Part shown: piece by piece, positions 1-64,000 of the stretch | Position numbering within the stretch: position 1 is the stretch's first letter | Layout: each line of letters begins with the position of its first letter | DNA from: Lepidodermella squamata | Lineage: Eukaryota > Animalia > Gastrotricha | Assembly (NCBI GenBank): GCA_047495785.1 | Contig: JBLDXI010000011.1 | Span: forward strand, 682,001 to 746,000 | Length of the DNA: 64,000 bases | Direction: 5' to 3' | Notes under the pieces: generated by a model | Told to the model about the DNA's origin: nothing | Seen by the model: the letters and a program-made list of their open reading frames with translations, nothing else | The model's database searches: none | Position numbers and translations under genes: made by a program

Positions 1-1409
1 CCTTAAAACCTATAAAACCTAATTTTTCATAAATAAATAGGGAATATTTAATTCATCGAATGCTGAATGCTCATCAGCATGAATCAGCATGATGATGCTG
101 AATGCTCATCGAATTTTTGAATGCTCGGGGTGTATCCAAGGGGTTGTTTTTTAGTAATTCCAGGTTATTCCCATGGAAAATTCTGTCGCGAAATCCACAT
201 TCTTCGCTCGTTTCGCTCGCGTATTGGCATCTTTCTTCCCCACGTTAAATGGCCGAAGGAGAATTATAAGGAGAATTACAAGTCTATGCTATTCTCAGTA
301 TTTTTTAATACGACTTAATACGAATAACATTATATCCCATATGGAGCATAAAAAATCGGGGGAATTATAAATGGAAAATGTTTGAATTTGTGAAAGCAAG
401 AAAAGACGATGAATGACATAAGCAAATGCAAATGAACATAAATAAATATGCGAGCAAACGCGCAACGTTCGCGAGAACTTTTTCGGAAGGAAAACCCAAT
501 CCCCCCCTCGGCAAAAATCCTACTTTCTACGCTGCCCCCCGGTCTCTCCCTTAAAAATTCTCGAAAAAGCAGCGTTTTGGTCTACTTTGAAGTGCTGCCC
601 TGCAATAACCGTAGCAGATATACACGCGGTTCAACTCGGCGAATTCAAGCTTATACTTTTCGGATGAAGTAGCCAGAAAGGCACGCCCATCTATAGAGTG
701 GTTTTCGCGTGGCATTCACTCAAGGTAGCAACTGATAGGGATCGTGGAAACGCGTGTACATCATCGCATACGATCCGAAAACGAAGGTTACCATCATTTT
801 TTATCCGACGATCAGGATCGAGAACTCAGCAACGCAGTATCTGATGGACTTGCATATTATAAAAACTCGAATCAATTGACTTCAGCGGAGTAGTCGTCGG
901 TGGCGCGGAACTGTAACGCGTGGTCTTATTGAACTTTGTAACAAACTTAACCTGAATAAATCTTTGTTGATATTGTTCTTTCCCTGGTTATTCTGAGTTC
1001 TCAACTTTATGCGTCATAGGGCAAGCAGTTGGAATTTATTTCCCATAATATGCGTTTTTCCCATAAAACATGACTTTCTCTTCTTTTATGTATTAAAGTT
1101 TCTCTGTACCCCTTTCCGTGTATTTTCCTTGTTTTTGTTACTTATGGGACACGCTGTTCAAGTCTTTAATTTCATATGGCTCCTATTTGTGTTGAAACCA
1201 CAGTTCCATCATCACTAATCACTTTAAGATTATTCGAAGTTGGCTAGTATGAAAACGGAATTGTACATCGCGCAATCGCTAACAAGAATCTAAATAAAAA
1301 GTTCTTTCGGTTTGGTAGGTGTTATAATCGATTTTTATTTTATTTTGAGCAATAATATTTCACAGATTATTAGGATCAAGTTCGATTCGAGCTTAGCGAA
1401 TTCCAGCGA

Positions 1410-4400
1410 TTAGCCTCTCGAACATTTCTGGGTAGTTATCGAGCTGTCTGGAAGCGAACTTGCTGGGGCTGGAGAGTAAGTAAGAACAGCTGGCGGTGCA
1501 GGCGATACAACCTGCCTGCAGCATTCGAAAAAATTCGATCCGCCCTAGAAAAATGGAGTAATTGCAGTTAAGTGGCGATGGCAGATGAGCTTCTTATCCG
1601 CACTAAGTGTATTTTTATGGAAATGTCCTTATCGAAATTCCCAGGAATAGTTTGGCAAAAAGCTGGCTTTATCGATAGAGTCGACTTAATTAGAAAGACA
1701 GCTTCGAAAATAACCCTCATAGCCATGATTGGCATAATGAGCGTGAAATCGTCAAGGAATAACTATAAAATGAGCGATGACGAAACGACCTCATCCAGCA
1801 GACAGTGTTCCGATTTTTGCCCACTGGACCACGCTCAGTGACAGACACACAAAAAGGAATCCTTAACATAATGACCGTTGAGTCAAGTATAATTCAAGTA
1901 TAAAAATCAGCGTACACTTTCAAGATCTTGTGGAACCGACCAGGTTTAGGGATTTGAGTTGAAAATTCGCAATTTTTGTTCTTTTAAATCGAATAGCCAA
2001 CAGTTCCGATTTTCATTAGATCAATTTTCAATGATCTGGAATTTGTCCGTAGGGAAGTTAGAAGGAGACCTAAAATTCCTTCCTATTAAGAAAAAAACTA
2101 GCTTCGAGATGCTCACTTTTCTTATTTTCAGAGACGATGCGCGATAAATCGGCCTGCTCGCATTCTGTTTTACTTGGTTATTTTTTGTTATCCTTTTTTA
2201 GCAATATAAAAGACCTTACTCTCTAGAACAGCATCGAAGACTTTAATAGCCTTTTAGTTTTAGGGCATTTTTGCAGTGAGTAATAACTAGTTTCGCGAAC
2301 TGCGAACCAATGGACAGCAGCTTAGCGAAAAAATCGAAAAAATCACAATTTATTCCAAAGTCGCGCACACTTTTTCGCAATTTCTTTCCTGTGGCAGACA
2401 CTTTCTAGTGACAAAAAAGGAGGAATGTCATCAAAAAACAGACTAAAAAGACTGGAGAGCCAATCTCGAACACTCGCCAGTTTATGATGCGGTCGGACGC
2501 CCTTTCCGGTGAATCAATCACACTCAAATATCAATATCAAAGTGCTGTGAGAGACAAGTGCTGATTTTATCACGTATCACGACTTACCGAGTAAGAGAGA
2601 GATGCTGCTACTGCATCGCCGTCTTCGCAGGAGTAAGGCATGTTGATGCAATAAACACCACTCGCTCCGGTGCAAACTTTGAACGGCGAATAATCAGGTC
2701 CACCGATGCATGCCATGACATACTGTGAATTTATTGTGTACAACATATCTGTCCGTTGACTCGCCATAGTACCCAGATTTCCAGTTGAACAGCAAGTAGT
2801 ATAACCGCTGATGCCGCTGATAGTGTAGTTCTTCACGATCTTAAAAAGATTGAAAAGACAGTTCAGAAAACGTCGCAACGAATCTTGGTACATAATAATG
2901 AACACAATTGGAATGTATGGTATACCAGCGATGATGTATGGTACACAACCAAATAGCCAATTGGAAAGGGAGTGCGGCATTTTTACCCGAGACACCTTGG
3001 CCCAACACCTAACGTAACATTTCGACCGAACGATATGTGTTGATCGCGACCTACGACACGCTGCACCAATCGTCATCTTGACCCAACTATTCCAATAATA
3101 ATCTATTTGTGACGGCTATTTGACCCATAGTAAGGTATCAGAATCGAAAATGAAGATTGAAATTTAAATTTTACAGTGATCATGTTACAGAGATCTCTTG
3201 AATTAACTTTTCAATTTCGTTTAGAGTGTATTTTTCTCTAATTTTGAAATTGTTCTCATCAAGAAATCGCATCAATCTTCTATTCAAGATATCTCAGCTA
3301 TTCTGAAGTATTTGAATACACATTTTGGTTCCAAACATCGTTTGGAGTCGAGGTGTCCCGGATTTTAAATAAAATATATTAAAATACAATTATCTAGGGG
3401 TTAATCTTTTTCTCATCTGTTGGATAAGGCACCCAAAACATAAATTAGGCAAATTGAGGTGGAACTTGACGGGAATATTCCAGAACCTTCAGAGCACGGT
3501 ATCTTCGAGGAATAATTACAACTTTAAAGGGAAAGTACCGTAATCCGGTACAACTTTGAACATCAACGTCCACGAAAACTAAAATGTGCTATATGCTATT
3601 ATGTGCTATTATGTGTGTAAATTCAACAGATGCGATTTTGATCGGGTTTTCAACCCCGTTCGACTGGGGCCGTCTTCCGTAATATCCTGATATTTATCAT
3701 TCTTCAAAACTCGTAAGCATAAGGATTTGGCCGAGGGCACCCCAAAAGTTTCAAGTCGACTAAACGAATGTCTTCACCGATGAGGCGTATCTGGACTACG
3801 TTACTAAGGGATTACCAAGGAATACCTGAGGGATCTAAGTAAGAAACATCAAAAGCTGGGAAGAGAGTGACTTCGCACTTGGACCTCGGACTCAGGTCAA
3901 AGATAGAGGCTCACAGATGGATATGGTGTCAGTAATCTTCGATGGCTTGGCCAAACTCGCTCGGGGTTCAAGATCGGGGGAAAATTATATTTCTCCATGG
4001 TTAGCCATAGAATATTCCCTTATTGTGTATGGTTACAGAAGTCCCTGTCTGCGCCGACTGGAATAATTATGCTGCGCCACAATCTGCTAACACCTATGTC
4101 TGGTAATTACAGCTCTACACTTTGCACCTCTTACAGCTAGCGCGACCTAAGAACAGGAGCTATAAGATCAATTTTCCACTTTTGAAGTGATACCTAAATG
4201 GCACGTGTAGGAAATGTATGTTGAATGATATTATATTCTCTGTGCCTATAGCGCAACCCGGCCGACGACCTAGTTCCATCGTTTCCCTATTTGTCCACCA
4301 ATTGTCAATCGTCCTACAGTATATGTATAATGGCAACAGTAATGCTCTAGCGTAAAAGTTACGATTCAAGCCTATTTACACTTCCGCCCAATGCACATGT

Positions 4401-4712
4401 GCCGAGAGTTGTGCAGTAGCGAATCGTCTGCTGGACCGTTGTATCGCCCTTGGTTTTTACGGAGCAGACGCTAAATTGCGATGTCAAACATTTCTGCGTC
4501 GAACCACACGGCCCGCTAGCCGCGCACACGGTGCCTGCTGGGCAGAAGGCGCTCGAAGGTAAGTCGCTAGTTTTCGTACACGTCTGGCCAATCGGGCATG
4601 TAGCTGGCGGGCAAATGAAATAAACTGATGGGCTAGGCGGTGGTGCAACTGACGGACATGCCTCGCCAACTGTGGCAAGAAGCAACACGGTGACTACAAT
4701 GTTTTTTAACAT
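1410..4712 (-). CDS. Gene A: secreted Cys-rich protein, alpha class, 3 exons (4712-4380, 2839-2588, 1544-1410)
   Basis: Exon 1 gives signal peptide MLKNIVVTVLLLATVGEA, then CP... to RYCTTLGTCALGGS|gtaaat. Exon 2 is tttaag|IVKNY..CC..MACIGGPDYSPFKVCTGASGVYCINMPYSC..SYS|gtaagt. Exon 3 is ttctag|GGSNFFECCRQVV...QKCSRG*. All introns are phase 0. Confidence 0.85.
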
Positions 4713-5526
4713 CTAAAACAAACTGCAAGTGCACAATTGAATATCTTTCAATATATGACATGCGATTCAGGCCTCATCAGACCTCCTTTACCATGAAACA
4801 GGAATTTCGACAGGAGGTGATAGAAATAGCAGGCATGGGATGGAATGAAAAATCCTATTCAACTTTTGCGGCCTGAATTCACGTTTTGCTTGTGAATCAT
4901 GGGCTTGATCATCACGTTTTTCAATGCGCATTACATAACTTAAAGATCATACTGGATTCAAATCGAGATTCAAAGAGCGCGTGCGAGCTCGATAATGTTA
5001 GCAAAAAGCGAGAATTCATGCATTTTTTCCCTATAAGCATTTCTTTTTCACGATTCTTAGCATGCCGACTCCTCTCACGTTTGCAGCGCATCCTTCCCGA
5101 TAATCGCAAACTGCCATTTGCACCTAGGGAAGAAACTTTCGTTTGGAAGTAAAGCGGGAACGTGATTATAAGACAATTAGGAATTAGGTCGAGGATTTTT
5201 TGAGTAAAATAACAGTTTTCAACTCTTTTAAGAAATAGGGATGCCGCCTCTCAATCTAGTTCGATTGTAATATCACAGAACTGGAAATTCCCCTTTCTCG
5301 GACCAATCTCGGACCAAATATGCAACATCACATAGTATCATTCTACTCATACGGTTTTGCTGCCTTCCCGCTGGATATTCATTGCAAAATTGCGCGATCA
5401 ATATAAGGATTTAATTATCCCACTAATATATATTTGATTCGAATTGAAAAATTCTAACATTAAAATGTTCCTAATAACAGCTCAAATGAAAAATTACGTG
5501 GAGTAATTTATGAAGAAAGAATTTAC

Positions 5527-5886
5527 AATTCCGCCAAGTCCACATGTTCCTGACGTCGTGCAGTAACGCACTGTTTTCCGATCAGGGGCACTGCCTTTGG
5601 TTGTTACTTCACATAGCGAGAATGTGGCGGGTACTGTTGCAGAGTACGGCGGGCCGCAAGTTTGGGGCGGTGGGCAGTAGGCACACGTCGCACATGCAGC
5701 GCAAGACTGGCCGGGTGGACAAACGGGTGGTGCAGGAGTCGCCGGGCTTTGGCAGGTCGTACCGGAGGGGCACTCTATTGGTGGGCACTGAATGCTTACG
5801 CTGATGCTTGGTGCAGGCGAGGCACTTGGACACGCGAGGGTAACAATGCCAAAGCTAGCCAATGACATTAAAATCTTGAATATCAT
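5527..5886 (-). CDS. A': extra alpha-class first exon with no exons 2-3 of its own (alternative first exon of A, or orphan)
   Basis: Open frame MIFKILMSLASFGIVTLA-CP...RYCTTSGTCGLGGI|gtaaat with a phase-0 donor. No exon 2/3 homologue lies between it and gene A exon 1. Confidence 0.7.
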
Positions 5887-7007
5887 ATTTTCTATACATT
5901 CCAATTAAATCAAAAGATGATTCCGAATTTTGGATTACAAATCTGGACCTGCCACGGGATAAGAAATGTTATAAGTTCGGAGATAAGAGATATTCGCTCT
6001 TTGCAGTGGAAATACAGATAACCACCGAAAAGTATGCAATATCATTTTTCTTAGTTTCAATTTTTCAAATACTTTTTTTTTAATTTTTTAATTCAAAAGG
6101 GGAATATAACAGTTACTATTATTATTTGATAGTAATACTACATGAAGTTTAGATGAAAGTTGAAGTGGAGCAAAAAATGGGACAAACTTATGGGACGTGA
6201 TACAAGTTTGAAACGTTTGGCAAGAGTAATCTTCTTGGGTAGTAAATCTTATGTTGAAGCTGTATTTTCAACTGAAACATGTTGTAAAGCTAGACAACTT
6301 TGGCCAAAAAAAGATGTCGCAACAAATGCAGACAATAGACTGCTCAACTCAACTCAGCTCATGCATTTTCAATGTGTCAAGCCACATGCTGAGTAGTTTT
6401 CTTTATTAGCTCCGTCTTATATCGCTACAGCGATTCATTGTTGAAGATGCTGACAAACAATAGTATGCCCGATGCCCGATTATCAACATGCGGACTAGTG
6501 AAACATATTTGGAACCTGTTTCTTTGGCTGTTTTTAACAAAAAACAGAAGCCAGAAGCTCAAAACCCGGAGTAGATGATCCCCCCTTCCCCTCCACCAAA
6601 AAAAATTCGAATGCCAAATTTTCTGTACTTTTTTATCTACAACAAAAGCGACATTCTATTCAAACGTCCTGTGTTCACCTGGCCTCAAATTAACACATTC
6701 TCGGTATAATTTTGAAGGGGAAATTACGAAAAACTTCGACATTACGTTTCACACAGCATTCAGTTTTCGCTGTATCTAAGCTTTCAATTATAGCTATTCA
6801 TTAATCCTTGAAACCTTCGATAACAGAATTGCATATTTCAATTCAATAGTAGCCATTTTGGGGGTGGGTTAAGGGCGGGTTGAGGGTGGCTAGATACACC
6901 CATGTGCCATTGTAAAGCTTTGATACCAATAAACAAACACATATATACATCAGTGTTGTTTAGCTGCAACCATTCTGTTACGTTTTTCGTTAACCTTAAC
7001 AAATAGA

Positions 7008-8607
7008 ATGATGCGTTATTTATTACTTGGATTGCTGATGTTTCTCAACGGTCGACTGCGGCGTTGGCGCGTTGCGTGCTGCCCTGTTACCACCTACTTC
7101 ACCCCAACATTCGTTTGCCCACCGTCTGATTGCCCGCTTGGCAAGGAGTGCCGCGCAATCTCGGCCTGCGCGTCAGGGCAGTCTTGTTATCGACAAGCTG
7201 ATTGTCCAAATGGTTACCAAGTTTGCGGAGTCGGAAACATGGTGGCTTTCTCTATTTTTTTCTTCTGTATAGCGCAGCTACTTCACTCATGTAGTCCTGG
7301 CCTTTAATGACTCAAGGATAAGATGAGACGCATGCCAAGAAAAGGGCCGATACTTTTTTAATTTCCTCTTATAAGGGCAACGGCTATTTGGCAGCCTGGA
7401 ACAATATCGGCCCTTTTCTTGGCATGCGTCTCAGATAAAGTTGAGATGTGAAAGTTGAACAGATTCTGGGCAAAGTTAGCTAGGTTAGGTTAGCAAGAAA
7501 GGTTAGAATTTCCTAAAAGCATTTTCCCTCATATCTTAGGCACGTCTTGCAACTTCAATCAGCCAACTCTAAATCGTGCGATGAATAACAGTTTTGAAAT
7601 GCCACTTTGGAATCTTTTGAACATGGTGTTAAACTTGCAGCTAGCCTAATTAATAGGGTTTAGGATTTAGGTCACAAAATTCAATTGCGGCGTTATTGCA
7701 GCCCGAACTCGCAACCGTTTGTGAGCATTTCGGACTAATGAAGATTCCCCGTCTCTAAATTTACCGATCCTCATTTAGTATCCAAAAATACTAATAAGGC
7801 ACCATGGCCAAATTAGCCAGAGATGACTAATGACTAACTTTATTGCGAGATTTTTTTATAGTCTCCGATTCCGCCATCGCTATAGCTATTCCTGCGAATT
7901 TTATTTGTTTTGTAGATTTATACGGTATGCCAAGTCGATACAAAAGGTGGCGCAGGAGTCGCACTGACCGGATCGAACGGCCTAAAGTACTGCTCATCAG
8001 GCGGTTATTGTGCCTTGGCAGGAACGGTAAGCGGAGTTGATCTCTGCAAAGGTTATAACAGGATGCATGAGGACATTGATTAAGAAACGTTGAACTGTGT
8101 CCTGACGTATCATAACGAAAAGCCTTGTAATGTTGTACTTATTGTTGGTTGCAGGCTATCCCCAGCCTTGCGTTCAGTTCTCTCGCGGCGTGCTGCACAT
8201 CAATTGGCGCATCGGCCAACGACGTCTTTGACTATACCAATCAATATTACAATAGTTTTAATGGTGGGTACCTAAAAGCCTGCTTCGCTGCTCAGGATGC
8301 GCAGCCATACAAAGCATGCAGATCCGCGCTAGCTGGTAGCACTTACTGCCTGCGATTTCCCCACTCCTGTGAGGAAGCTGACGATATTGACACGGACGGG
8401 GTAAGCGAGAGCTAAATTGCTCACACAGATTCATAATGATTTCCCAATATTATGCAGACTAATTTTGTGACTGGAACGGCGAGATACGGCGCAACGTTCG
8501 CCGAGTGCTGCGAGCAATTGAAGACAAGGCCGCCAAGGATGACAAATACAACAGGCCCGCTTGCCAGCACTGCTGTGAATTTTAAGATAGAAAAATGTAG
8601 CGGATGA
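7008..8607 (+). CDS. Gene B1: secreted Cys-rich protein, beta class, 4 exons (7008-7241, 7916-8026, 8155-8400, 8458-8607)
   Basis: Exon 2 is IYTVCQVDTKGGAGVALTGSNGLKYCSSGGYCALAGT; exon 3 is AIPSLAF..CC..YLKACFAAQD..IDTDG; exon 4 is TNFVTG..FAECCEQLKTRP..EKCSG*. Collinear with B2. The exon-1 donor (gtggct) is weak and was placed by homology with B2 (gtaact). Confidence 0.85.
7324..7433. mobile_element. Small (~110 bp) MITE in B1 intron 1
   Basis: Terminal inverted repeat TGAGACGCATGCCAAGAAAAGGGCCGATA; absent from the paralogous B2 intron (~37970). Confidence 0.7.
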
Positions 8608-8732
8608 AATTTCCTTATTCGAAAACAGCATTGCGCTGTATTCGCTGATAAGCTCTGAGGTGCATTGCAACTTAAATGAATAAATCCTTTGGTTCTGAAA
8701 GGTTGATTTTCTGGATGTCCGGCTTAAAGAAT
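8580..8732 (+). repeat. 153-bp direct repeat, left copy, flanking the Helitron
   Basis: Identical by eye to 13259-13411 (TTTTAAGATAGAAAAATGTAGC...GGCTTAAAGAAT). Contains the last codons, stop codon and AATAAA of gene B1. Confidence 0.95.
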
Positions 8733-11700
8733 GTCAACACTGTCAAGATTGTGATGCTCGACTATTCGTTCAAGAAAAAGTGGCCGGGACGAATACAAAC
8801 CCGATTTTTTCCATGTGTTGTGGAAGAGGAAAGTTCGACCTACCCGAAATTCAACAACCAGATTTCGATCTCATGCGTCTTCTCACATCTACTCATGAAT
8901 CTGCTGTTACATTCCGACAGTTTATTCGAGCCTACAACAATAATTTCGCATTCACTTCAATAGGCATGCTACTTGATCACAGTGTTGCTAACGGACGAAG
9001 CGGGCATTTCAATTTTCGCGTCCACGGCGAGATGCGACATTTATATGGTGCTTTGGAACCTGAAGACGGCATACCCAAATTTGCTCAGCTCTACATTTAT
9101 GATCCCGACAATGAGATCAACAACCGCCTCACCCACATGCCGGACCTCAATCCAGTCATTGTATCTACCCTGAGGGAAATGATGCATCAATCCAACCCTT
9201 TCGTTCACATTTACAAATACGCCGCCGAATTGTTAAAGAGCACGGAAAACATCGCCGTGATGCTGAAAACTGATCGAAACGTCGATCGTCGTCGTTATAA
9301 TTTACCTAACGCGAAAGAACTGGCAGTAATTCTCCCAGGTGCTGATTGGGACCCAGAGGCGAAATGTCGTGATATTGTTCTTCGCCTCCGTGGTGGTCCT
9401 TTGAGTCGTATCAACGAGCGAAATGCTAATTACGATCCTCTCCGCTATCCTCTTATGTTTCCGCGAGGAGACCTGGGTTACACCGACGAAATACCGATCA
9501 ACGCAGGCTACCGTGGCAGCCATATTACAGCAATGGAGTTCTACGCTTATCGCCTAATGATGAGGGAAGGCAGCTATCTGCAACTATACGGCCGGCTTTT
9601 CCAGGAGTATATCGTCGATGCCTGGGTCAAAATTGAAACCCAGCGGTTGAACTTTCTTAAATATAATCAAAATGTTTTGCGGGCGGATCTATACCAAGGC
9701 TTCGCCGATGCTGTCGCTGAAGGTGACCGCGATCTCAATCGTGTTGGTCAACTCACCGTTTTACCCTCTTCTTTCATTGGATCGCCGCGTTTTATGCAGC
9801 AAACGTACCAAGACGCCATGGCTTTGGTCCGCAGTTTCGGTCATCCGGGGTTTTTCGTCACTATGACCTGTAACCCCGCATGGCCCGAAATAGAAGCTGA
9901 ACTTCATCGCGAAAACGGGGTCCTAACCCAGACTGCCTCAGATCGCCCTGATTTATGCGCCCGTGTCTTCCGCCTTAAGTTTCGAGAACTGATGGACGAC
10001 TTGACTAAGCGACAAATCCTAGGACGAGTTGCTGCTCACATTCACGTCATTGAGTTCCAGGTAAATTTAGTTCGATCCGCGTTAAGGCTAATAATAATCT
10101 ATTTTCTGTTTTATAGAAACGAGGTCTTCCTCACGCCCACATTCTGTTAATTATGGCTCCTGAAGACAACCCTCTTACACCGGAAGAAGTTGACAAGGCT
10201 ATCTGGGCGGAAATTCCTGATCCGATTACTCATCCACGGCTTCATTCTATCGTCACTAAATCAATGATGCATGGCCCATGTGACTCTCGATGCATGGAGA
10301 ACGGCAAATGTACAAAAGACTTCCCCAAACCTTTCGTCGAAAATACAAACTGCACCCGAGACGGCTATCCTAATTATCAGCGACGGAATGATGGTCGTAC
10401 CTTCAAAACTCGAAGTGGCATCGAACTAGATAACCGCTGGGTTGTACCCTATAACCCGTATCTGTCTCTGAAGTACGGCTGTCATATCAACGTGGAAGTT
10501 TGCAGTGGTATTCGCGCGGTCAAATACCTCTACAAATACGTATACAAAGGTCATGATCGGATATTGATGTACCTGCGAGATCCAACCTTGCCAATCGATG
10601 AAATAGCAAATTATCGTGATGCTCGATACGTTTCAACGTCTGAGGCCAGTTGGCGGCTGTTCGGTTTCTCTCTGCATAAAGAATTTCCGGCCATTTGTCG
10701 TCTCGACCTCCATCTGCCTAACCAGCAACGAGTCGTATTTGACCCGAATAATGGTACACCTGATCTCGCCACGCTGGGCCGTACTAAACTGACTGCTTTC
10801 TTCGAAATCTGTCAGAATGATCAATTAGCTCGAACTCTAACTTACCCCGAAATCTGCCGCGACTTCACCTGGCACCCGAAGGGAAGGAAATGGGGACCTC
10901 GACTAAAGGGACGCGGATGTGTTGGTCGTGTTTACACCTGCTCCCCTAATCACGAAAATTATTTTTTGCGACTTCTTTTACACGTCGTCAAAGGCCCCAC
11001 TTCGTTCGAATCATTGAGAACTGTTGCGGGAACTGTTCATCCAACTTTCATCGCCGCGTGCCGTGCTCGAGGCCTGGTAGAAAATGATGATGAAGTAGAA
11101 CATAGCCTTTTAGAGGCAGTGCAATTCCAGATGCCGGTTCAACTTCGGAAGCTGTTTGCCATGCATCTCATCTACTCGAATCCGCCTAATCCGCATCTGC
11201 TGTGGCAACAATTTGAAACCCAATTTTGCGAAGATTTCATGCACAGCGAGGGCCTAACTCATGTCACCGACCGCATGCGAAACCGTGCGCTTGCTCAGAT
11301 CGAAATCAGTCTTAACTATCATAGCAAGTCGTTGTCCGATTTCCCTCAAATGCCCCTTGCTGCTGCCGAGGAACAAATGTTTGAGTTAATTCGAGAGGAA
11401 ACCGACTACGACCGAGAGCAATTGAAGGCTTTTGTCCTGGAAAAGACGCCCTTACTGAATGAAGATCAAAAGACGGCGAAAGAAGAAATCGAGAACGCTG
11501 TTTTCAACAACGAGCCGGGTGTTTTCATGCTACAAGATCATGGAGGCTGTGGCAAAACCTATTTATTCAATCTGCTACTTGCCTCCGTTCGATCTCGAGG
11601 GGAAATCGCATTAGCCTGTGCCTCATCAGGTATCGCTGCTCTGCTGTTAACTGGAGGTCGAACGGCTCATTTCCGGTTCAAAATCCCAATCAACATCCAC

Positions 11701-12843
11701 GAGGGATCAACTTGCTCAATATCAGCTCAATCGGCATTGGCTGAATTGATTCGACGTGCGAAATTACTTATCTGGGACGAAGGCCCGATGATGAGCCGAT
11801 ACACGTTTGAAGCCGTCAATCGAACGTTGAAGGATATCCGTCAAAATCAATCCTTATTCGGAGGTCTCACAGTTGTCATCGGCGGAGATTTCCGCCAGTG
11901 CCTACCTGTTGTTCCCAAGGGCGGCCGCCATCGCATCGTGGAACAGTCCCTCTCTCGGTCTAATTTCTGGCCTCAAGTCCGAAAGCTCACTCTCTCGAAG
12001 AACATGCGAGTTATTGACGATCCTGCTGTAGCGGGCTTTCCCGAATGGCTACTGCGAGTCGGTGATGGATTAGCCGAAGGGCCGGCCGAATTAGGTCAAG
12101 ATTTAGTGACCCTTCCAGAGCCTATTAACAACGTCGAAAACTTGAACGACCTGATTTCTGCTATTTACGGTGACTTGCCTACCCGTTATCACGAGACGAA
12201 ATACTTAGCCGAACGCTGTCTATTAGCAACTCGAAACGACGAGGTCGATTTGTTGAACGAGCGCATCTTGAAGGATCTGCCTCAGAAGGAGTTGGTTTAC
12301 TTGAGCGCCGATTCGGTTGATAATCCTAATCTACGGCAATTCTATCCCACCGAGCTGCTCAATACCTTCACGCCACCCAGCCTTCCGCCGCACAAGTTGG
12401 TTCTGAAAGTCGGTGCTCCCATCATTCTCTTGAGAAATCTTGACCCGGCATCAGGTTTATGCAATGGAACTAGACTATCTGTTCAGCGATTACGACATAA
12501 CGTTATCGAAGGCAAGATTCTTACTGGGAGCTTTGCTGGAACAATTGCTCAGATTCCACGCATTCCTCTCATTGCTGATCAAGATGGTACACCTGTTGTC
12601 ATTCGTCGAAGGCAGTTTCCCGTCCGATTAGCCTTCAGCTGCTCAATCAACAAAAGCCAGGGTCAGACCTTCCATTTTGTTGGCCTGTCTCTCAAGCAGC
12701 GCGAGGCGTTTTCACACGGTCAGCTTTATGTCGCCCTTTCGCGTGTGACCGACCCCCGAAATTTATATTGCTATGTACGACATTGGGAAGAGAGAAATAT
12801 ATTTTATACCAAAAACATCGTTTACCGTGAGGTGTTTCTGTGA
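8733..12843 (+). CDS. Helitron Rep/PIF1-helicase (RepHel), N-terminally truncated, one intron at 10061-10116
   Basis: Zn-finger-like CQDCDA..MCCGRGK; Rep motif 1 FVTMTCNPAW; HUH motif EFQ|KRGLPHAH rebuilt across a GT-AG intron; motif 3 KYLYKYVYKG; helicase motifs HGGCGKT, IWDE, GDFRQ, CNGTR, SINKSQGQT, HGQLYVALSRV. Confidence 0.95.
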
Positions 12844-13258
12844 TCTTTCCTCGATATTTTAAATGAAATGTGCTTATAGAAAAATGTGATCTCCGTGTTA
12901 TCTTCTTGCAATAAAATGCATATTTTGCTACGAACACTTTCAGAAATCTAGCTTAATTCGTCATCCATTATTATGTTTACTATTTCGTAGAGGGAAATTA
13001 GGCTGTTTTATTTTGTGTTTGACTCCTTCTTTTAAATTTCTCTTGGCAACAAGTGATGATGGCAAATTGTGTTAGATTACTGTGAGTGTTACCAGATCTG
13101 ATTTTAAATGGTCGCTATTTTCTTATAATGTATATTGCTATTTACATTTCATATTTCCGGCGATGTTTAATGCTTTTATAATAAATGAATTTAATTTGTC
13201 AAACTCGACTTTTTATTAGCGACTATATAGTAATAGATACGAGGCCCGTCTTTTCTAG
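8733..13258 (+). mobile_element. Helitron, 5'-truncated
   Basis: RepHel ORF; 3' end ...GAGGCCCGTCTTTTCTAG followed by T (canonical CTRR end; host A|T target at 8579/8580). No 5' TC end: the element starts inside the ORF. Confidence 0.92.
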
Positions 13259-13411
13259 TTTTAAGATAGAAAAATGTAGCGGATGAAATTTCCTTATTCG
13301 AAAACAGCATTGCGCTGTATTCGCTGATAAGCTCTGAGGTGCATTGCAACTTAAATGAATAAATCCTTTGGTTCTGAAAGGTTGATTTTCTGGATGTCCG
13401 GCTTAAAGAAT
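13259..13411 (+). repeat. 153-bp direct repeat, right copy
   Basis: Begins immediately after the Helitron CTAG; matches 8580-8732. Confidence 0.95.
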
Positions 13412-13641
13412 CAGAGTCCTATAGTCCAGTATTGATCAACGTTTGCATCGAGCGACATTTATCTCGATATATTCACTCCTTCAAACGCGAATGACTGAAT
13501 GACACTATTTCGCCAGTATTTATCAGTTTGTTTTTCAATTCCATCCAATATTTTTGAAGCTTTAGGCCTTTCCAATCACAAATGCATTTATTTGAGAATC
13601 TATCAGACTTTCAATGCGAATTTATCAACATTTTGTCTCGA

Positions 13642-14784
13642 TCAAGCCGCGGAACACTTCGCAGCTACAATACTGCTGCTCGGCAGGGAATCACTCGGAG
13701 CCGGCGAGAAAACAACGGCTGTGTTTGGTGCGGTTTTGAGGCGACTGCAGCATTCTCGGAATGTCGTGCCGTGCTGTACGTAGCCAGCAGCAAAATCGCC
13801 CTAAATCATATTCCAATTTGAATAATAAGAAGTATTTCATTAAGTGGATGTGGATGTACACATCTAGTGAGGAAGTTTAATAGCTTGGATAGTTTGTGTT
13901 GAAAAAAGACCTGCACGAATGAGTGCACGCAATTCTGACTAACCGAGCTTGAAGACACGGCGTCGCCACTAGCGCACGAGTTGGGCATCTCAATGCAGTA
14001 AGCCCCGCTTGGACCACTGCACACCTTGAATAAAGAGTAGTCAGTTTGCTGGAAGCATGCCAGGACAAGTTGCATGCCGACTTTGAATAGGATGGGGGTA
14101 TACGCACCAAAGTAGTAGTTCGGGCTAAACAGGTAGCCACGACAGCAGGTTTCGAAAGAACTAGATGTAGTATTCACAGTCTGTGTTGGGTTGAACAAAA
14201 ATATTACAAAACATTGCAATAAATAGCATGTTAAAATCAAAATGCCAATACTTATATTAAATATATGTTTTGCGAATATCGCGAACGGTGTGCCGGCGGT
14301 GTAACCCTACCTTCAAGCCCAAGAGGTCCGGCCAAGAAAATATAAAATAACTCAGAGATGCTGGAGTCGAAAGTCCCTAATATTACCCCCAGCTCGGTGA
14401 CACTGATTGTGAAAATGCGCTCGTGGAATTTTTTTATCACCATACCTTTCCCCCAAGGCTGCATGACCCATCGTCCGTACAATATTGCATCGCTGTTCCG
14501 ATCGATGTCGTTATTGAGCAAATTGAGGTATTGCCATTTGACCGGGTAACAGGCACGCAATTCATTGTAGATGGGCAGACGTTGGTTTCGGTTGATGCAC
14601 AAGCGTAACCGACTGGACAAACTGCTTGTGTGGATGAGTCTCGGCTGACGCAAGTTTCGCCGACGTCGCATAGCGATGGCGGGCATTGAACCTGGGCGTG
14701 AATGGCCGGTGCGGATGGCGCAGTTGGGCATGCAAAATTGCTGGCGATTGTGGTATTCAAAAGAACAATAAGTAGCTTTATCAT
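13642..14784 (-). CDS. Gene C1: alpha-class secreted Cys-rich protein (14784-14446, 14180-13944, 13800-13642)
   Basis: Signal peptide then CPTAP..CSLGGK|gtatgg; exon 2 TVNTT..CCRGY..FKVCSGPSGAYCIEMPNSC; exon 3 GDFAAGYVQHGTTFRECCSRLKTAP..KCSAA*. Confidence 0.88.
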
Positions 14785-15257
14785 TATTTCAGTGATGGCT
14801 AAAAGTACGGAAGGGTAATATTTGACAAAACAGTACTAATTCATGATGGTAAGATGAATAAAGACCGATAATTTTGATTGATTTTGAATTCTCAAGTGAT
14901 TTTCTGCCTTTTCTCAATGAAATGCTACCAAGGATGGCATTGTTGATGAATAAAATGGAAATAGGAATTTCACGAGAATTGCTGTTGGTGTCAAAACGTT
15001 TGCGCTTCTTTCTAGTTGCGGCAATAACAAAAAAGCCAACGAAAACAATGACACGCTGTTTTCTCTCAACGCTATGCTGTGTTATATTTAGTTGATTCAT
15101 AAAAATCATGCGTAGCCTCAAGGCCACTGGCTTTTTCGTCGCAGGTCTCGTAATTTGGCGATATTACGTTCTAGGATGCCCTCCGGTCAGTGACGTTTCA
15201 CCCATGCTGTCGTGCCCGCCGTCCAAGTGCGAATCTGGCCAGACGTGCATCGCTAAT

Positions 15258-15518
15258 TGAGAGGATCGCTATGTACCCTGTCCCAATTATTAGTTCAGTA
15301 GTCCATTCTTATTATTCTAGCTAGCGCTCGTGACAGTAATATCACGTGACGCACTTCATTACAACTCATCTAATTTGGCGTCCTCTTGGCTATATAAGCC
15401 CTAAATCATGACAATAAAGTTATCAGTTGATCTGCTTTACTGAACTGCCTTGTATATTATTCAGTCTAATCGTTGTTATTAGTTTCCCCCGAACCAGGTC
15501 AGGGATATCAACCCTTCA
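15258..15518 (+). repeat. 5' LTR (261 bp)
   Basis: Identical by eye to 22184-22444; contains TATATAA and AATAAA. Confidence 0.97.
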
Positions 15519-15519
15519 T

Positions 15520-15535
15520 TGGCGCCGAGACTCCG
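15520..15535 (+). promoter_or_regulatory. Primer-binding site (tRNA not identified)
   Basis: TGGCGCCGAG.. one base after the LTR; TGG pairs with tRNA CCA. Confidence 0.75.
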
Positions 15536-15863
15536 CTCGATCAACGATCGATTCCACCATCTCTTTACAACAGTAGGTAAGTTTAATAGAAAACAGTGGT
15601 AAGCTGTTTCTGGCAACTGAAGGAAATTCCAGTTGATAAGTATTGTGACTGACGGCCATTCCAGTCAAAGTTTAAAAAAAAAGCTGAAGGTCATTCCAGC
15701 TAATTTTTCAAGGCTGAAGGAAATTCCAGCCCATTATTATTATTTTGCGAAAAAGGCTATTCCAGTCTAATTGTTTTGTGACGACTGAAGGAAATTCCAG
15801 TCGAATTATTTTTTTCTGTGTTGACTCATTGTGCAACTTATTTTTGTAATAAATTAAAATAAA

Positions 15864-16952
15864 ATGGCCAGCTTTCGAAGGTCTCTTCTCATCAATCGTG
15901 AGGACTCCGACACGGATGATGAACAAATCTCTAATAGTGAGTTAAAGCTTCATGATAAGGTGCAGAAGTTCGACCCCAATGAGAACAATTTTAATGCTTG
16001 GATCTCTGATGTGAAATATTATATGGAGGTCTTTAACATCAAAGGCGCTCCAAGGCAATTGAGGATCATTCAGAAAATGGTCGATAAGCGTAGGGCAGAA
16101 ATTATCGCTCAGGAATTGAACAAACGTGTCGTATCTCTCGATGCGGCAATTGCTAGACTCTGCCAGCCTGAAGGCACTGCCGTATCTCAGGGCACTGCCC
16201 GTGTATTTTTGAAGCAGCTTATTCAAGGGAATGACAATATCGATGTGTTTATCTCACAGATAGAGTCTTTCGTCACCATCGGCTACCCAAATGGTGGACG
16301 AGATGCGTGTGACAGGGCCACAGAATGCTTAATTGGAGGCATGTCGAATAAGAAAATCCAAACTATTCTGATTGAAGCATGGGACAAAGATCCTCACATT
16401 GAATATGCGGCGGTTCTTCAGCTTCTTGAAAATGAGAATCGGAGTTGGGAAAAAAAGAATACTCAGGCTAAATTAAGTGGCCCAATTACTGCAAGTCAAT
16501 TGAGCGGTCAGGATCCTAAACCTTCTAAGGTCACTTCTTCTGTTACCAATGCTGAAACGGAAAACAAGAAGCTAGCAAGTGAAGTGTCAGACCTGAAGAA
16601 TATGTTCACTGATTTTCAGAAACAATTAGCTTCAAAACAATTTGATACTCCTCAAGTTTCAACACAGGCTCCGCAGGTGTACTACAACCACCCTCATGCT
16701 TTCAATCCGCCACCTTCGGCGTTTCCCAGCAGGCCTCAGATGCCTAATTATTCCAACACTCCTAATGCTCCGTTTCAAAATAGGAGATTTCCTCAAACTG
16801 CAGTCAGTGGGAATAATCAGCAGTATCAACCTGCAACCACAAACTGGCGTGATCCTAGTATTCGTGGGTGCTTTAACTGTGGTGACCGCTACCACATTGA
16901 ACGTAATTGCCCCAAGCCTCGCAACCAACCGACCAGTAATTCAAAAAACTAG
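15864..16952 (+). CDS. gag: Gag
   Basis: 362-aa ORF with C-terminal CCHC knuckle CFNCGDRYHIERNC; ends in the slippery heptamer A AAA AAC followed by TAG. Confidence 0.9.
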   Translation: MASFRRSLLINREDSDTDDEQISNSELKLHDKVQKFDPNENNFNAWISDVKYYMEVFNIKGAPRQLRIIQKMVDKRRAEIIAQELNKRVVSLDAAIARLCQPEGTAVSQGTARVFLKQLIQGNDNIDVFISQIESFVTIGYPNGGRDACDRATECLIGGMSNKKIQTILIEAWDKDPHIEYAAVLQLLENENRSWEKKNTQAKLSGPITASQLSGQDPKPSKVTSSVTNAETENKKLASEVSDLKNMFTDFQKQLASKQFDTPQVSTQAPQVYYNHPHAFNPPPSAFPSRPQMPNYSNTPNAPFQNRRFPQTAVSGNNQQYQPATTNWRDPSIRGCFNCGDRYHIERNCPKPRNQPTSNSKN

Positions 16953-19900
16953 ATGATACCCGGTCGATGAATGTGCCTCAGGTCGAAAAGAGCCCTTCTA
17001 ATGTAAATAATTTCCTTTTATCACCTGAAGCTGAAGGCAGTCGTGATATGCTGGCTTATGTGATAACTCTTCCTGGAAGCATTGAGAAAGTTTGTGTTGT
17101 CGACACGGGATGTAAATACAATTTGATTCCAATGAGTGTTGTGAAACAACTTACTGATGTAAATATTGAAAAGTGCCCAGTCATTTTGAAATGCGGCAAT
17201 GGCACTGATCTGCCACATGAAGGGCAAGTCACGCTTAATTTTAGTCTCGGCACAAAAAAGCTGAGGGACACTTTTATTATCGCTAGCACGGTCTTAAAGG
17301 ATACTATTATTCTAGGCCGCACATTTTTGAAAAATAATAAAGCTATCACTGAACATAAAAATGGCAATTTGAAATTTGAAGACGATGACAAGAACACCAC
17401 ATGGTGCATAAACATGCCCAAAGTATCGATCGGCTTTTCCAAGGGTGAGATTGTGTTGCTAGTCGGTGAAACTCCAACGAATTTCTACCACCTGCCGACG
17501 TACTTAACTGAGAAAGGTTCATCCCTTCCTGTAATCTCGTATGACAGCAAGCAATGGTTTAACGACCTAGAAGATGAATTTTGTAATAATGAGGACATTG
17601 ATCGCATTTGTGTTCCACAGATGTGTGAGAAGGAATTTGATTGGGCTCAGTTTCTGAAAGAAACGATGCCAGACAGTTCGGTTGAGGAAAGAGCGAAAAT
17701 AATGAATCTTATCGATAATTACCCATGCTTTTCCAAGCGCGGCGAGGTGGGTCTTGCAAAAGGCGTCCACCATAAAATTGATTTCTTACCTGAAGCTGAT
17801 GCTAACAAATTTGTTATCAAACCGAAGAATTTTTCGCCCACTCAAGATGTAATTATTGAGGAACACAAAAATGAAATGCTTCAGAATAACATCATTCGGG
17901 AATGTCCTCATGCGCAATTTGCATTTTATCCGGTTTTGGTGAAGAAAAAAGATAGCGATAAGCTCAGATTTACGATTGATTTTTCACCTATGAATCCGTT
18001 TTTGAAACCAGAAGCCCAAATTATGCCGAACATGCCTAAACTGATCGAAGCCGCAGCTGGACATAAATTCTATTGCCAAATAGATATTAGTTCAGCCTAC
18101 TGGACCATTCCCCTTCGTGAGGAAGATCAAGAAAAAACGGCATTTCGAACAAGATCAGGTGTGTATTGCTTCACTCGAATGCCATTTGGAATAAAAAATG
18201 CATCGAATGAAATGCAGAATTATGTGAATCAACTTCTTGACGGACTCTTATATAAAACGTGCGTCGTTTTACAGGATGATATCAACATTTGGGCCGATAC
18301 TATTGAAGAGATGTTGGAAAGGCTAAGAGAAGTCCTGTCTAGGATTCTCAAGTCAGGAATGCTTTTGAAGCCTCAGAAATGTCGATTTCTTGTAAAAGAG
18401 GTCTAATTTCTTGGAACAATAATTTCTGAATCAGGTATAGCCGCTGATCCCAACAAATTGAGTTCAATTCGAAATTGTGAACCCCCTCAAACGATCAAGA
18501 AGCTGAGAGCCTTTTTGGGTCTGGCAAATTTTCTAAGGAATTTTGTGCCTGATTATGCTGAATTAGTCTCACCATTAACGGCAGCCACAGGTGGTGGCAA
18601 AGGCAAAGGCAAATTGAAGTGGACTGATAAGATGTTAGAATCTTTTGAAAAGGTTAAAAAGGCGTTTCTGAACCCTCCAGTTCTCACACCTCCTAACTAC
18701 AACAAGCCCTTCATTCTATATACCGATGCATCTAATGAGGCACTCGGTGCTTTGCTTTGCCAAGAAGTAGACGGCAAATTGAAACTTGTAGCATCAGCGA
18801 GCAAAAGTCTAACTCAGGCTGAGAGACATTATGCCACCATTAAAAAGGAGGCGTATGCCATCTTCTGGTCTGTAGCTAGAAAATTCAGGCAATATTTGCT
18901 GGGTCAAACTTTCGTGATCCGAACTGATCATCAACCGCTGCTTGCGCTCAGATCCCTTGAAACTCCTAATGCTCAAATGAACCGATGGATGCTGGAGTTG
19001 CAAGAATTCGAGTTTCGACTAGAATATGTCCCAGGAAAGAATCAATATGCTGATGCACTTACGAGATGCTTTCCCTCAGAAGATCAGGAAACCGATTTCA
19101 TCCATTTGATCTATTTGAAGGAATTAAGCTGGAATTTTGACGAGCTTAGTCAGGCTCAATGGACAGATCCTGAAATAGGACCTGTGATTAATTCCAAAAA
19201 ACAAGGCACTCGAGAAGTCGGTGAAATTGATAATCCTGAAACTAAGAAGCGAATTGATTGTATCATGCGTAATTTTGATCGCCTTGAACAAGATCCCTCT
19301 CGGGGAAATGCCTGGTGCAAACGTCTACCCACTGGAGAACTTTCACTCCTTGTTCCAAGAGAGTGGCGAAAATACGTCATGTACCAAAGCCATGATGCTC
19401 CTTCCGGCGGTCATTTTGGTAGCAATAAAACTATCAAACGTGTCAGGGATCATTACTGGTGGCCACTAATGCCATCGGACATTAGGCATTATTGCCAAGG
19501 TTGCGACCTCTGTCAAAAACGTAAAGCCGAAACTCGAGCTCTACGCGGCGGAATGAAATCACTTATGGCATCGAAACCTTTCGAAATGGTTTCCATTGAC
19601 TTCGTAGGCCCCATTAACCCGCCTACCATAAGGGGCAATGCTCACATCCTCACGATTGTTGAACATTTTTGCCACTTCGCCCAAGCAAAACCAATGAAAA
19701 CAATTACAGCTGAAGCAACGGCTGATGCCCTTGAGTCCTATTTCTTGCAGTACGGAATACCCGACGTTCTACTTACTGATCGTGGCACCCAATTTGAAAG
19801 TGACCTGATTAAAGACTTTTGTGAAAAGTGGGGTATTGAAAAAGTCCGAACTACGAGTTATTATCCTCAAGGTGACGGTGTAACGGAAAGGTATAATCGG

Positions 19901-20665
19901 GTTCTCGCTGACACCATTGCAATGATGGCGCGTAAATACCGCAAAAACTGGGACAAAAACCTTGATGTTGTAACATATGCATTTAATGCTACTGCTCACA
20001 AAGCCACGGGTGTAAGTCCTCATGAGATGGTCTTTGGGCGAAAGCTCAAGGATCCACTTTATCTCATGTGCGGTGACAACAAAATTACCCAAACCACCTC
20101 TCCATCGGAGTATATTGAAGAAAAAATGAAAATCATGTCAAAAATCTGGAAAGAGGCTCAAACAAGGGCCAAGGCTGACTTCGAATCACGGAAAAAGCGC
20201 GCTGATGCCAATTTGAAACCCATTTCCTTTAAGGTGGGTGATTTGGTACGAAAAAAGGTCATTGATCGCGACGGCAAATTCGGTGACCGCTTCGCGGGTC
20301 CATTCGAAGTTGTAGAAGTCTTTCCGGATAACGCTAATATTGTCAGGCTGAAATTCGGCGAATCTAATACGGACACTGTAAATGTCTCAAAAATTGACTT
20401 GTGGAAAAATCAGCCTGAACACCTGATCTTCCATCCTATCGAAGAAGTGACAGAAGAAGGAGAAGAAGCTATCGACTATTCCATCCCGAATATATTGGCT
20501 ACTGCTGGGCAGAAGACTGTTCCCCACCAGTATAATACAAGATCGAAAGCCAGAAATACTGATGTAAATCCTGTCATCGAAAATAAGGGCACAAATCTGC
20601 TGTCCTCTGCCAAAGAGAAGTTTTCATCGTTTGTCAACAGCATTTTCAGTGATACAAAAAAATAA
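16949..20665 (+). pseudogene. pol: Pol (PR-RT-RNaseH-IN) in the -1 frame from gag, with one in-frame stop at 18404-18406
   Basis: Protease VDTG; RT KTAF..MPFGIKNA..LQDD; RNase H LYTDAS/KEAYAI/TDH; integrase HHCC, SIDF, TDRG, GVTERYN, GPF. ORFs 16967-18406 and 18458-20665 share one frame (KEV*FLG). Confidence 0.93.
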
Positions 20666-21513
20666 ATGAATAAAAATAATAATTGAAGGTCTTCTCTTCA
20701 TAATGTGAATATAATTAGTTTGCCACTTGGCACTTCATAAATTAATCCAATTTTCTTGGAATGAATAAAATTATTCTTAACTTCTCAGTACCTATATAAA
20801 ATAGTACGAATTTGCGCAATCCGCCATGAGTGTTAATTAATGGACAGTGTGAATGGAGAAATTGAGCGTTGAAATTTCAAATCTGGTACCGGAAACGTGT
20901 CTCTACTCCTGGCTAGCACCAGAAATCAGGTTGAGCTTTGTATCTGCCGCTTTTTCTAACGCTAGACTACGTTTATGCCATATTTCATTTATGAGCAATA
21001 AAAGCATGAAACCAGGATAGGGAAAATTGGTTTTGACATCAAGGTCATCGAGCAGTCTTCAAAGTGTTGTCGGTTGGAAAATTGCTATGATAATGGACAT
21101 TATAAGTTAATCATGGGATTCGCAATTCAAATTTTACTGTAAATATCATTTGGCATCATTTTGTTATCTCGGCCTAATTATAATGGAACTTCACTAGCTC
21201 ATTACAGAACTGACTAAAATTTCAGAAATTTCAATTTTTTTAAAAATTGCTAATGATTTCCGGATCGCAATAAGGCATCCGTACAATGATGGCTATCAAT
21301 CCTTGTCATCAATAATTACGCCACACAGCCAATAATTGGAAAATCCTCTACTTAAACCCTCAAAAATTCACAGAATTTCAACCAACCACCCTGCCTTCTC
21401 AGTTTCAATCATATTTATCTTCGCTTTCTCAAAGGAATTTCAGTTATTTAATCATGTAAGTGGCCTAAAACAGCCCGTTTTTTTTTTACCCTTGACAATT
21501 ACTTCCCTATAGC

Positions 21514-22089
21514 ATGTCTGATATCGAGATGCACCAACTCAGCGCAGCCCTGCCCGCAACCGAATCCGAAAACGAATTCCTCGTAAAAACAATAGCTCAA
21601 TCGGCTTTTGCCTGCGACGGCATCCTCGATGCCAAATTCGACTTTCGACTAACCAGGACCCAGGTTGGCGAAGCTGCTTCCTCCATGAGTGGCGAACCAG
21701 ACTGGAAGCTGTTGTTCATCCCTCTGATCCTTCAGCACGTCACGTCTGCGTCCATCAGGACCCGCCTTGTGAAGGCCATGGCCACCGCCTTCAAGGAAGC
21801 CCTTCTGCCTGCTCCTCCCCTCGCTGTTCCTGCCACTGTTCTGCCCTCTGTCGCCACCGCCTCTGCTGTACCGGATGCCCCTGCTGCTCTTCTTCCCCCC
21901 GGCCCTGGCTCTACTTCTGGCGCTGGCTACTTTCGTCGCTCTGCCCTGCCTTGCTCGAATTGCGGCAAACTTGGCCATGCTGCCAGCCGCTGTTGGGGGA
22001 TTCTGGGGCGTCCAAAGCCACAGCAAGCTGGCGATGACATGGCAAAACACATGAAGAAGATGATTATGATGAAGATGCTTGAAGACTAA
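21514..22089 (+). CDS. Retrotransposon ORF3: 191-aa non-env protein with a CCHC zinc knuckle
   Basis: Intact ORF just upstream of the PPT; Ala/Pro linker; CSNCGKLGHAASRC; strong acceptor (ttccctatag, 21511-21512) one base before the ATG. Confidence 0.8.
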   Translation: MSDIEMHQLSAALPATESENEFLVKTIAQSAFACDGILDAKFDFRLTRTQVGEAASSMSGEPDWKLLFIPLILQHVTSASIRTRLVKAMATAFKEALLPAPPLAVPATVLPSVATASAVPDAPAALLPPGPGSTSGAGYFRRSALPCSNCGKLGHAASRCWGILGRPKPQQAGDDMAKHMKKMIMMKMLED

Positions 22090-22169
22090 CTTCGAATTTT
22101 TCTCCTGTGATTCATCGTGATTTTCTTAATTTGCTTGTTCTCATAAAAAAACGTAAGACGTTTACTTGT

Positions 22170-22179
22170 AAGGGAGGGG
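22170..22179 (+). promoter_or_regulatory. Polypurine tract
   Basis: AAGGGAGGGG four bases before the 3' LTR. Confidence 0.85.
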
Positions 22180-22183
22180 CATA

Positions 22184-22444
22184 TGAGAGGATCGCTATGT
22201 ACCCTGTCCCAATTATTAGTTCAGTAGTCCATTCTTATTATTCTAGCTAGCGCTCGTGACAGTAATATCACGTGACGCACTTCATTACAACTCATCTAAT
22301 TTGGCGTCCTCTTGGCTATATAAGCCCTAAATCATGACAATAAAGTTATCAGTTGATCTGCTTTACTGAACTGCCTTGTATATTATTCAGTCTAATCGTT
22401 GTTATTAGTTTCCCCCGAACCAGGTCAGGGATATCAACCCTTCA
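22184..22444 (+). repeat. 3' LTR (261 bp)
   Basis: Identical by eye to the 5' LTR; followed by TSD CTAAT. Confidence 0.97.
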
Positions 22445-23147
22445 CTAATAATCAAACGACAAGCTCAATTTGTCCGTCTGGGAAGTCGTGCTTCAAATTA
22501 CTCACATGTTCGAGCGATCAAAGATGCCTTCTTAAGGTAATTTTTCGATTTTAATTGTAGGTCGTTTCACAACTAAGATATCGAACGTAATTGCTTAATG
22601 GGATGCAGTAACTTTTCAGTTAAGTTTTTCAGTTTTCATCGCATCATCGTATCTAAGCTTTTGTTAACATTAACACCAACAATCACAACGTCGAACTAGG
22701 TTGCTTTTATCGAGGAAGTACAGTACAGGTATTGATTGTTTGAAGCAGTGGGGGCGGTTTTTTCAGAATAAAAATATGCTTGTATAATACACTGGTTTTC
22801 GATGTTGCCTACAACACCTGAAAAAGTCACCATAACTGGGGTGGGCTTCAAACTTGTGAATTCGAATTCCCCACAATTGAGGCCCTGAGATTATCCTAAA
22901 TCACCGATTTTCAAAATGTATTGAATCTCACAGGGTGCGAAGTACAGGGGTGCCTGGGTGTCGCGGCACCCAAGCTCCGGGACTCAAAACAAAGGAAGGC
23001 TGAAAAAAACAAAGGGGGCCCCTTGGTTTCTTCGGCTGGGTCCTAAAAAACAAGTAAAACGTAGATAACCCCACAGCTCCCGGATCCTACTTCGCGCACA
23101 CTGATCTCTGATCTAAAATCAGTTTTCATTTATATAAAAGTCAATTA

Positions 23148-23543
23148 CCGTATATACCGATTTAGAAGGCTCTGCCTTCTAATTTAATCAATCAACCCGC
23201 AACCCCTGCCTTATAAACGAGACCTGCCCTATAATTAGTTGCAACCAAAGGCGCGCGCACTTGCATGTGTACATTCACGCTCATTAGCGTATGCACACAC
23301 GTTTTTGAATATGCAAATTAGGAAGGTAGATGGAAATCACGCTTATTTTACACGCGGCGAACGATTTTAAGGTGGGAAATTATCCATTCTTAAGAAATGT
23401 ATCTCCTCCTGCCCTGATCTATTCTAGGCCACTGCCTTATATTCGGGCCCTGCCCTGTATTTTGATCAAACGACCTTTAACCCCTGCCTTATAAACGAAC
23501 CTGCCCTGTATTTCGGTCCTGCCTTCTAAACCGGTATATACGG
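23148..23543. mobile_element. Tc1/mariner-superfamily (Tc2/pogo-like) MITE
   Basis: TA|CCGTATATACCGATTTAGAAGGC ... GCCTTCTAAACCGGTATATACGG|TA, with internal CCCTGCC repeats. Confidence 0.85.
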
Positions 23544-24734
23544 TAGGTATATAAAAGCCATATAATTGTGTTAGATAAATAAACAATTATAGGATGAATC
23601 TTCTGTTTTTGCAGAATTTCACGGCTTGTCAAGTCAACACAAAAGGCGGCCCTGGAGTCGCGCTTACCGGCTCGAATGGATTGAAGTACTGCACACCGGA
23701 TGGCTGTGCCTTGGGAGGATCGGTAAGAATATGTTGCTCAAATTATGACGCTTTCTCACACATCAAATTCCATTCCTGGTTCCGCCCGCCACTATAACTC
23801 TATGTAACACAATTGTTTGATGGTTGACAGGAAATCAGCGATCCTGCACCCGCCAGTAGCTTGTCTGAATGTTGCAGTGCTCTCGGCGCGTCAGCTAAAC
23901 TAGTCTTCGACCTATTTTACACACCGTACCAAATGTACCAAACATTTTCGCCCGTAGCCAGCGTGTTAACCGACTACAGGAAGGCGTGCTTTGCAGTGCA
24001 AGATTCCAAGCCGTACAAGGCATGCAAATCAGTGTCGAACCAAGCTTATTGCCTGCAATTTCCACACTCGTGCGAGGGTACTGACGCTATCAACACCGAT
24101 GGGGTGAGTATTCCGAAATTCAATATTAGTATTTCAAGGTATTTTATAATTTTCCGTTCGGCCCCCAGGCGTCGGCTGTGCAATCAAAGCGTAAAAGTCG
24201 AAATTGTTTGAAATTGTCAAGGCTAAGTAGTACGCGAAGTAGGATCCGCGAACAAGGGGGTTTTTCGGGCCCAAATGTCATGACCTTTGAGGTCTTTTTG
24301 GTGTTTTCCACCTTGCCGGACGGAACTAATTTTAGGCCCGGAATTGAGCTTTTTAAACAGCTAATAAAATTACGCGCAAAACTTTCTGTTAGATCTAAAT
24401 TTTTTTTTAGGAATTTGAAACCAGGATTTTGAAAGCATTGAAGTATCATGAACTCATGAACCCCTCCTAATCTTATTTGTTTGAATTTGATTTAGTCCGA
24501 TTTCGCAAATGGAGTACCCAGCAATGCCGAGTCATTCGCGCAATGCTGCAACCAGCTGAAGAAGCGACCGCTTACGATGACAAACACGTCTGGTTTTTTG
24601 GCTCTATCAGCAACCGATTTCATGATAAACAAATGCTCATAGCCTATCAAAGCTTTGACTTTGTTGCGCTTTTAGTGTCAAATACGATTGAATTCGATTT
24701 TATTCAAATAAAGAATCAGTGTGGAAAAGCTTTT

Positions 24735-25723
24735 TCAAGTTGCCGAGCACATATCGGCAACAATTGAACTGTCCGGAAGGGAGCTGGATGGCGCTGGTGA
24801 GAAAACAACCCCAGTCCCAGTTTTCAACCGACTGCAGCATTCAAGAAAGGTTGCGCCGTGTGACACGGCTCCGCCGACGAAATGATTCTGAAAATGGAGA
24901 TAAAAGTCATGATAAAAAATTGCGAAATTGAGAATTTTTTCGAAGGATTTGTTTTCAAAGATGCGATAGACATTGGCTTGTTGATAAATGCTTACCGCGT
25001 TGGTTGATATCGGATCGTCATCGTCGCACGAGTACGGCATCTGGATGCAGTAAGCCCCACTGGGTCCGCTGCAAACTTTGAACGGCGTATCGTCCGGCCC
25101 GCCGAAGCACGCCATGACTGGCTCTGAGCCTCCGTTATTGAAGACCAGAAGCGACTTACGGCCGATAAGCGTGCCAATATTCTCCGGAATGCAACAGCCG
25201 TAAAATTCATAGAACTTGTTCGTCACAGCCTGTCAAGTAAGTATTCAAATTTCGCCCTTTCAATGCGATGGCAAAATCATGATTCCTCTATATTTTCATT
25301 AAGCTCAATCCAAGGTTGGGGCTTTTAAGGTCTATGATTCACCTCTAATCTCCTAACTAGTTTTGCTTGCTAGTCCTATTGATAATTCTTTACCTTGCCA
25401 CCGAGCGGGCAGCCTTTAGTGTCAGCACAGTAGCGAATCGTTCGCTGATACAATCCTTTAGTTTTCATTTCGCATAGGCTGAACAAAGTCGTAACACAGC
25501 GTGATGCCACGCCACAAAAGCTTTGGGCGGCCGAACAAGCCGTGCCAGGTGGGCAAACGGCGCTGCTCGGCGAAACACTTGAGCAGCTTGATCCGATCGG
25601 ACAGGCCGCTGGCGAACAGACCAAACTCAACTGAGCGTCTGCTGGGGCGGGAGCAACTGGACACGCACGGCTGAGTCTTATCAGTACCAGCGAAACAATC
25701 GAAAAAATTAATTTTTCAGGCAT
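24735..25723 (-). CDS. Gene E1: alpha class (25723-25394, 25229-24996, 24887-24735)
   Basis: Signal peptide MPEKLIFSIVSLVLIRLSRA-CP; canonical phase-0 GT-AG introns; ends DMCSAT*; 20 Cys. Confidence 0.9.
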
Positions 25724-26376
25724 CTAAATAAAAGTTGTCAGTGTGCGAAGTAAGCGAAGTAAGCGAAGTGGGAACAGGAGTCCAGGCTAGAAATCCTCGA
25801 AACGCCACGCGGCGACTCCTCGGTAAGATAAATCATGGTCTGAAAATACCCGCAAAACGTCGAGGATCGTACGTCATATCCAATGAAAATCATCGTTGAT
25901 GGTTTGATCGGGATTTATATTTTTATGGTATGGGATGAGTAAAAAGTTTATATCTGAAAGGAGCCGGCCGAGATTCACGAATTAAGTCGAAAACGAGTGG
26001 AGATGAGGAAATCGAGTACGACAAGTTCAGATATGAACGATTTACTCCAAGCCGAATGACACAGTCGACAAGAAAAAACGCTTTCCAACAACAGGTTTTA
26101 CCTCGGTAAAAGAGTGACTGAAAGATGAGATCAGCCTAAAGGAGCTCAGTAGATTGTCCCTTGACAGTAAAAACACATAATTTCTATATATGCCATTCAG
26201 GATTTTACACAATGTTTTATACGCTGATGTAGCAGTGTTTTGTTTCAACTCTGTAACCCTGCTTCTATTACAGGAGACTTTGTTTCAATGGTAATGTTCA
26301 TTGTTCATTGTCATTTTTGCTAGGTAGACCATTCATCTGTGTTTTTTGTTCTCTCGGGCAAGCCAATGCAAAAATC

Positions 26377-29300
26377 ATGCTCTATCTTGTAGCGACAAGT
26401 TTCCTACTCGCCAGCAGTCAAATGTGGCGATTCGGCGCGGTTTGCTGCCAAATCCAAACCGCCAAATCCAGCCAGATGATATCAAGGTGTCCACCGGCAG
26501 AATGCCCACCCGGGCAGATTTGTCGCGCCGTTCAAACGAATCCTTGCCCAACTGGGATGTATTGCATCTATTCCTATGGCTATCAATGTCCGGCTGGCCA
26601 ATATTGCATCTTTAACAGCACGGCAAGAACACCTTCTGCCATTTTTTCTTATGCATTTGAAAACCAATTTCCTTAGCGATGTTGGTCATGCGCGTAATTC
26701 GGGGGCAGGTGATTTGGGGCTAATTGGCAGCGCTAACCCTTATAATGGGATTTCAATGTTCAGCGATTGGGAGGGTTGAATTTTCGAGTGGTTGCAATTC
26801 GCCATCGTAACTTGTGTGATCTGATGACTGAAGGTTCGATTCCTCATAAGTAGCTCTATTTTGCGTCGCGTTTAATTTTTTTAATTTTTCGTAGTTGAAT
26901 ATTTTTCCCTTTTAATTATTTCGAACTATCCCCTCGTGTCCCGGAATTTTCTGTTCGGGGGACGTTTTGAAATTTACTCAGCAGTAAAATTTCGAAAAAA
27001 AATAAATCAGGAAAATTAAAAAAATTCAATGGGACGCAAAAAATGCTACTTTGTGAGTCGAACCGTCACTCATCAGATCACACAAGTTCTGATAGCGAAT
27101 GGCAACCACTCGAACATTTAACTCTCACAATCGCTCAACTAATTGGAATCCCATTATATTAGGTTATAAGGGTTTCAATTTGCACCCGTATTTTGATTCT
27201 CGATGGGGTAAGTAATTTGGCCTCGATTACAGGGCTATACGGTACCTGTGCACCGCCTGGGGGCGCGGTTTTTTGCTGTAATTTACGACGAAATTGGTCG
27301 ACGGGAAAAAAATTAATCTGAACCTCGCCATTGGCTCCAGGTAACTCAATTTAGAAGCCATTTTTACTTCCCTAAACTCACGTCTGTGCAAAAACATGCT
27401 GTGACCTCATTTTGAGACACACCTGGCTAAAAATTTACATGCGTATATAAGGCTTGTGGATAATCGTCCCCGTAAAACTTTGTAAAGTTTGACCTTGTAG
27501 TTTTAGAGCAATCGATAAAAATGAGATATCCTCAATTTGTGGCCAATTAACCCCAAAGGTTCATTTTGTCCGAGTAATTGTTCCGGAGTGTAAGCCTAAG
27601 TAAAGTTAATTGAATCTATTAAAGAACCTAGATAAATTTAATTTAATTTACGTTAATTTTCAATATTTATAACAGTCTTATCCTGTTTGCCAAATCGATA
27701 CAACGGGTGGCGTTGGCGTTGCGCTGACCGGAACAAACGGACTAAAATACTGTTCGACCTTGGCCTGTCCACTGAGTCGATCTGTGAGTTTAACACTAAA
27801 ATTGCAACGCTCAGGGCTAGTAATAATCAAATAATAGCCATGGCTGCTATTTTTTCCGAAACTCCGAAAATGGTCCCAAAAAGGGTCAATTATTCGAAGG
27901 GGGCTATTATTTATTAGCAACTTTCAGATTTCATCATCGCAAGTCGTTAGCGCTGTTGAATTCTATGTTTTCTGACCTACGCTGCTAATTAATCCTCGGT
28001 ATCCACAACTATACAAAAATGTCCTCCTATTCGAGATGTCTGTTTCCAATCTCTAACAAGTTTTCCTGTCTGCTGCAGTCATTTACATTTTCGCATTTAT
28101 TTAAAGTGATTTCTCTATGTCGCAGACGACCGTCAGCCAAACGGCATTTTCCTCTTTCTCAGCGTGCTGCAGCTCGATCGGCGCATCATCGACACTTGTC
28201 TACGATTACTTCACCTCAAATTCGTTCACTAGCACTAGCACCTCGTCATACAGTGGACAGTACGTAAAATTTTGCTTTGCTGCGCAAGACCCACAGCCGT
28301 ACAAAGCCTGCAAGTCGTCATCACCGAACGGGGTCTACTGCGTCAGGATGCCTCATACGTGTACGGCCTCTGACGTAGTAGATACTGATGGGGTAAGTGA
28401 ATTGCAATGCCGCTCTTCAATTTAGCACATTTTTGCAGGGAATTTATAACCACGCGATTCAACCGATGATCACTGATTCGGTTATTTTCGATATTTTACC
28501 AGGTCGAATCAATTTGTTTTGTATTTTTAACCCAATTGACAATTGAAATGAAAATTAGATAATGCTCATCGGGGCTGCCAGGTATAGAAAACACATTTCC
28601 TGTGTTTGCAAAACGGACCTCTGATATAAACGAACATTTTAAACTTAAAACGCTCCGAACCCCCAAAAATGAACGATACTGTTGGTTATTGGGGCTGTGT
28701 CTTTTTTCATCTTGCCAAAATATTTTTTTCATCTTGCCAAACATCTTTTTCTATCTAACCAAAACTTTGTTCTGGAAAATTATTTAATTGTTAAATCTAG
28801 TGTAAATTCGCAATAAATCTTTTTCCATCTTGCCAATATGTTTATCAATATACCAAGTAAATTGAACAGATTTTTACTCGGGCAATATTCCTTCCATTAT
28901 TTCCTTTCAATCTAACTCCTCGGGAGATTTTCAGCGACCATTGGTAGTACGGCGGCCACGGTCTAGGACTTCGATCCGCAACGCGTCGTGCGGTACCAGA
29001 GGCGGCCGTCGTATCCTTGGTCGATTCGAAGTTCCTAAAGAACGGGCCTAAATCAAAGGATGGGCTTGGCTTGAGGAACCGAATCGTGAGATTGATTTCC
29101 ACGATTACCCTAAGCGTACTGACCACTTGGGTGGTAGGCTTATTGAAGATTTCGTTGTGAGACGCGAGGCCGCAAAAAAGCAATTGAAACACGCGGCAAG
29201 ATGAAAAAAGACATTGGCAAGATGAAAAAAGATTTTTCGTATTTTTCACGCGAGAAAATGCTGGTTAGATGAATAAAGATGGAAATTTTCGGTTAGATAG

Positions 29301-30263
29301 AAAAAGATGTTTGGCAAGATGAAAAAAAGATTAACCCGTTATTGGTAGGCTCAAAGTGAATATGGCTAGATATCAATGCATGTGAGCGTATAAAGTAGGA
29401 TAAATTCTCACTTTCAAGCGGCAAATCGTACCCCTTTCAAAAGATTTTATTTTCTGCTCATAAATACTAGAAGTGGCCCTCTATTCAAAGATACTGGGTA
29501 CATTTCGTGGTCCCTTATAATGGTTAATTTTCTAAAATTCGCCTTTAAGTATATTTGGTGATTTTGGGCATAATTGCCACTCTTCTGCCACGGTTGGCTC
29601 TTTCGGAAAAATTTTGAAAATTTTGAAAAAATTAGTTTATCCACGTTGAGAAATTTATCTATCTGACGATATAAAATTTGTCGGGTAACTAATTTATTTC
29701 GATTTTCCGATTTTTTCTTAGCTCGAAAAAGTATTATTTGCCAAAATATTTCTGAACAAAGCAACGCTGTTAAAGAATTCGAAGTCCAATATGGACAACC
29801 GGAAAAAATCGGAAAATCGAAATAAATCGACAAACCGCCAGCTTCGACGAATATCTCAGATATAGGCTTGTTTACATTGATTCCAAGATGATAGGTGCCA
29901 AGTAAAAAGTCATTTGTTTTTGCCACCACGTTAATTCAGGCTAAAACAACCGCTTTTTACTTTTCACATATCCTTACAACTGAAAGTGAACAAGCCTAAA
30001 TCTGAGCTATTCAACGACACTAACAATAAGTATTTATTGCAAAAATCGCACAGTTATCAACAAAAAAACTATTAATCTCTTATAAAAATTGTTTCTTTCA
30101 GGCGCATTTCGAAGCAGGAATCGCAAGTAACGCTGCGTCATTCGCGAAATGCTGTGCACAGCTGAAGACGAGACCTATTTTCACTAATTCTTTTAAACCG
30201 GCCGATTACTCTTATTCGCGGAAAACTGACGACAGATGTTTTGCCCCTGTCACCATTGCTTGA
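26377..30263 (+). CDS. Gene F1: beta class (26377-26622, 27676-27783, 28126-28392, 30102-30263)
   Basis: Four homologous exons; intron 1 appears to start with a GC donor (ACG|gcaaga); exon 4 is AHFEAGIASNAASFAKCCAQLKTRP..RCFAPVTIA*. Confidence 0.85.
26737..27172. mobile_element. Degenerate foldback MITE, possibly piggyBac-derived
   Basis: CCCTTATAA...TTATAAGGG termini with long imperfect inverted arms. Confidence 0.65.
28693..29337. mobile_element. TIR element with a 7-8 bp TSD in F1 intron 3
   Basis: Flanking GTTATTGG (28685-28692 and 29338-29345); inverted TTTTCATCTTGCCAAACATCTTTT repeats at both ends. Confidence 0.75.
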
Positions 30264-30392
30264 TACTTGACTGACATTGCTTGAATGAAAAAGTTGTTAG
30301 TTGTTACTAGAATCATGCTGTTATATCCTGCTCTCATATCGAATAAACAGATGCGCGATATTTAAGTAGAATGAACAGCTCGTTCCGGTTAA

Positions 30393-30972
30393 CCCTGTCA
30401 TGGCCATATTAATGGCGATTCCGGAATCTGACTTGGCATGGTCACAGCTTGGTTAATTGGTCTAATTTTTGTGTCTCCTGATGTACAGTATTACTTTTGG
30501 ATGTTGCCCACAAGAATCTGAAACCTGAATTTCATTATTCGTTGCTTCTCGGAAAGCGACCAATCTCGGAAATTTTCAAACGCAAGGGTGTTTCGTGTTT
30601 TTTATTTTATTTTTCAATTGAAGAAATCGCCATCTCAGAAATGCCTCTCTTAGGTTTGACTTGACGGCCGTGTCCAGCAGGGTCTCATTGGCTACTTACT
30701 CCGTTTTTATTATTTTTAATATGGCGTATAACTGGCATAGCGGTAACCTGGCTGACGAATCCTAAGAATTCGAATTCCGGATAAATCTGTATTCAAAAAA
30801 ACCAGGGCGATTGAAATTTCCAGTAAATTCAGAGCCTGATGCGAACTTCGCTCCTAAGTGCCTAGTTTGGCATACCGTTGTGGATTTTCCGACTAGTTTT
30901 TTCATTTGCCTGAATATTCTACAATTCGATTTATCAGCTTGGCTGAAAAAAAAGATTTCAGCCGTGAAAGGG
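30393..30972. mobile_element. Non-autonomous piggyBac-like element
   Basis: TTAA|CCCTGTCATGGC ... GCCGTGAAAGGG|TTAA; absent from the paralogous F2-G2 spacer. Confidence 0.75.
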
Positions 30973-31255
30973 TTAAAACGATAAAACCTTGATAATGTAT
31001 GAACTCGGACGCTGATAAATGTCGAGATGTGCGATAAAGGCCCCGTCATGGGGCATTCTGGTGAGTAGCTTTCAACGCAACCTGATATAAAAATGCAAGT
31101 TGAGATATGGAGATTTCCTAGGATTCGCTATGAAACAAAAAAGACTCATGCGTCAATTTGCGTTTATTATCTTGACTTTGAAACAACTTAGCGATCATGA
31201 TTTTCGAACCTTTTGTTTGCGTCCGGTAGCATTTTAATGCAGAGAGTCCCAAGGG

Positions 31256-34200
31256 TTAAATTGCCGAGCATTTTCCAGCATTGATTTTACTGTTCGGAAG
31301 AGAATCCGCCGGGGCTGTCGAGAAGGTAATAGCAGTGTTCGGAGCGGTTTTCAGTCGAACGCAGCATTCCACGAACGATGAGCCGTGTCTTACAGAATTA
31401 TCAACGAAGTCGCCCTGGACAAAATGAGAATTTCTTTGAAATGTCTTCGGCGCAATAAATTCAAAATTTATATTATTATAGTCATAGAGAAACAATTGGC
31501 TAGAGTAAGCACTCAAAAAGCTAGAATTTCAGAATCTTCATTTCTATTCAAAGCTTAATGTCTCAAAATGGATATCTCCGTTGTTCACCAAATTTTGCTT
31601 GCATAACGAAGGCTAGCTGCTCTTTCACGTGGTATAAGATTCGAGGTAGGCAACCCAACCGTTGATACGATACAAAAACCCCTTTTTCACTATGGTTTCA
31701 TTTATTTTGGTGAGATCAAGACTGAGCAGCAATCGCCCACCTCATATCTTATACCACGCGAAAGAGCAGCTTGCATTCAATAATCATGCAAAATTTGGTG
31801 AAAAATTGAGACATCTATTTTGAGAAGCACTCGATTTAACAATGCAGATCAAAATTTTAGCTTGAGTGCGCACTCTGGTCATTTTTTTCTCTATTATCAC
31901 AGTATACTGAAAATCAGGGCTGCAAAACTTGCAGAAATGGCGCATGGGATGCGTAGGAAATTTTCGAAATTTTACCGCAATTAGAAATGTTGGCTAGGAA
32001 ACTCATTTTAAAACGCTTCGTAAACGCTTGGATAATGCCAGGAAAAACTAGGAAGCTGCCAGGAAAGCAGTATAAAAGCTAGGCGAAAACTAGTTTAGTA
32101 CTTTGATTAATCGAGAAAAATAATCGATAAAACCAATAACCGATATTTGAAGACCTAAACTCGATATTTCACATTTTGAGACGACCGATGCATGAAAACC
32201 GAGGCCACCAATGAATTCCTCGTGAAAAATTACCCTAGAACATGTCTCGCACCGCCAGAAAATTTGCAATTTTGAAGTAGGTAATAAAAATGCGACAGTC
32301 GCTTTATGGCACGTAATTATCTCCGCAACCGCGAAAGATAAAAAATTCTGCAAAAGCCATTCGTTTTCGCTTATGAAATCTATCCCTTCGGGTTTCTAAA
32401 GGGGATTTCGTCATCAAAAACGCCGATTTACGGCAATCTTTTGATGTTTTTAATTTCAAGGTTTCAAAAACCGGAAGCAAAAACTACAACAACTTTTGAT
32501 TGGTGAAGTGTATGGAGCTCAACATTTACACCAAGGGGTAATTCAATGCGGGTAATTTAACGGCGCTATAAGTTTTTTGATACTCTTTATCCCTTCGATG
32601 TTCGGTGATTATCGATTTCGATTGTTTTTATCAATTTTCACAGCGAAATTGTGATATTGGGTATTTTATAGGAAATTAGGAAATGTTGAGTTTCTGCGCA
32701 AGAAGCTCTGCATGTTTTGCAGCCCTGCTGAAAATATGTAACCAAACGTTATATTAGGAGCTATTTTGGTGAATTGCAGTGAACAATGGGTCAGAAAATT
32801 GTTTACGGAATTCGTTGAAAAGGAATCGCCATCGGCGCACGAGTACGGCATCTCGATGCAGTAAGCCCCGCTAGGTCCGCTGCAAACTTTGAACGGCGTG
32901 TCATCAATCGCACCAAAGCACGCCAGGGTGAGCTGTGAGTCGACGCTGTACATGACGTCCGATCGTGCGATTGTTAGCGCGCCAATGTATTGAGGCTGGC
33001 AGCAAATGGAAAGGAATTCGCTGGCCGAGCTGTACACTGAAACTGTCTCGACCCTCTGTTGAAAGATGCCAATGGCAGAGAGATTACCAAGTCGCCGGGA
33101 GCGAAAATAACAAGATACAAAACCTGGCGTGCATATACTGGATGGAAAAGGAATTCAAGGATGAATCAGGGGAAGAGTGGATTCATGAGTGGATATCACA
33201 GCGAATTCTGCAATAAGGGAAACTTTCAAAAAATCCCCTTTACAGTATCTCAAAATGTATTCTCTTTCACGCATGAAACATAAATTGACCACTTATAAGT
33301 GAAAAGTGGGGTTATTGGCGATATTTTTGACATCATGAGATTTTGACGCCGCTTTCAAGATCAATGAACGAAGAGTCGAACGGAGGTCGATAGCCATCAA
33401 TCGGGTTCAAATTTCACCAGTGAATTTTTCTAATTTCTAAAATGCGCGCTCAACAAATTACTGCATCAATAAATTCTGCTGTTCTTTTTTATGCTCAGTA
33501 GGAATTCTTCAGGGTGATCTGAGGTGAGGAATCTAGCGAGAAGCTCACAAATTTGGATGGAACGAGGCCAGTGCTTCCACGTCAACCTTAAGTCTTTTCG
33601 GCGACACATTGGGCCTCCGGACTTTTGAGGTGGATGGGAGCCTCCTAGGAGTCTGAAGTTTGACACTTCGAAATCCTCAAAAAAACCCGACTTATAACAT
33701 CAAGGAATTCCGGGATCTTCCAACTTTAAGTTTTGCCCATTGTTAGGAAATACCATGGACAACTCTATACAGATATCGGAAACTAGCGATCCTGCTATAG
33801 TAAATAAATGCACACCAAATTTTAAGAGTCTCTCAGGGCGGTAACAATGTTTATCTTACGCCGAATAGTACCAGAACAGGGCATTCGCGTGATAATACTC
33901 TGAGCGAGCTAAAATAGCTACAAAAAACTAAATAGCTATCTTTCGAAAAGTATTACCACGCTAAACCACAATGTTACGTTGATGACAATTTCGCGAAATT
34001 CAAGAAAAATTCTGATTACCGTAATCCGGTACAACTTTGAACAGGTACAACTTTGAACATTTCACGCAAATCAGCTTTTCTCTGAAACCATGGGGATCTG
34101 CCGCTTGGGAATTTTACTGATTATAGGTCTCGTTGAGGTCTAATAGTTTGCCAAGTTTCATCAACACAGCCCGTACGGTCTCTTCCTTAAAAATTCCCGA

Positions 34201-35516
34201 AAAAACAACGTTTTTGGTCTACTTTGAAGTGTTGTCCTGCGATAACCGTAGCAGATATCCGCGAGGTCCAACTTGGCGAATTCAAGCTTATACTTTTCTG
34301 AAGAAGTAGCCAAAAAGGCACGCCCTTCTATAGAGTGGTTTTCCAATGGCATGTGCTCAAAGTTGCAAGGGTAGCCGGTACAACTTTGAACACTCAAAAG
34401 TACAACTTTGAACACCATGGAAATTCATTATTTTCACTTCGAGGAGAATGTTTCAAGTTTTTTATAGACTTCGTTCGCATTTACTGAACTCCACTATGCT
34501 CCATAGAGAACGTAGGGATCAGAAAAAAGACTTCTTATCTCGTATTGGCAAATAATTAATTTCAAATACCGAGTGAAAAGTCCACCATAAAAATGTCGAT
34601 GGCTTATTATTTCTCGATTTTCACGCTCTCCGTTCTCTATGAAGGTGACAATTTCAAATATCACGCGAAATTCTCTGCGCACGAATAAAGGTGGATTTTT
34701 TATTACATGAAATCTTGGTGTTCAAAGTTGTACTCCGCTGTTCAAAGTTGTACTTTTGGGGTACCGCTTGCCAAATCCTTACGCTTGCGAATTTCCGAGA
34801 ATAAAAAATATCAGCATGTTACGCAAGGCGGCCCCCATCGAACTACGTTGAAAACCCGACCAAAATCGCATCTGTTGAACTTACACAGCACATTCAAATT
34901 TGCATGGACGTAGGTGTTCAAAGTTGTACCGGATTACGGTAGCTCAAACTTTATATCGTTGGATAGAGCAAATAAGTTAATAGTATTTTTTTCAGAATTT
35001 TTCGGCGTAAAAATAAACATTTTACCGTCCAAAGACTCTTGAAATGGCGATTTTTCGTAAAAGTGACCAACTTTAAGAATACTTTAAAAAAGTTAGAAAA
35101 CAAACCGTCTCACGAGACGGGAGTCATTCAGACAGCAGACAGCGAATGAAATTGGCTAGGCTAAATGAGTAAGCTCTCACCTTTCCGCCCAGCAAGCACG
35201 CGCCGACATCTGTACAGTAGCGAATCGTCTGCTGGGACAACGGAGTGCCCCGCGTTGTTATCTCGCAAAGGCTGTTAGGCTGACAAAAAGTGCTAGGCTG
35301 ATAACAATATATACCAGCAACACTGCGACATGAGCTGTACGCTGGGCAAGAAGGGGCAGTCGACGCACCGGGGCTTGCGCACGTTTGACCGAATGGGCAT
35401 GAACCCGGTGGGCAGGCCAAGCGAATCGGCGCAGGGACTGGTGCTGCTGCAGGTACTGCAGGGCAAGTCCGAGCGACACTGGCAAGCCAAGAGAGAATCA
35501 ACATTTCTTTAAGCAT
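31256..35516 (-). CDS. Gene G1: alpha class (35516-35181, 33055-32807, 31414-31256)
   Basis: MLKEMLILSWLASVART-CP..CLLGGK|gtgaga; exon 2 RVETV..CCQPQY..FKVCSGPSGAYC; exon 3 GDFVDNSVRHGSSFVECCVRLKTAP..KCSAI*. Confidence 0.88.
31484..31894. mobile_element. Foldback element in G1 intron 2
   Basis: Long imperfect inverted arms (CACCAAATTTTGC..GCTGCTCTTTCACGTGGTATAAGAT and its reverse complement). Confidence 0.7.
34019..34939. mobile_element. Tc2/pogo-like non-autonomous element; fragments of the same family at ~541-706 and ~3538-3654
   Basis: TA|CCGTAATCCGGTACAACTTTGAACA ... TGTTCAAAGTTGTACCGGATTACGG|TA; repeated GTACAACTTTGAACA subterminal motif. Confidence 0.88.
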
Positions 35517-36679
35517 CTTGGTTGAATTTCAAAATCGATAATAACAAGCACAAATTTGACGCGAAGAAGAGTTGCTGATTAAAAAGAATAAAAAATGCAC
35601 AATTAGGAAACAACCAGAATTATGAAGCGTTATGGATAATATGACCAGAAATCGAAATTTACTCCTTAAATAAATTCGGTTTTCAAATTTTGATAAATAA
35701 AAAGTCGCCTCTTGCCTAAATAAAAGTACCTACCCTAAAACAGTTTTGAGAATCGAAGAGGCAAGTTGAAAATTGAAACAAGATTATCCATCATTAGCAA
35801 AACCGTGGTCTTGTTTCAAAAAATATTGCATCTCGTCGAACAATAGGTAATAATTGTAATAATTAATAATTATCAATAATAATCAAGATAAAGCTCCGGG
35901 TAATAAGGGTGCAGCGACAAAACAGCAACCTCCCAGAAAAGCGAATGCGACAAAACAGCAACTTTTTTATTTCGCGACAAAACAGCGAAAACTTTATTAC
36001 CATGTAAAAGATTCTGCTGTTATGTCGCAAATTGAAACATTTGCTGTTTTGTCGCGTATGCTGTTTTGGGTATTTGCTGTTATGACGGTCTGCCGTAATT
36101 AGAGCAAAGAATTCACACTGTTTTCACCTTATTGGGGAGAAGGGGCTCTTGCACCGAAACACCACGGTATAGAAAGTACTGTTACACATTCAAAAATGGT
36201 ATGACTGCCGAGTTGAAGGAAGCAAGCTCTGAAAATTACTGTGTTTAGCATTATTTGCGGTAACAGTAACAGTAAAAAATAAGTAACAGTAAAATGACAT
36301 TTGTTAAAAAAACTCACAATATAATTGCTCACTCATTTGTGGCTCAGCTCGTAGACACAAAGAAGCATTTATTTTGAGTATTCTGCAAGTGTCTGCTGGC
36401 ATTTAGTGTTATTGTCTTTATTATTTGAGAATGGCTCTTCAGAAAAAATGGTATTGCGAGTGCCGTTCATTTTTCCAAGATTTACAGCCCTTCCATCTTG
36501 CATCAGTCTAGCTTTTCTGTCAAATCTGATTCCTGAGAAAATACAGATGAGCTAACTAGAAACCACCATGTAGCCCAAAGCTCAAACTAGACTTCAAAAA
36601 TACGTAATTTCTATTGCTAGTTGCAAATTCAGCCAATTATGCTTAAACTTAAACTCTTTAATATTCATTATTTGTTTCT

Positions 36680-36784
36680 TCATTTCGTTTTCGTGTAGTC
36701 TCGTAGGATTTTTGCAACTTCACCAGCCTGATTACGGTCCTTCTTCTCAGCATCCAACACCAGAACATACGCTGGTTTGTTATG
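36680..36784 (-). pseudogene. Remnant of the 3' end of the TIR-ankyrin gene
   Basis: Aligns by eye to 55250-55354 (TTTCGTGTAGTCTCG..CTTCACCAGCCTGATT..CTTCTTCTCAGCATCCA); marks the right edge of duplication unit 1. Confidence 0.85.
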
Positions 36785-37633
36785 TTTTCACCATCAAATT
36801 TGGGCTTTCGTCAAAAAAACGGAAACCGCCATGAATTTTGCCAACAAAATGAATTTTCTCGCCAACAAACCCGAGAATACTCGCTGATTTAGTCGAAAGC
36901 TGTTCGAGACATGGCGAACCATACGTGCATTGTTAGCGCCGAGGAATTGGAGCCGGTTTATGTCAGTTTTAGGCTAATACTATAAAGTAATAATTTAAAA
37001 AATATGAAAAAATCCATTTTTCGCAATTGGCACGACTTTTATTTTAAAACTGACACGAAAAGTCCCAAAAATGAGGGTCCCCCACAGAGTAGCAGGCTTC
37101 AAATAAAGCAGAGAGCAACAAATGGTGCATACTTCAGACCAAATGGCTTCAAAGCACTCCCATAAAAAAAGTAAAATAAAGTAGTAAGCAATGACCACCA
37201 TGTTTTGGAATTAATGCTATTATTTTACTTTGAAGCCATTTTTTAATTTTGCTTTGAGGTCAGGGTGCTTTGAAGCTTTTGCTTTGAAGCCTGTTACTAA
37301 ATTTTCCCTACTTTGTAGGGGACCCAAAAATGATCGTTGTCTATGGTTCTCGCTGTACTAAGCTTTCTTTTCTTGGTGATTCATTTATCCCTAAAATGTT
37401 CTTTTAGTATTATATATAAATTACTCGATCAGACGGCATTCAGGTGATTCCAAAATTTCAATTTTTCTATACTAGTCTTCAACGAGTGAATGGTTTCTGT
37501 CCCGTATACCCTACTGACGCTTTAACGTGAAAACGAGAAAACTAAAGACAATGACAACTGTGTTTTGCTGTTAGCGGTGTTGTTTTCTGTAACATTTCAG
37601 TTACGTTTTCCATTGAGCTCGACAAAAAGAATA

Positions 37634-38924
37634 ATGCGTATGCGTTATTTGTTAGTTGCATCACTGATGTTTCTCAACGGTCAACTGCGGCGTTCGCACG
37701 TTGCATGCTGCCCTGTTACCAGCTACTTCAGCCCAACATTCGTTTGCCCGCCATCTGATTGTTCGATTGGCAAGGAGTGCCGTGCAATCTCGGCCTGCCC
37801 GTCCGGGCAATCCTGTTACAACCGCCGAACGGATTGCCCATATAGTGACCAAACATGTGCAGTCGGGAACCTGGTAACTTTCTCGAGTTTTTTTACCTCT
37901 GTCTGTCTATAGTGCAGCCATTCTACCCACCATAACCCTCCTAGTGCCAGTTTTTAGCGTCTCAATGTTAGGATATAGTTGAGATGTGAAAGAAAAACAG
38001 TTCAAGGGCAAGGTTACTTCAAACAGGCTAGAATTTTCGACCTTACACTGCAGTGCTATGCAATGATACATGCAATGATATCATCTGCTATCAGTTCTTT
38101 CGGGCTTTTTGAATTCCTAAATGCGCATGGCAAAAATTTGCCAAAGCAATTTTACGTGCTGATTCAAACTCGCTCGGGGTTTCAGATCAGGGGGAACTTT
38201 CATTTCTCTATGGCTAGCTATATCCCTTATACCCCCCTTTTCAGAATTATTCATCGCTACAGTAATTCATGAGCATTTTCCATGTCTCGCAGACTTATCT
38301 AGTATGTCAAGTCGAAACGAAAGGTGGCGCAGGTGTCGCACTGACCGGATCGAACGGCCTGAAGTACTGTTCATCAGGCGGTTATTGCGCCTTGGCAGGA
38401 ACGGTAAGCGGAGTTGATTTCTGTAGATTGGATAATGAGCATTTTAAACAATATTTTGTCACATTGTGATTACAGGCAATCACTAGCCTTGCGTTCAGTT
38501 CTCTCGCGGCGTGCTGCACATCAATTGGCGCATCTGTCAACGACGTCTTTACCTTTTACAATTATCAATATTATTATAATTTTGGTCGGTACCTAAAAGC
38601 CTGTTTTGCTGTTCAGGATGCGCAGCCATACAAAGCCTGCAGAGCCGTGCTGGCAGGTAGCACTTACTGCCTGCGGTTTCCGCATTCCTGCGAGGAAACT
38701 GACGATGTTGATACGGACGGGGTAAGTATCGCTGATTTGTTCATGTACTATTCGATTTATAATTAATTCCCAAGGATAATTTTGTGACTGGAACGGTGAG
38801 AAACGGCGCAACGTTCGCTGAGTGCTGCGGACAATTGAAGACAAGACCGCCAAAGGTGACTAAAGCATCAGGTCCGCTAGCCAGCAGTGGTGTGAATTTC
38901 ATGATAGAAAAGTGTAGCGGATAA
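37634..38924 (+). CDS. Gene B2: beta class (37634-37873, 38293-38403, 38476-38721, 38775-38924)
   Basis: Paralogue of B1; all four exons open with phase-0 GT-AG introns. Confidence 0.88.
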
Positions 38925-39098
38925 GACTTCATTTTCAACAATAAATAAATGGGTTTTTCGTTTGTTATTTTTTCACGAAAAATTCTTTATTTTCGTCAGA
39001 AGAATTTCAGGATTACAATTTACGAATTTATTTGTTTGAGGACTCATGAGTTATTCCATGCAATAGCAGCAATGAAATCAATCGACAGTTTGCCTCGA

Positions 39099-40346
39099 TC
39101 AAGCTGCGGAACACTTTGCAGCTATAATGTTACTGCTCGGAAGCGAATCACTCGAAGCCAGCGAGTAAACAGCGGCTGTGTTTGGCGCCGTTTTAAGACG
39201 CCCGCAGCATTCCTCGAATGTCCTGCCATGCTGAACAGAGCCAGCAACAAAATCATCCTAGATACAAATAAAAAAATGCTGAATATTTGTTGTATAAATT
39301 TAACTACACATCTTGGATGCCTTTGTAAAAAATCTCGTGAGGATTTGCTAATACGTTAATTTACCTCAATATCGCACGAATGCATACGAAAATTCCGACT
39401 AACCGAATTTGAAGACACAGCGTCGCCACTTGCGCACGAGTTGGGCATCTGGATGCAGTAAGCCCCGCTAGGACCACGGCATACCTTGAATAGATAGTTA
39501 TCGTCTATTGGCTGGAAGCATGCCATGACGAGTTGCGCGCTCACTTTCAATAGAATCGGTTGAACAGGGTTGCTGGAATAATACGGGCTAAATTGATAGA
39601 CGGAACAGCAGGTAGAATCGAAAAAGTAGTTGGAACTCGAGTTGAAATTCTTCACAGGCTGAATACAACATTGAAATGAATAATAATTTTATGTGAAAAG
39701 CGGTAATTGATTAAATAATTCACACACAGTTTTGATTGATTTAATTAGGTCGTCGCGAAATTGTACGAAGTAAAGAGGCAACGGGTAAAGTACGTCCATG
39801 CTCAGGAGGTCTACCCGAAAAACCTCAGCCTTTGGTCCCAAAGGTTGGTGCCTAACATTATCTGTAACCTCCCCGCTCCCCCAGCTCGAGGATCTACTTT
39901 GCACACTGATCGTGAAAATCTTATTTTTCAAATTCAAATTCAATTACCCCATATTTGCAACAAAAATGCTCCGATGTGCTTGTGAAAAAGCACAGAAATC
40001 ATGGAGAACTACAAATGCTTGGTTTGATTTCAAAGTTTATTCGTCCTCTTCTCTGACAGAATAAATTTACTCATCTAGCTGACCTACCGTTCCGCCAAGG
40101 CTGCATGTCCCATCGTCCGTACAATATTCAATCACAGACCCGATCGATGTCGTTAGTGAGCATATCGAGTAAATTCCCCTTATTTGCGGAACAGGCACGC
40201 AGTCTAAATCAGCTGGGCAGTAGATGTTATCAGTTGATACACATACGTAACCGTCTGGACAAGTTACTGGCGCGGAGCCTCGGTTGACGCAAGTTTCGCC
40301 GACGTCGCATGGCGATGGCGGGCATTGAACCGATGCGGAAATAGAT
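39099..40346 (-). pseudogene. Gene C2: alpha class, 5'-deleted (no ATG or signal peptide); exons ~40346-40088, 39658-39404, 39257-39099
   Basis: Homology to C1 starts abruptly at SISASVQCPPSPCDVGETC; the remaining frame is intact. Confidence 0.85.
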
Positions 40347-40353
40347 TTGATAG

Positions 40354-41497
40354 GAAATCAGCGATCCTGCCCCCGCCGCCAGTCTAACTGAATGTTGCAA
40401 TGCTCTCGGCGCGTCAGCTAAACTAGTCTCCGACCTATTTTACACTCCGTACTATTCAGCCCCAGTCGGTAGATTAACGAAAGCGTGCTTTGCAGTGCAA
40501 GATTCCAAGCCGTACAAGGCATGCAAATCAGCGTCGAACCAAGCTTATTGCCTGCAATTTCCTCACTCGTGCGAGGGCACAGACACCATCAACACCGATG
40601 CAGTGAGTTTCATCGAATTTCAACAAATGATCATTTGATTTGATTTACAGCCTAATTGACGGACCTCCTTCAGGCATCAGGCAGCCAAAATCAATCATTG
40701 TCCTACTTTTGCGGGACTAAATGAATCAAATCAAAGCATCAACACCGATAAATCGCGAAACATCCCGATTTTTACGGGCTTTGACAATTCAAGCAATGCA
40801 TAAAATAGCGCAAATTTGGAACTAACATTCCAGCATATTTGTTTCGCGGTGTCAAGTTTTTCGATTGCTACCCTATGGTATAAATCAAAATGCTTCCCCA
40901 TTCCGCACATAAATCAATCATTTCAAATCTAAATAAGTGAAAATGGGGTCTAAATGAATTGAAATGAAATCCAAAGCACTGCTCGAGAGGTTCAGGCAAG
41001 AAAACACAAAAAGCCACAGGGACCCTTTGGTAAGATTCAGGGCTGAAAATACCCAAGACTACCCCCGCCTTGATGATCCTACTGCATCTAAAGCGATAAC
41101 AACTGATAATGTATGACGTTTTGCACGTTCAAGTGTAAGAGTTGAATCGGGTTGTAATGAAGCTCAACCTTAATCCAAATTTCGAAACGAAATGTTCGGG
41201 CTCAAGCTCAATTTTGTTTGGATTTTTGCAAAACGACACCTTTTGTATTTCAACCTCGCTTCACTGATATTTGCAATTTCCCACAGCATTGAAGCATTGA
41301 AGCATTTTAGGCTACTGAAAAATATCCTAAATGCAAATTCTTTAATTTAGTCTGCTTTCGCGAATGGAGTGCCCAGCAACGCCGAGTCATTCGCGCAATG
41401 TTGCAATCAGCTGAAGCAGCGACCGCTCACGATAACAAACACGTCTGGCATTCTGGCTCTATCAGCAACCGATTTCGTGATATACAAATGCTCTTAG
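40354..41497 (+). pseudogene. Gene D2: beta class, exons 1-2 deleted; exons 40354-40602 and 41351-41497 remain
   Basis: EISDPAPAASLTECC.. matches D1 exon 3 and directly abuts the truncated C2 exon 1. Confidence 0.85.
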
Positions 41498-41597
41498 CCT
41501 CCCAGAGCGATGGAATGTGTGCGCTTTATGTACTAAGTATTATGATTGCCACTTGAATTCGATTTTATTTAAATAAAAAAATCGTTTAAAATGTGTT

Positions 41598-44586
41598 TCA
41601 AGTAGCTGAGCACTGATCGGCGACAATTGAAATGTCCGGGAGGGAACTTGATGGCGCTGGCGAGAAAACAACGCCATTCCCAGAGGCTGTTTTCAATCGA
41701 CTACAGCATTCGAGAAACGTTGTGCCATGTGACACGATTCCGTCAATGAAATGATTCTAAAAATGAAGAATAAAGGTGGAAAACTTTGCGGGAGAGAGAC
41801 ACAGTTTTCAGTTTAAAACATCTTTTCTATCCACAGAAAAAGAAATTTGCCTATTGTAATATGAAATTGATCATATAAAGGCTTACTACGTTCGTGGACG
41901 CAGAATCATTATCGTCGCACGAGTATGGCATCTGTATGCAGTAAGCCCCACTGGGTCCGCTGCAAACTTTGAACGGCTTTTCGTCAGGCCCGCCGAAGCA
42001 CGCCACGATAGGTTCTGAGTCTTTCTTGTTGACGACCAAAAGAGACTTGTTACCGGTAAGCGTGCCGATATTATCCGGATAGCAGCATACATCAAATTGA
42101 TACGTCTTTTTCGTCACAGCCTGTCCAGAGATTAGCAAATGAGAATTTAAAATTTTGCGCTGAAAAGCGACCGTGGAAAGGGTTAACACTGTAACTGCCA
42201 ACAATAGACTGCGAGATCCGATTTGGATTCAAATCCTGGGTCTTTCAAAAGTCCGTTTTTTGGGTCAACGATGCGTCGTAGGGCAAATGCCTGACGGCAA
42301 AGTGTAGACCATGGCCTGGCGGTTCTTCTGACAACAAATTTGGGGCCAAAGACTTCAAGGAACGCACAGAAATCAAATTGTAAAACCAGTGAAATTGCGA
42401 TAGCTGCGCCATAATCTGGGTCGAATAATTATGTTATCGTCCGGTGGTACAAAAATTATCGATACAATAACAATGTTATTGTACTGGCCAAAATACAAAT
42501 AACAGGCGTTTAAGGTGGATTTTTTAAATTTTATTAGCCGAACTGCCCAACTCGACCACTCATCCCCTGACTGAACTAGCTGAAAGAACACACATTTTCT
42601 TAGCTGGTTTTTTTTAATAAGTGGGGGAAAAACCGTGATTTATGCTCTAAGAAATGATTATGCCGCCAGTTATTCTACTTTTTATTGCAGTTACTGGAAT
42701 TTAAAAAATTTCAAAACATAATTGCTCCTTGTGAAACGTCCATAGAAGGGCAGAACTGAAAGAGGGTGATTGCTATAGCCTGCATTGTTGATTGCTCGCG
42801 TAAGGATCATTCAAAGGCTGCTCCACCTCCGAACTGGGGGAAGCATGCGGGCGAGGCTGCTCCTCCAGCTTCAGCATTCGGTAATGGAGAAGAGAACTCG
42901 TTGACGCATCGCCTTCACTGGTATCGACACAGCATCAACTTGTCCACCAGGTACATTTCCGCACGTTCTGAAATCCAGCTTTCGGCACTGCGTTCTTCGC
43001 CAAACAATCGATGGAATGCTCGACTAACCTCACCCGTTTGTAGAGCCCGCTTTCGATCCTTCTTCATCTTCTTTTTCAGCTTCGAAGCTAGGGTTCCAAT
43101 GAGGCGTGGAGTCCCATGCAAGCAATTTTCCGTGAAAGCAACCGCAAAAATTTATGCGTGAATTCAATCGCGAATGAATAAAAACGAATAAACAGCAATG
43201 ATTTTTGCAAAACGTTAGTGGAAATATTAGGCTGGATTTTTTAATTTTAGAAAATCACCCTTGTTGTCTAGCTATCTACCCGGTCCGGCTCGTTTTGTCC
43301 CACCGAACGATAACATACATAGTGGATTCGCGTCGAACATAACGCGTTATAGTACCAGAGGATCAGATTTGGTTTTGTTTTGATGACCAAAACAGGACAG
43401 CGGCTCTCCAAAACAAAACAAAACTGGGCGCAGTATTGTTTTAAAACGTGCAAAACAGCATCACGCAAAAACATGACGCCATTTGTGCATGAATTTATGA
43501 AAAAAAATGAATCGACCCCGGCGAGCGCTGAACCCTCCCGTTGCTTCGTTGCTTAAGAAACTGACAATTGTCCAGTTTTTAATTCTTAAAACAAAACTAA
43601 AACAGGCAAAACATGTTTTAAAACCGGTTTTGTATTGTTTTTACCCCCAAAAACAAATACAAAACAAAACAAATCTGATCCTCTGTATAGTACTCCGATA
43701 TTGGACTCGAGGCTGGCTCGCTTTCGCGAGCCGGACGTCTCTCGGCCAATATCGGAGTACAATAACTGCGTTATGTACTCCTTCGAATCCAATATATACT
43801 ATTAAATTCTTATGTCTGATTTTTGGCTCTAATCCAAAATTTCGACGTTAATTCACAGTCATTTTCAAAGACATGTTCAGACCTTGTGGCCCCAAATTTG
43901 TTGCCAAAGGAACCGCCGGACCATGGTCCACACTTTGCATTTGCCCTACGACGCATCGTTGACCCAAAAAACGGACTTTTGACAGACCCAGGATTTGAAT
44001 CCAAATATCGGATCTCGCAGTCTATTGTTGGCAGTTAAAGTGTTAAGGGTCACTTCTCCCCAATAATACTGAGAAACACCTCGCCATTAACTAATTTGCT
44101 GGCAAAATCAGGATTCTTTCCCAAAGTTGTTCCCAAAGTTCGATCGAACCTAATTAGGGACATTTTAGGTTTACTTCGCTTTCAACCCTAATTTCGTCTT
44201 ACATTATAACTAGCCACAAGTCTGGCTACTTTTTCCGGCTACTACTAATGTAAATTCATTACCTTTCCGCCAAGCGGGCAGCCGCTAACGTCAGCACAGT
44301 ATCGAATTGTTCGCTGATACAAGCCTTTGGTTTTCATTTCACATAGATTATAATTATAGGCAATACAGCGTGCCCCCAGGCCACACGCCTCAGCGGTTTC
44401 ACAAACTGTACCCGGTGTACAAACAACGTTGCTCGATGAAATACTGGAGCAACTCGATCCGATTGGACAGGCCGCTGGCGAGCAGACCAAGCTCAGCTGA
44501 GCGTCAGATGGAGCGGGAGCAACTGGACACGCATCGCTGAATCTTAACAGTACAAGCCAAATAATTGATAAAAATTCTTTAACCAT
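41598..44586 (-). CDS. Gene E2: alpha class (44586-44263, 42120-41887, 41756-41598)
   Basis: Paralogue of E1; exons open; ends DQCSAT*. Confidence 0.88.
42187..44042. mobile_element. TTAA-flanked (piggyBac-like) non-autonomous element with ~165-bp TIRs
   Basis: TTAA|CACTGTAACTGCCAACAATAGACTGCGAGATCCG ... CGGATCTCGCAGTCTATTGTTGGCAGTTAAAGTG|TTAA; absent from E1 intron 1. Confidence 0.88.
43356..43685. mobile_element. hAT-type MITE (nested)
   Basis: 8-bp TSD TATAGTAC; TIR CAGAGGATCAGATTTG. Confidence 0.88.
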
Positions 44587-44982
44587 CTAAATTAAAGTTA
44601 GGTTCGATGACATTAATTTAGATTAATTTGATTCAAAACCAAAGGGTGGCCTTGAACAATAGAAATTCCAATTCCTCCTGTTCCAGGTCCAATTAAAAAA
44701 TGTTAATTGGTAAAAGATGATATAGTACCTCTAAAACTTGGTAAAATCGGATGAAAGATGACAGCGAAACAGTTGATAAAAATTTTCTCTTGACCGTTAA
44801 AAAATTGCCAATTTATTCAATATTTTATTTAAATGTGTCATATAAGCTGCTGTTGATAGTTTTTCGCTTTTATCCGGCTTTCATGACAGGAGAGTTGGAT
44901 ACAATGGCCATGTTCATTGTCAGTTTTGCCATTGGACCATTCACCCCTGTTTTTGTTCTCAGTTCTCTCCAGCGCAACAACC

Positions 44983-47900
44983 ATGCGCTATTTTGTAGTG
45001 ACAAATTTCTTTCTCGTCAGCAGTCAAATGTGGCGATTCGGCGTAGTTTGCTGCCCGTCAATCGCCTACTTCAGCCCTAAGTCAAGTTGTCCACCGGCTG
45101 ATTGCCCACCCGGACAAATTTGTCGCACATTTCGAACGAACCCTTGCCCAACTGGGCAGTATTGTCAGTCAGACGGCGGTGGATGTCAGTCAGGCCAAAA
45201 ATGCGCCATCAGCACTACGGCAAGAACAATTTCTAGAACAAGATTCGTTCTGACAACATTTACGAGCCATATTTATCCTTATTTTTTCTAAATTGTTTCG
45301 CAGAATTTCTGTGTATTCATTACCATTACCAATCCCTTAGATTTTGTTGAAGCTTGGTATGCTACTCCAGAAAACCACCAGATGAGACAAGGGTCTTCAA
45401 AATTCCCACTCCAAATCATAATCTTTCTACAGTGACAATCAGAAGATCCGCACGGTGGAATGGAGGCGACGCTAGTTTGTAGACCAAAATGAAGCCTTTT
45501 ACACGAGCTCTAAAAATAGCTCTAAGGAAAGGGTGATAGGTTTAGTAATATGAATATACATATTATATACATGTATTCATGAGATGTCATAAAACTACAG
45601 CATTCTTAGTTGAGTGCAGAAAATTGCAGAAAAAGTTGAGCACTTAGAACTTAGAATAAGGTTATTTCAAATCAAAAATAATTTTTCTGGAATTTTTCTG
45701 ACATAATTATCATTTTTGAGGGCTTCGGAGTATTAATTAGCACTTTAAAAATATGAATATTCAATGACTAAAGTTTTTAAACTTCTTGGTCTATCCGAGT
45801 TACACTTTTTATTTTCAGCTGGGTTTAACCCAAGCTTAGAGCTAAAAATAGTTCGGGCGCGTGTGAGATATTTTTAGCTTCAACTCAACAAATTCCTAAC
45901 CGTGCGTAACTTTTGATATCACTGTATGGTTAGCCAATTTTTTGTCCCTTGTCCCTGAAATAAACCCTTTCATGTCGGAATTCGTGCGGTAGAAAAATAT
46001 TCGACGGCAGTTTTAGGGGTTTTCAATGGCCCTGATCACGTTTTTGAATCCGTATATCTATCACCTTTAAAGCTGTATGAAAACCGGCCGGAATCGTCCT
46101 ATCCGCCCAGCTGATTTCAGGCGATTTTTTGAGCACCCTAATTTCTGCGCCAGTTGCCTTCAGCTTTGGAATTTTAGATTCTGAATTACTGCATGGATGT
46201 CCCTAAGATTCTCCCTCACTTATATTAACGAAAACATTGGGTGGTATTCTCGAAGCAGTTTACATTTGAACCAAGTTTTATAAGACCAAACCAAAAACAT
46301 TTTCGGTCTGAACAAGACCAAGAGCTTATTCTTGCGTATATAAAACGAGTTCAGTTTCTGATCGGGGATTAACTGTAGACTTTATTAGACTAATTAGTTT
46401 GCGTATCAATCATGTTAAAATTACGAAACATTTGGAAATTAACTTTGAAATTAGAATATGTTGGAAAATGTGGAATTGTTGGAATAGGGAACCGGGTGCC
46501 CTAATTTCGGCCACCTCATCCAGTTACGCTAATACCTTAAGTTTGATACCGTTAAATTCGCCTCGGCAAGCCTAACGTGGAAATGGCCTTTGTTGCTTTA
46601 CCTGAGAGCTTATCCTTGACGACATGATGCCTGAAATTCGAGTGTTTATGGTTACAAAGCACTCGAGAAGCGACATGACCCCCTCGCCTGCATTTAGAAT
46701 TATTTTTTTGCTGCTCAGCACTTAGTGGCCGAAGTTAAGCCGCAGCGACCGAATTTAGGGATTCCTGCTCTTCGAAAAATGGGCGGTACAGCCTGGTTAA
46801 CTATGATGTTGGGGAACATTTTCTCCTACTATCGGTTAACCCGAGCCCTTTGCCAAAAATCGAAAAATTGGCAGGTCAATATTAAATGAATTTCCGCTTG
46901 TCGGTTCAATATTGCGATCATTTCGAAGTTAATTAAAAATTCTCGGCGATTTTTTCATGAAAGCCATGATTTTCCAAATTATTACCCTTTATCTAACCAT
47001 CTGGCCGGGAAAATGACTGCCATACTAAATTGATGTATATCGGAGATTCCTCTAAATCAAAACACCGTCCAAAACAGATAAAATCAATCGATCGTCGATT
47101 TCTTGGGGGTAGCAGCGACCTTGACGAAATTGGGTAGCTTGTCTGACACGTGATTTAACCAAGGATTTAACATGGCCGCATTTCTTTGACACGAATATAT
47201 GAACCATCTGGCAGAAACTAACATGATGATTTATTGCTTCATTCCATTTAAATTGCCACAATTTGTTCGCGCATTTTACACGTGAAATCGGCCGGGTTAC
47301 CTTAGATTTTCAGGTAACCACAGCTCATTTGCTTACTAGATGTTATCTCGAGTCGAATGACTTCGGCTGTGAAATCGGCATTATTTTACGATCCCAGAAT
47401 TTGTAGTGCCACATTAGCACAATCTTAGCCTGAAATTGATCACTTATCTACCTTAAATTTTAAATTTTGAAATGTGAATGCAGAATGCAGGTTGTAGCGC
47501 AAGTACTAAATAAATTATTTTCAGAAAAATAAGGTAACATTTCTTGATAGCGAAAATTATTGATAGGTAAAATTAGCGAGATGGTGAATTTATTAGCCAA
47601 TGAAAACGAAAGGTACTCAATATGAATCCGCAAAATTCACTAATCGTTTCATATGAGAAATATTCAGATATTCAAATCGACTCCTTTTGATGAGTAATCG
47701 GTCAACTATTTTCTATTTTTACAGCCAGGCAGGAAATCCCCTCAAAAAAATCCTGCTGAAAATATTTATGTACATTCCCATGTAATAACGCGGGTGAATA
47801 AAATATTGGAATATGCAAATTAATCAGCCATCTTAAATTACGCTCATCGGAAGAGGTGGGTTACTCGTTACTTCATCTATGCAAACTGTTGAACTGGTCC

Positions 47901-50665
47901 GTATTCACGCGGGGCTATTCTTGGGTTCTAAATATCACTTTTAGAACTCTCAGGTTTCAGTTTTCTCGTTCATGAGAAGCTGAAACCAGATTTTTCTAGA
48001 AAATAAACTCCAAATGTGTAGACCCGGTGGGTATATTTGGGCTGAACAGGCGGTTTTAACGGGGGGTTTGAAACAGTTCGGTTTTAAAATTTAAAACTTG
48101 GTTTTAAAGAAAGCCATCCATCGCCGGATTAACAGCTATTTTAGCCGTTTGTCCCAACTTCTGTGTTTCATAACAATTGAATGTACCAAAAGAACAATCG
48201 ACAAAAATTCGTGGAAAATCCTAAAACCAAATGCTAATTTGATTTGGTCTACATGAAACCAGGTCTATACCCAGTTTCGTCTTAACATCGACAAAACCGC
48301 TTCGAGAATACCACCCATTAAGTTTGAATAAGTTTCAGAGGCTCAGCATTCAGATCTGAATTCAGCTTTTTCAGTTTTTACTCGCGACAGTTTTTGCAGC
48401 ACAAAAATCTCACACTCCGCCTGTATAAGTCCGGGCCGATAGGGCAAATTCGGCTGGTTTGATTGAATTTCAGTAGCGTAGTCATTTTTAATTTCCAACT
48501 CGAAAACGTTTTAACAGCGGTCAATGACACCAGGGCCGGATCATGACACCAAAAATTGACCCCGGGCCCTTAGGCAAATCCTCTTTCCGGGCCCCATCTA
48601 CCCCACTCAACGTCCTTACATTCTTCATCCTTGGTCTTACAAAAATGTCAATATAACATAAGCCAGGTCTTTTTTAAGGTTTCCTTTGGTGTTTAGACTA
48701 TAAAAACTTGCGAATAGGCGGAACTTGTGAACTTTCCGGCGGCTAACATAAAATGCCCCGTATCTTGACAGAAAAATTCGCGACGTTTAGCTTTCTAATG
48801 AGTCAAACCTTTGAAACCTAAATGAACTGCTTTCTCCGCGAGCGAAGCGAGCTTTAGCTAATTGTATTTTTTCATAATGTTGGCTGAAAATAGTCTATAA
48901 TTGATTCGAAATTGCATGTGGATGACTTCGTGTTGTGCTCTCGCGGCCCGCATTTTTGGAAACTTCCCTCCCTTTGAACTTTAACACCCCATACTCCATA
49001 TTCCTAAACGGACCTCGCCCGATATGCTATACTCCTAGAAATAGTCAGTCGCGAGCGAAGCGAGCTTTAGCTGACGATTATTACCACATGTGTCTTATTT
49101 TCAGATAGCCTGATTTATGCATCGCAGCCAAAGACCGTCAAGGGCATGTTTCTTCAAATAAAATCATACGTAATAAAGCAAGCTGTCGAATGCGAATAAA
49201 ACATAAGGGGGGAGCCTTTGGTTTTTGTTAGGAGTACGCTTTTTTCATGGGCCCTTTGATGGTAAGTGCCCCCCCCCCCTGTGGTTTTTACTTGAGGTGC
49301 CAAAATTCAATGGGCCCCAAGGCAACTGCCTTACTTGCCTACTGGGTGATCCGGCCCTGAATGACACTATGGCGGACACGTTGGTATTTTTTCGTTAGAT
49401 CAAAAAATGATCAAAAACAAAAACCTAAGTTGAACAAAATCGAAATTTCAATATCAGGTTGACTATTTTCAAATTGCTAGTATGTCCTGACCATGCAACA
49501 TAACGGTTTCCCGGTCTCAAAACCTAGCTAACATCAAAAAGCAATATTCCTCAAAAGGGCGATCAAGAATTCAAGAAACTCAATTCTCTGCAAATTATCA
49601 AAGTCGAAATCGTCCTTCCCGCCGTGAAAGGGTTAATGTTCAAGTTTACTTATCAAGCTTGCATCATAGCGGAAAGTCAATGTAAAATCAGCCGTTTGTA
49701 ACTATGATTTATAATTTTGCAGCAGAGTTATCCGGTTTGCCAAGTCGATACAACGGGCGGCGAGGGTGTTGCGCTGACCGGAACAAATGGACTAAAATAC
49801 TGCTCAGCCAGACCCTGTGCACTTGGAGGATCAGTGAGTTTGACCTGTAAATTTCGAATTTCGCGGTTAGCTTTCCCTATGAGAAATAATCTTCTTAGTT
49901 TTGCACTCACGTGCTCCCACTTTTTCTCCTGATATCGCGAGCTGCCGTTTTTCCATCTTGAATATATTCGGCATCATAGAAGCTTCCCATCTGTCGCATT
50001 TGGATAAAAATATGAATATTTGTTTCCTCGCAGATAATCGCGAGCCCGGCAGCGTTTTCTTCTTTCTCAGCGTGTTGCAGCTCGATTGGTGCATCCTCAA
50101 CACTTGTCTACGACTACTTAACCTCCTATTTACTTCCGGTTACTATCAATGGATACAATGAATTTTACGTAAAATTTTGCTATGCCGCGCAAGACCCACA
50201 GCCGTTTAAAGCATGCAAGTCGTCTTCATCCAACGAGGTCTACTGCTTGAGAATTCCGCATTCGTGCAAGAACTCTGATGTAGTCGATACTGACGGGGTG
50301 AGTTCATTCCAATTCCCTAATTTATTGTAGAAACTGGAGGAAATCTTAAATAATTACATTTAATGTCCGTGTAACTGAATTTTTCCTAAAAGACATACCA
50401 ATTGAGGTTTGCATTTCATTACAGTAAATTAGCACCAACTAAATCCTAAAGCATACCGGTGGTACTGTAATATTTAGAATTATCATATGTGATTAGTCAC
50501 GTTTTCTTTCAGGCACATTTTGAAGCAGGAATCGCAAGCAATGCCGAGTCTTTTACGAAATGTTGTGCCCAGCTTAGGACGAGGCCCGTTGTGCCAGTTA
50601 GTTCAACAACATTGGAATACCGCAGAAAAGACGACAATTGTGTTGCAAGATTTTTGATTGGCTAG
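44983..50665 (+). CDS. Gene F2: beta class (44983-45219, 49726-49833, 50034-50297, 50513-50665)
   Basis: Paralogue of F1; same GC donor (ACG|gcaaga); CAGCAG tandem acceptor at exon 2; exons open. Confidence 0.85.
46239..48316. mobile_element. TIR element with GGG termini and an apparent 3-bp TSD (PIF/Harbinger-like)
   Basis: ATT|GGGTGGTATTCTCGAAGC ... GCTTCGAGAATACCACCC|ATT. Confidence 0.65.
48531..49359. mobile_element. hAT-type non-autonomous element
   Basis: 8-bp TSD AATGACAC; TIR CAGGGCCGGATCA; two internal GCGAGCGAAGCGAGC motifs. Confidence 0.9.
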
Positions 50666-50799
50666 TATTGGAACCGTCGTATGTTTTATCCTAATCGTGG
50701 CACGCCTCGTCTAACAAATAAATACGAAGTACCGCATAATATGACATTTTTTTTATTTTGATGAATAGCCATTTGAGCTAGCACTGAGTTTTGTTCCGG

Positions 50800-53700
50800 T
50801 TAAATCGCCGAGCATTTTGCTGCAGCGATTTTACTATCCGGAAGGGAATCCACAGGAGCTCTCGAGAAGGTAATGGCAGTATTGTGAGCCGTTTTCAGTC
50901 GTACGCAGCATTCCATGAACGTTGAGCCATGTTTTACGGAATTATCAACAAAGTCATCCTGGAAGCAAAGGGAATATCTTTAAATCGGCGTCATAAATTT
51001 ATATACCGTAACGAGTGGTATCTTCGGACAAAACATGTTTTTCGAACATTAAAAATCAGCCTTCGCTTATAATTACTGAAATTCTCACCAAAGATGGGAG
51101 CGGTGATTGTTGAACTTACTGCGAATTTTCAGAATTTTCAGAATTTTACCTGACCTTTGGCAAATTAAAATGTGTTCCGGTAACTTTGGACAATTCGAGG
51201 ATAATTTTGGACGCTCATTTGCAAATGCAATTTCATTGCAATTTCATTGTGAATGATCAGTTTTTCATGGTCACTTTAGGGTCAGATTACGAAAGAAATT
51301 ATGGACAGAGGCGCATCATTTGTTTTTCAGAAGTTCAATAAAAATACGTTTCTGAGCAATTTTTTTCTGGTCTGGTGTAAACTATCGTAAAATCCTGGTT
51401 GAAATGGAATAAAAAACGAGAAATTGGTAACGAAAATGCTTCTTGTGATTTTTGGTAAAAACGTTCATGTTTGGTATTTACGGTAGAATTTGCCGCTGAA
51501 CCAATTTTTTCTGGTCTGGTGTAAACTATCGTAAAATCCTGGTTGAAATGGAATAAAAAACGAGAAATTGGTAACGAAAATGCTTCTTGTGATTTTTGGT
51601 AAAAACGTTCATGTTTGGTATTTACGGTAGAATTTGCCGCTGAACCAGGGTTGGGGTTTATACAGATATTTCAAATTTCGGATCTGTTTAAACGTTTAAA
51701 CGTTTAAACACATGTTTAAACAGGTATATATACAGATAATGTAAAAATGGGTATTTTGCTCCAAGCTACATCTCGTCAACCGTATCTCTAGTTCAATGCG
51801 ACGATGGTGACATCGAATCACCCGCATCAGGTAGCGATTATCGATTATCGATTATTGATTATTGGTAACTGATCGAGTGATCGATTTTTCAAAATTTAGC
51901 TCAATCGATTTTATGTGATACAGTGTGGTCTTTCTAAAGTATTTCAGCTGTGCGGTATTGATCCTGGGGACATAATGACTCTTAGACGATTTCTGGCTTG
52001 CTGTTATCTATGAAAATGTGAGCTTTTTTGCGCGGCAACACCCCAAAAACCGCTTTTTGAAAAAACCGGTTTATACCGGTTGGGGTTCAAACCGAATACC
52101 CTGGCTGGAGTTCAAAAGTGTTTCACAAACCGCACTTGCTGACGAAGAGTCGCCATCGTCGCACGAGTATGGCATCTCGATGCAGTAAGCCCCGCTAGGT
52201 CCGCTGCAAACTTTGAACGGCATGTCGTCAACTCCACCGAAGCACGCCACGGCCAGCTGCGAGTCGACGCTGTACATGACGCTCGATAGTTTGCCCCTTA
52301 TTAGCGTGCCCATGTTTTGAGGCTGGCAGCAAGTGTAAAGCCAATCGTCCGTATAGTAGCTGTGAACAGGTCTCACCACGCTCTGTTGAAAGATGCAAAT
52401 TCAGCTATCAGCTAAGTATCATTCGTTTGATTTTACTTTACTGCCTTTTCGCGTTGCGCGTGTACACAGTATGATGTTATAACATATATGTACATGGAAG
52501 TAGGAATATTTATAGGCGCCTCACCGTCGACACACAGTGTTTAGACATGTCATTCGACAAATGTTGTATAATTTAATTTTTTAATATAGCGGTAGAGCGA
52601 GTATTAATTATATTTTCAGGTATTTCATTCCAGATTTTGTATATCCTATTTCCGATAGAGAATTTTCGTACATCGGTATGGCATTTAGACGCATTGTGTT
52701 TGAGGTTGTAAGTTGAAAAAAATCTGCACGCTGATTGGTCAGTTGGCTCGTATCCATGACTCCGCCTTGCTACTTGATCGTGCGATGTTTGCATAAAATA
52801 TCTTTTTATGAATGGTTTTACGCATTTGTTGGAAACGCGTGCTACGATACGGCCTTCATAAAAATAATAAAAGCCACAAATTATATAGATCGCACGATCA
52901 AGTAGCAAGGCGGAGTCATGGATACGAGCCAACTGACCAATCAGCGTGCGGATTTTTTTCAACTTACAACCTCAAACACAATGCGGAATTCGATAATTAG
53001 ACTTTCTGGGAATACGAAGTACGATCGAATGAGCGATCAAAGTGTTTTACGTCGCTAGTCGCTAACGATATTCATGATTTCCTTATACGGTTTCAGGAGT
53101 TTTGCTGAGCTTGATCACTTCAAACTTTCCGAATTTGGTGGGGGCTTGAAATATGAAATAAACTGGATCCAGTACTGTGTAAGTGGATCTTAAATACCTA
53201 ACTCCTCTTTTCCCCTCCATTTCTTCGCTAATATGTTAATACTCTATGATATCGATTTTCTTGACCTCAGTTCTCGATCAAGCATTGGAATGGTATTTTT
53301 GAGAGATCGAAACCGCTCAATATCTATTTACCAGCTAGACAGGTCACATGAGTCATCCTGTCTGTACGGAGATGACGAATTTCAATATTAGAAGCTTCCA
53401 GCAGTTCACTAACAGTTAAAGATCCAGGCAGATGATTGAGGATCTAAGCCCAAGAGGAGCAAAATATCAAAAGGAGTAAACTCGAGTGAGGGAAAGAGCG
53501 GATTTTTTACTGCTAGAATTATTTGCTCGCGCAATAATACTCTGAGTGAGCTAAAAATTGCTTCAAAAAAGCTTGAATGAATGCAAAAAGTAGCAAAGCG
53601 ATTTTTAGAAGAGTATTAATACTAAAGTATGCGTCATATTTTTTTGCATCGCATTTTTTGAATTACTTCTCAACCATTTTTTGAATTTTTTGAAGCGGTT

Positions 53701-54787
53701 TCCACCAGTCAGTAGATAATAGATCTAGTCTGCGGTAAAATTTCCTCAAATTTCATTGGTGACAAAAATGCTGCCCACGATTTTTATTGAATATACCAAT
53801 TTTTCAAAAATTTCATGTACAGGATTTGAGACTGTGTGGCATCGCGAAATGCTTTTTCGGAATTTGTTGAATGATCTGTTAAAACATTACGAAGCCTTCA
53901 GTTTTGGATAGTCGAACAATATTTTCAGGAATCGGTATGACGTAGATCCATTACGGACCATCCTCTCAAAAAAACTTGAAGCCTCTGGCAAGAGAGACAA
54001 TCAATTCAGACCAAATAAGATGCAAAAATAGCATTATTCAAAATTGAGCATTTTCAATAAAAATCGCGGGCAGCATTTTCGTCGCCAATTTTTTCTCTCG
54101 CATACAATTCTAATGAAATGTGAGGAAATTTTACCGCAGACTAGATCTATCGACTGGTGGTAACCGCTCCAAAAAATTCCTCATGGTTATGAAGTAATTC
54201 AAAAAATGCGATGCAAAAATTTTTTTACGCATACTTCAATTTCGCGAATAACATCCTGCATCTAAGGGTATTCCTGAATTGGAGAAAAATTGGAATAGAC
54301 CGCTTATCAGCCCCACGGAAAAGGTACTTTTTTAATCATTACAGGCATTACTGACATTGAAGAAACAAGAACAATATTTCATCTGATGATGGAAGGTTGA
54401 TTTAAAAGCGATAATCGACGAAACTTGGCGAATGATCTTGACTAGAATTAATAAATCAGATCTTACCTTTCCGCCCAGCAAGCACGTTCCGATATCTGTA
54501 CAGTAGCGAATAGTCTGCTGCGACGACGGAGCGCCCCGCGTTGTTATCTCGCAAAGGCTGGAAGGCTGGCAAGTGTAAGGAGAAGAACATGATAAGCTAG
54601 CAGAGCACGATGTTGACGGTGGACAAGAAGGTCCAGTTGACGCACTGGGGCTTGCACATTTCTGGCCGAATGAGCATGAACCCGGCGGGCAGACAATGCC
54701 AACCGACGCGGCGACTGGTGATGAAGCTGTTGGGCAAGTCCGAACAACACTTGCCAGCCAAGACAGAATCAAAATTCCTCTTAACAT
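50800..54787 (-). CDS. Gene G2: alpha class (54787-54467, 52382-52131, 50958-50800)
   Basis: Paralogue of G1; exons open; the exon-2 donor gtttgt was placed by homology. Confidence 0.86.
51357..51645 (+). repeat. Two near-identical tandem copies of a ~145-bp unit
   Basis: CAATTTTTTTCTGGTCTGGTG...TTTGCCGCTGAAC occurs twice, differing only in T-run length. Confidence 0.9.
52573..52689 (-). mobile_element. 3' remnant of a CR1/L2-like LINE ORF2
   Basis: VRKFSIGNRIYKIWNEIPENII resembles the R..F..R....WN.LP C-terminal motif of these LINEs. Confidence 0.55.
52690..52985. repeat. Near-perfect inverted repeat (97-bp arms, ~100-bp spacer)
   Basis: 52690-52786 is the reverse complement of 52889-52985, with one mismatch seen. 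Confidence 0.9.
53625..54236. mobile_element. Foldback element in G2 intron 1
   Basis: AAGTATGCGT..TTTTTGCATCGCATTTTTTGAATTACTTC and its reverse complement at the two ends. Confidence 0.75.
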
Positions 54788-55249
54788 CTTGGTTGAAGTC
54801 CAAAAGTCATAATTCGATACGAAGAAGAGTCGCGGAATAGAAAATTTTCCAAAAGTAGGAAATTAACCAAATTCGGGACAAAAAGCGGCAAAAATGTCAT
54901 TTCAAGAAGCAAGCGCTGAGAATGAATTGGTTTAGCATTTGCGGTAAAAAATTAGAAACACTCATGACAATTGTTAAAAGCAAAGAATTTCAGAGCAACT
55001 CACAATGGAGATGCTCACTCATATTTTATCATCTCGTGGACGCAAGGACTATTTCTGTGGACGATCATGCTGGTATCTGGTATTCAGTGCTATTGTCTTC
55101 GTTAGATAATGACTAATTTATTACAAAGAGTAAAACGAGTGCCGCTATTAACTCGAATTTTTCTAACCAGACTTCAAAAAATTTGTAATCTTTATTGCCA
55201 AGTACAAATTAATCAGCTAATTGATTTTTATTTGTTTTCAAGTGTTTCC

Positions 55250-57198
55250 TCATTTGGTTTTCGTGTAGTCTCGCAGGAGCTTTGCAACTTCACCAGCCTG
55301 ATTGCGATCCTTCTTCTCAGCATCCAGCGCCAGAGCATACGCTGTTTTGTTATGCCCATCTCTCGAGTCGAAAATACCCGGCGAACCGTGACCGGCTAGA
55401 AAAGCGGTCGAGTGCAACTGGCCGTTGATAGCAGCACGGTGCAGCGGCGTTCGGCCTTGAAAATCTTTCGACTCGAAAACGTGGGCGAACACAAGTTCAA
55501 GAATTTCGGCACTCCCGGCTGCTGCGGCTAGATGGACGGCCGTTGAAGCGTTATCACTATCAGCCTCGCTGTGGGCGAATAGATCTCCACCACGTTCCAA
55601 TAGATACCTACAAATAAGAAAATTCGGGAAAAATCAAGGGAAAATTTGAAAAAATATCTCGCAGCTGTGTGATAACTCTGTAATTTCTTCGAGATTTTTT
55701 TATTTCGTTCAGCTGGAAAATCATTCTGTCAAAAAATGCTCCCTTACCTTGCCACGTTAACGCTACCGTGAGCGCAAGCTGTTAGTAAAGGCGTTCGTCC
55801 ATATTGGCCCCTTTCCTCCAGATTAAGCCCAGCCTCTTCCACCAAAAATTGCGCCATACCCGCATAGTCATTGATAGCCGCAAGGTGAAGGGCGTTGTTG
55901 TCGCGCGTATTTTTCGCTTCTTTGTTCGCGCCTCGTTCTATGAGAAGCTCTGCTATCTTGACCTTGCCATTGCGGGCAGCTTCCATTAACGGGGTGGACT
56001 CGAAATCTTCTTCGCCGGTTTTCGCTTCCACGAGGGCCGGATCTTTTGCTAAGAGGATTTCAACAACTTCCAAATGCCCACCTGTTAGCAGAGATAAATT
56101 AGTATATTTCATTAGGTTCTGGGATTTTTCGAGAGAATAGGTCATCCCAATTGCTAACCTGCGGAAGCGAGATGGATGGGCAGCCATTGCATCGCATCTC
56201 GAGCATTCACATCAGCCGCAGCTGTTTCAACCAAGAACTTTGCTGTTCCAACGTGCCCCATGAGTGAGGCTAGGTGCAATGCCGATGCTCCTAACTTATT
56301 CTTTAGCTGAACATTGGCGCCTAATTCGAGGAGACATTGAATGGCCTCGGTACGGCCATGTCGAGCAGCTCGATGTATGGGCATATCGCCTATAGAATCA
56401 GCGTGGTGTTGATCGAGTAAATGATCCCCCTCACGAGCTATTATAGCTCTGATCTCATCGATATCGCCAAGTTTCGCTGCCTCGAGAATCGGATGGACCT
56501 ACAAACGTTGGGGAAAATGAAAAATTGAAATTTGAATATTATTAGTAAAAAAGTAAAAGGAGCTACCTCAATTTTGATATTTTCGGCTTGATCCTGGGCC
56601 AACACGAGTTTTTTCTGAATTTCAGCGATGAGGCGTTCGGTAGCTTGTTTGGACACCATAGACATATCAACTACAGCTGTATGGGTACCGAAAATCGCTG
56701 CTAGCCATCCGTCAACCTTATCACTGTTATTTGAAAATTGACAACAAATTAGAGAAAAATGAATGATGAATGGGGATCTTCCAATAAATTCGAACAAATT
56801 TTCAGTGGAAAGTCTTAAAATGAAAAATCTTTCTCTGTGGCCTTTGTCAAAATTGAATACTTGGGCCGATATATTGCTTGGAATCGGAATAAGATTGCTT
56901 ACTTTTTCTCGATTTTGACACCAACCATCGGTTTGAGCTGGTCGTGAGCGTAGCACGCCTCACTTTTGCAAGACCTGTTCTCCTTGTACTCGTGCGTGAA
57001 AATGATGACGACTACGCTGGAATTCTCGATACCATCCGCCATCGCCTTGGCATCAGGCCGCCCGCCTGAGGTAACCACGTTGAAGCCATGGAGTTTCAAG
57101 TCCCGAATAATAGCAGACACTCGGAGCTCATTTCGCCACCAATAGCTGACAAAAACCTGCGGAAGTCCAGCAACAGTCTGCCGTGGGGATGATGACAT
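55250..57198 (-). CDS. TIR (TIR_2-like) domain + ankyrin-repeat protein, 5 exons (57198-56903, 56723-56567, 56498-56159, 56081-55748, 55607-55250)
   Basis: QVFVSYWW..AMADGIENSSVVVIIFTHEY..SCKSEACYA..KPMV..DGWLAAIFG fits a TIR fold. Ankyrin repeats include PIHRAARHG, ALHLASLMGH, TPLMEAARNG, TPLHRAAING. Splice phases 2,0,1,2 give one continuous frame. Confidence 0.88.
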
Positions 57199-57803
57199 GA
57201 TTCTCCGGGAAATTTCTAAATGATTTCTTTGGTGTGAATTCAGTAAGATTGATCGCTTATGACCTCGCTAAGTTTGTAAATACACAGGTGACAACATTCG
57301 CTCAGCCGATGTTTTCTCGTTAATAATTAACGACCTTGCGTTGCTAAGCAATCACCTTATAGCCAAAGCATCTAATAAAACGATTTTACTCCTCTTAAGA
57401 CTCATAGGCCTTGAGTGTATTTAGTGCGAGGTACGCATTAATTGATAGCCGAGGTGGGGGATCTAGGAGGATTGAAATTATGCACTTTAAGGCTGAGTGC
57501 TGAAATCAGCGAGTGCAATTGAAAAAATTGGGAAAAACTCCCCGATTATTAGTCTCTAGTTTTGCAATATGTTTTGCAATGTGATGTGGGTGTTTGAATT
57601 ATTCATGGCTTGAAGCCAATGTGACATGTTGTCGCGAGAAAAATTGACACATTTGGTCGATTGCGGCCGGAAAACAACTTTTGGCCGACGTAAATATAGC
57701 CAAAAACTGCTTTAATTATTCATTCACGCGGCTTTTTGGTCGACTTCTATGAATCGCGGTCTAGTTATATTTCTTGGCTTGAAGCAAGGGGATTTCGAAA
57801 TAT

Positions 57804-57980
57804 TCATTTTTGCCCTTCCTTGCCTTGTGAACCCTCGATACCTCTTGTATGTTTTATTCGTGCAGCCGTATCATCGAAAACTTTACGAAGAGCCTTCGCC
57901 TTTCCAAATTCACATGAAACAATGACCCTTACGTGGTCTAAACTTTTCCGGAAGTCAATGGTTACGCATTTCAATACAAC
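57804..57980 (-). mobile_element. Eroded non-LTR reverse transcriptase fragment
   Basis: TIDFRKSLDHV resembles the LINE RT motif lDfxKAFDxV. Confidence 0.4.
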
Positions 57981-58071
57981 ACATAATGGTATTTGATCTA
58001 TAATTATGAATATTAGGTACAATCAAGCGAGAGAGTATTCTTTCATTTTGAGGCCGCCGCTAGGGATGATG

Positions 58072-60109
58072 TTAGTTTCGGATGCACTTGTCGACGGTGA
58101 ACGCTGGTGTGCCAATCGTAGTCGTTGCGTGCAGTGTTCCTTGGGTTGACGCTTGAGACAAACCAGAGCAGCACTTGGCGTAGCTGTTGTAGGCGAATGT
58201 CGCAGTTGGCAGAGTATCAGACTACGTTTCAAAAATGGTTTCAAAATAAATTAGGAAATGGGTAATACGTGAAATTCGAACGATCAATGAATTTTGGATC
58301 CCTCTTCTTTCTCTTCTTCTAGTATTTCTCTAGTATGGAAAATTAGGCGAAAATAAGAAAAATTAAATAAGGATTCTACCTTGCGAAAGTTCAAAGATAT
58401 TATATACTAAAATTATTCAATGAATTGATATAAAAATGAATTTTGCTTGTAAAATAAGGCAAATTTGAGGTCCAAAGAGAAAGTGCAGCCAACTCTGATC
58501 TTTTAATTAAACAATGATTATTCTGGAGGACTGAATTCTTTTCTGTGGGTTAAATTGGAGGTAACCAAGTATCAACTGAGGGCCAGCATAAAATACTAGT
58601 GCATTTTATATCAACTTACCCCGAGGGTGTCGATGCCAACACCCGCCGACTCGCACGAGGACGGGAATCGGAGGCAGTACGGCTGAGCGCTGTTCGCCGA
58701 CGCGCAGACCTTGTACGGGAGGAGGTCATTAATGATAGCGAAACACGCACTGACAGTTGTAGTACTCGTGCCCGAAGCGACCGTGTAAGAGTCCCATGAA
58801 ACGGCGCTGATGGCGTTGCAGCACGCGTCGTAGGTGGTCGCGGTTTGGGAGACGATTGTGCCGCCGAAACTGCACGTCTTAGCCGTGGTGCAGTAACGCA
58901 AGTTGCTGGTCGCGATGCCGAGACCACCGGTGGTTGTCAAAGAGCAAACGGCATAGTTCTAAAAGTAGATAAAAATTAAGAATAATATTAGGAAAGCATG
59001 AAAAATTGATGCCAGAGCGGAGTAATGTTTACACTCAATGGATTGAATCCAAGCTAAGCTTCGAGCTTCCTTTATATATCATTATATGTCATTATATGTC
59101 ATTAATTGCAATTACGCTTCAATCAATCTTTTTCAAAGGATTATTCATCTAAAAATGTAAAAACCTTGGCTAGACGCTCGAGCTTGAAGCTCGCTTTGTC
59201 GTTAAACTCACTTCATTCAAGATTAGGAATCAGCTGAAGTTTTCCACAATCGAATACCCAATAACATTCAAATTTCCGATGAAAAGTGTTCTTTCCAGCT
59301 ATTTAGTGAATTTTCGGCTCGAATTTGATATACAACTTTCAAAGACACGAATCGGTTGATTTAAGCTGATTCGTGCCGTGAACGATTTGGTCTAATCTAT
59401 TGCAGGAATTTTAGATTTCAGTTACGGCTACGTTAAGACTGCCCAACTATATTTGAACTAATGAATTATTCTTAACGAGAGGTTGAGAGGATTTGGCATC
59501 AAATTCGAGCCCGATTCATGCGAAAAATGCAAAATCTTTACAAGATGATTGGATAAGGGATGATGGAAAATAATCGTGTAGATTTCTAATCCGATTTTTA
59601 TAACTTCTAAGTTCAATCAGGGTGCGATCTTGGACCCTGGAGCTGCCATGGATGGGAAAATTCCTGCTGTATTTGTCAAAATAACAAGAGATTTCAACCA
59701 AAAAACTAGCGAGGCGAGGAAATAGGGAAGAGAAACGCTCCAAAACCTCTGCAAATTGACGAAACAGTTAGGTACATTTTCATTTTCTTGTCTAGTATGG
59801 TTGAACTAGTCGCACAGTGAGATCAAGTTCTATCAGACCCTTAGACGCTTTACAAATTTAGCTGGAAGTTAATTCTCGGTAATAAACAAACGGTAAGACC
59901 GGAAATCATTGAAGATATGAGAATTTAAGAATTTAAGGCTGGCTTACGTCTGAGCACGAAAGCGATGTTGTAGAGCAGACGTTAGGAGTCATGCAAGATT
60001 GGCCCGACTGGCACACGCCGGTCGCACAGTTGGTGGCGGGCGAAGTCGAAGGCGGGCAGGCGATGGCTGCGCCCAGAAGCGCGCCGAGTGCAATCAAAGT
60101 CGGCAGCAT
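58072..60109 (-). CDS. Gene H: divergent family member, beta-like (60109-59948, 58958-58620, 58221-58072)
   Basis: MLPTLIALGALLGAAIA-CPPS..; exon 2 NYAVCSLTTTGGLGIATSNLRYC..CC..YCLRFPSSC..IDTLG; exon 3 ..YAKCC..VDKCIRN*. Confidence 0.88.
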
Positions 60110-60522
60110 ATTGTCGTCTGTAGATTGGCCTTTCTTACAATCGCTTCCAAGTGAGAAGATGGCAAAAAAACAACAGCAACGACGGCTCCGAGTTGAACGA
60201 GCACTTGATGAAGAGGCGACTAATTGCTTTCAATTTTTACGCGCCGACCGGCCTTGTGTTTATCAACGCCGGCTACAAGAATTAATATAAACCCGTCTTA
60301 AAACTTAATATACCCACGATGAGTATAGTTGAAGACTCATTAACTTGCCGCGCTTTTGTTGGTTGGCAGTGGCGGCCGGCGATGAAAAAAAGAACCGGCG
60401 ACCATCCATCCATCGCCCGCCTGCGTAAAGCGGCAAAAACAAAGTAGCAGTAGTAGTAGCGGGCGACCATCTTCTCATCGCATAATATAGCCGTATAATA
60501 AAGTGACGAAAAACACTCGATC

Positions 60523-62735
60523 ATGCTCGATCTGTTGCAGCTATTGGCACTTGCCGGCCTTGTTGGAATCGCAGTCGCGTGTCCCGCGTCTTCGACCGCT
60601 CCTGGGACGAACTGCGCGACCGGCATCTGCTCGAGCGGAACCGCCTGCTACGCTCCGAATACTTGCTCGTCGGCCACTCAGAGCTGCATGAGCCCTGCAC
60701 CGGTAAGCAATTGAACGTATTCAGAGCTACTCCTTGAAAGTCTGAAAAATTAAATTTAGTCACGAGACACAAGTCTTGATAGAGCTTCACACCTTTAAAC
60801 TCGAAACCCTTAAATACTTCGGCTTAAATACTTAGGCTTTCACATGCGCTTTTTGAGTAAGAGATTTAGGTAGGGTTGTTACAACTCCGAGTTTGCCTAT
60901 AAAACCCCTCGTTTTTGCCACCGAAAGCTCATGTGAGCTCATTGGTCTCACTTTTGCACTGCCTGTGGCTTTTTCAAAGGCATAATTCCTGGCTTTCCAA
61001 GATTTTACCACGCCTTTGAGGGGACACGTGTGACACTGTTCGAACACTGATTTTCACTAAGATTTGCCCCATCCGAATGACTGCGATTTTCTCATCTCTA
61101 TCTCTAATTACAGGTCCACAGGTGATGCGAGTCCGATCATATTCGATTTTTTAGGTGATGGTTTTAGGTTATATTATCTAGTTTCAAGTATTGACATCAA
61201 GGAATGCTGAAATTAAATGAAGAAAGATCTTCATCGTGAGGTTCGGTCGTATGTTTCTGCTTCTGCTCTTTTCACTCGAATGCCTGTGAGCTTCAGGGAG
61301 TCGCTTCTTGGATCAAATTTGTAGAATTAATTTAATGGATAGCCCTTATTCCACACTCCAAGGATCTAAAATTTAAGACCTACTGTAATTGATGGTCGAG
61401 ATTGCCCCATCCGTGCAGTTGGATTCAGCCAATTTGTTGTAGCATCCTAATTGCTGCGTTAGATGCTTTCAGCATTGGATTTTCAGATTCTAAACTGCTC
61501 CCATGACAGACGCTAACAGTCCTCCTCACTGATACCACCGAAATAATCATTGTTCAAAAATCAGTATTGGCATAAGCATTTAAAGCCCAAAAATCACGCA
61601 GCCGTTCTTTTTAAGTCTGAGCTCTGAGCATGGGGCGCGATTTCGATCGTTTTGAGTACATTTCAAAGGCGTCGTTATTAGTTATTGAAAATTCGACCAA
61701 TTTGTTGCGAACTGTCTATGGAACTAGTATTTTTTTCTGATCCAAGCTCCAAAGTAGACAAAAACCAATTCAGGTCTCAGGTCTAAATTGAAAATATTGC
61801 TATTATAGCCTCAGGGGGATTCGTTTTCATGTTCCTTCATACTGACCATGCAAATTGAAGGATTTTCCCCGATTTCGAAACTTTCGAAGTTTTAGTGAAT
61901 TGTTTTGGTTTGTCTTGCTACGTCAACGTCAGATCTCAAACAATCAGACTGATTTGCAATTTTTGATTTTCCCAAATTCTTATGTTGCATCTGACTTTTA
62001 GACTGTTTACCTCGGCTGTCAAATCTCCACCGTTGGTTCAACGATAAGCACTGTTAGGTACTGCTCCCGCTCGGGTTCATGCCCGCTCGGCGGCATCCAA
62101 ATCAACACGCCAGCACCCGTTTCCGCAGCCACGTTCGACGACTGCTGCACAGCCATCGCTTACGCAGGCATACCAGTCACCTATGAATCTTACACGGTCA
62201 GTGGCTCGATTGTCAACTCGTGCATCGCTACCAGCTCTGCCACGCCGTACCGAGTTTGCGCCTCGGTTAACACGTCGCCAGCTTACTGCCTCCGCTTTCC
62301 GCTCAGCTGCGAAACTTACGCTGTAGGCCAGTCGACTACTCTGGTAAGATAATTTTGCCGCTCTAAGTACTGTTTCCTCTAGAAAACTGAAATTAAGTCT
62401 AGCATTCAGTTGACATTCCTAATATTAGGTAAATAGTAATTACTGGGAACCTAATTTCATATTTGAGAAGGGCTCAGCCAGGAATAATAATTAGCTTCTT
62501 GATCTGGCTTAGTTTCACATTCGCAGAAATTCATGAGTTGGTCATCGCTAACTAGAAGATGAAATTTAAATTTGTTAACTAGGCTGATGTCACAATAACT
62601 CCGTCAGTCTTGCAATTCGCAAGCTACGCCAAGTGCTGTGCAGCCCTCACCGAGACCGCTGGCATCACGCATACGTCATCGGCTACGACGGCAACTGCTC
62701 AGGGCTTCTCTGTTGACAAGTGCAGCCGTGGTTAA
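60523..62735 (+). CDS. Gene I: divergent family member, alpha-like (60523-60702, 62002-62343, 62583-62735)
   Basis: MLDLLQLLALAGLVGIAVA-CP..; exon 2 TVYLGCQISTVGSTISTVRYCSRSGSCPLGG..FDDCC..YCLRFPLSC; exon 3 ..YAKCC..VDKCSRG*. Exons 2-3 are missing from the ORF track. Confidence 0.88.
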
Positions 62736-63241
62736 GTCCTAGCTACATTCGCCAAAGTAAAGCCAACGAAACGAGATTTAAAACAATTTATTCAATTAAT
62801 TTATTATTCATGCATGTATGGTCCAGAAATCCTATCTATGAATTGTGCCAATGCTGATCGAATTGAAAATAACTGAAATTGTTCAATAAAGTTCTTTGTT
62901 CGAGATGCTGTGCCTTATAGATTCCAAAATCTTATATTCTGTCTGAAAAGAACTTCAAAGTTGGCTAACGGCAAATCTTTTCAGAACTTCAATTATTTTA
63001 CTTCATTTTTTTATCCGGAGTTTTCTGCTTGGTGAGGAGGCTATTTCAAAAATGTTGCTCTCGATTGTCGATATGAATTTTGGTACTGAAGCAATTTTCA
63101 TTAGGAAAGAGGACGTACATTTTTCTGAAAGAGATCAATACTTCCCCCTTCATAAAAAATGCATAGGTTCGCGATAAATCGATGACGCATCACTTATTCA
63201 ATCGCCGTATGAACAAACCTTACTGCTCATAACTTCCCAAA

Positions 63242-64000
63242 ATGAATCAAACATCGTCGAGACGAATTCTTCACTTCAGCTTGCCTTGTGAGCTTTCTTA
63301 ATTTTAATAATCATTTCATCATAATTCAATTATTCAAAGGTATCCAACACCCTGAAACTCCGCCAGATGTCGAAAAATTAAAGTTGGCTCTGAGCCAAAA
63401 TTTCAGCACGGTCGATTTGGGCAATCTAAGCGACGTGTTAGAGAGCCAAGATGAAGTTTCCTACAGAATCATCCATGCAGCTCTTAGTGGCATCGACTGC
63501 ATCTTGGTTTTCGTTGGCTGCAACTGTGAAGTTGATAAATTTCAACAGATCCTCAATTCGGCTAATTTAATGCTCAGCAAAATTTTCGGTCCGAATTTAA
63601 AAAATCGAATGCTTACCATTTTGATACGAAAACATGATGAGCAATCTGGTTCAACTGCAGTCAAATTTTGGGCTTTTGAAGCTGGTTGCGACGAGTTAGA
63701 AAAACGCATTTTCACCTACATTCAAGACTTGCCTCAAATTCGGCTATTTCCCGGCCAAACTCAAACAACGGCTGTTAGAATTCGGCAGCGATCGTTAGCA
63801 AATGACGGTATCAGTGACGATTTCGAAGATGCGCTCGAGGACATAGCTGTGGCTGCTTATCTAACTCGTAATAGTGACCATAACTGCCCTATTTCTGCGG
63901 TTAATCATGAAGGTGTGACTCTTTTGCCTGCTGAGATTCATCATGGGGATGATAACACGAGTTGCAATATGCCTGATTGCGATTGTGACTCTTGCGAATG
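63242..64000 (+). CDS. Partial gene running off the window: degenerate AIG1/GIMAP-like GTPase fold (63242-63287, 63340->64000)
   Basis: 220 open codons after a 52-nt intron. TVDLGNLSD, SGIDCILVFV and LSKIFGPNLKNRMLTILIRKHD follow the AIG1 pattern (DTPG..D, G.h..llV, iFG....iilfT..D), but no intact P-loop is visible. Confidence 0.55.

Follow-up and report, generated by a model that had tools for sequence, protein, structure and literature searches.

A secreted cysteine-rich gene family arranged in divergent alpha/beta pairs in the gastrotrich Lepidodermella squamata: possible partner subunits

Gene array and its duplication history

The window analyzed here is a 64,000-nucleotide stretch of Lepidodermella squamata contig JBLDXI010000011.1 (positions 682,001 to 746,000; assembly GCA_047495785.1). 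Between window positions 1410 and 62735 it carries an array of 14 genes or gene remnants, plus one lone first exon (A'), as follows.

1410-4712, minus: gene A (alpha); coding exons 4712-4380, 2839-2588, 1544-1410; 239 aa, 20 Cys
5527-5886, minus: A', first exon of alpha type standing alone; encodes a signal peptide and 13 Cys in an open frame; GT donor
5887-7007: A'/B1 divergent gap, 1121 bp
7008-8607, plus: gene B1 (beta); exons 7008-7241, 7916-8026, 8155-8400, 8458-8607; 246 aa
13642-14784, minus: gene C1 (alpha); exons 14784-14446, 14180-13944, 13800-13642; 244 aa
14785-15107: C1/D1 divergent gap, 323 bp
15108-24642, plus: gene D1 (beta); Gypsy element at 15258-22444 inside exon 1; open exons 23615-23722, 23831-24103, 24496-24642
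24735-25723, minus: gene E1 (alpha); exons 25723-25394, 25229-24996, 24887-24735; 238 aa
25724-26376: E1/F1 divergent gap, 653 bp
26377-30263, plus: gene F1 (beta); exons 26377-26622 (GC donor), 27676-27783, 28126-28392, 30102-30263; 260 aa
31256-35516, minus: gene G1 (alpha); exons 35516-35181, 33055-32807, 31414-31256; 247 aa
36582-36784, minus: 3'-end relic of the ankyrin gene that lies upstream of G2; indicates where the duplication joins (36784 to 37577)
37634-38924, plus: gene B2 (beta); exons 37634-37873, 38293-38403, 38476-38721, 38775-38924; 248 aa
39099-40345, minus: C2, alpha remnant; 5' end deleted, other exons open
40354-41497, plus: D2, beta remnant; exons 1-2 gone, exons 3-4 open
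41598-44586, minus: gene E2 (alpha); exons 44586-44263, 42120-41887, 41756-41598; 238 aa
44587-44982: E2/F2 divergent gap, 396 bp
44983-50665, plus: gene F2 (beta); exons 44983-45219 (GC donor), 49726-49833, 50034-50297, 50513-50665; 253 aa
50800-54787, minus: gene G2 (alpha); exons 54787-54467, 52382-52131, 50958-50800; 243 aa; no beta partner
58072-60109, minus: gene H (third class); exons 60109-59948, 58958-58620, 58221-58072; 216 aa, 18 Cys
60110-60522: H/I divergent gap, 413 bp
60523-62735, plus: gene I (third class, sister of H); exons 60523-60702, 62002-62343, 62583-62735; 224 aa, 18 Cys

An earlier note on this DNA had described two gene classes, and our analysis agrees: all alpha genes lie on the minus strand with three coding exons and all beta genes on the plus strand with four, with phase 0 introns and open frames in both. 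The class motifs stand as well, the alpha motif FKVCSGPSGAYC being exact in C1, E1, G1, E2, and G2 (with variants in A and C2) and the beta motif GGxGVALTGxNGLKYC being present in all five beta genes that retain exon 2. Exon 3 of gene A starts about eight codons later than in the other alphas, and A', which shares 44% identity with exon 1 of A, may serve that gene as an alternative first exon. Alignments and trees were based on spliced models, with an X placed at the break in disrupted genes or with piecewise comparison. Alpha forms a clade (support, 100/99); identity is 24-35% between alpha and beta, and between lineages it is 37-50% within alpha and 41-51% within beta.

The reading of H as beta-like and I as alpha-like did not hold. 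H and I are sister genes rather than an inverted beta/alpha pair: they have an identical three-exon plan, share 42% identity, and group together (100/97), and splitting them is rejected (p-AU 0.018). Therefore, head-to-head pairing probably arose twice in this family, once in alpha/beta and once in H/I.

The claimed strict alternation of classes does run from B1 to G2, but it does not consist of independent events, as it goes back to three old alpha/beta pairs and one block duplication. That latest duplication copied three tail-to-tail pairs and cut through the head-to-head ones; an assembly artefact is ruled out by the 66-85% protein identity and the dS of 0.3-0.6 between copies. One DNA run, possibly from the source sample, contains contigs that cover E1/F1. 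As had been proposed, G lacks a native beta partner: an ankyrin gene of the same orientation lies about 460 bp upstream of G2, a relic of its 3' end is also found upstream of G1, and G1 faces B2 (2117 bp) solely through the block duplication. Decay is also evident. D1 is split by the Gypsy element, so that C1 faces a disrupted partner, and one deletion common to C2 and D2 took both 5' ends and the gap between them. This deletion, the Gypsy insertion, and a 153-bp duplication may reflect haplotype differences or amplification artefacts. The only fully intact native pairs are E1/F1, E2/F2, and H/I; intact chains in the window number four beta and six or seven alpha, and there are three beta lineages. 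The three old pairs nonetheless retain both partners, with gaps of 0.3-1.1 kb, amid heavy transposon traffic in introns and elsewhere.

Protein plan and orphan status

Mature alpha and beta chains, past the predicted signal peptide, contain 20 Cys as previously described; a 21st Cys in B and F falls at the -1 position of the predicted signal (placed by alignment), and H and I have 18 each. The chains, about 220 residues long, comprise a small N-terminal Cys module and a 12-Cys core with spacings of 12-20, 4-5, 16-22, 0, 24-37, 11-12, 7-9, 6, 20-28, 0, and 24-31. No membrane segment was predicted in the family besides the signal peptide. As the mature chains carry an even number of Cys with none to spare, no interchain disulfide of the kind found in mouse ABP is implied. 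The two halves of the core have alike Cys spacing, a resemblance only, because the profile match between them falls short of significance (among 100 Cys-fixed shuffles, 7 score as well).

The family was claimed to be unrecognized, and neither sequence nor structure searches returned a homologue or fold match. Pfam gave no match for ten pieces and 15 core exons (E up to 10), and word-seeded searches with length-limited queries (I exon 2, the E1 exon 2-intron-exon 3 read-through ORF, and the alpha exon-1 alignment) were blank, as were searches of metagenome contigs, PDB sequences, and the ESM Atlas. No relative was detected among 1.84 billion protein representatives; the lone 5692-aa hit of a full HMMER profile search showed no matched stretch and no domain that was informative, and we took it as noise. 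Two single-exon structure models (pLDDT 58 and 65, both weak) were made, one of which predicts mostly strands with one short helix; the proteins are globular-looking and non-repetitive. Structure searches with the models reached at best a Z of 3.4, a Foldseek E of >2, and an Atlas TM of up to 0.41. Since these exon-level models are weak, the blank fold searches do not prove a new fold, and we regard the family as a candidate new disulfide fold. On sequence evidence it is lineage-restricted, soluble, secreted, and disulfide rich.

Several known families were considered, and none matched in Pfam, in PDB sequences, or in structure searches with the exon-level models. A helix that contains a CC pair and precedes a hairpin with C-F recalls MANSC, and the short CPxGxxC repeats recall TIL/EB modules. 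The MANSC resemblance found no support in Pfam (no match to E=10), and fold comparison with MANSC/PAN-apple gave a best Z of 3.4 and no PAN or MANSC row, using the same single-exon models. The C-x3-C and C-x-C motifs of cystine-knot hormones (glycoprotein hormone and bursicon pairs) do not occur in the core spacings. Ly6/uPAR three-finger proteins are likewise rejected, as CC-x4-CN is absent, both CC pairs are 24-37 residues from the next Cys, and Pfam gave no match.

Conservation and selection

All six duplicate pairs and H/I show purifying selection (dN/dS, 0.24-0.49), and G, unpaired yet intact, is also constrained (0.49). By region, a conserved core segment has a dN/dS of 0.19, and the variable loop and N-terminal module have 0.56-0.61; no region reaches 1, and positive selection was not detected. 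Of 16 allelic differences seen in the DNA run, 11 are synonymous. Comparison of the alpha and beta trees for concordance rejected no topology.

In comparisons across independent lineages, beta alone conserves hairpin 1 (82-83% identity, versus 38% in alpha) and alpha alone conserves hairpin 2 (74-79%, versus 30% in beta). Synonymous codon differences in the beta motif (33-59% between lineages) are near the whole-gene level (50-56%), which argues for selection on the motif rather than recent conversion, whereas the low synonymous divergence of the alpha motif between E and G (12-24%, versus 45% gene-wide) makes some conversion possible there. This reciprocal, class-specific conservation is new, if indirect, support for two differing, complementary roles of alpha and beta.

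Intergenic regions and expression

The ATG-to-ATG gaps agree with those previously given: 1121 bp (A'/B1), 323 bp (C1/D1), 653 bp (E1/F1), 396 bp (E2/F2), and 413 bp (H/I). Tail-to-tail gaps are equally short, at 92-174 bp in four of six cases (92 bp between the E1 and D1 stops). Head-to-head gaps of different pairs have no motif or alignment in common, and between the E1/F1 and E2/F2 gaps only about 120 bp adjoining F is conserved. A Sox-like WCAATG word occurs upstream of all betas; it was chosen post hoc and is not counted as a shared motif. E1/F1 was absent from the contigs of the RNA runs searched.

Comparison with known paired systems

The divergent-pair layout is already known, and the array resembles three described systems. 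Like the mouse Abpa-Abpbg modules, which encode secretoglobins and establish that a divergent layout can encode obligate dimers, it consists of secreted alpha/beta paralogues in divergent pairs, has gone through block duplications later on, and includes pseudogenes and some genes that lack a partner (PMC4274081). In Abpa-Abpbg the pair is the unit of expansion (PMC4274081); our three old pairs fit, whereas in the recent block it was tail-to-tail units that were copied. Biochemistry has shown ABP to be a small, all-helical dimer joined by disulfides; the chains described here run to about 220 aa and are mostly beta, with 10 disulfides predicted within the chain and no free Cys. A secretoglobin fold or sequence was not found, given the lack of a Pfam match and the model of mostly strands and one short helix.

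Like the silkmoth chorion A/B and HcA/HcB genes, the family consists of head-to-head paralogues with secreted Cys-rich products in tandem arrays with pseudogenes (PMC4639761), and the spacing of four pairs (323-653 bp) matches the short spacing of HcA/HcB (330 nt; PMC4639761). Chorion genes, however, have two exons, repetitive structural sequence, and conserved middle and late pair promoters (>80% similarity; PMC4639761), in contrast to the three or four coding exons, non-repetitive sequence, and lack of a common promoter motif here. Chorion homology is rejected on exon structure and the absence of a family match. Dictyostelium tgrB/tgrC, finally, is also a divergent pair over a short common region whose partners were repeatedly duplicated and decayed, but its products are large, highly polymorphic proteins of the membrane whose role in allorecognition is proven (PMC12745789). 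The present chains are predicted to be soluble and are under purifying selection; a Tgr-type protein is rejected, as no membrane segment follows the signal peptide and dN/dS is below 1.

Alpha and beta as possible partner subunits

The account that we tentatively prefer, at somewhat less than an even chance, is that alpha and beta are non-covalent partner subunits made from co-regulated divergent pairs in a lineage-restricted secreted family; judged from the genes, an alpha-beta heterodimer is plausible. An old inverted duplication would have yielded one alpha and one beta gene, which then diverged, each class keeping a different hairpin nearly fixed. The two-gene unit was probably copied into three old pairs, and a six-gene block was later duplicated, with copies now in decay; H/I is a separate inverted pair of probably independent origin. 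Each pair most likely has a common short upstream region and is switched on jointly, and both classes were most likely kept as subunits of a single secreted protein that faces the environment and is made only under certain conditions. In it, the subunits would touch through the class-specific hairpins, while the N-terminal module and the loop, which change faster, would point outward. Open frames, signal peptides, fixed Cys spacing, purifying selection, and reciprocal hairpin conservation support this account, as do the chorion-like gap sizes (PMC4639761) and the Abpa-Abpbg dimer precedent (PMC4274081). It is weakened by the even Cys count, the lack of a motif common to the gaps, the equally short tail-to-tail gaps, the block duplication that cut head-to-head pairs, the unpaired but constrained G, the position of C1 facing the broken D1, the absence of E1/F1 from the RNA runs, and the possible conversion of the alpha motif.

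Some of these observations would equally suit co-regulated but separately acting paralogues, jointly secreted from a common promoter into an egg coat, cuticle, or secretion without forming a fixed alpha-beta dimer, which we consider rather unlikely. Such genes would need no spare Cys, the unpaired G and C1 persist, the hairpins typical of each class might contact some third component, and absence from RNA contigs is compatible with stage-limited expression; the chorion A/B genes share this arrangement and spacing, and the term heterodimer is absent from the paper on that locus (PMC4639761). However, the proteins look globular and are non-repetitive (one model has strands and a helix), unlike chorion proteins, and the promoters of different pairs are dissimilar, unlike those of chorion middle and late pairs (PMC4639761).

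It is improbable, in our estimation, that the layout is a by-product of an inverted duplication and of block duplications that took place where the genome is very compact, the neighbors being uncoupled and alpha and beta being subfamilies with separate jobs. The short tail-to-tail gaps, a recent block that respects tail-to-tail rather than head-to-head units, the recurrence of pairing in H/I, and the frequent inverse adjacent order of new duplicates (PMC4274081) would all be expected, but reciprocal hairpin conservation is not predicted, and the old pairs (beta identity, 41-51%) kept both partners at 0.3-1.1 kb despite transposons.

The "recognition" and "combinatorial diversity" of the earlier note lack direct support. 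In their strong form, any alpha would join any beta in a repertoire of binding specificities (immune, self/non-self, or pheromonal), which we consider very unlikely. Class-wide invariant hairpins would permit cross-pairing, the N-terminal module and loop are variable (dN/dS, ~0.6), birth-and-death dynamics fit, and tgrB/tgrC provides a recognition precedent of divergent pairs on one promoter (PMC12745789); against this, dN/dS stays below 1 in every region, allelic differences run mostly synonymous, the window offers only four intact beta chains (from three lineages) and six or seven alpha chains, and a membrane anchor, signaling part, or ligand evidence is lacking. The fuller version, a gastrotrich-specific secreted recognition repertoire with an undescribed disulfide fold, any-alpha/any-beta pairing via invariant hairpins, and a back-to-back layout evolved twice, is similarly doubtful.

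Implications

The orphan status of the family, which comes from the barely studied phylum Gastrotricha, and its conserved divergent-pair layout hold. If alpha and beta do not bind, this would simply add another secreted, lineage-specific family to those with a known genomic layout, as is common in poorly sampled animals. If they do, the reciprocal hairpins would offer a direct mutational test, and the array would allow the change of a duplicated secreted protein into one of two subunits to be studied in a compact natural setting, with the younger H/I and older alpha/beta pairs representing two stages side by side.

Gene Anatomy of the Array

We scanned all six frames for motifs, ran tblastn from seed exons, and modeled the exons; this identified a single gene family spanning 1410-62735, with 12 intact genes with open frames, three broken genes, and one lone exon (window GC, 41.7%). 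The array order is as follows (suffixes 1 and 2 denote copies of a duplicated block):

A (-), alpha gene
A' (-), lone alpha-type first exon
B1 (+), beta gene
C1 (-), alpha gene
D1 (+), beta gene
E1 (-), alpha gene
F1 (+), beta gene
G1 (-), alpha gene
B2 (+), beta gene
C2 (-), alpha gene
D2 (+), beta gene
E2 (-), alpha gene
F2 (+), beta gene
G2 (-), alpha gene
55250-about 57200 (-), unrelated ankyrin-repeat gene (Pfam Ank)
H (-), third-class gene
I (+), third-class gene

Alpha genes have three coding exons and 20 Cys, beta genes have four coding exons and 20 Cys past the signal peptide, and H and I have three coding exons and 18 Cys. When cleavage is aligned to other members, the 21st Cys of B and F would fall at position -1. 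All family introns are phase 0; all are GT-AG except the first introns of F1 and F2, which share a GC donor (GC-AG; 26623 and 45220, +). Head-to-head neighbors are separated by ATG-to-ATG gaps of 1121, 323, 653, 2117, 396, and 413 bp; all except the 2117-bp gap match distances estimated in the earlier note.

The proteins comprise a signal peptide, an N-terminal module of six to eight Cys with short CPxGxxC-type repeats, and a 12-Cys core whose halves look similar (C..YC..C..CC..C), although this internal repeat was not statistically significant. They are near neutral in net charge, and no membrane segment was found in them. The family had been called unrecognized, and homology and structure searches run exon by exon bear this out: no relatives were found in Pfam, word-seeded searches, metagenome contigs, PDB sequences, or the ESM Atlas, and a full profile search with HMMER against 1.84 billion representatives returned no relative, its single match being uninformative. 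In one of five models, H exon 2 (pLDDT 65, pTM 0.55) runs hairpin, strand, short helix bearing the CC pair, and hairpin; this partial, medium-confidence model had no structural match (Z ≤3.4), and the family may possibly represent a new fold. Literature searches turned up no account of such proteins from gastrotrichs.

Duplication History and Decay

Self-comparison showed that the block B-C-D-E-F-G was tandemly duplicated. As the copies share 66 to 85% protein identity with dS of 0.30 to 0.59, the duplication is old rather than an artifact of assembly. Three old head-to-head pairs predate it (A'/B, C/D, and E/F), with between-lineage identities of 37 to 50% (alpha) and 41 to 51% (beta). Upstream of G1 lies a remnant of the ankyrin gene 3' end (36582-36784); it confirms that the native position of G is next after the ankyrin gene and that, as the earlier note stated, G lacks a beta partner of its own. 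The ankyrin gene and G2 are co-oriented, with ~460 bp between the end of the former and the start of the latter, and the ankyrin gene is possibly an operon-like neighbor.

Array copies are decaying now: D1 exon 1 is split, and a single deletion took the C2/D2 gap plus the 5' ends of both genes. The assembly (157 contigs, 122 Mb, GC 43%) was made from amplified DNA (PMC11660948), so single junctions such as this deletion depend on read support. Insertions and repeats in the array are as follows:

15258-22444 (+), Gypsy-type LTR element splitting D1 exon 1; gag and pol frames, identical 261-bp LTRs, 5-bp target duplication
21496-22086, extra ORF of this element, with a CCHC knuckle
8733-13258 (+), Helitron Rep/helicase; open frames of 483 and 908 codons, CTAG 3' end, apparently 5' truncated
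8580-8732 and 13259-13411, perfect 153-bp direct duplication flanking the Helitron and taking in the end of B1
26741-27158, 31484-31894, 35915-36087, and 52690-52985, palindromic MITE-like foldback inserts in introns or gaps
51361-51647, perfect 2x144-bp tandem repeat

With its identical LTRs, the Gypsy element is very recent. Helitrons do not normally create such a flanking duplication; a repair event and an assembly artifact are candidate readings of the 153-bp repeat. A second version of D1 exons 2 and 3 (23691-24128), several percent divergent and at equal depth in DNA-run contigs, differs mainly at synonymous positions, has an in-frame deletion of 9 bp, and is likely the other haplotype.

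Transcript Ends and Neighboring Genes

A' has an open frame, a donor site, and two extra Cys, and a strong acceptor lies immediately 5' of the ATG of A; a single alpha locus opposite B1 may use A' and A as alternative first exons. Acceptor scores ahead of ATGs are high only in A, E1, E2, and F2, and an AG acceptor-like site abuts the ATG in five alpha genes (4713, 25724, 44587, 35517, and 54788, all -). No canonical donor was found on the alpha strand within the gap for E2 or C1, which fits spliced-leader trans-splicing. The block upstream of G1 and G2, with a GTGAGT donor, is conserved between copies. At the convergent D/E 3' ends (24643-24734 and 41498-41597), opposite-strand AATAAA signals lie 1 to 2 bases apart in both block copies, so the transcript ends are predicted to overlap. 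An ORF leaving the window (63246-63998, +; 251 codons, Cys/Asp-rich stretch at its end) has no Pfam match; by eye we take it to resemble the C-terminal part of an AIG1/GIMAP-type GTPase.

H and I Are Sisters

The earlier note read H/I as an inverted beta/alpha pair, which our analysis contradicts. H and I are 42% identical to each other, versus 28 to 35% to beta and 25 to 28% to full-length alpha proteins. They agree in Cys count and intron plan: an intron follows the N-terminal module, as in beta, and none follows the LGG motif. They also form a clade (support 100/97-98). A tree constrained to join H to beta and I to alpha was rejected (p-AU 0.018, with the caveat of long branches). Unless conversion homogenized an old pair, the family thus probably evolved its head-to-head layout on two occasions. 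Such a twofold origin is open to two readings: repeated selection for pairing, or a genome prone to producing inverted duplicates.

Selection and the Functional Unit

Every duplicate pair is under purifying selection (dN/dS 0.24 to 0.49), tightest in the second half of the core (0.19) and loosest in the N-terminal module (0.56) and the loop past the first CC (0.61; CI 0.42 to 0.92); no region reached a dN/dS of 1. D1/E1 exon differences in contigs of one DNA run comprise 11 synonymous and 5 nonsynonymous changes. Of the new results, the most informative is that independent lineages conserve two hairpins reciprocally: hairpin 1 is 82 to 83% identical among beta proteins versus 38% and length-variable among alpha proteins, and hairpin 2 is 74 to 79% identical in alpha versus 30% in beta. 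Synonymous changes in the beta motif are saturated, at about the gene-wide rate, indicating that selection holds it; the alpha motif has fewer than expected between E and G, and conversion may contribute to their likeness. The constrained surfaces thus differ between alpha and beta, a pattern that partner subunits would show but that two proteins with different targets would show too.

That each head-to-head pair is a unit, with a presumed shared promoter and co-expressed products that would bind and function together, is favored by the three old pairs, which retained both partners at 0.3 to 1.1 kb. Precedents include mouse Abp modules encoding obligate dimers (PMC4274081), chorion HcA/HcB pairs spaced 330 nt (PMC4639761), and tgrB/C pairs using one common promoter (PMC12745789). 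However, G is constrained though unpaired, the chains have no spare Cys, and gaps of different pairs share no common sequence, conservation between the E1/F1 and E2/F2 gaps being confined to the beta-proximal 120 bp. Stop-to-stop gaps of 92, 100, 134, and 174 bp at four of six junctions show that short spacing is general in the array, and the recent block is made up of three tail-to-tail pairs and cuts through head-to-head pairs. A comparison of alpha and beta trees for concordance, with three lineages, rejected no topology. None of the RNA runs contains the E1/F1 stretch, which hints at low or stage-limited expression. Among the rival readings, co-regulated yet independent alpha and beta proteins are a somewhat weaker contender, the layout as a by-product is rather unlikely, and the combinatorial recognition repertoire of the earlier note is quite improbable.

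The array is a real orphan family in an already known kind of layout, and we tentatively suggest, as the best reading, that its alpha and beta products may be partner subunits, regulated together, that make up a secreted protein.
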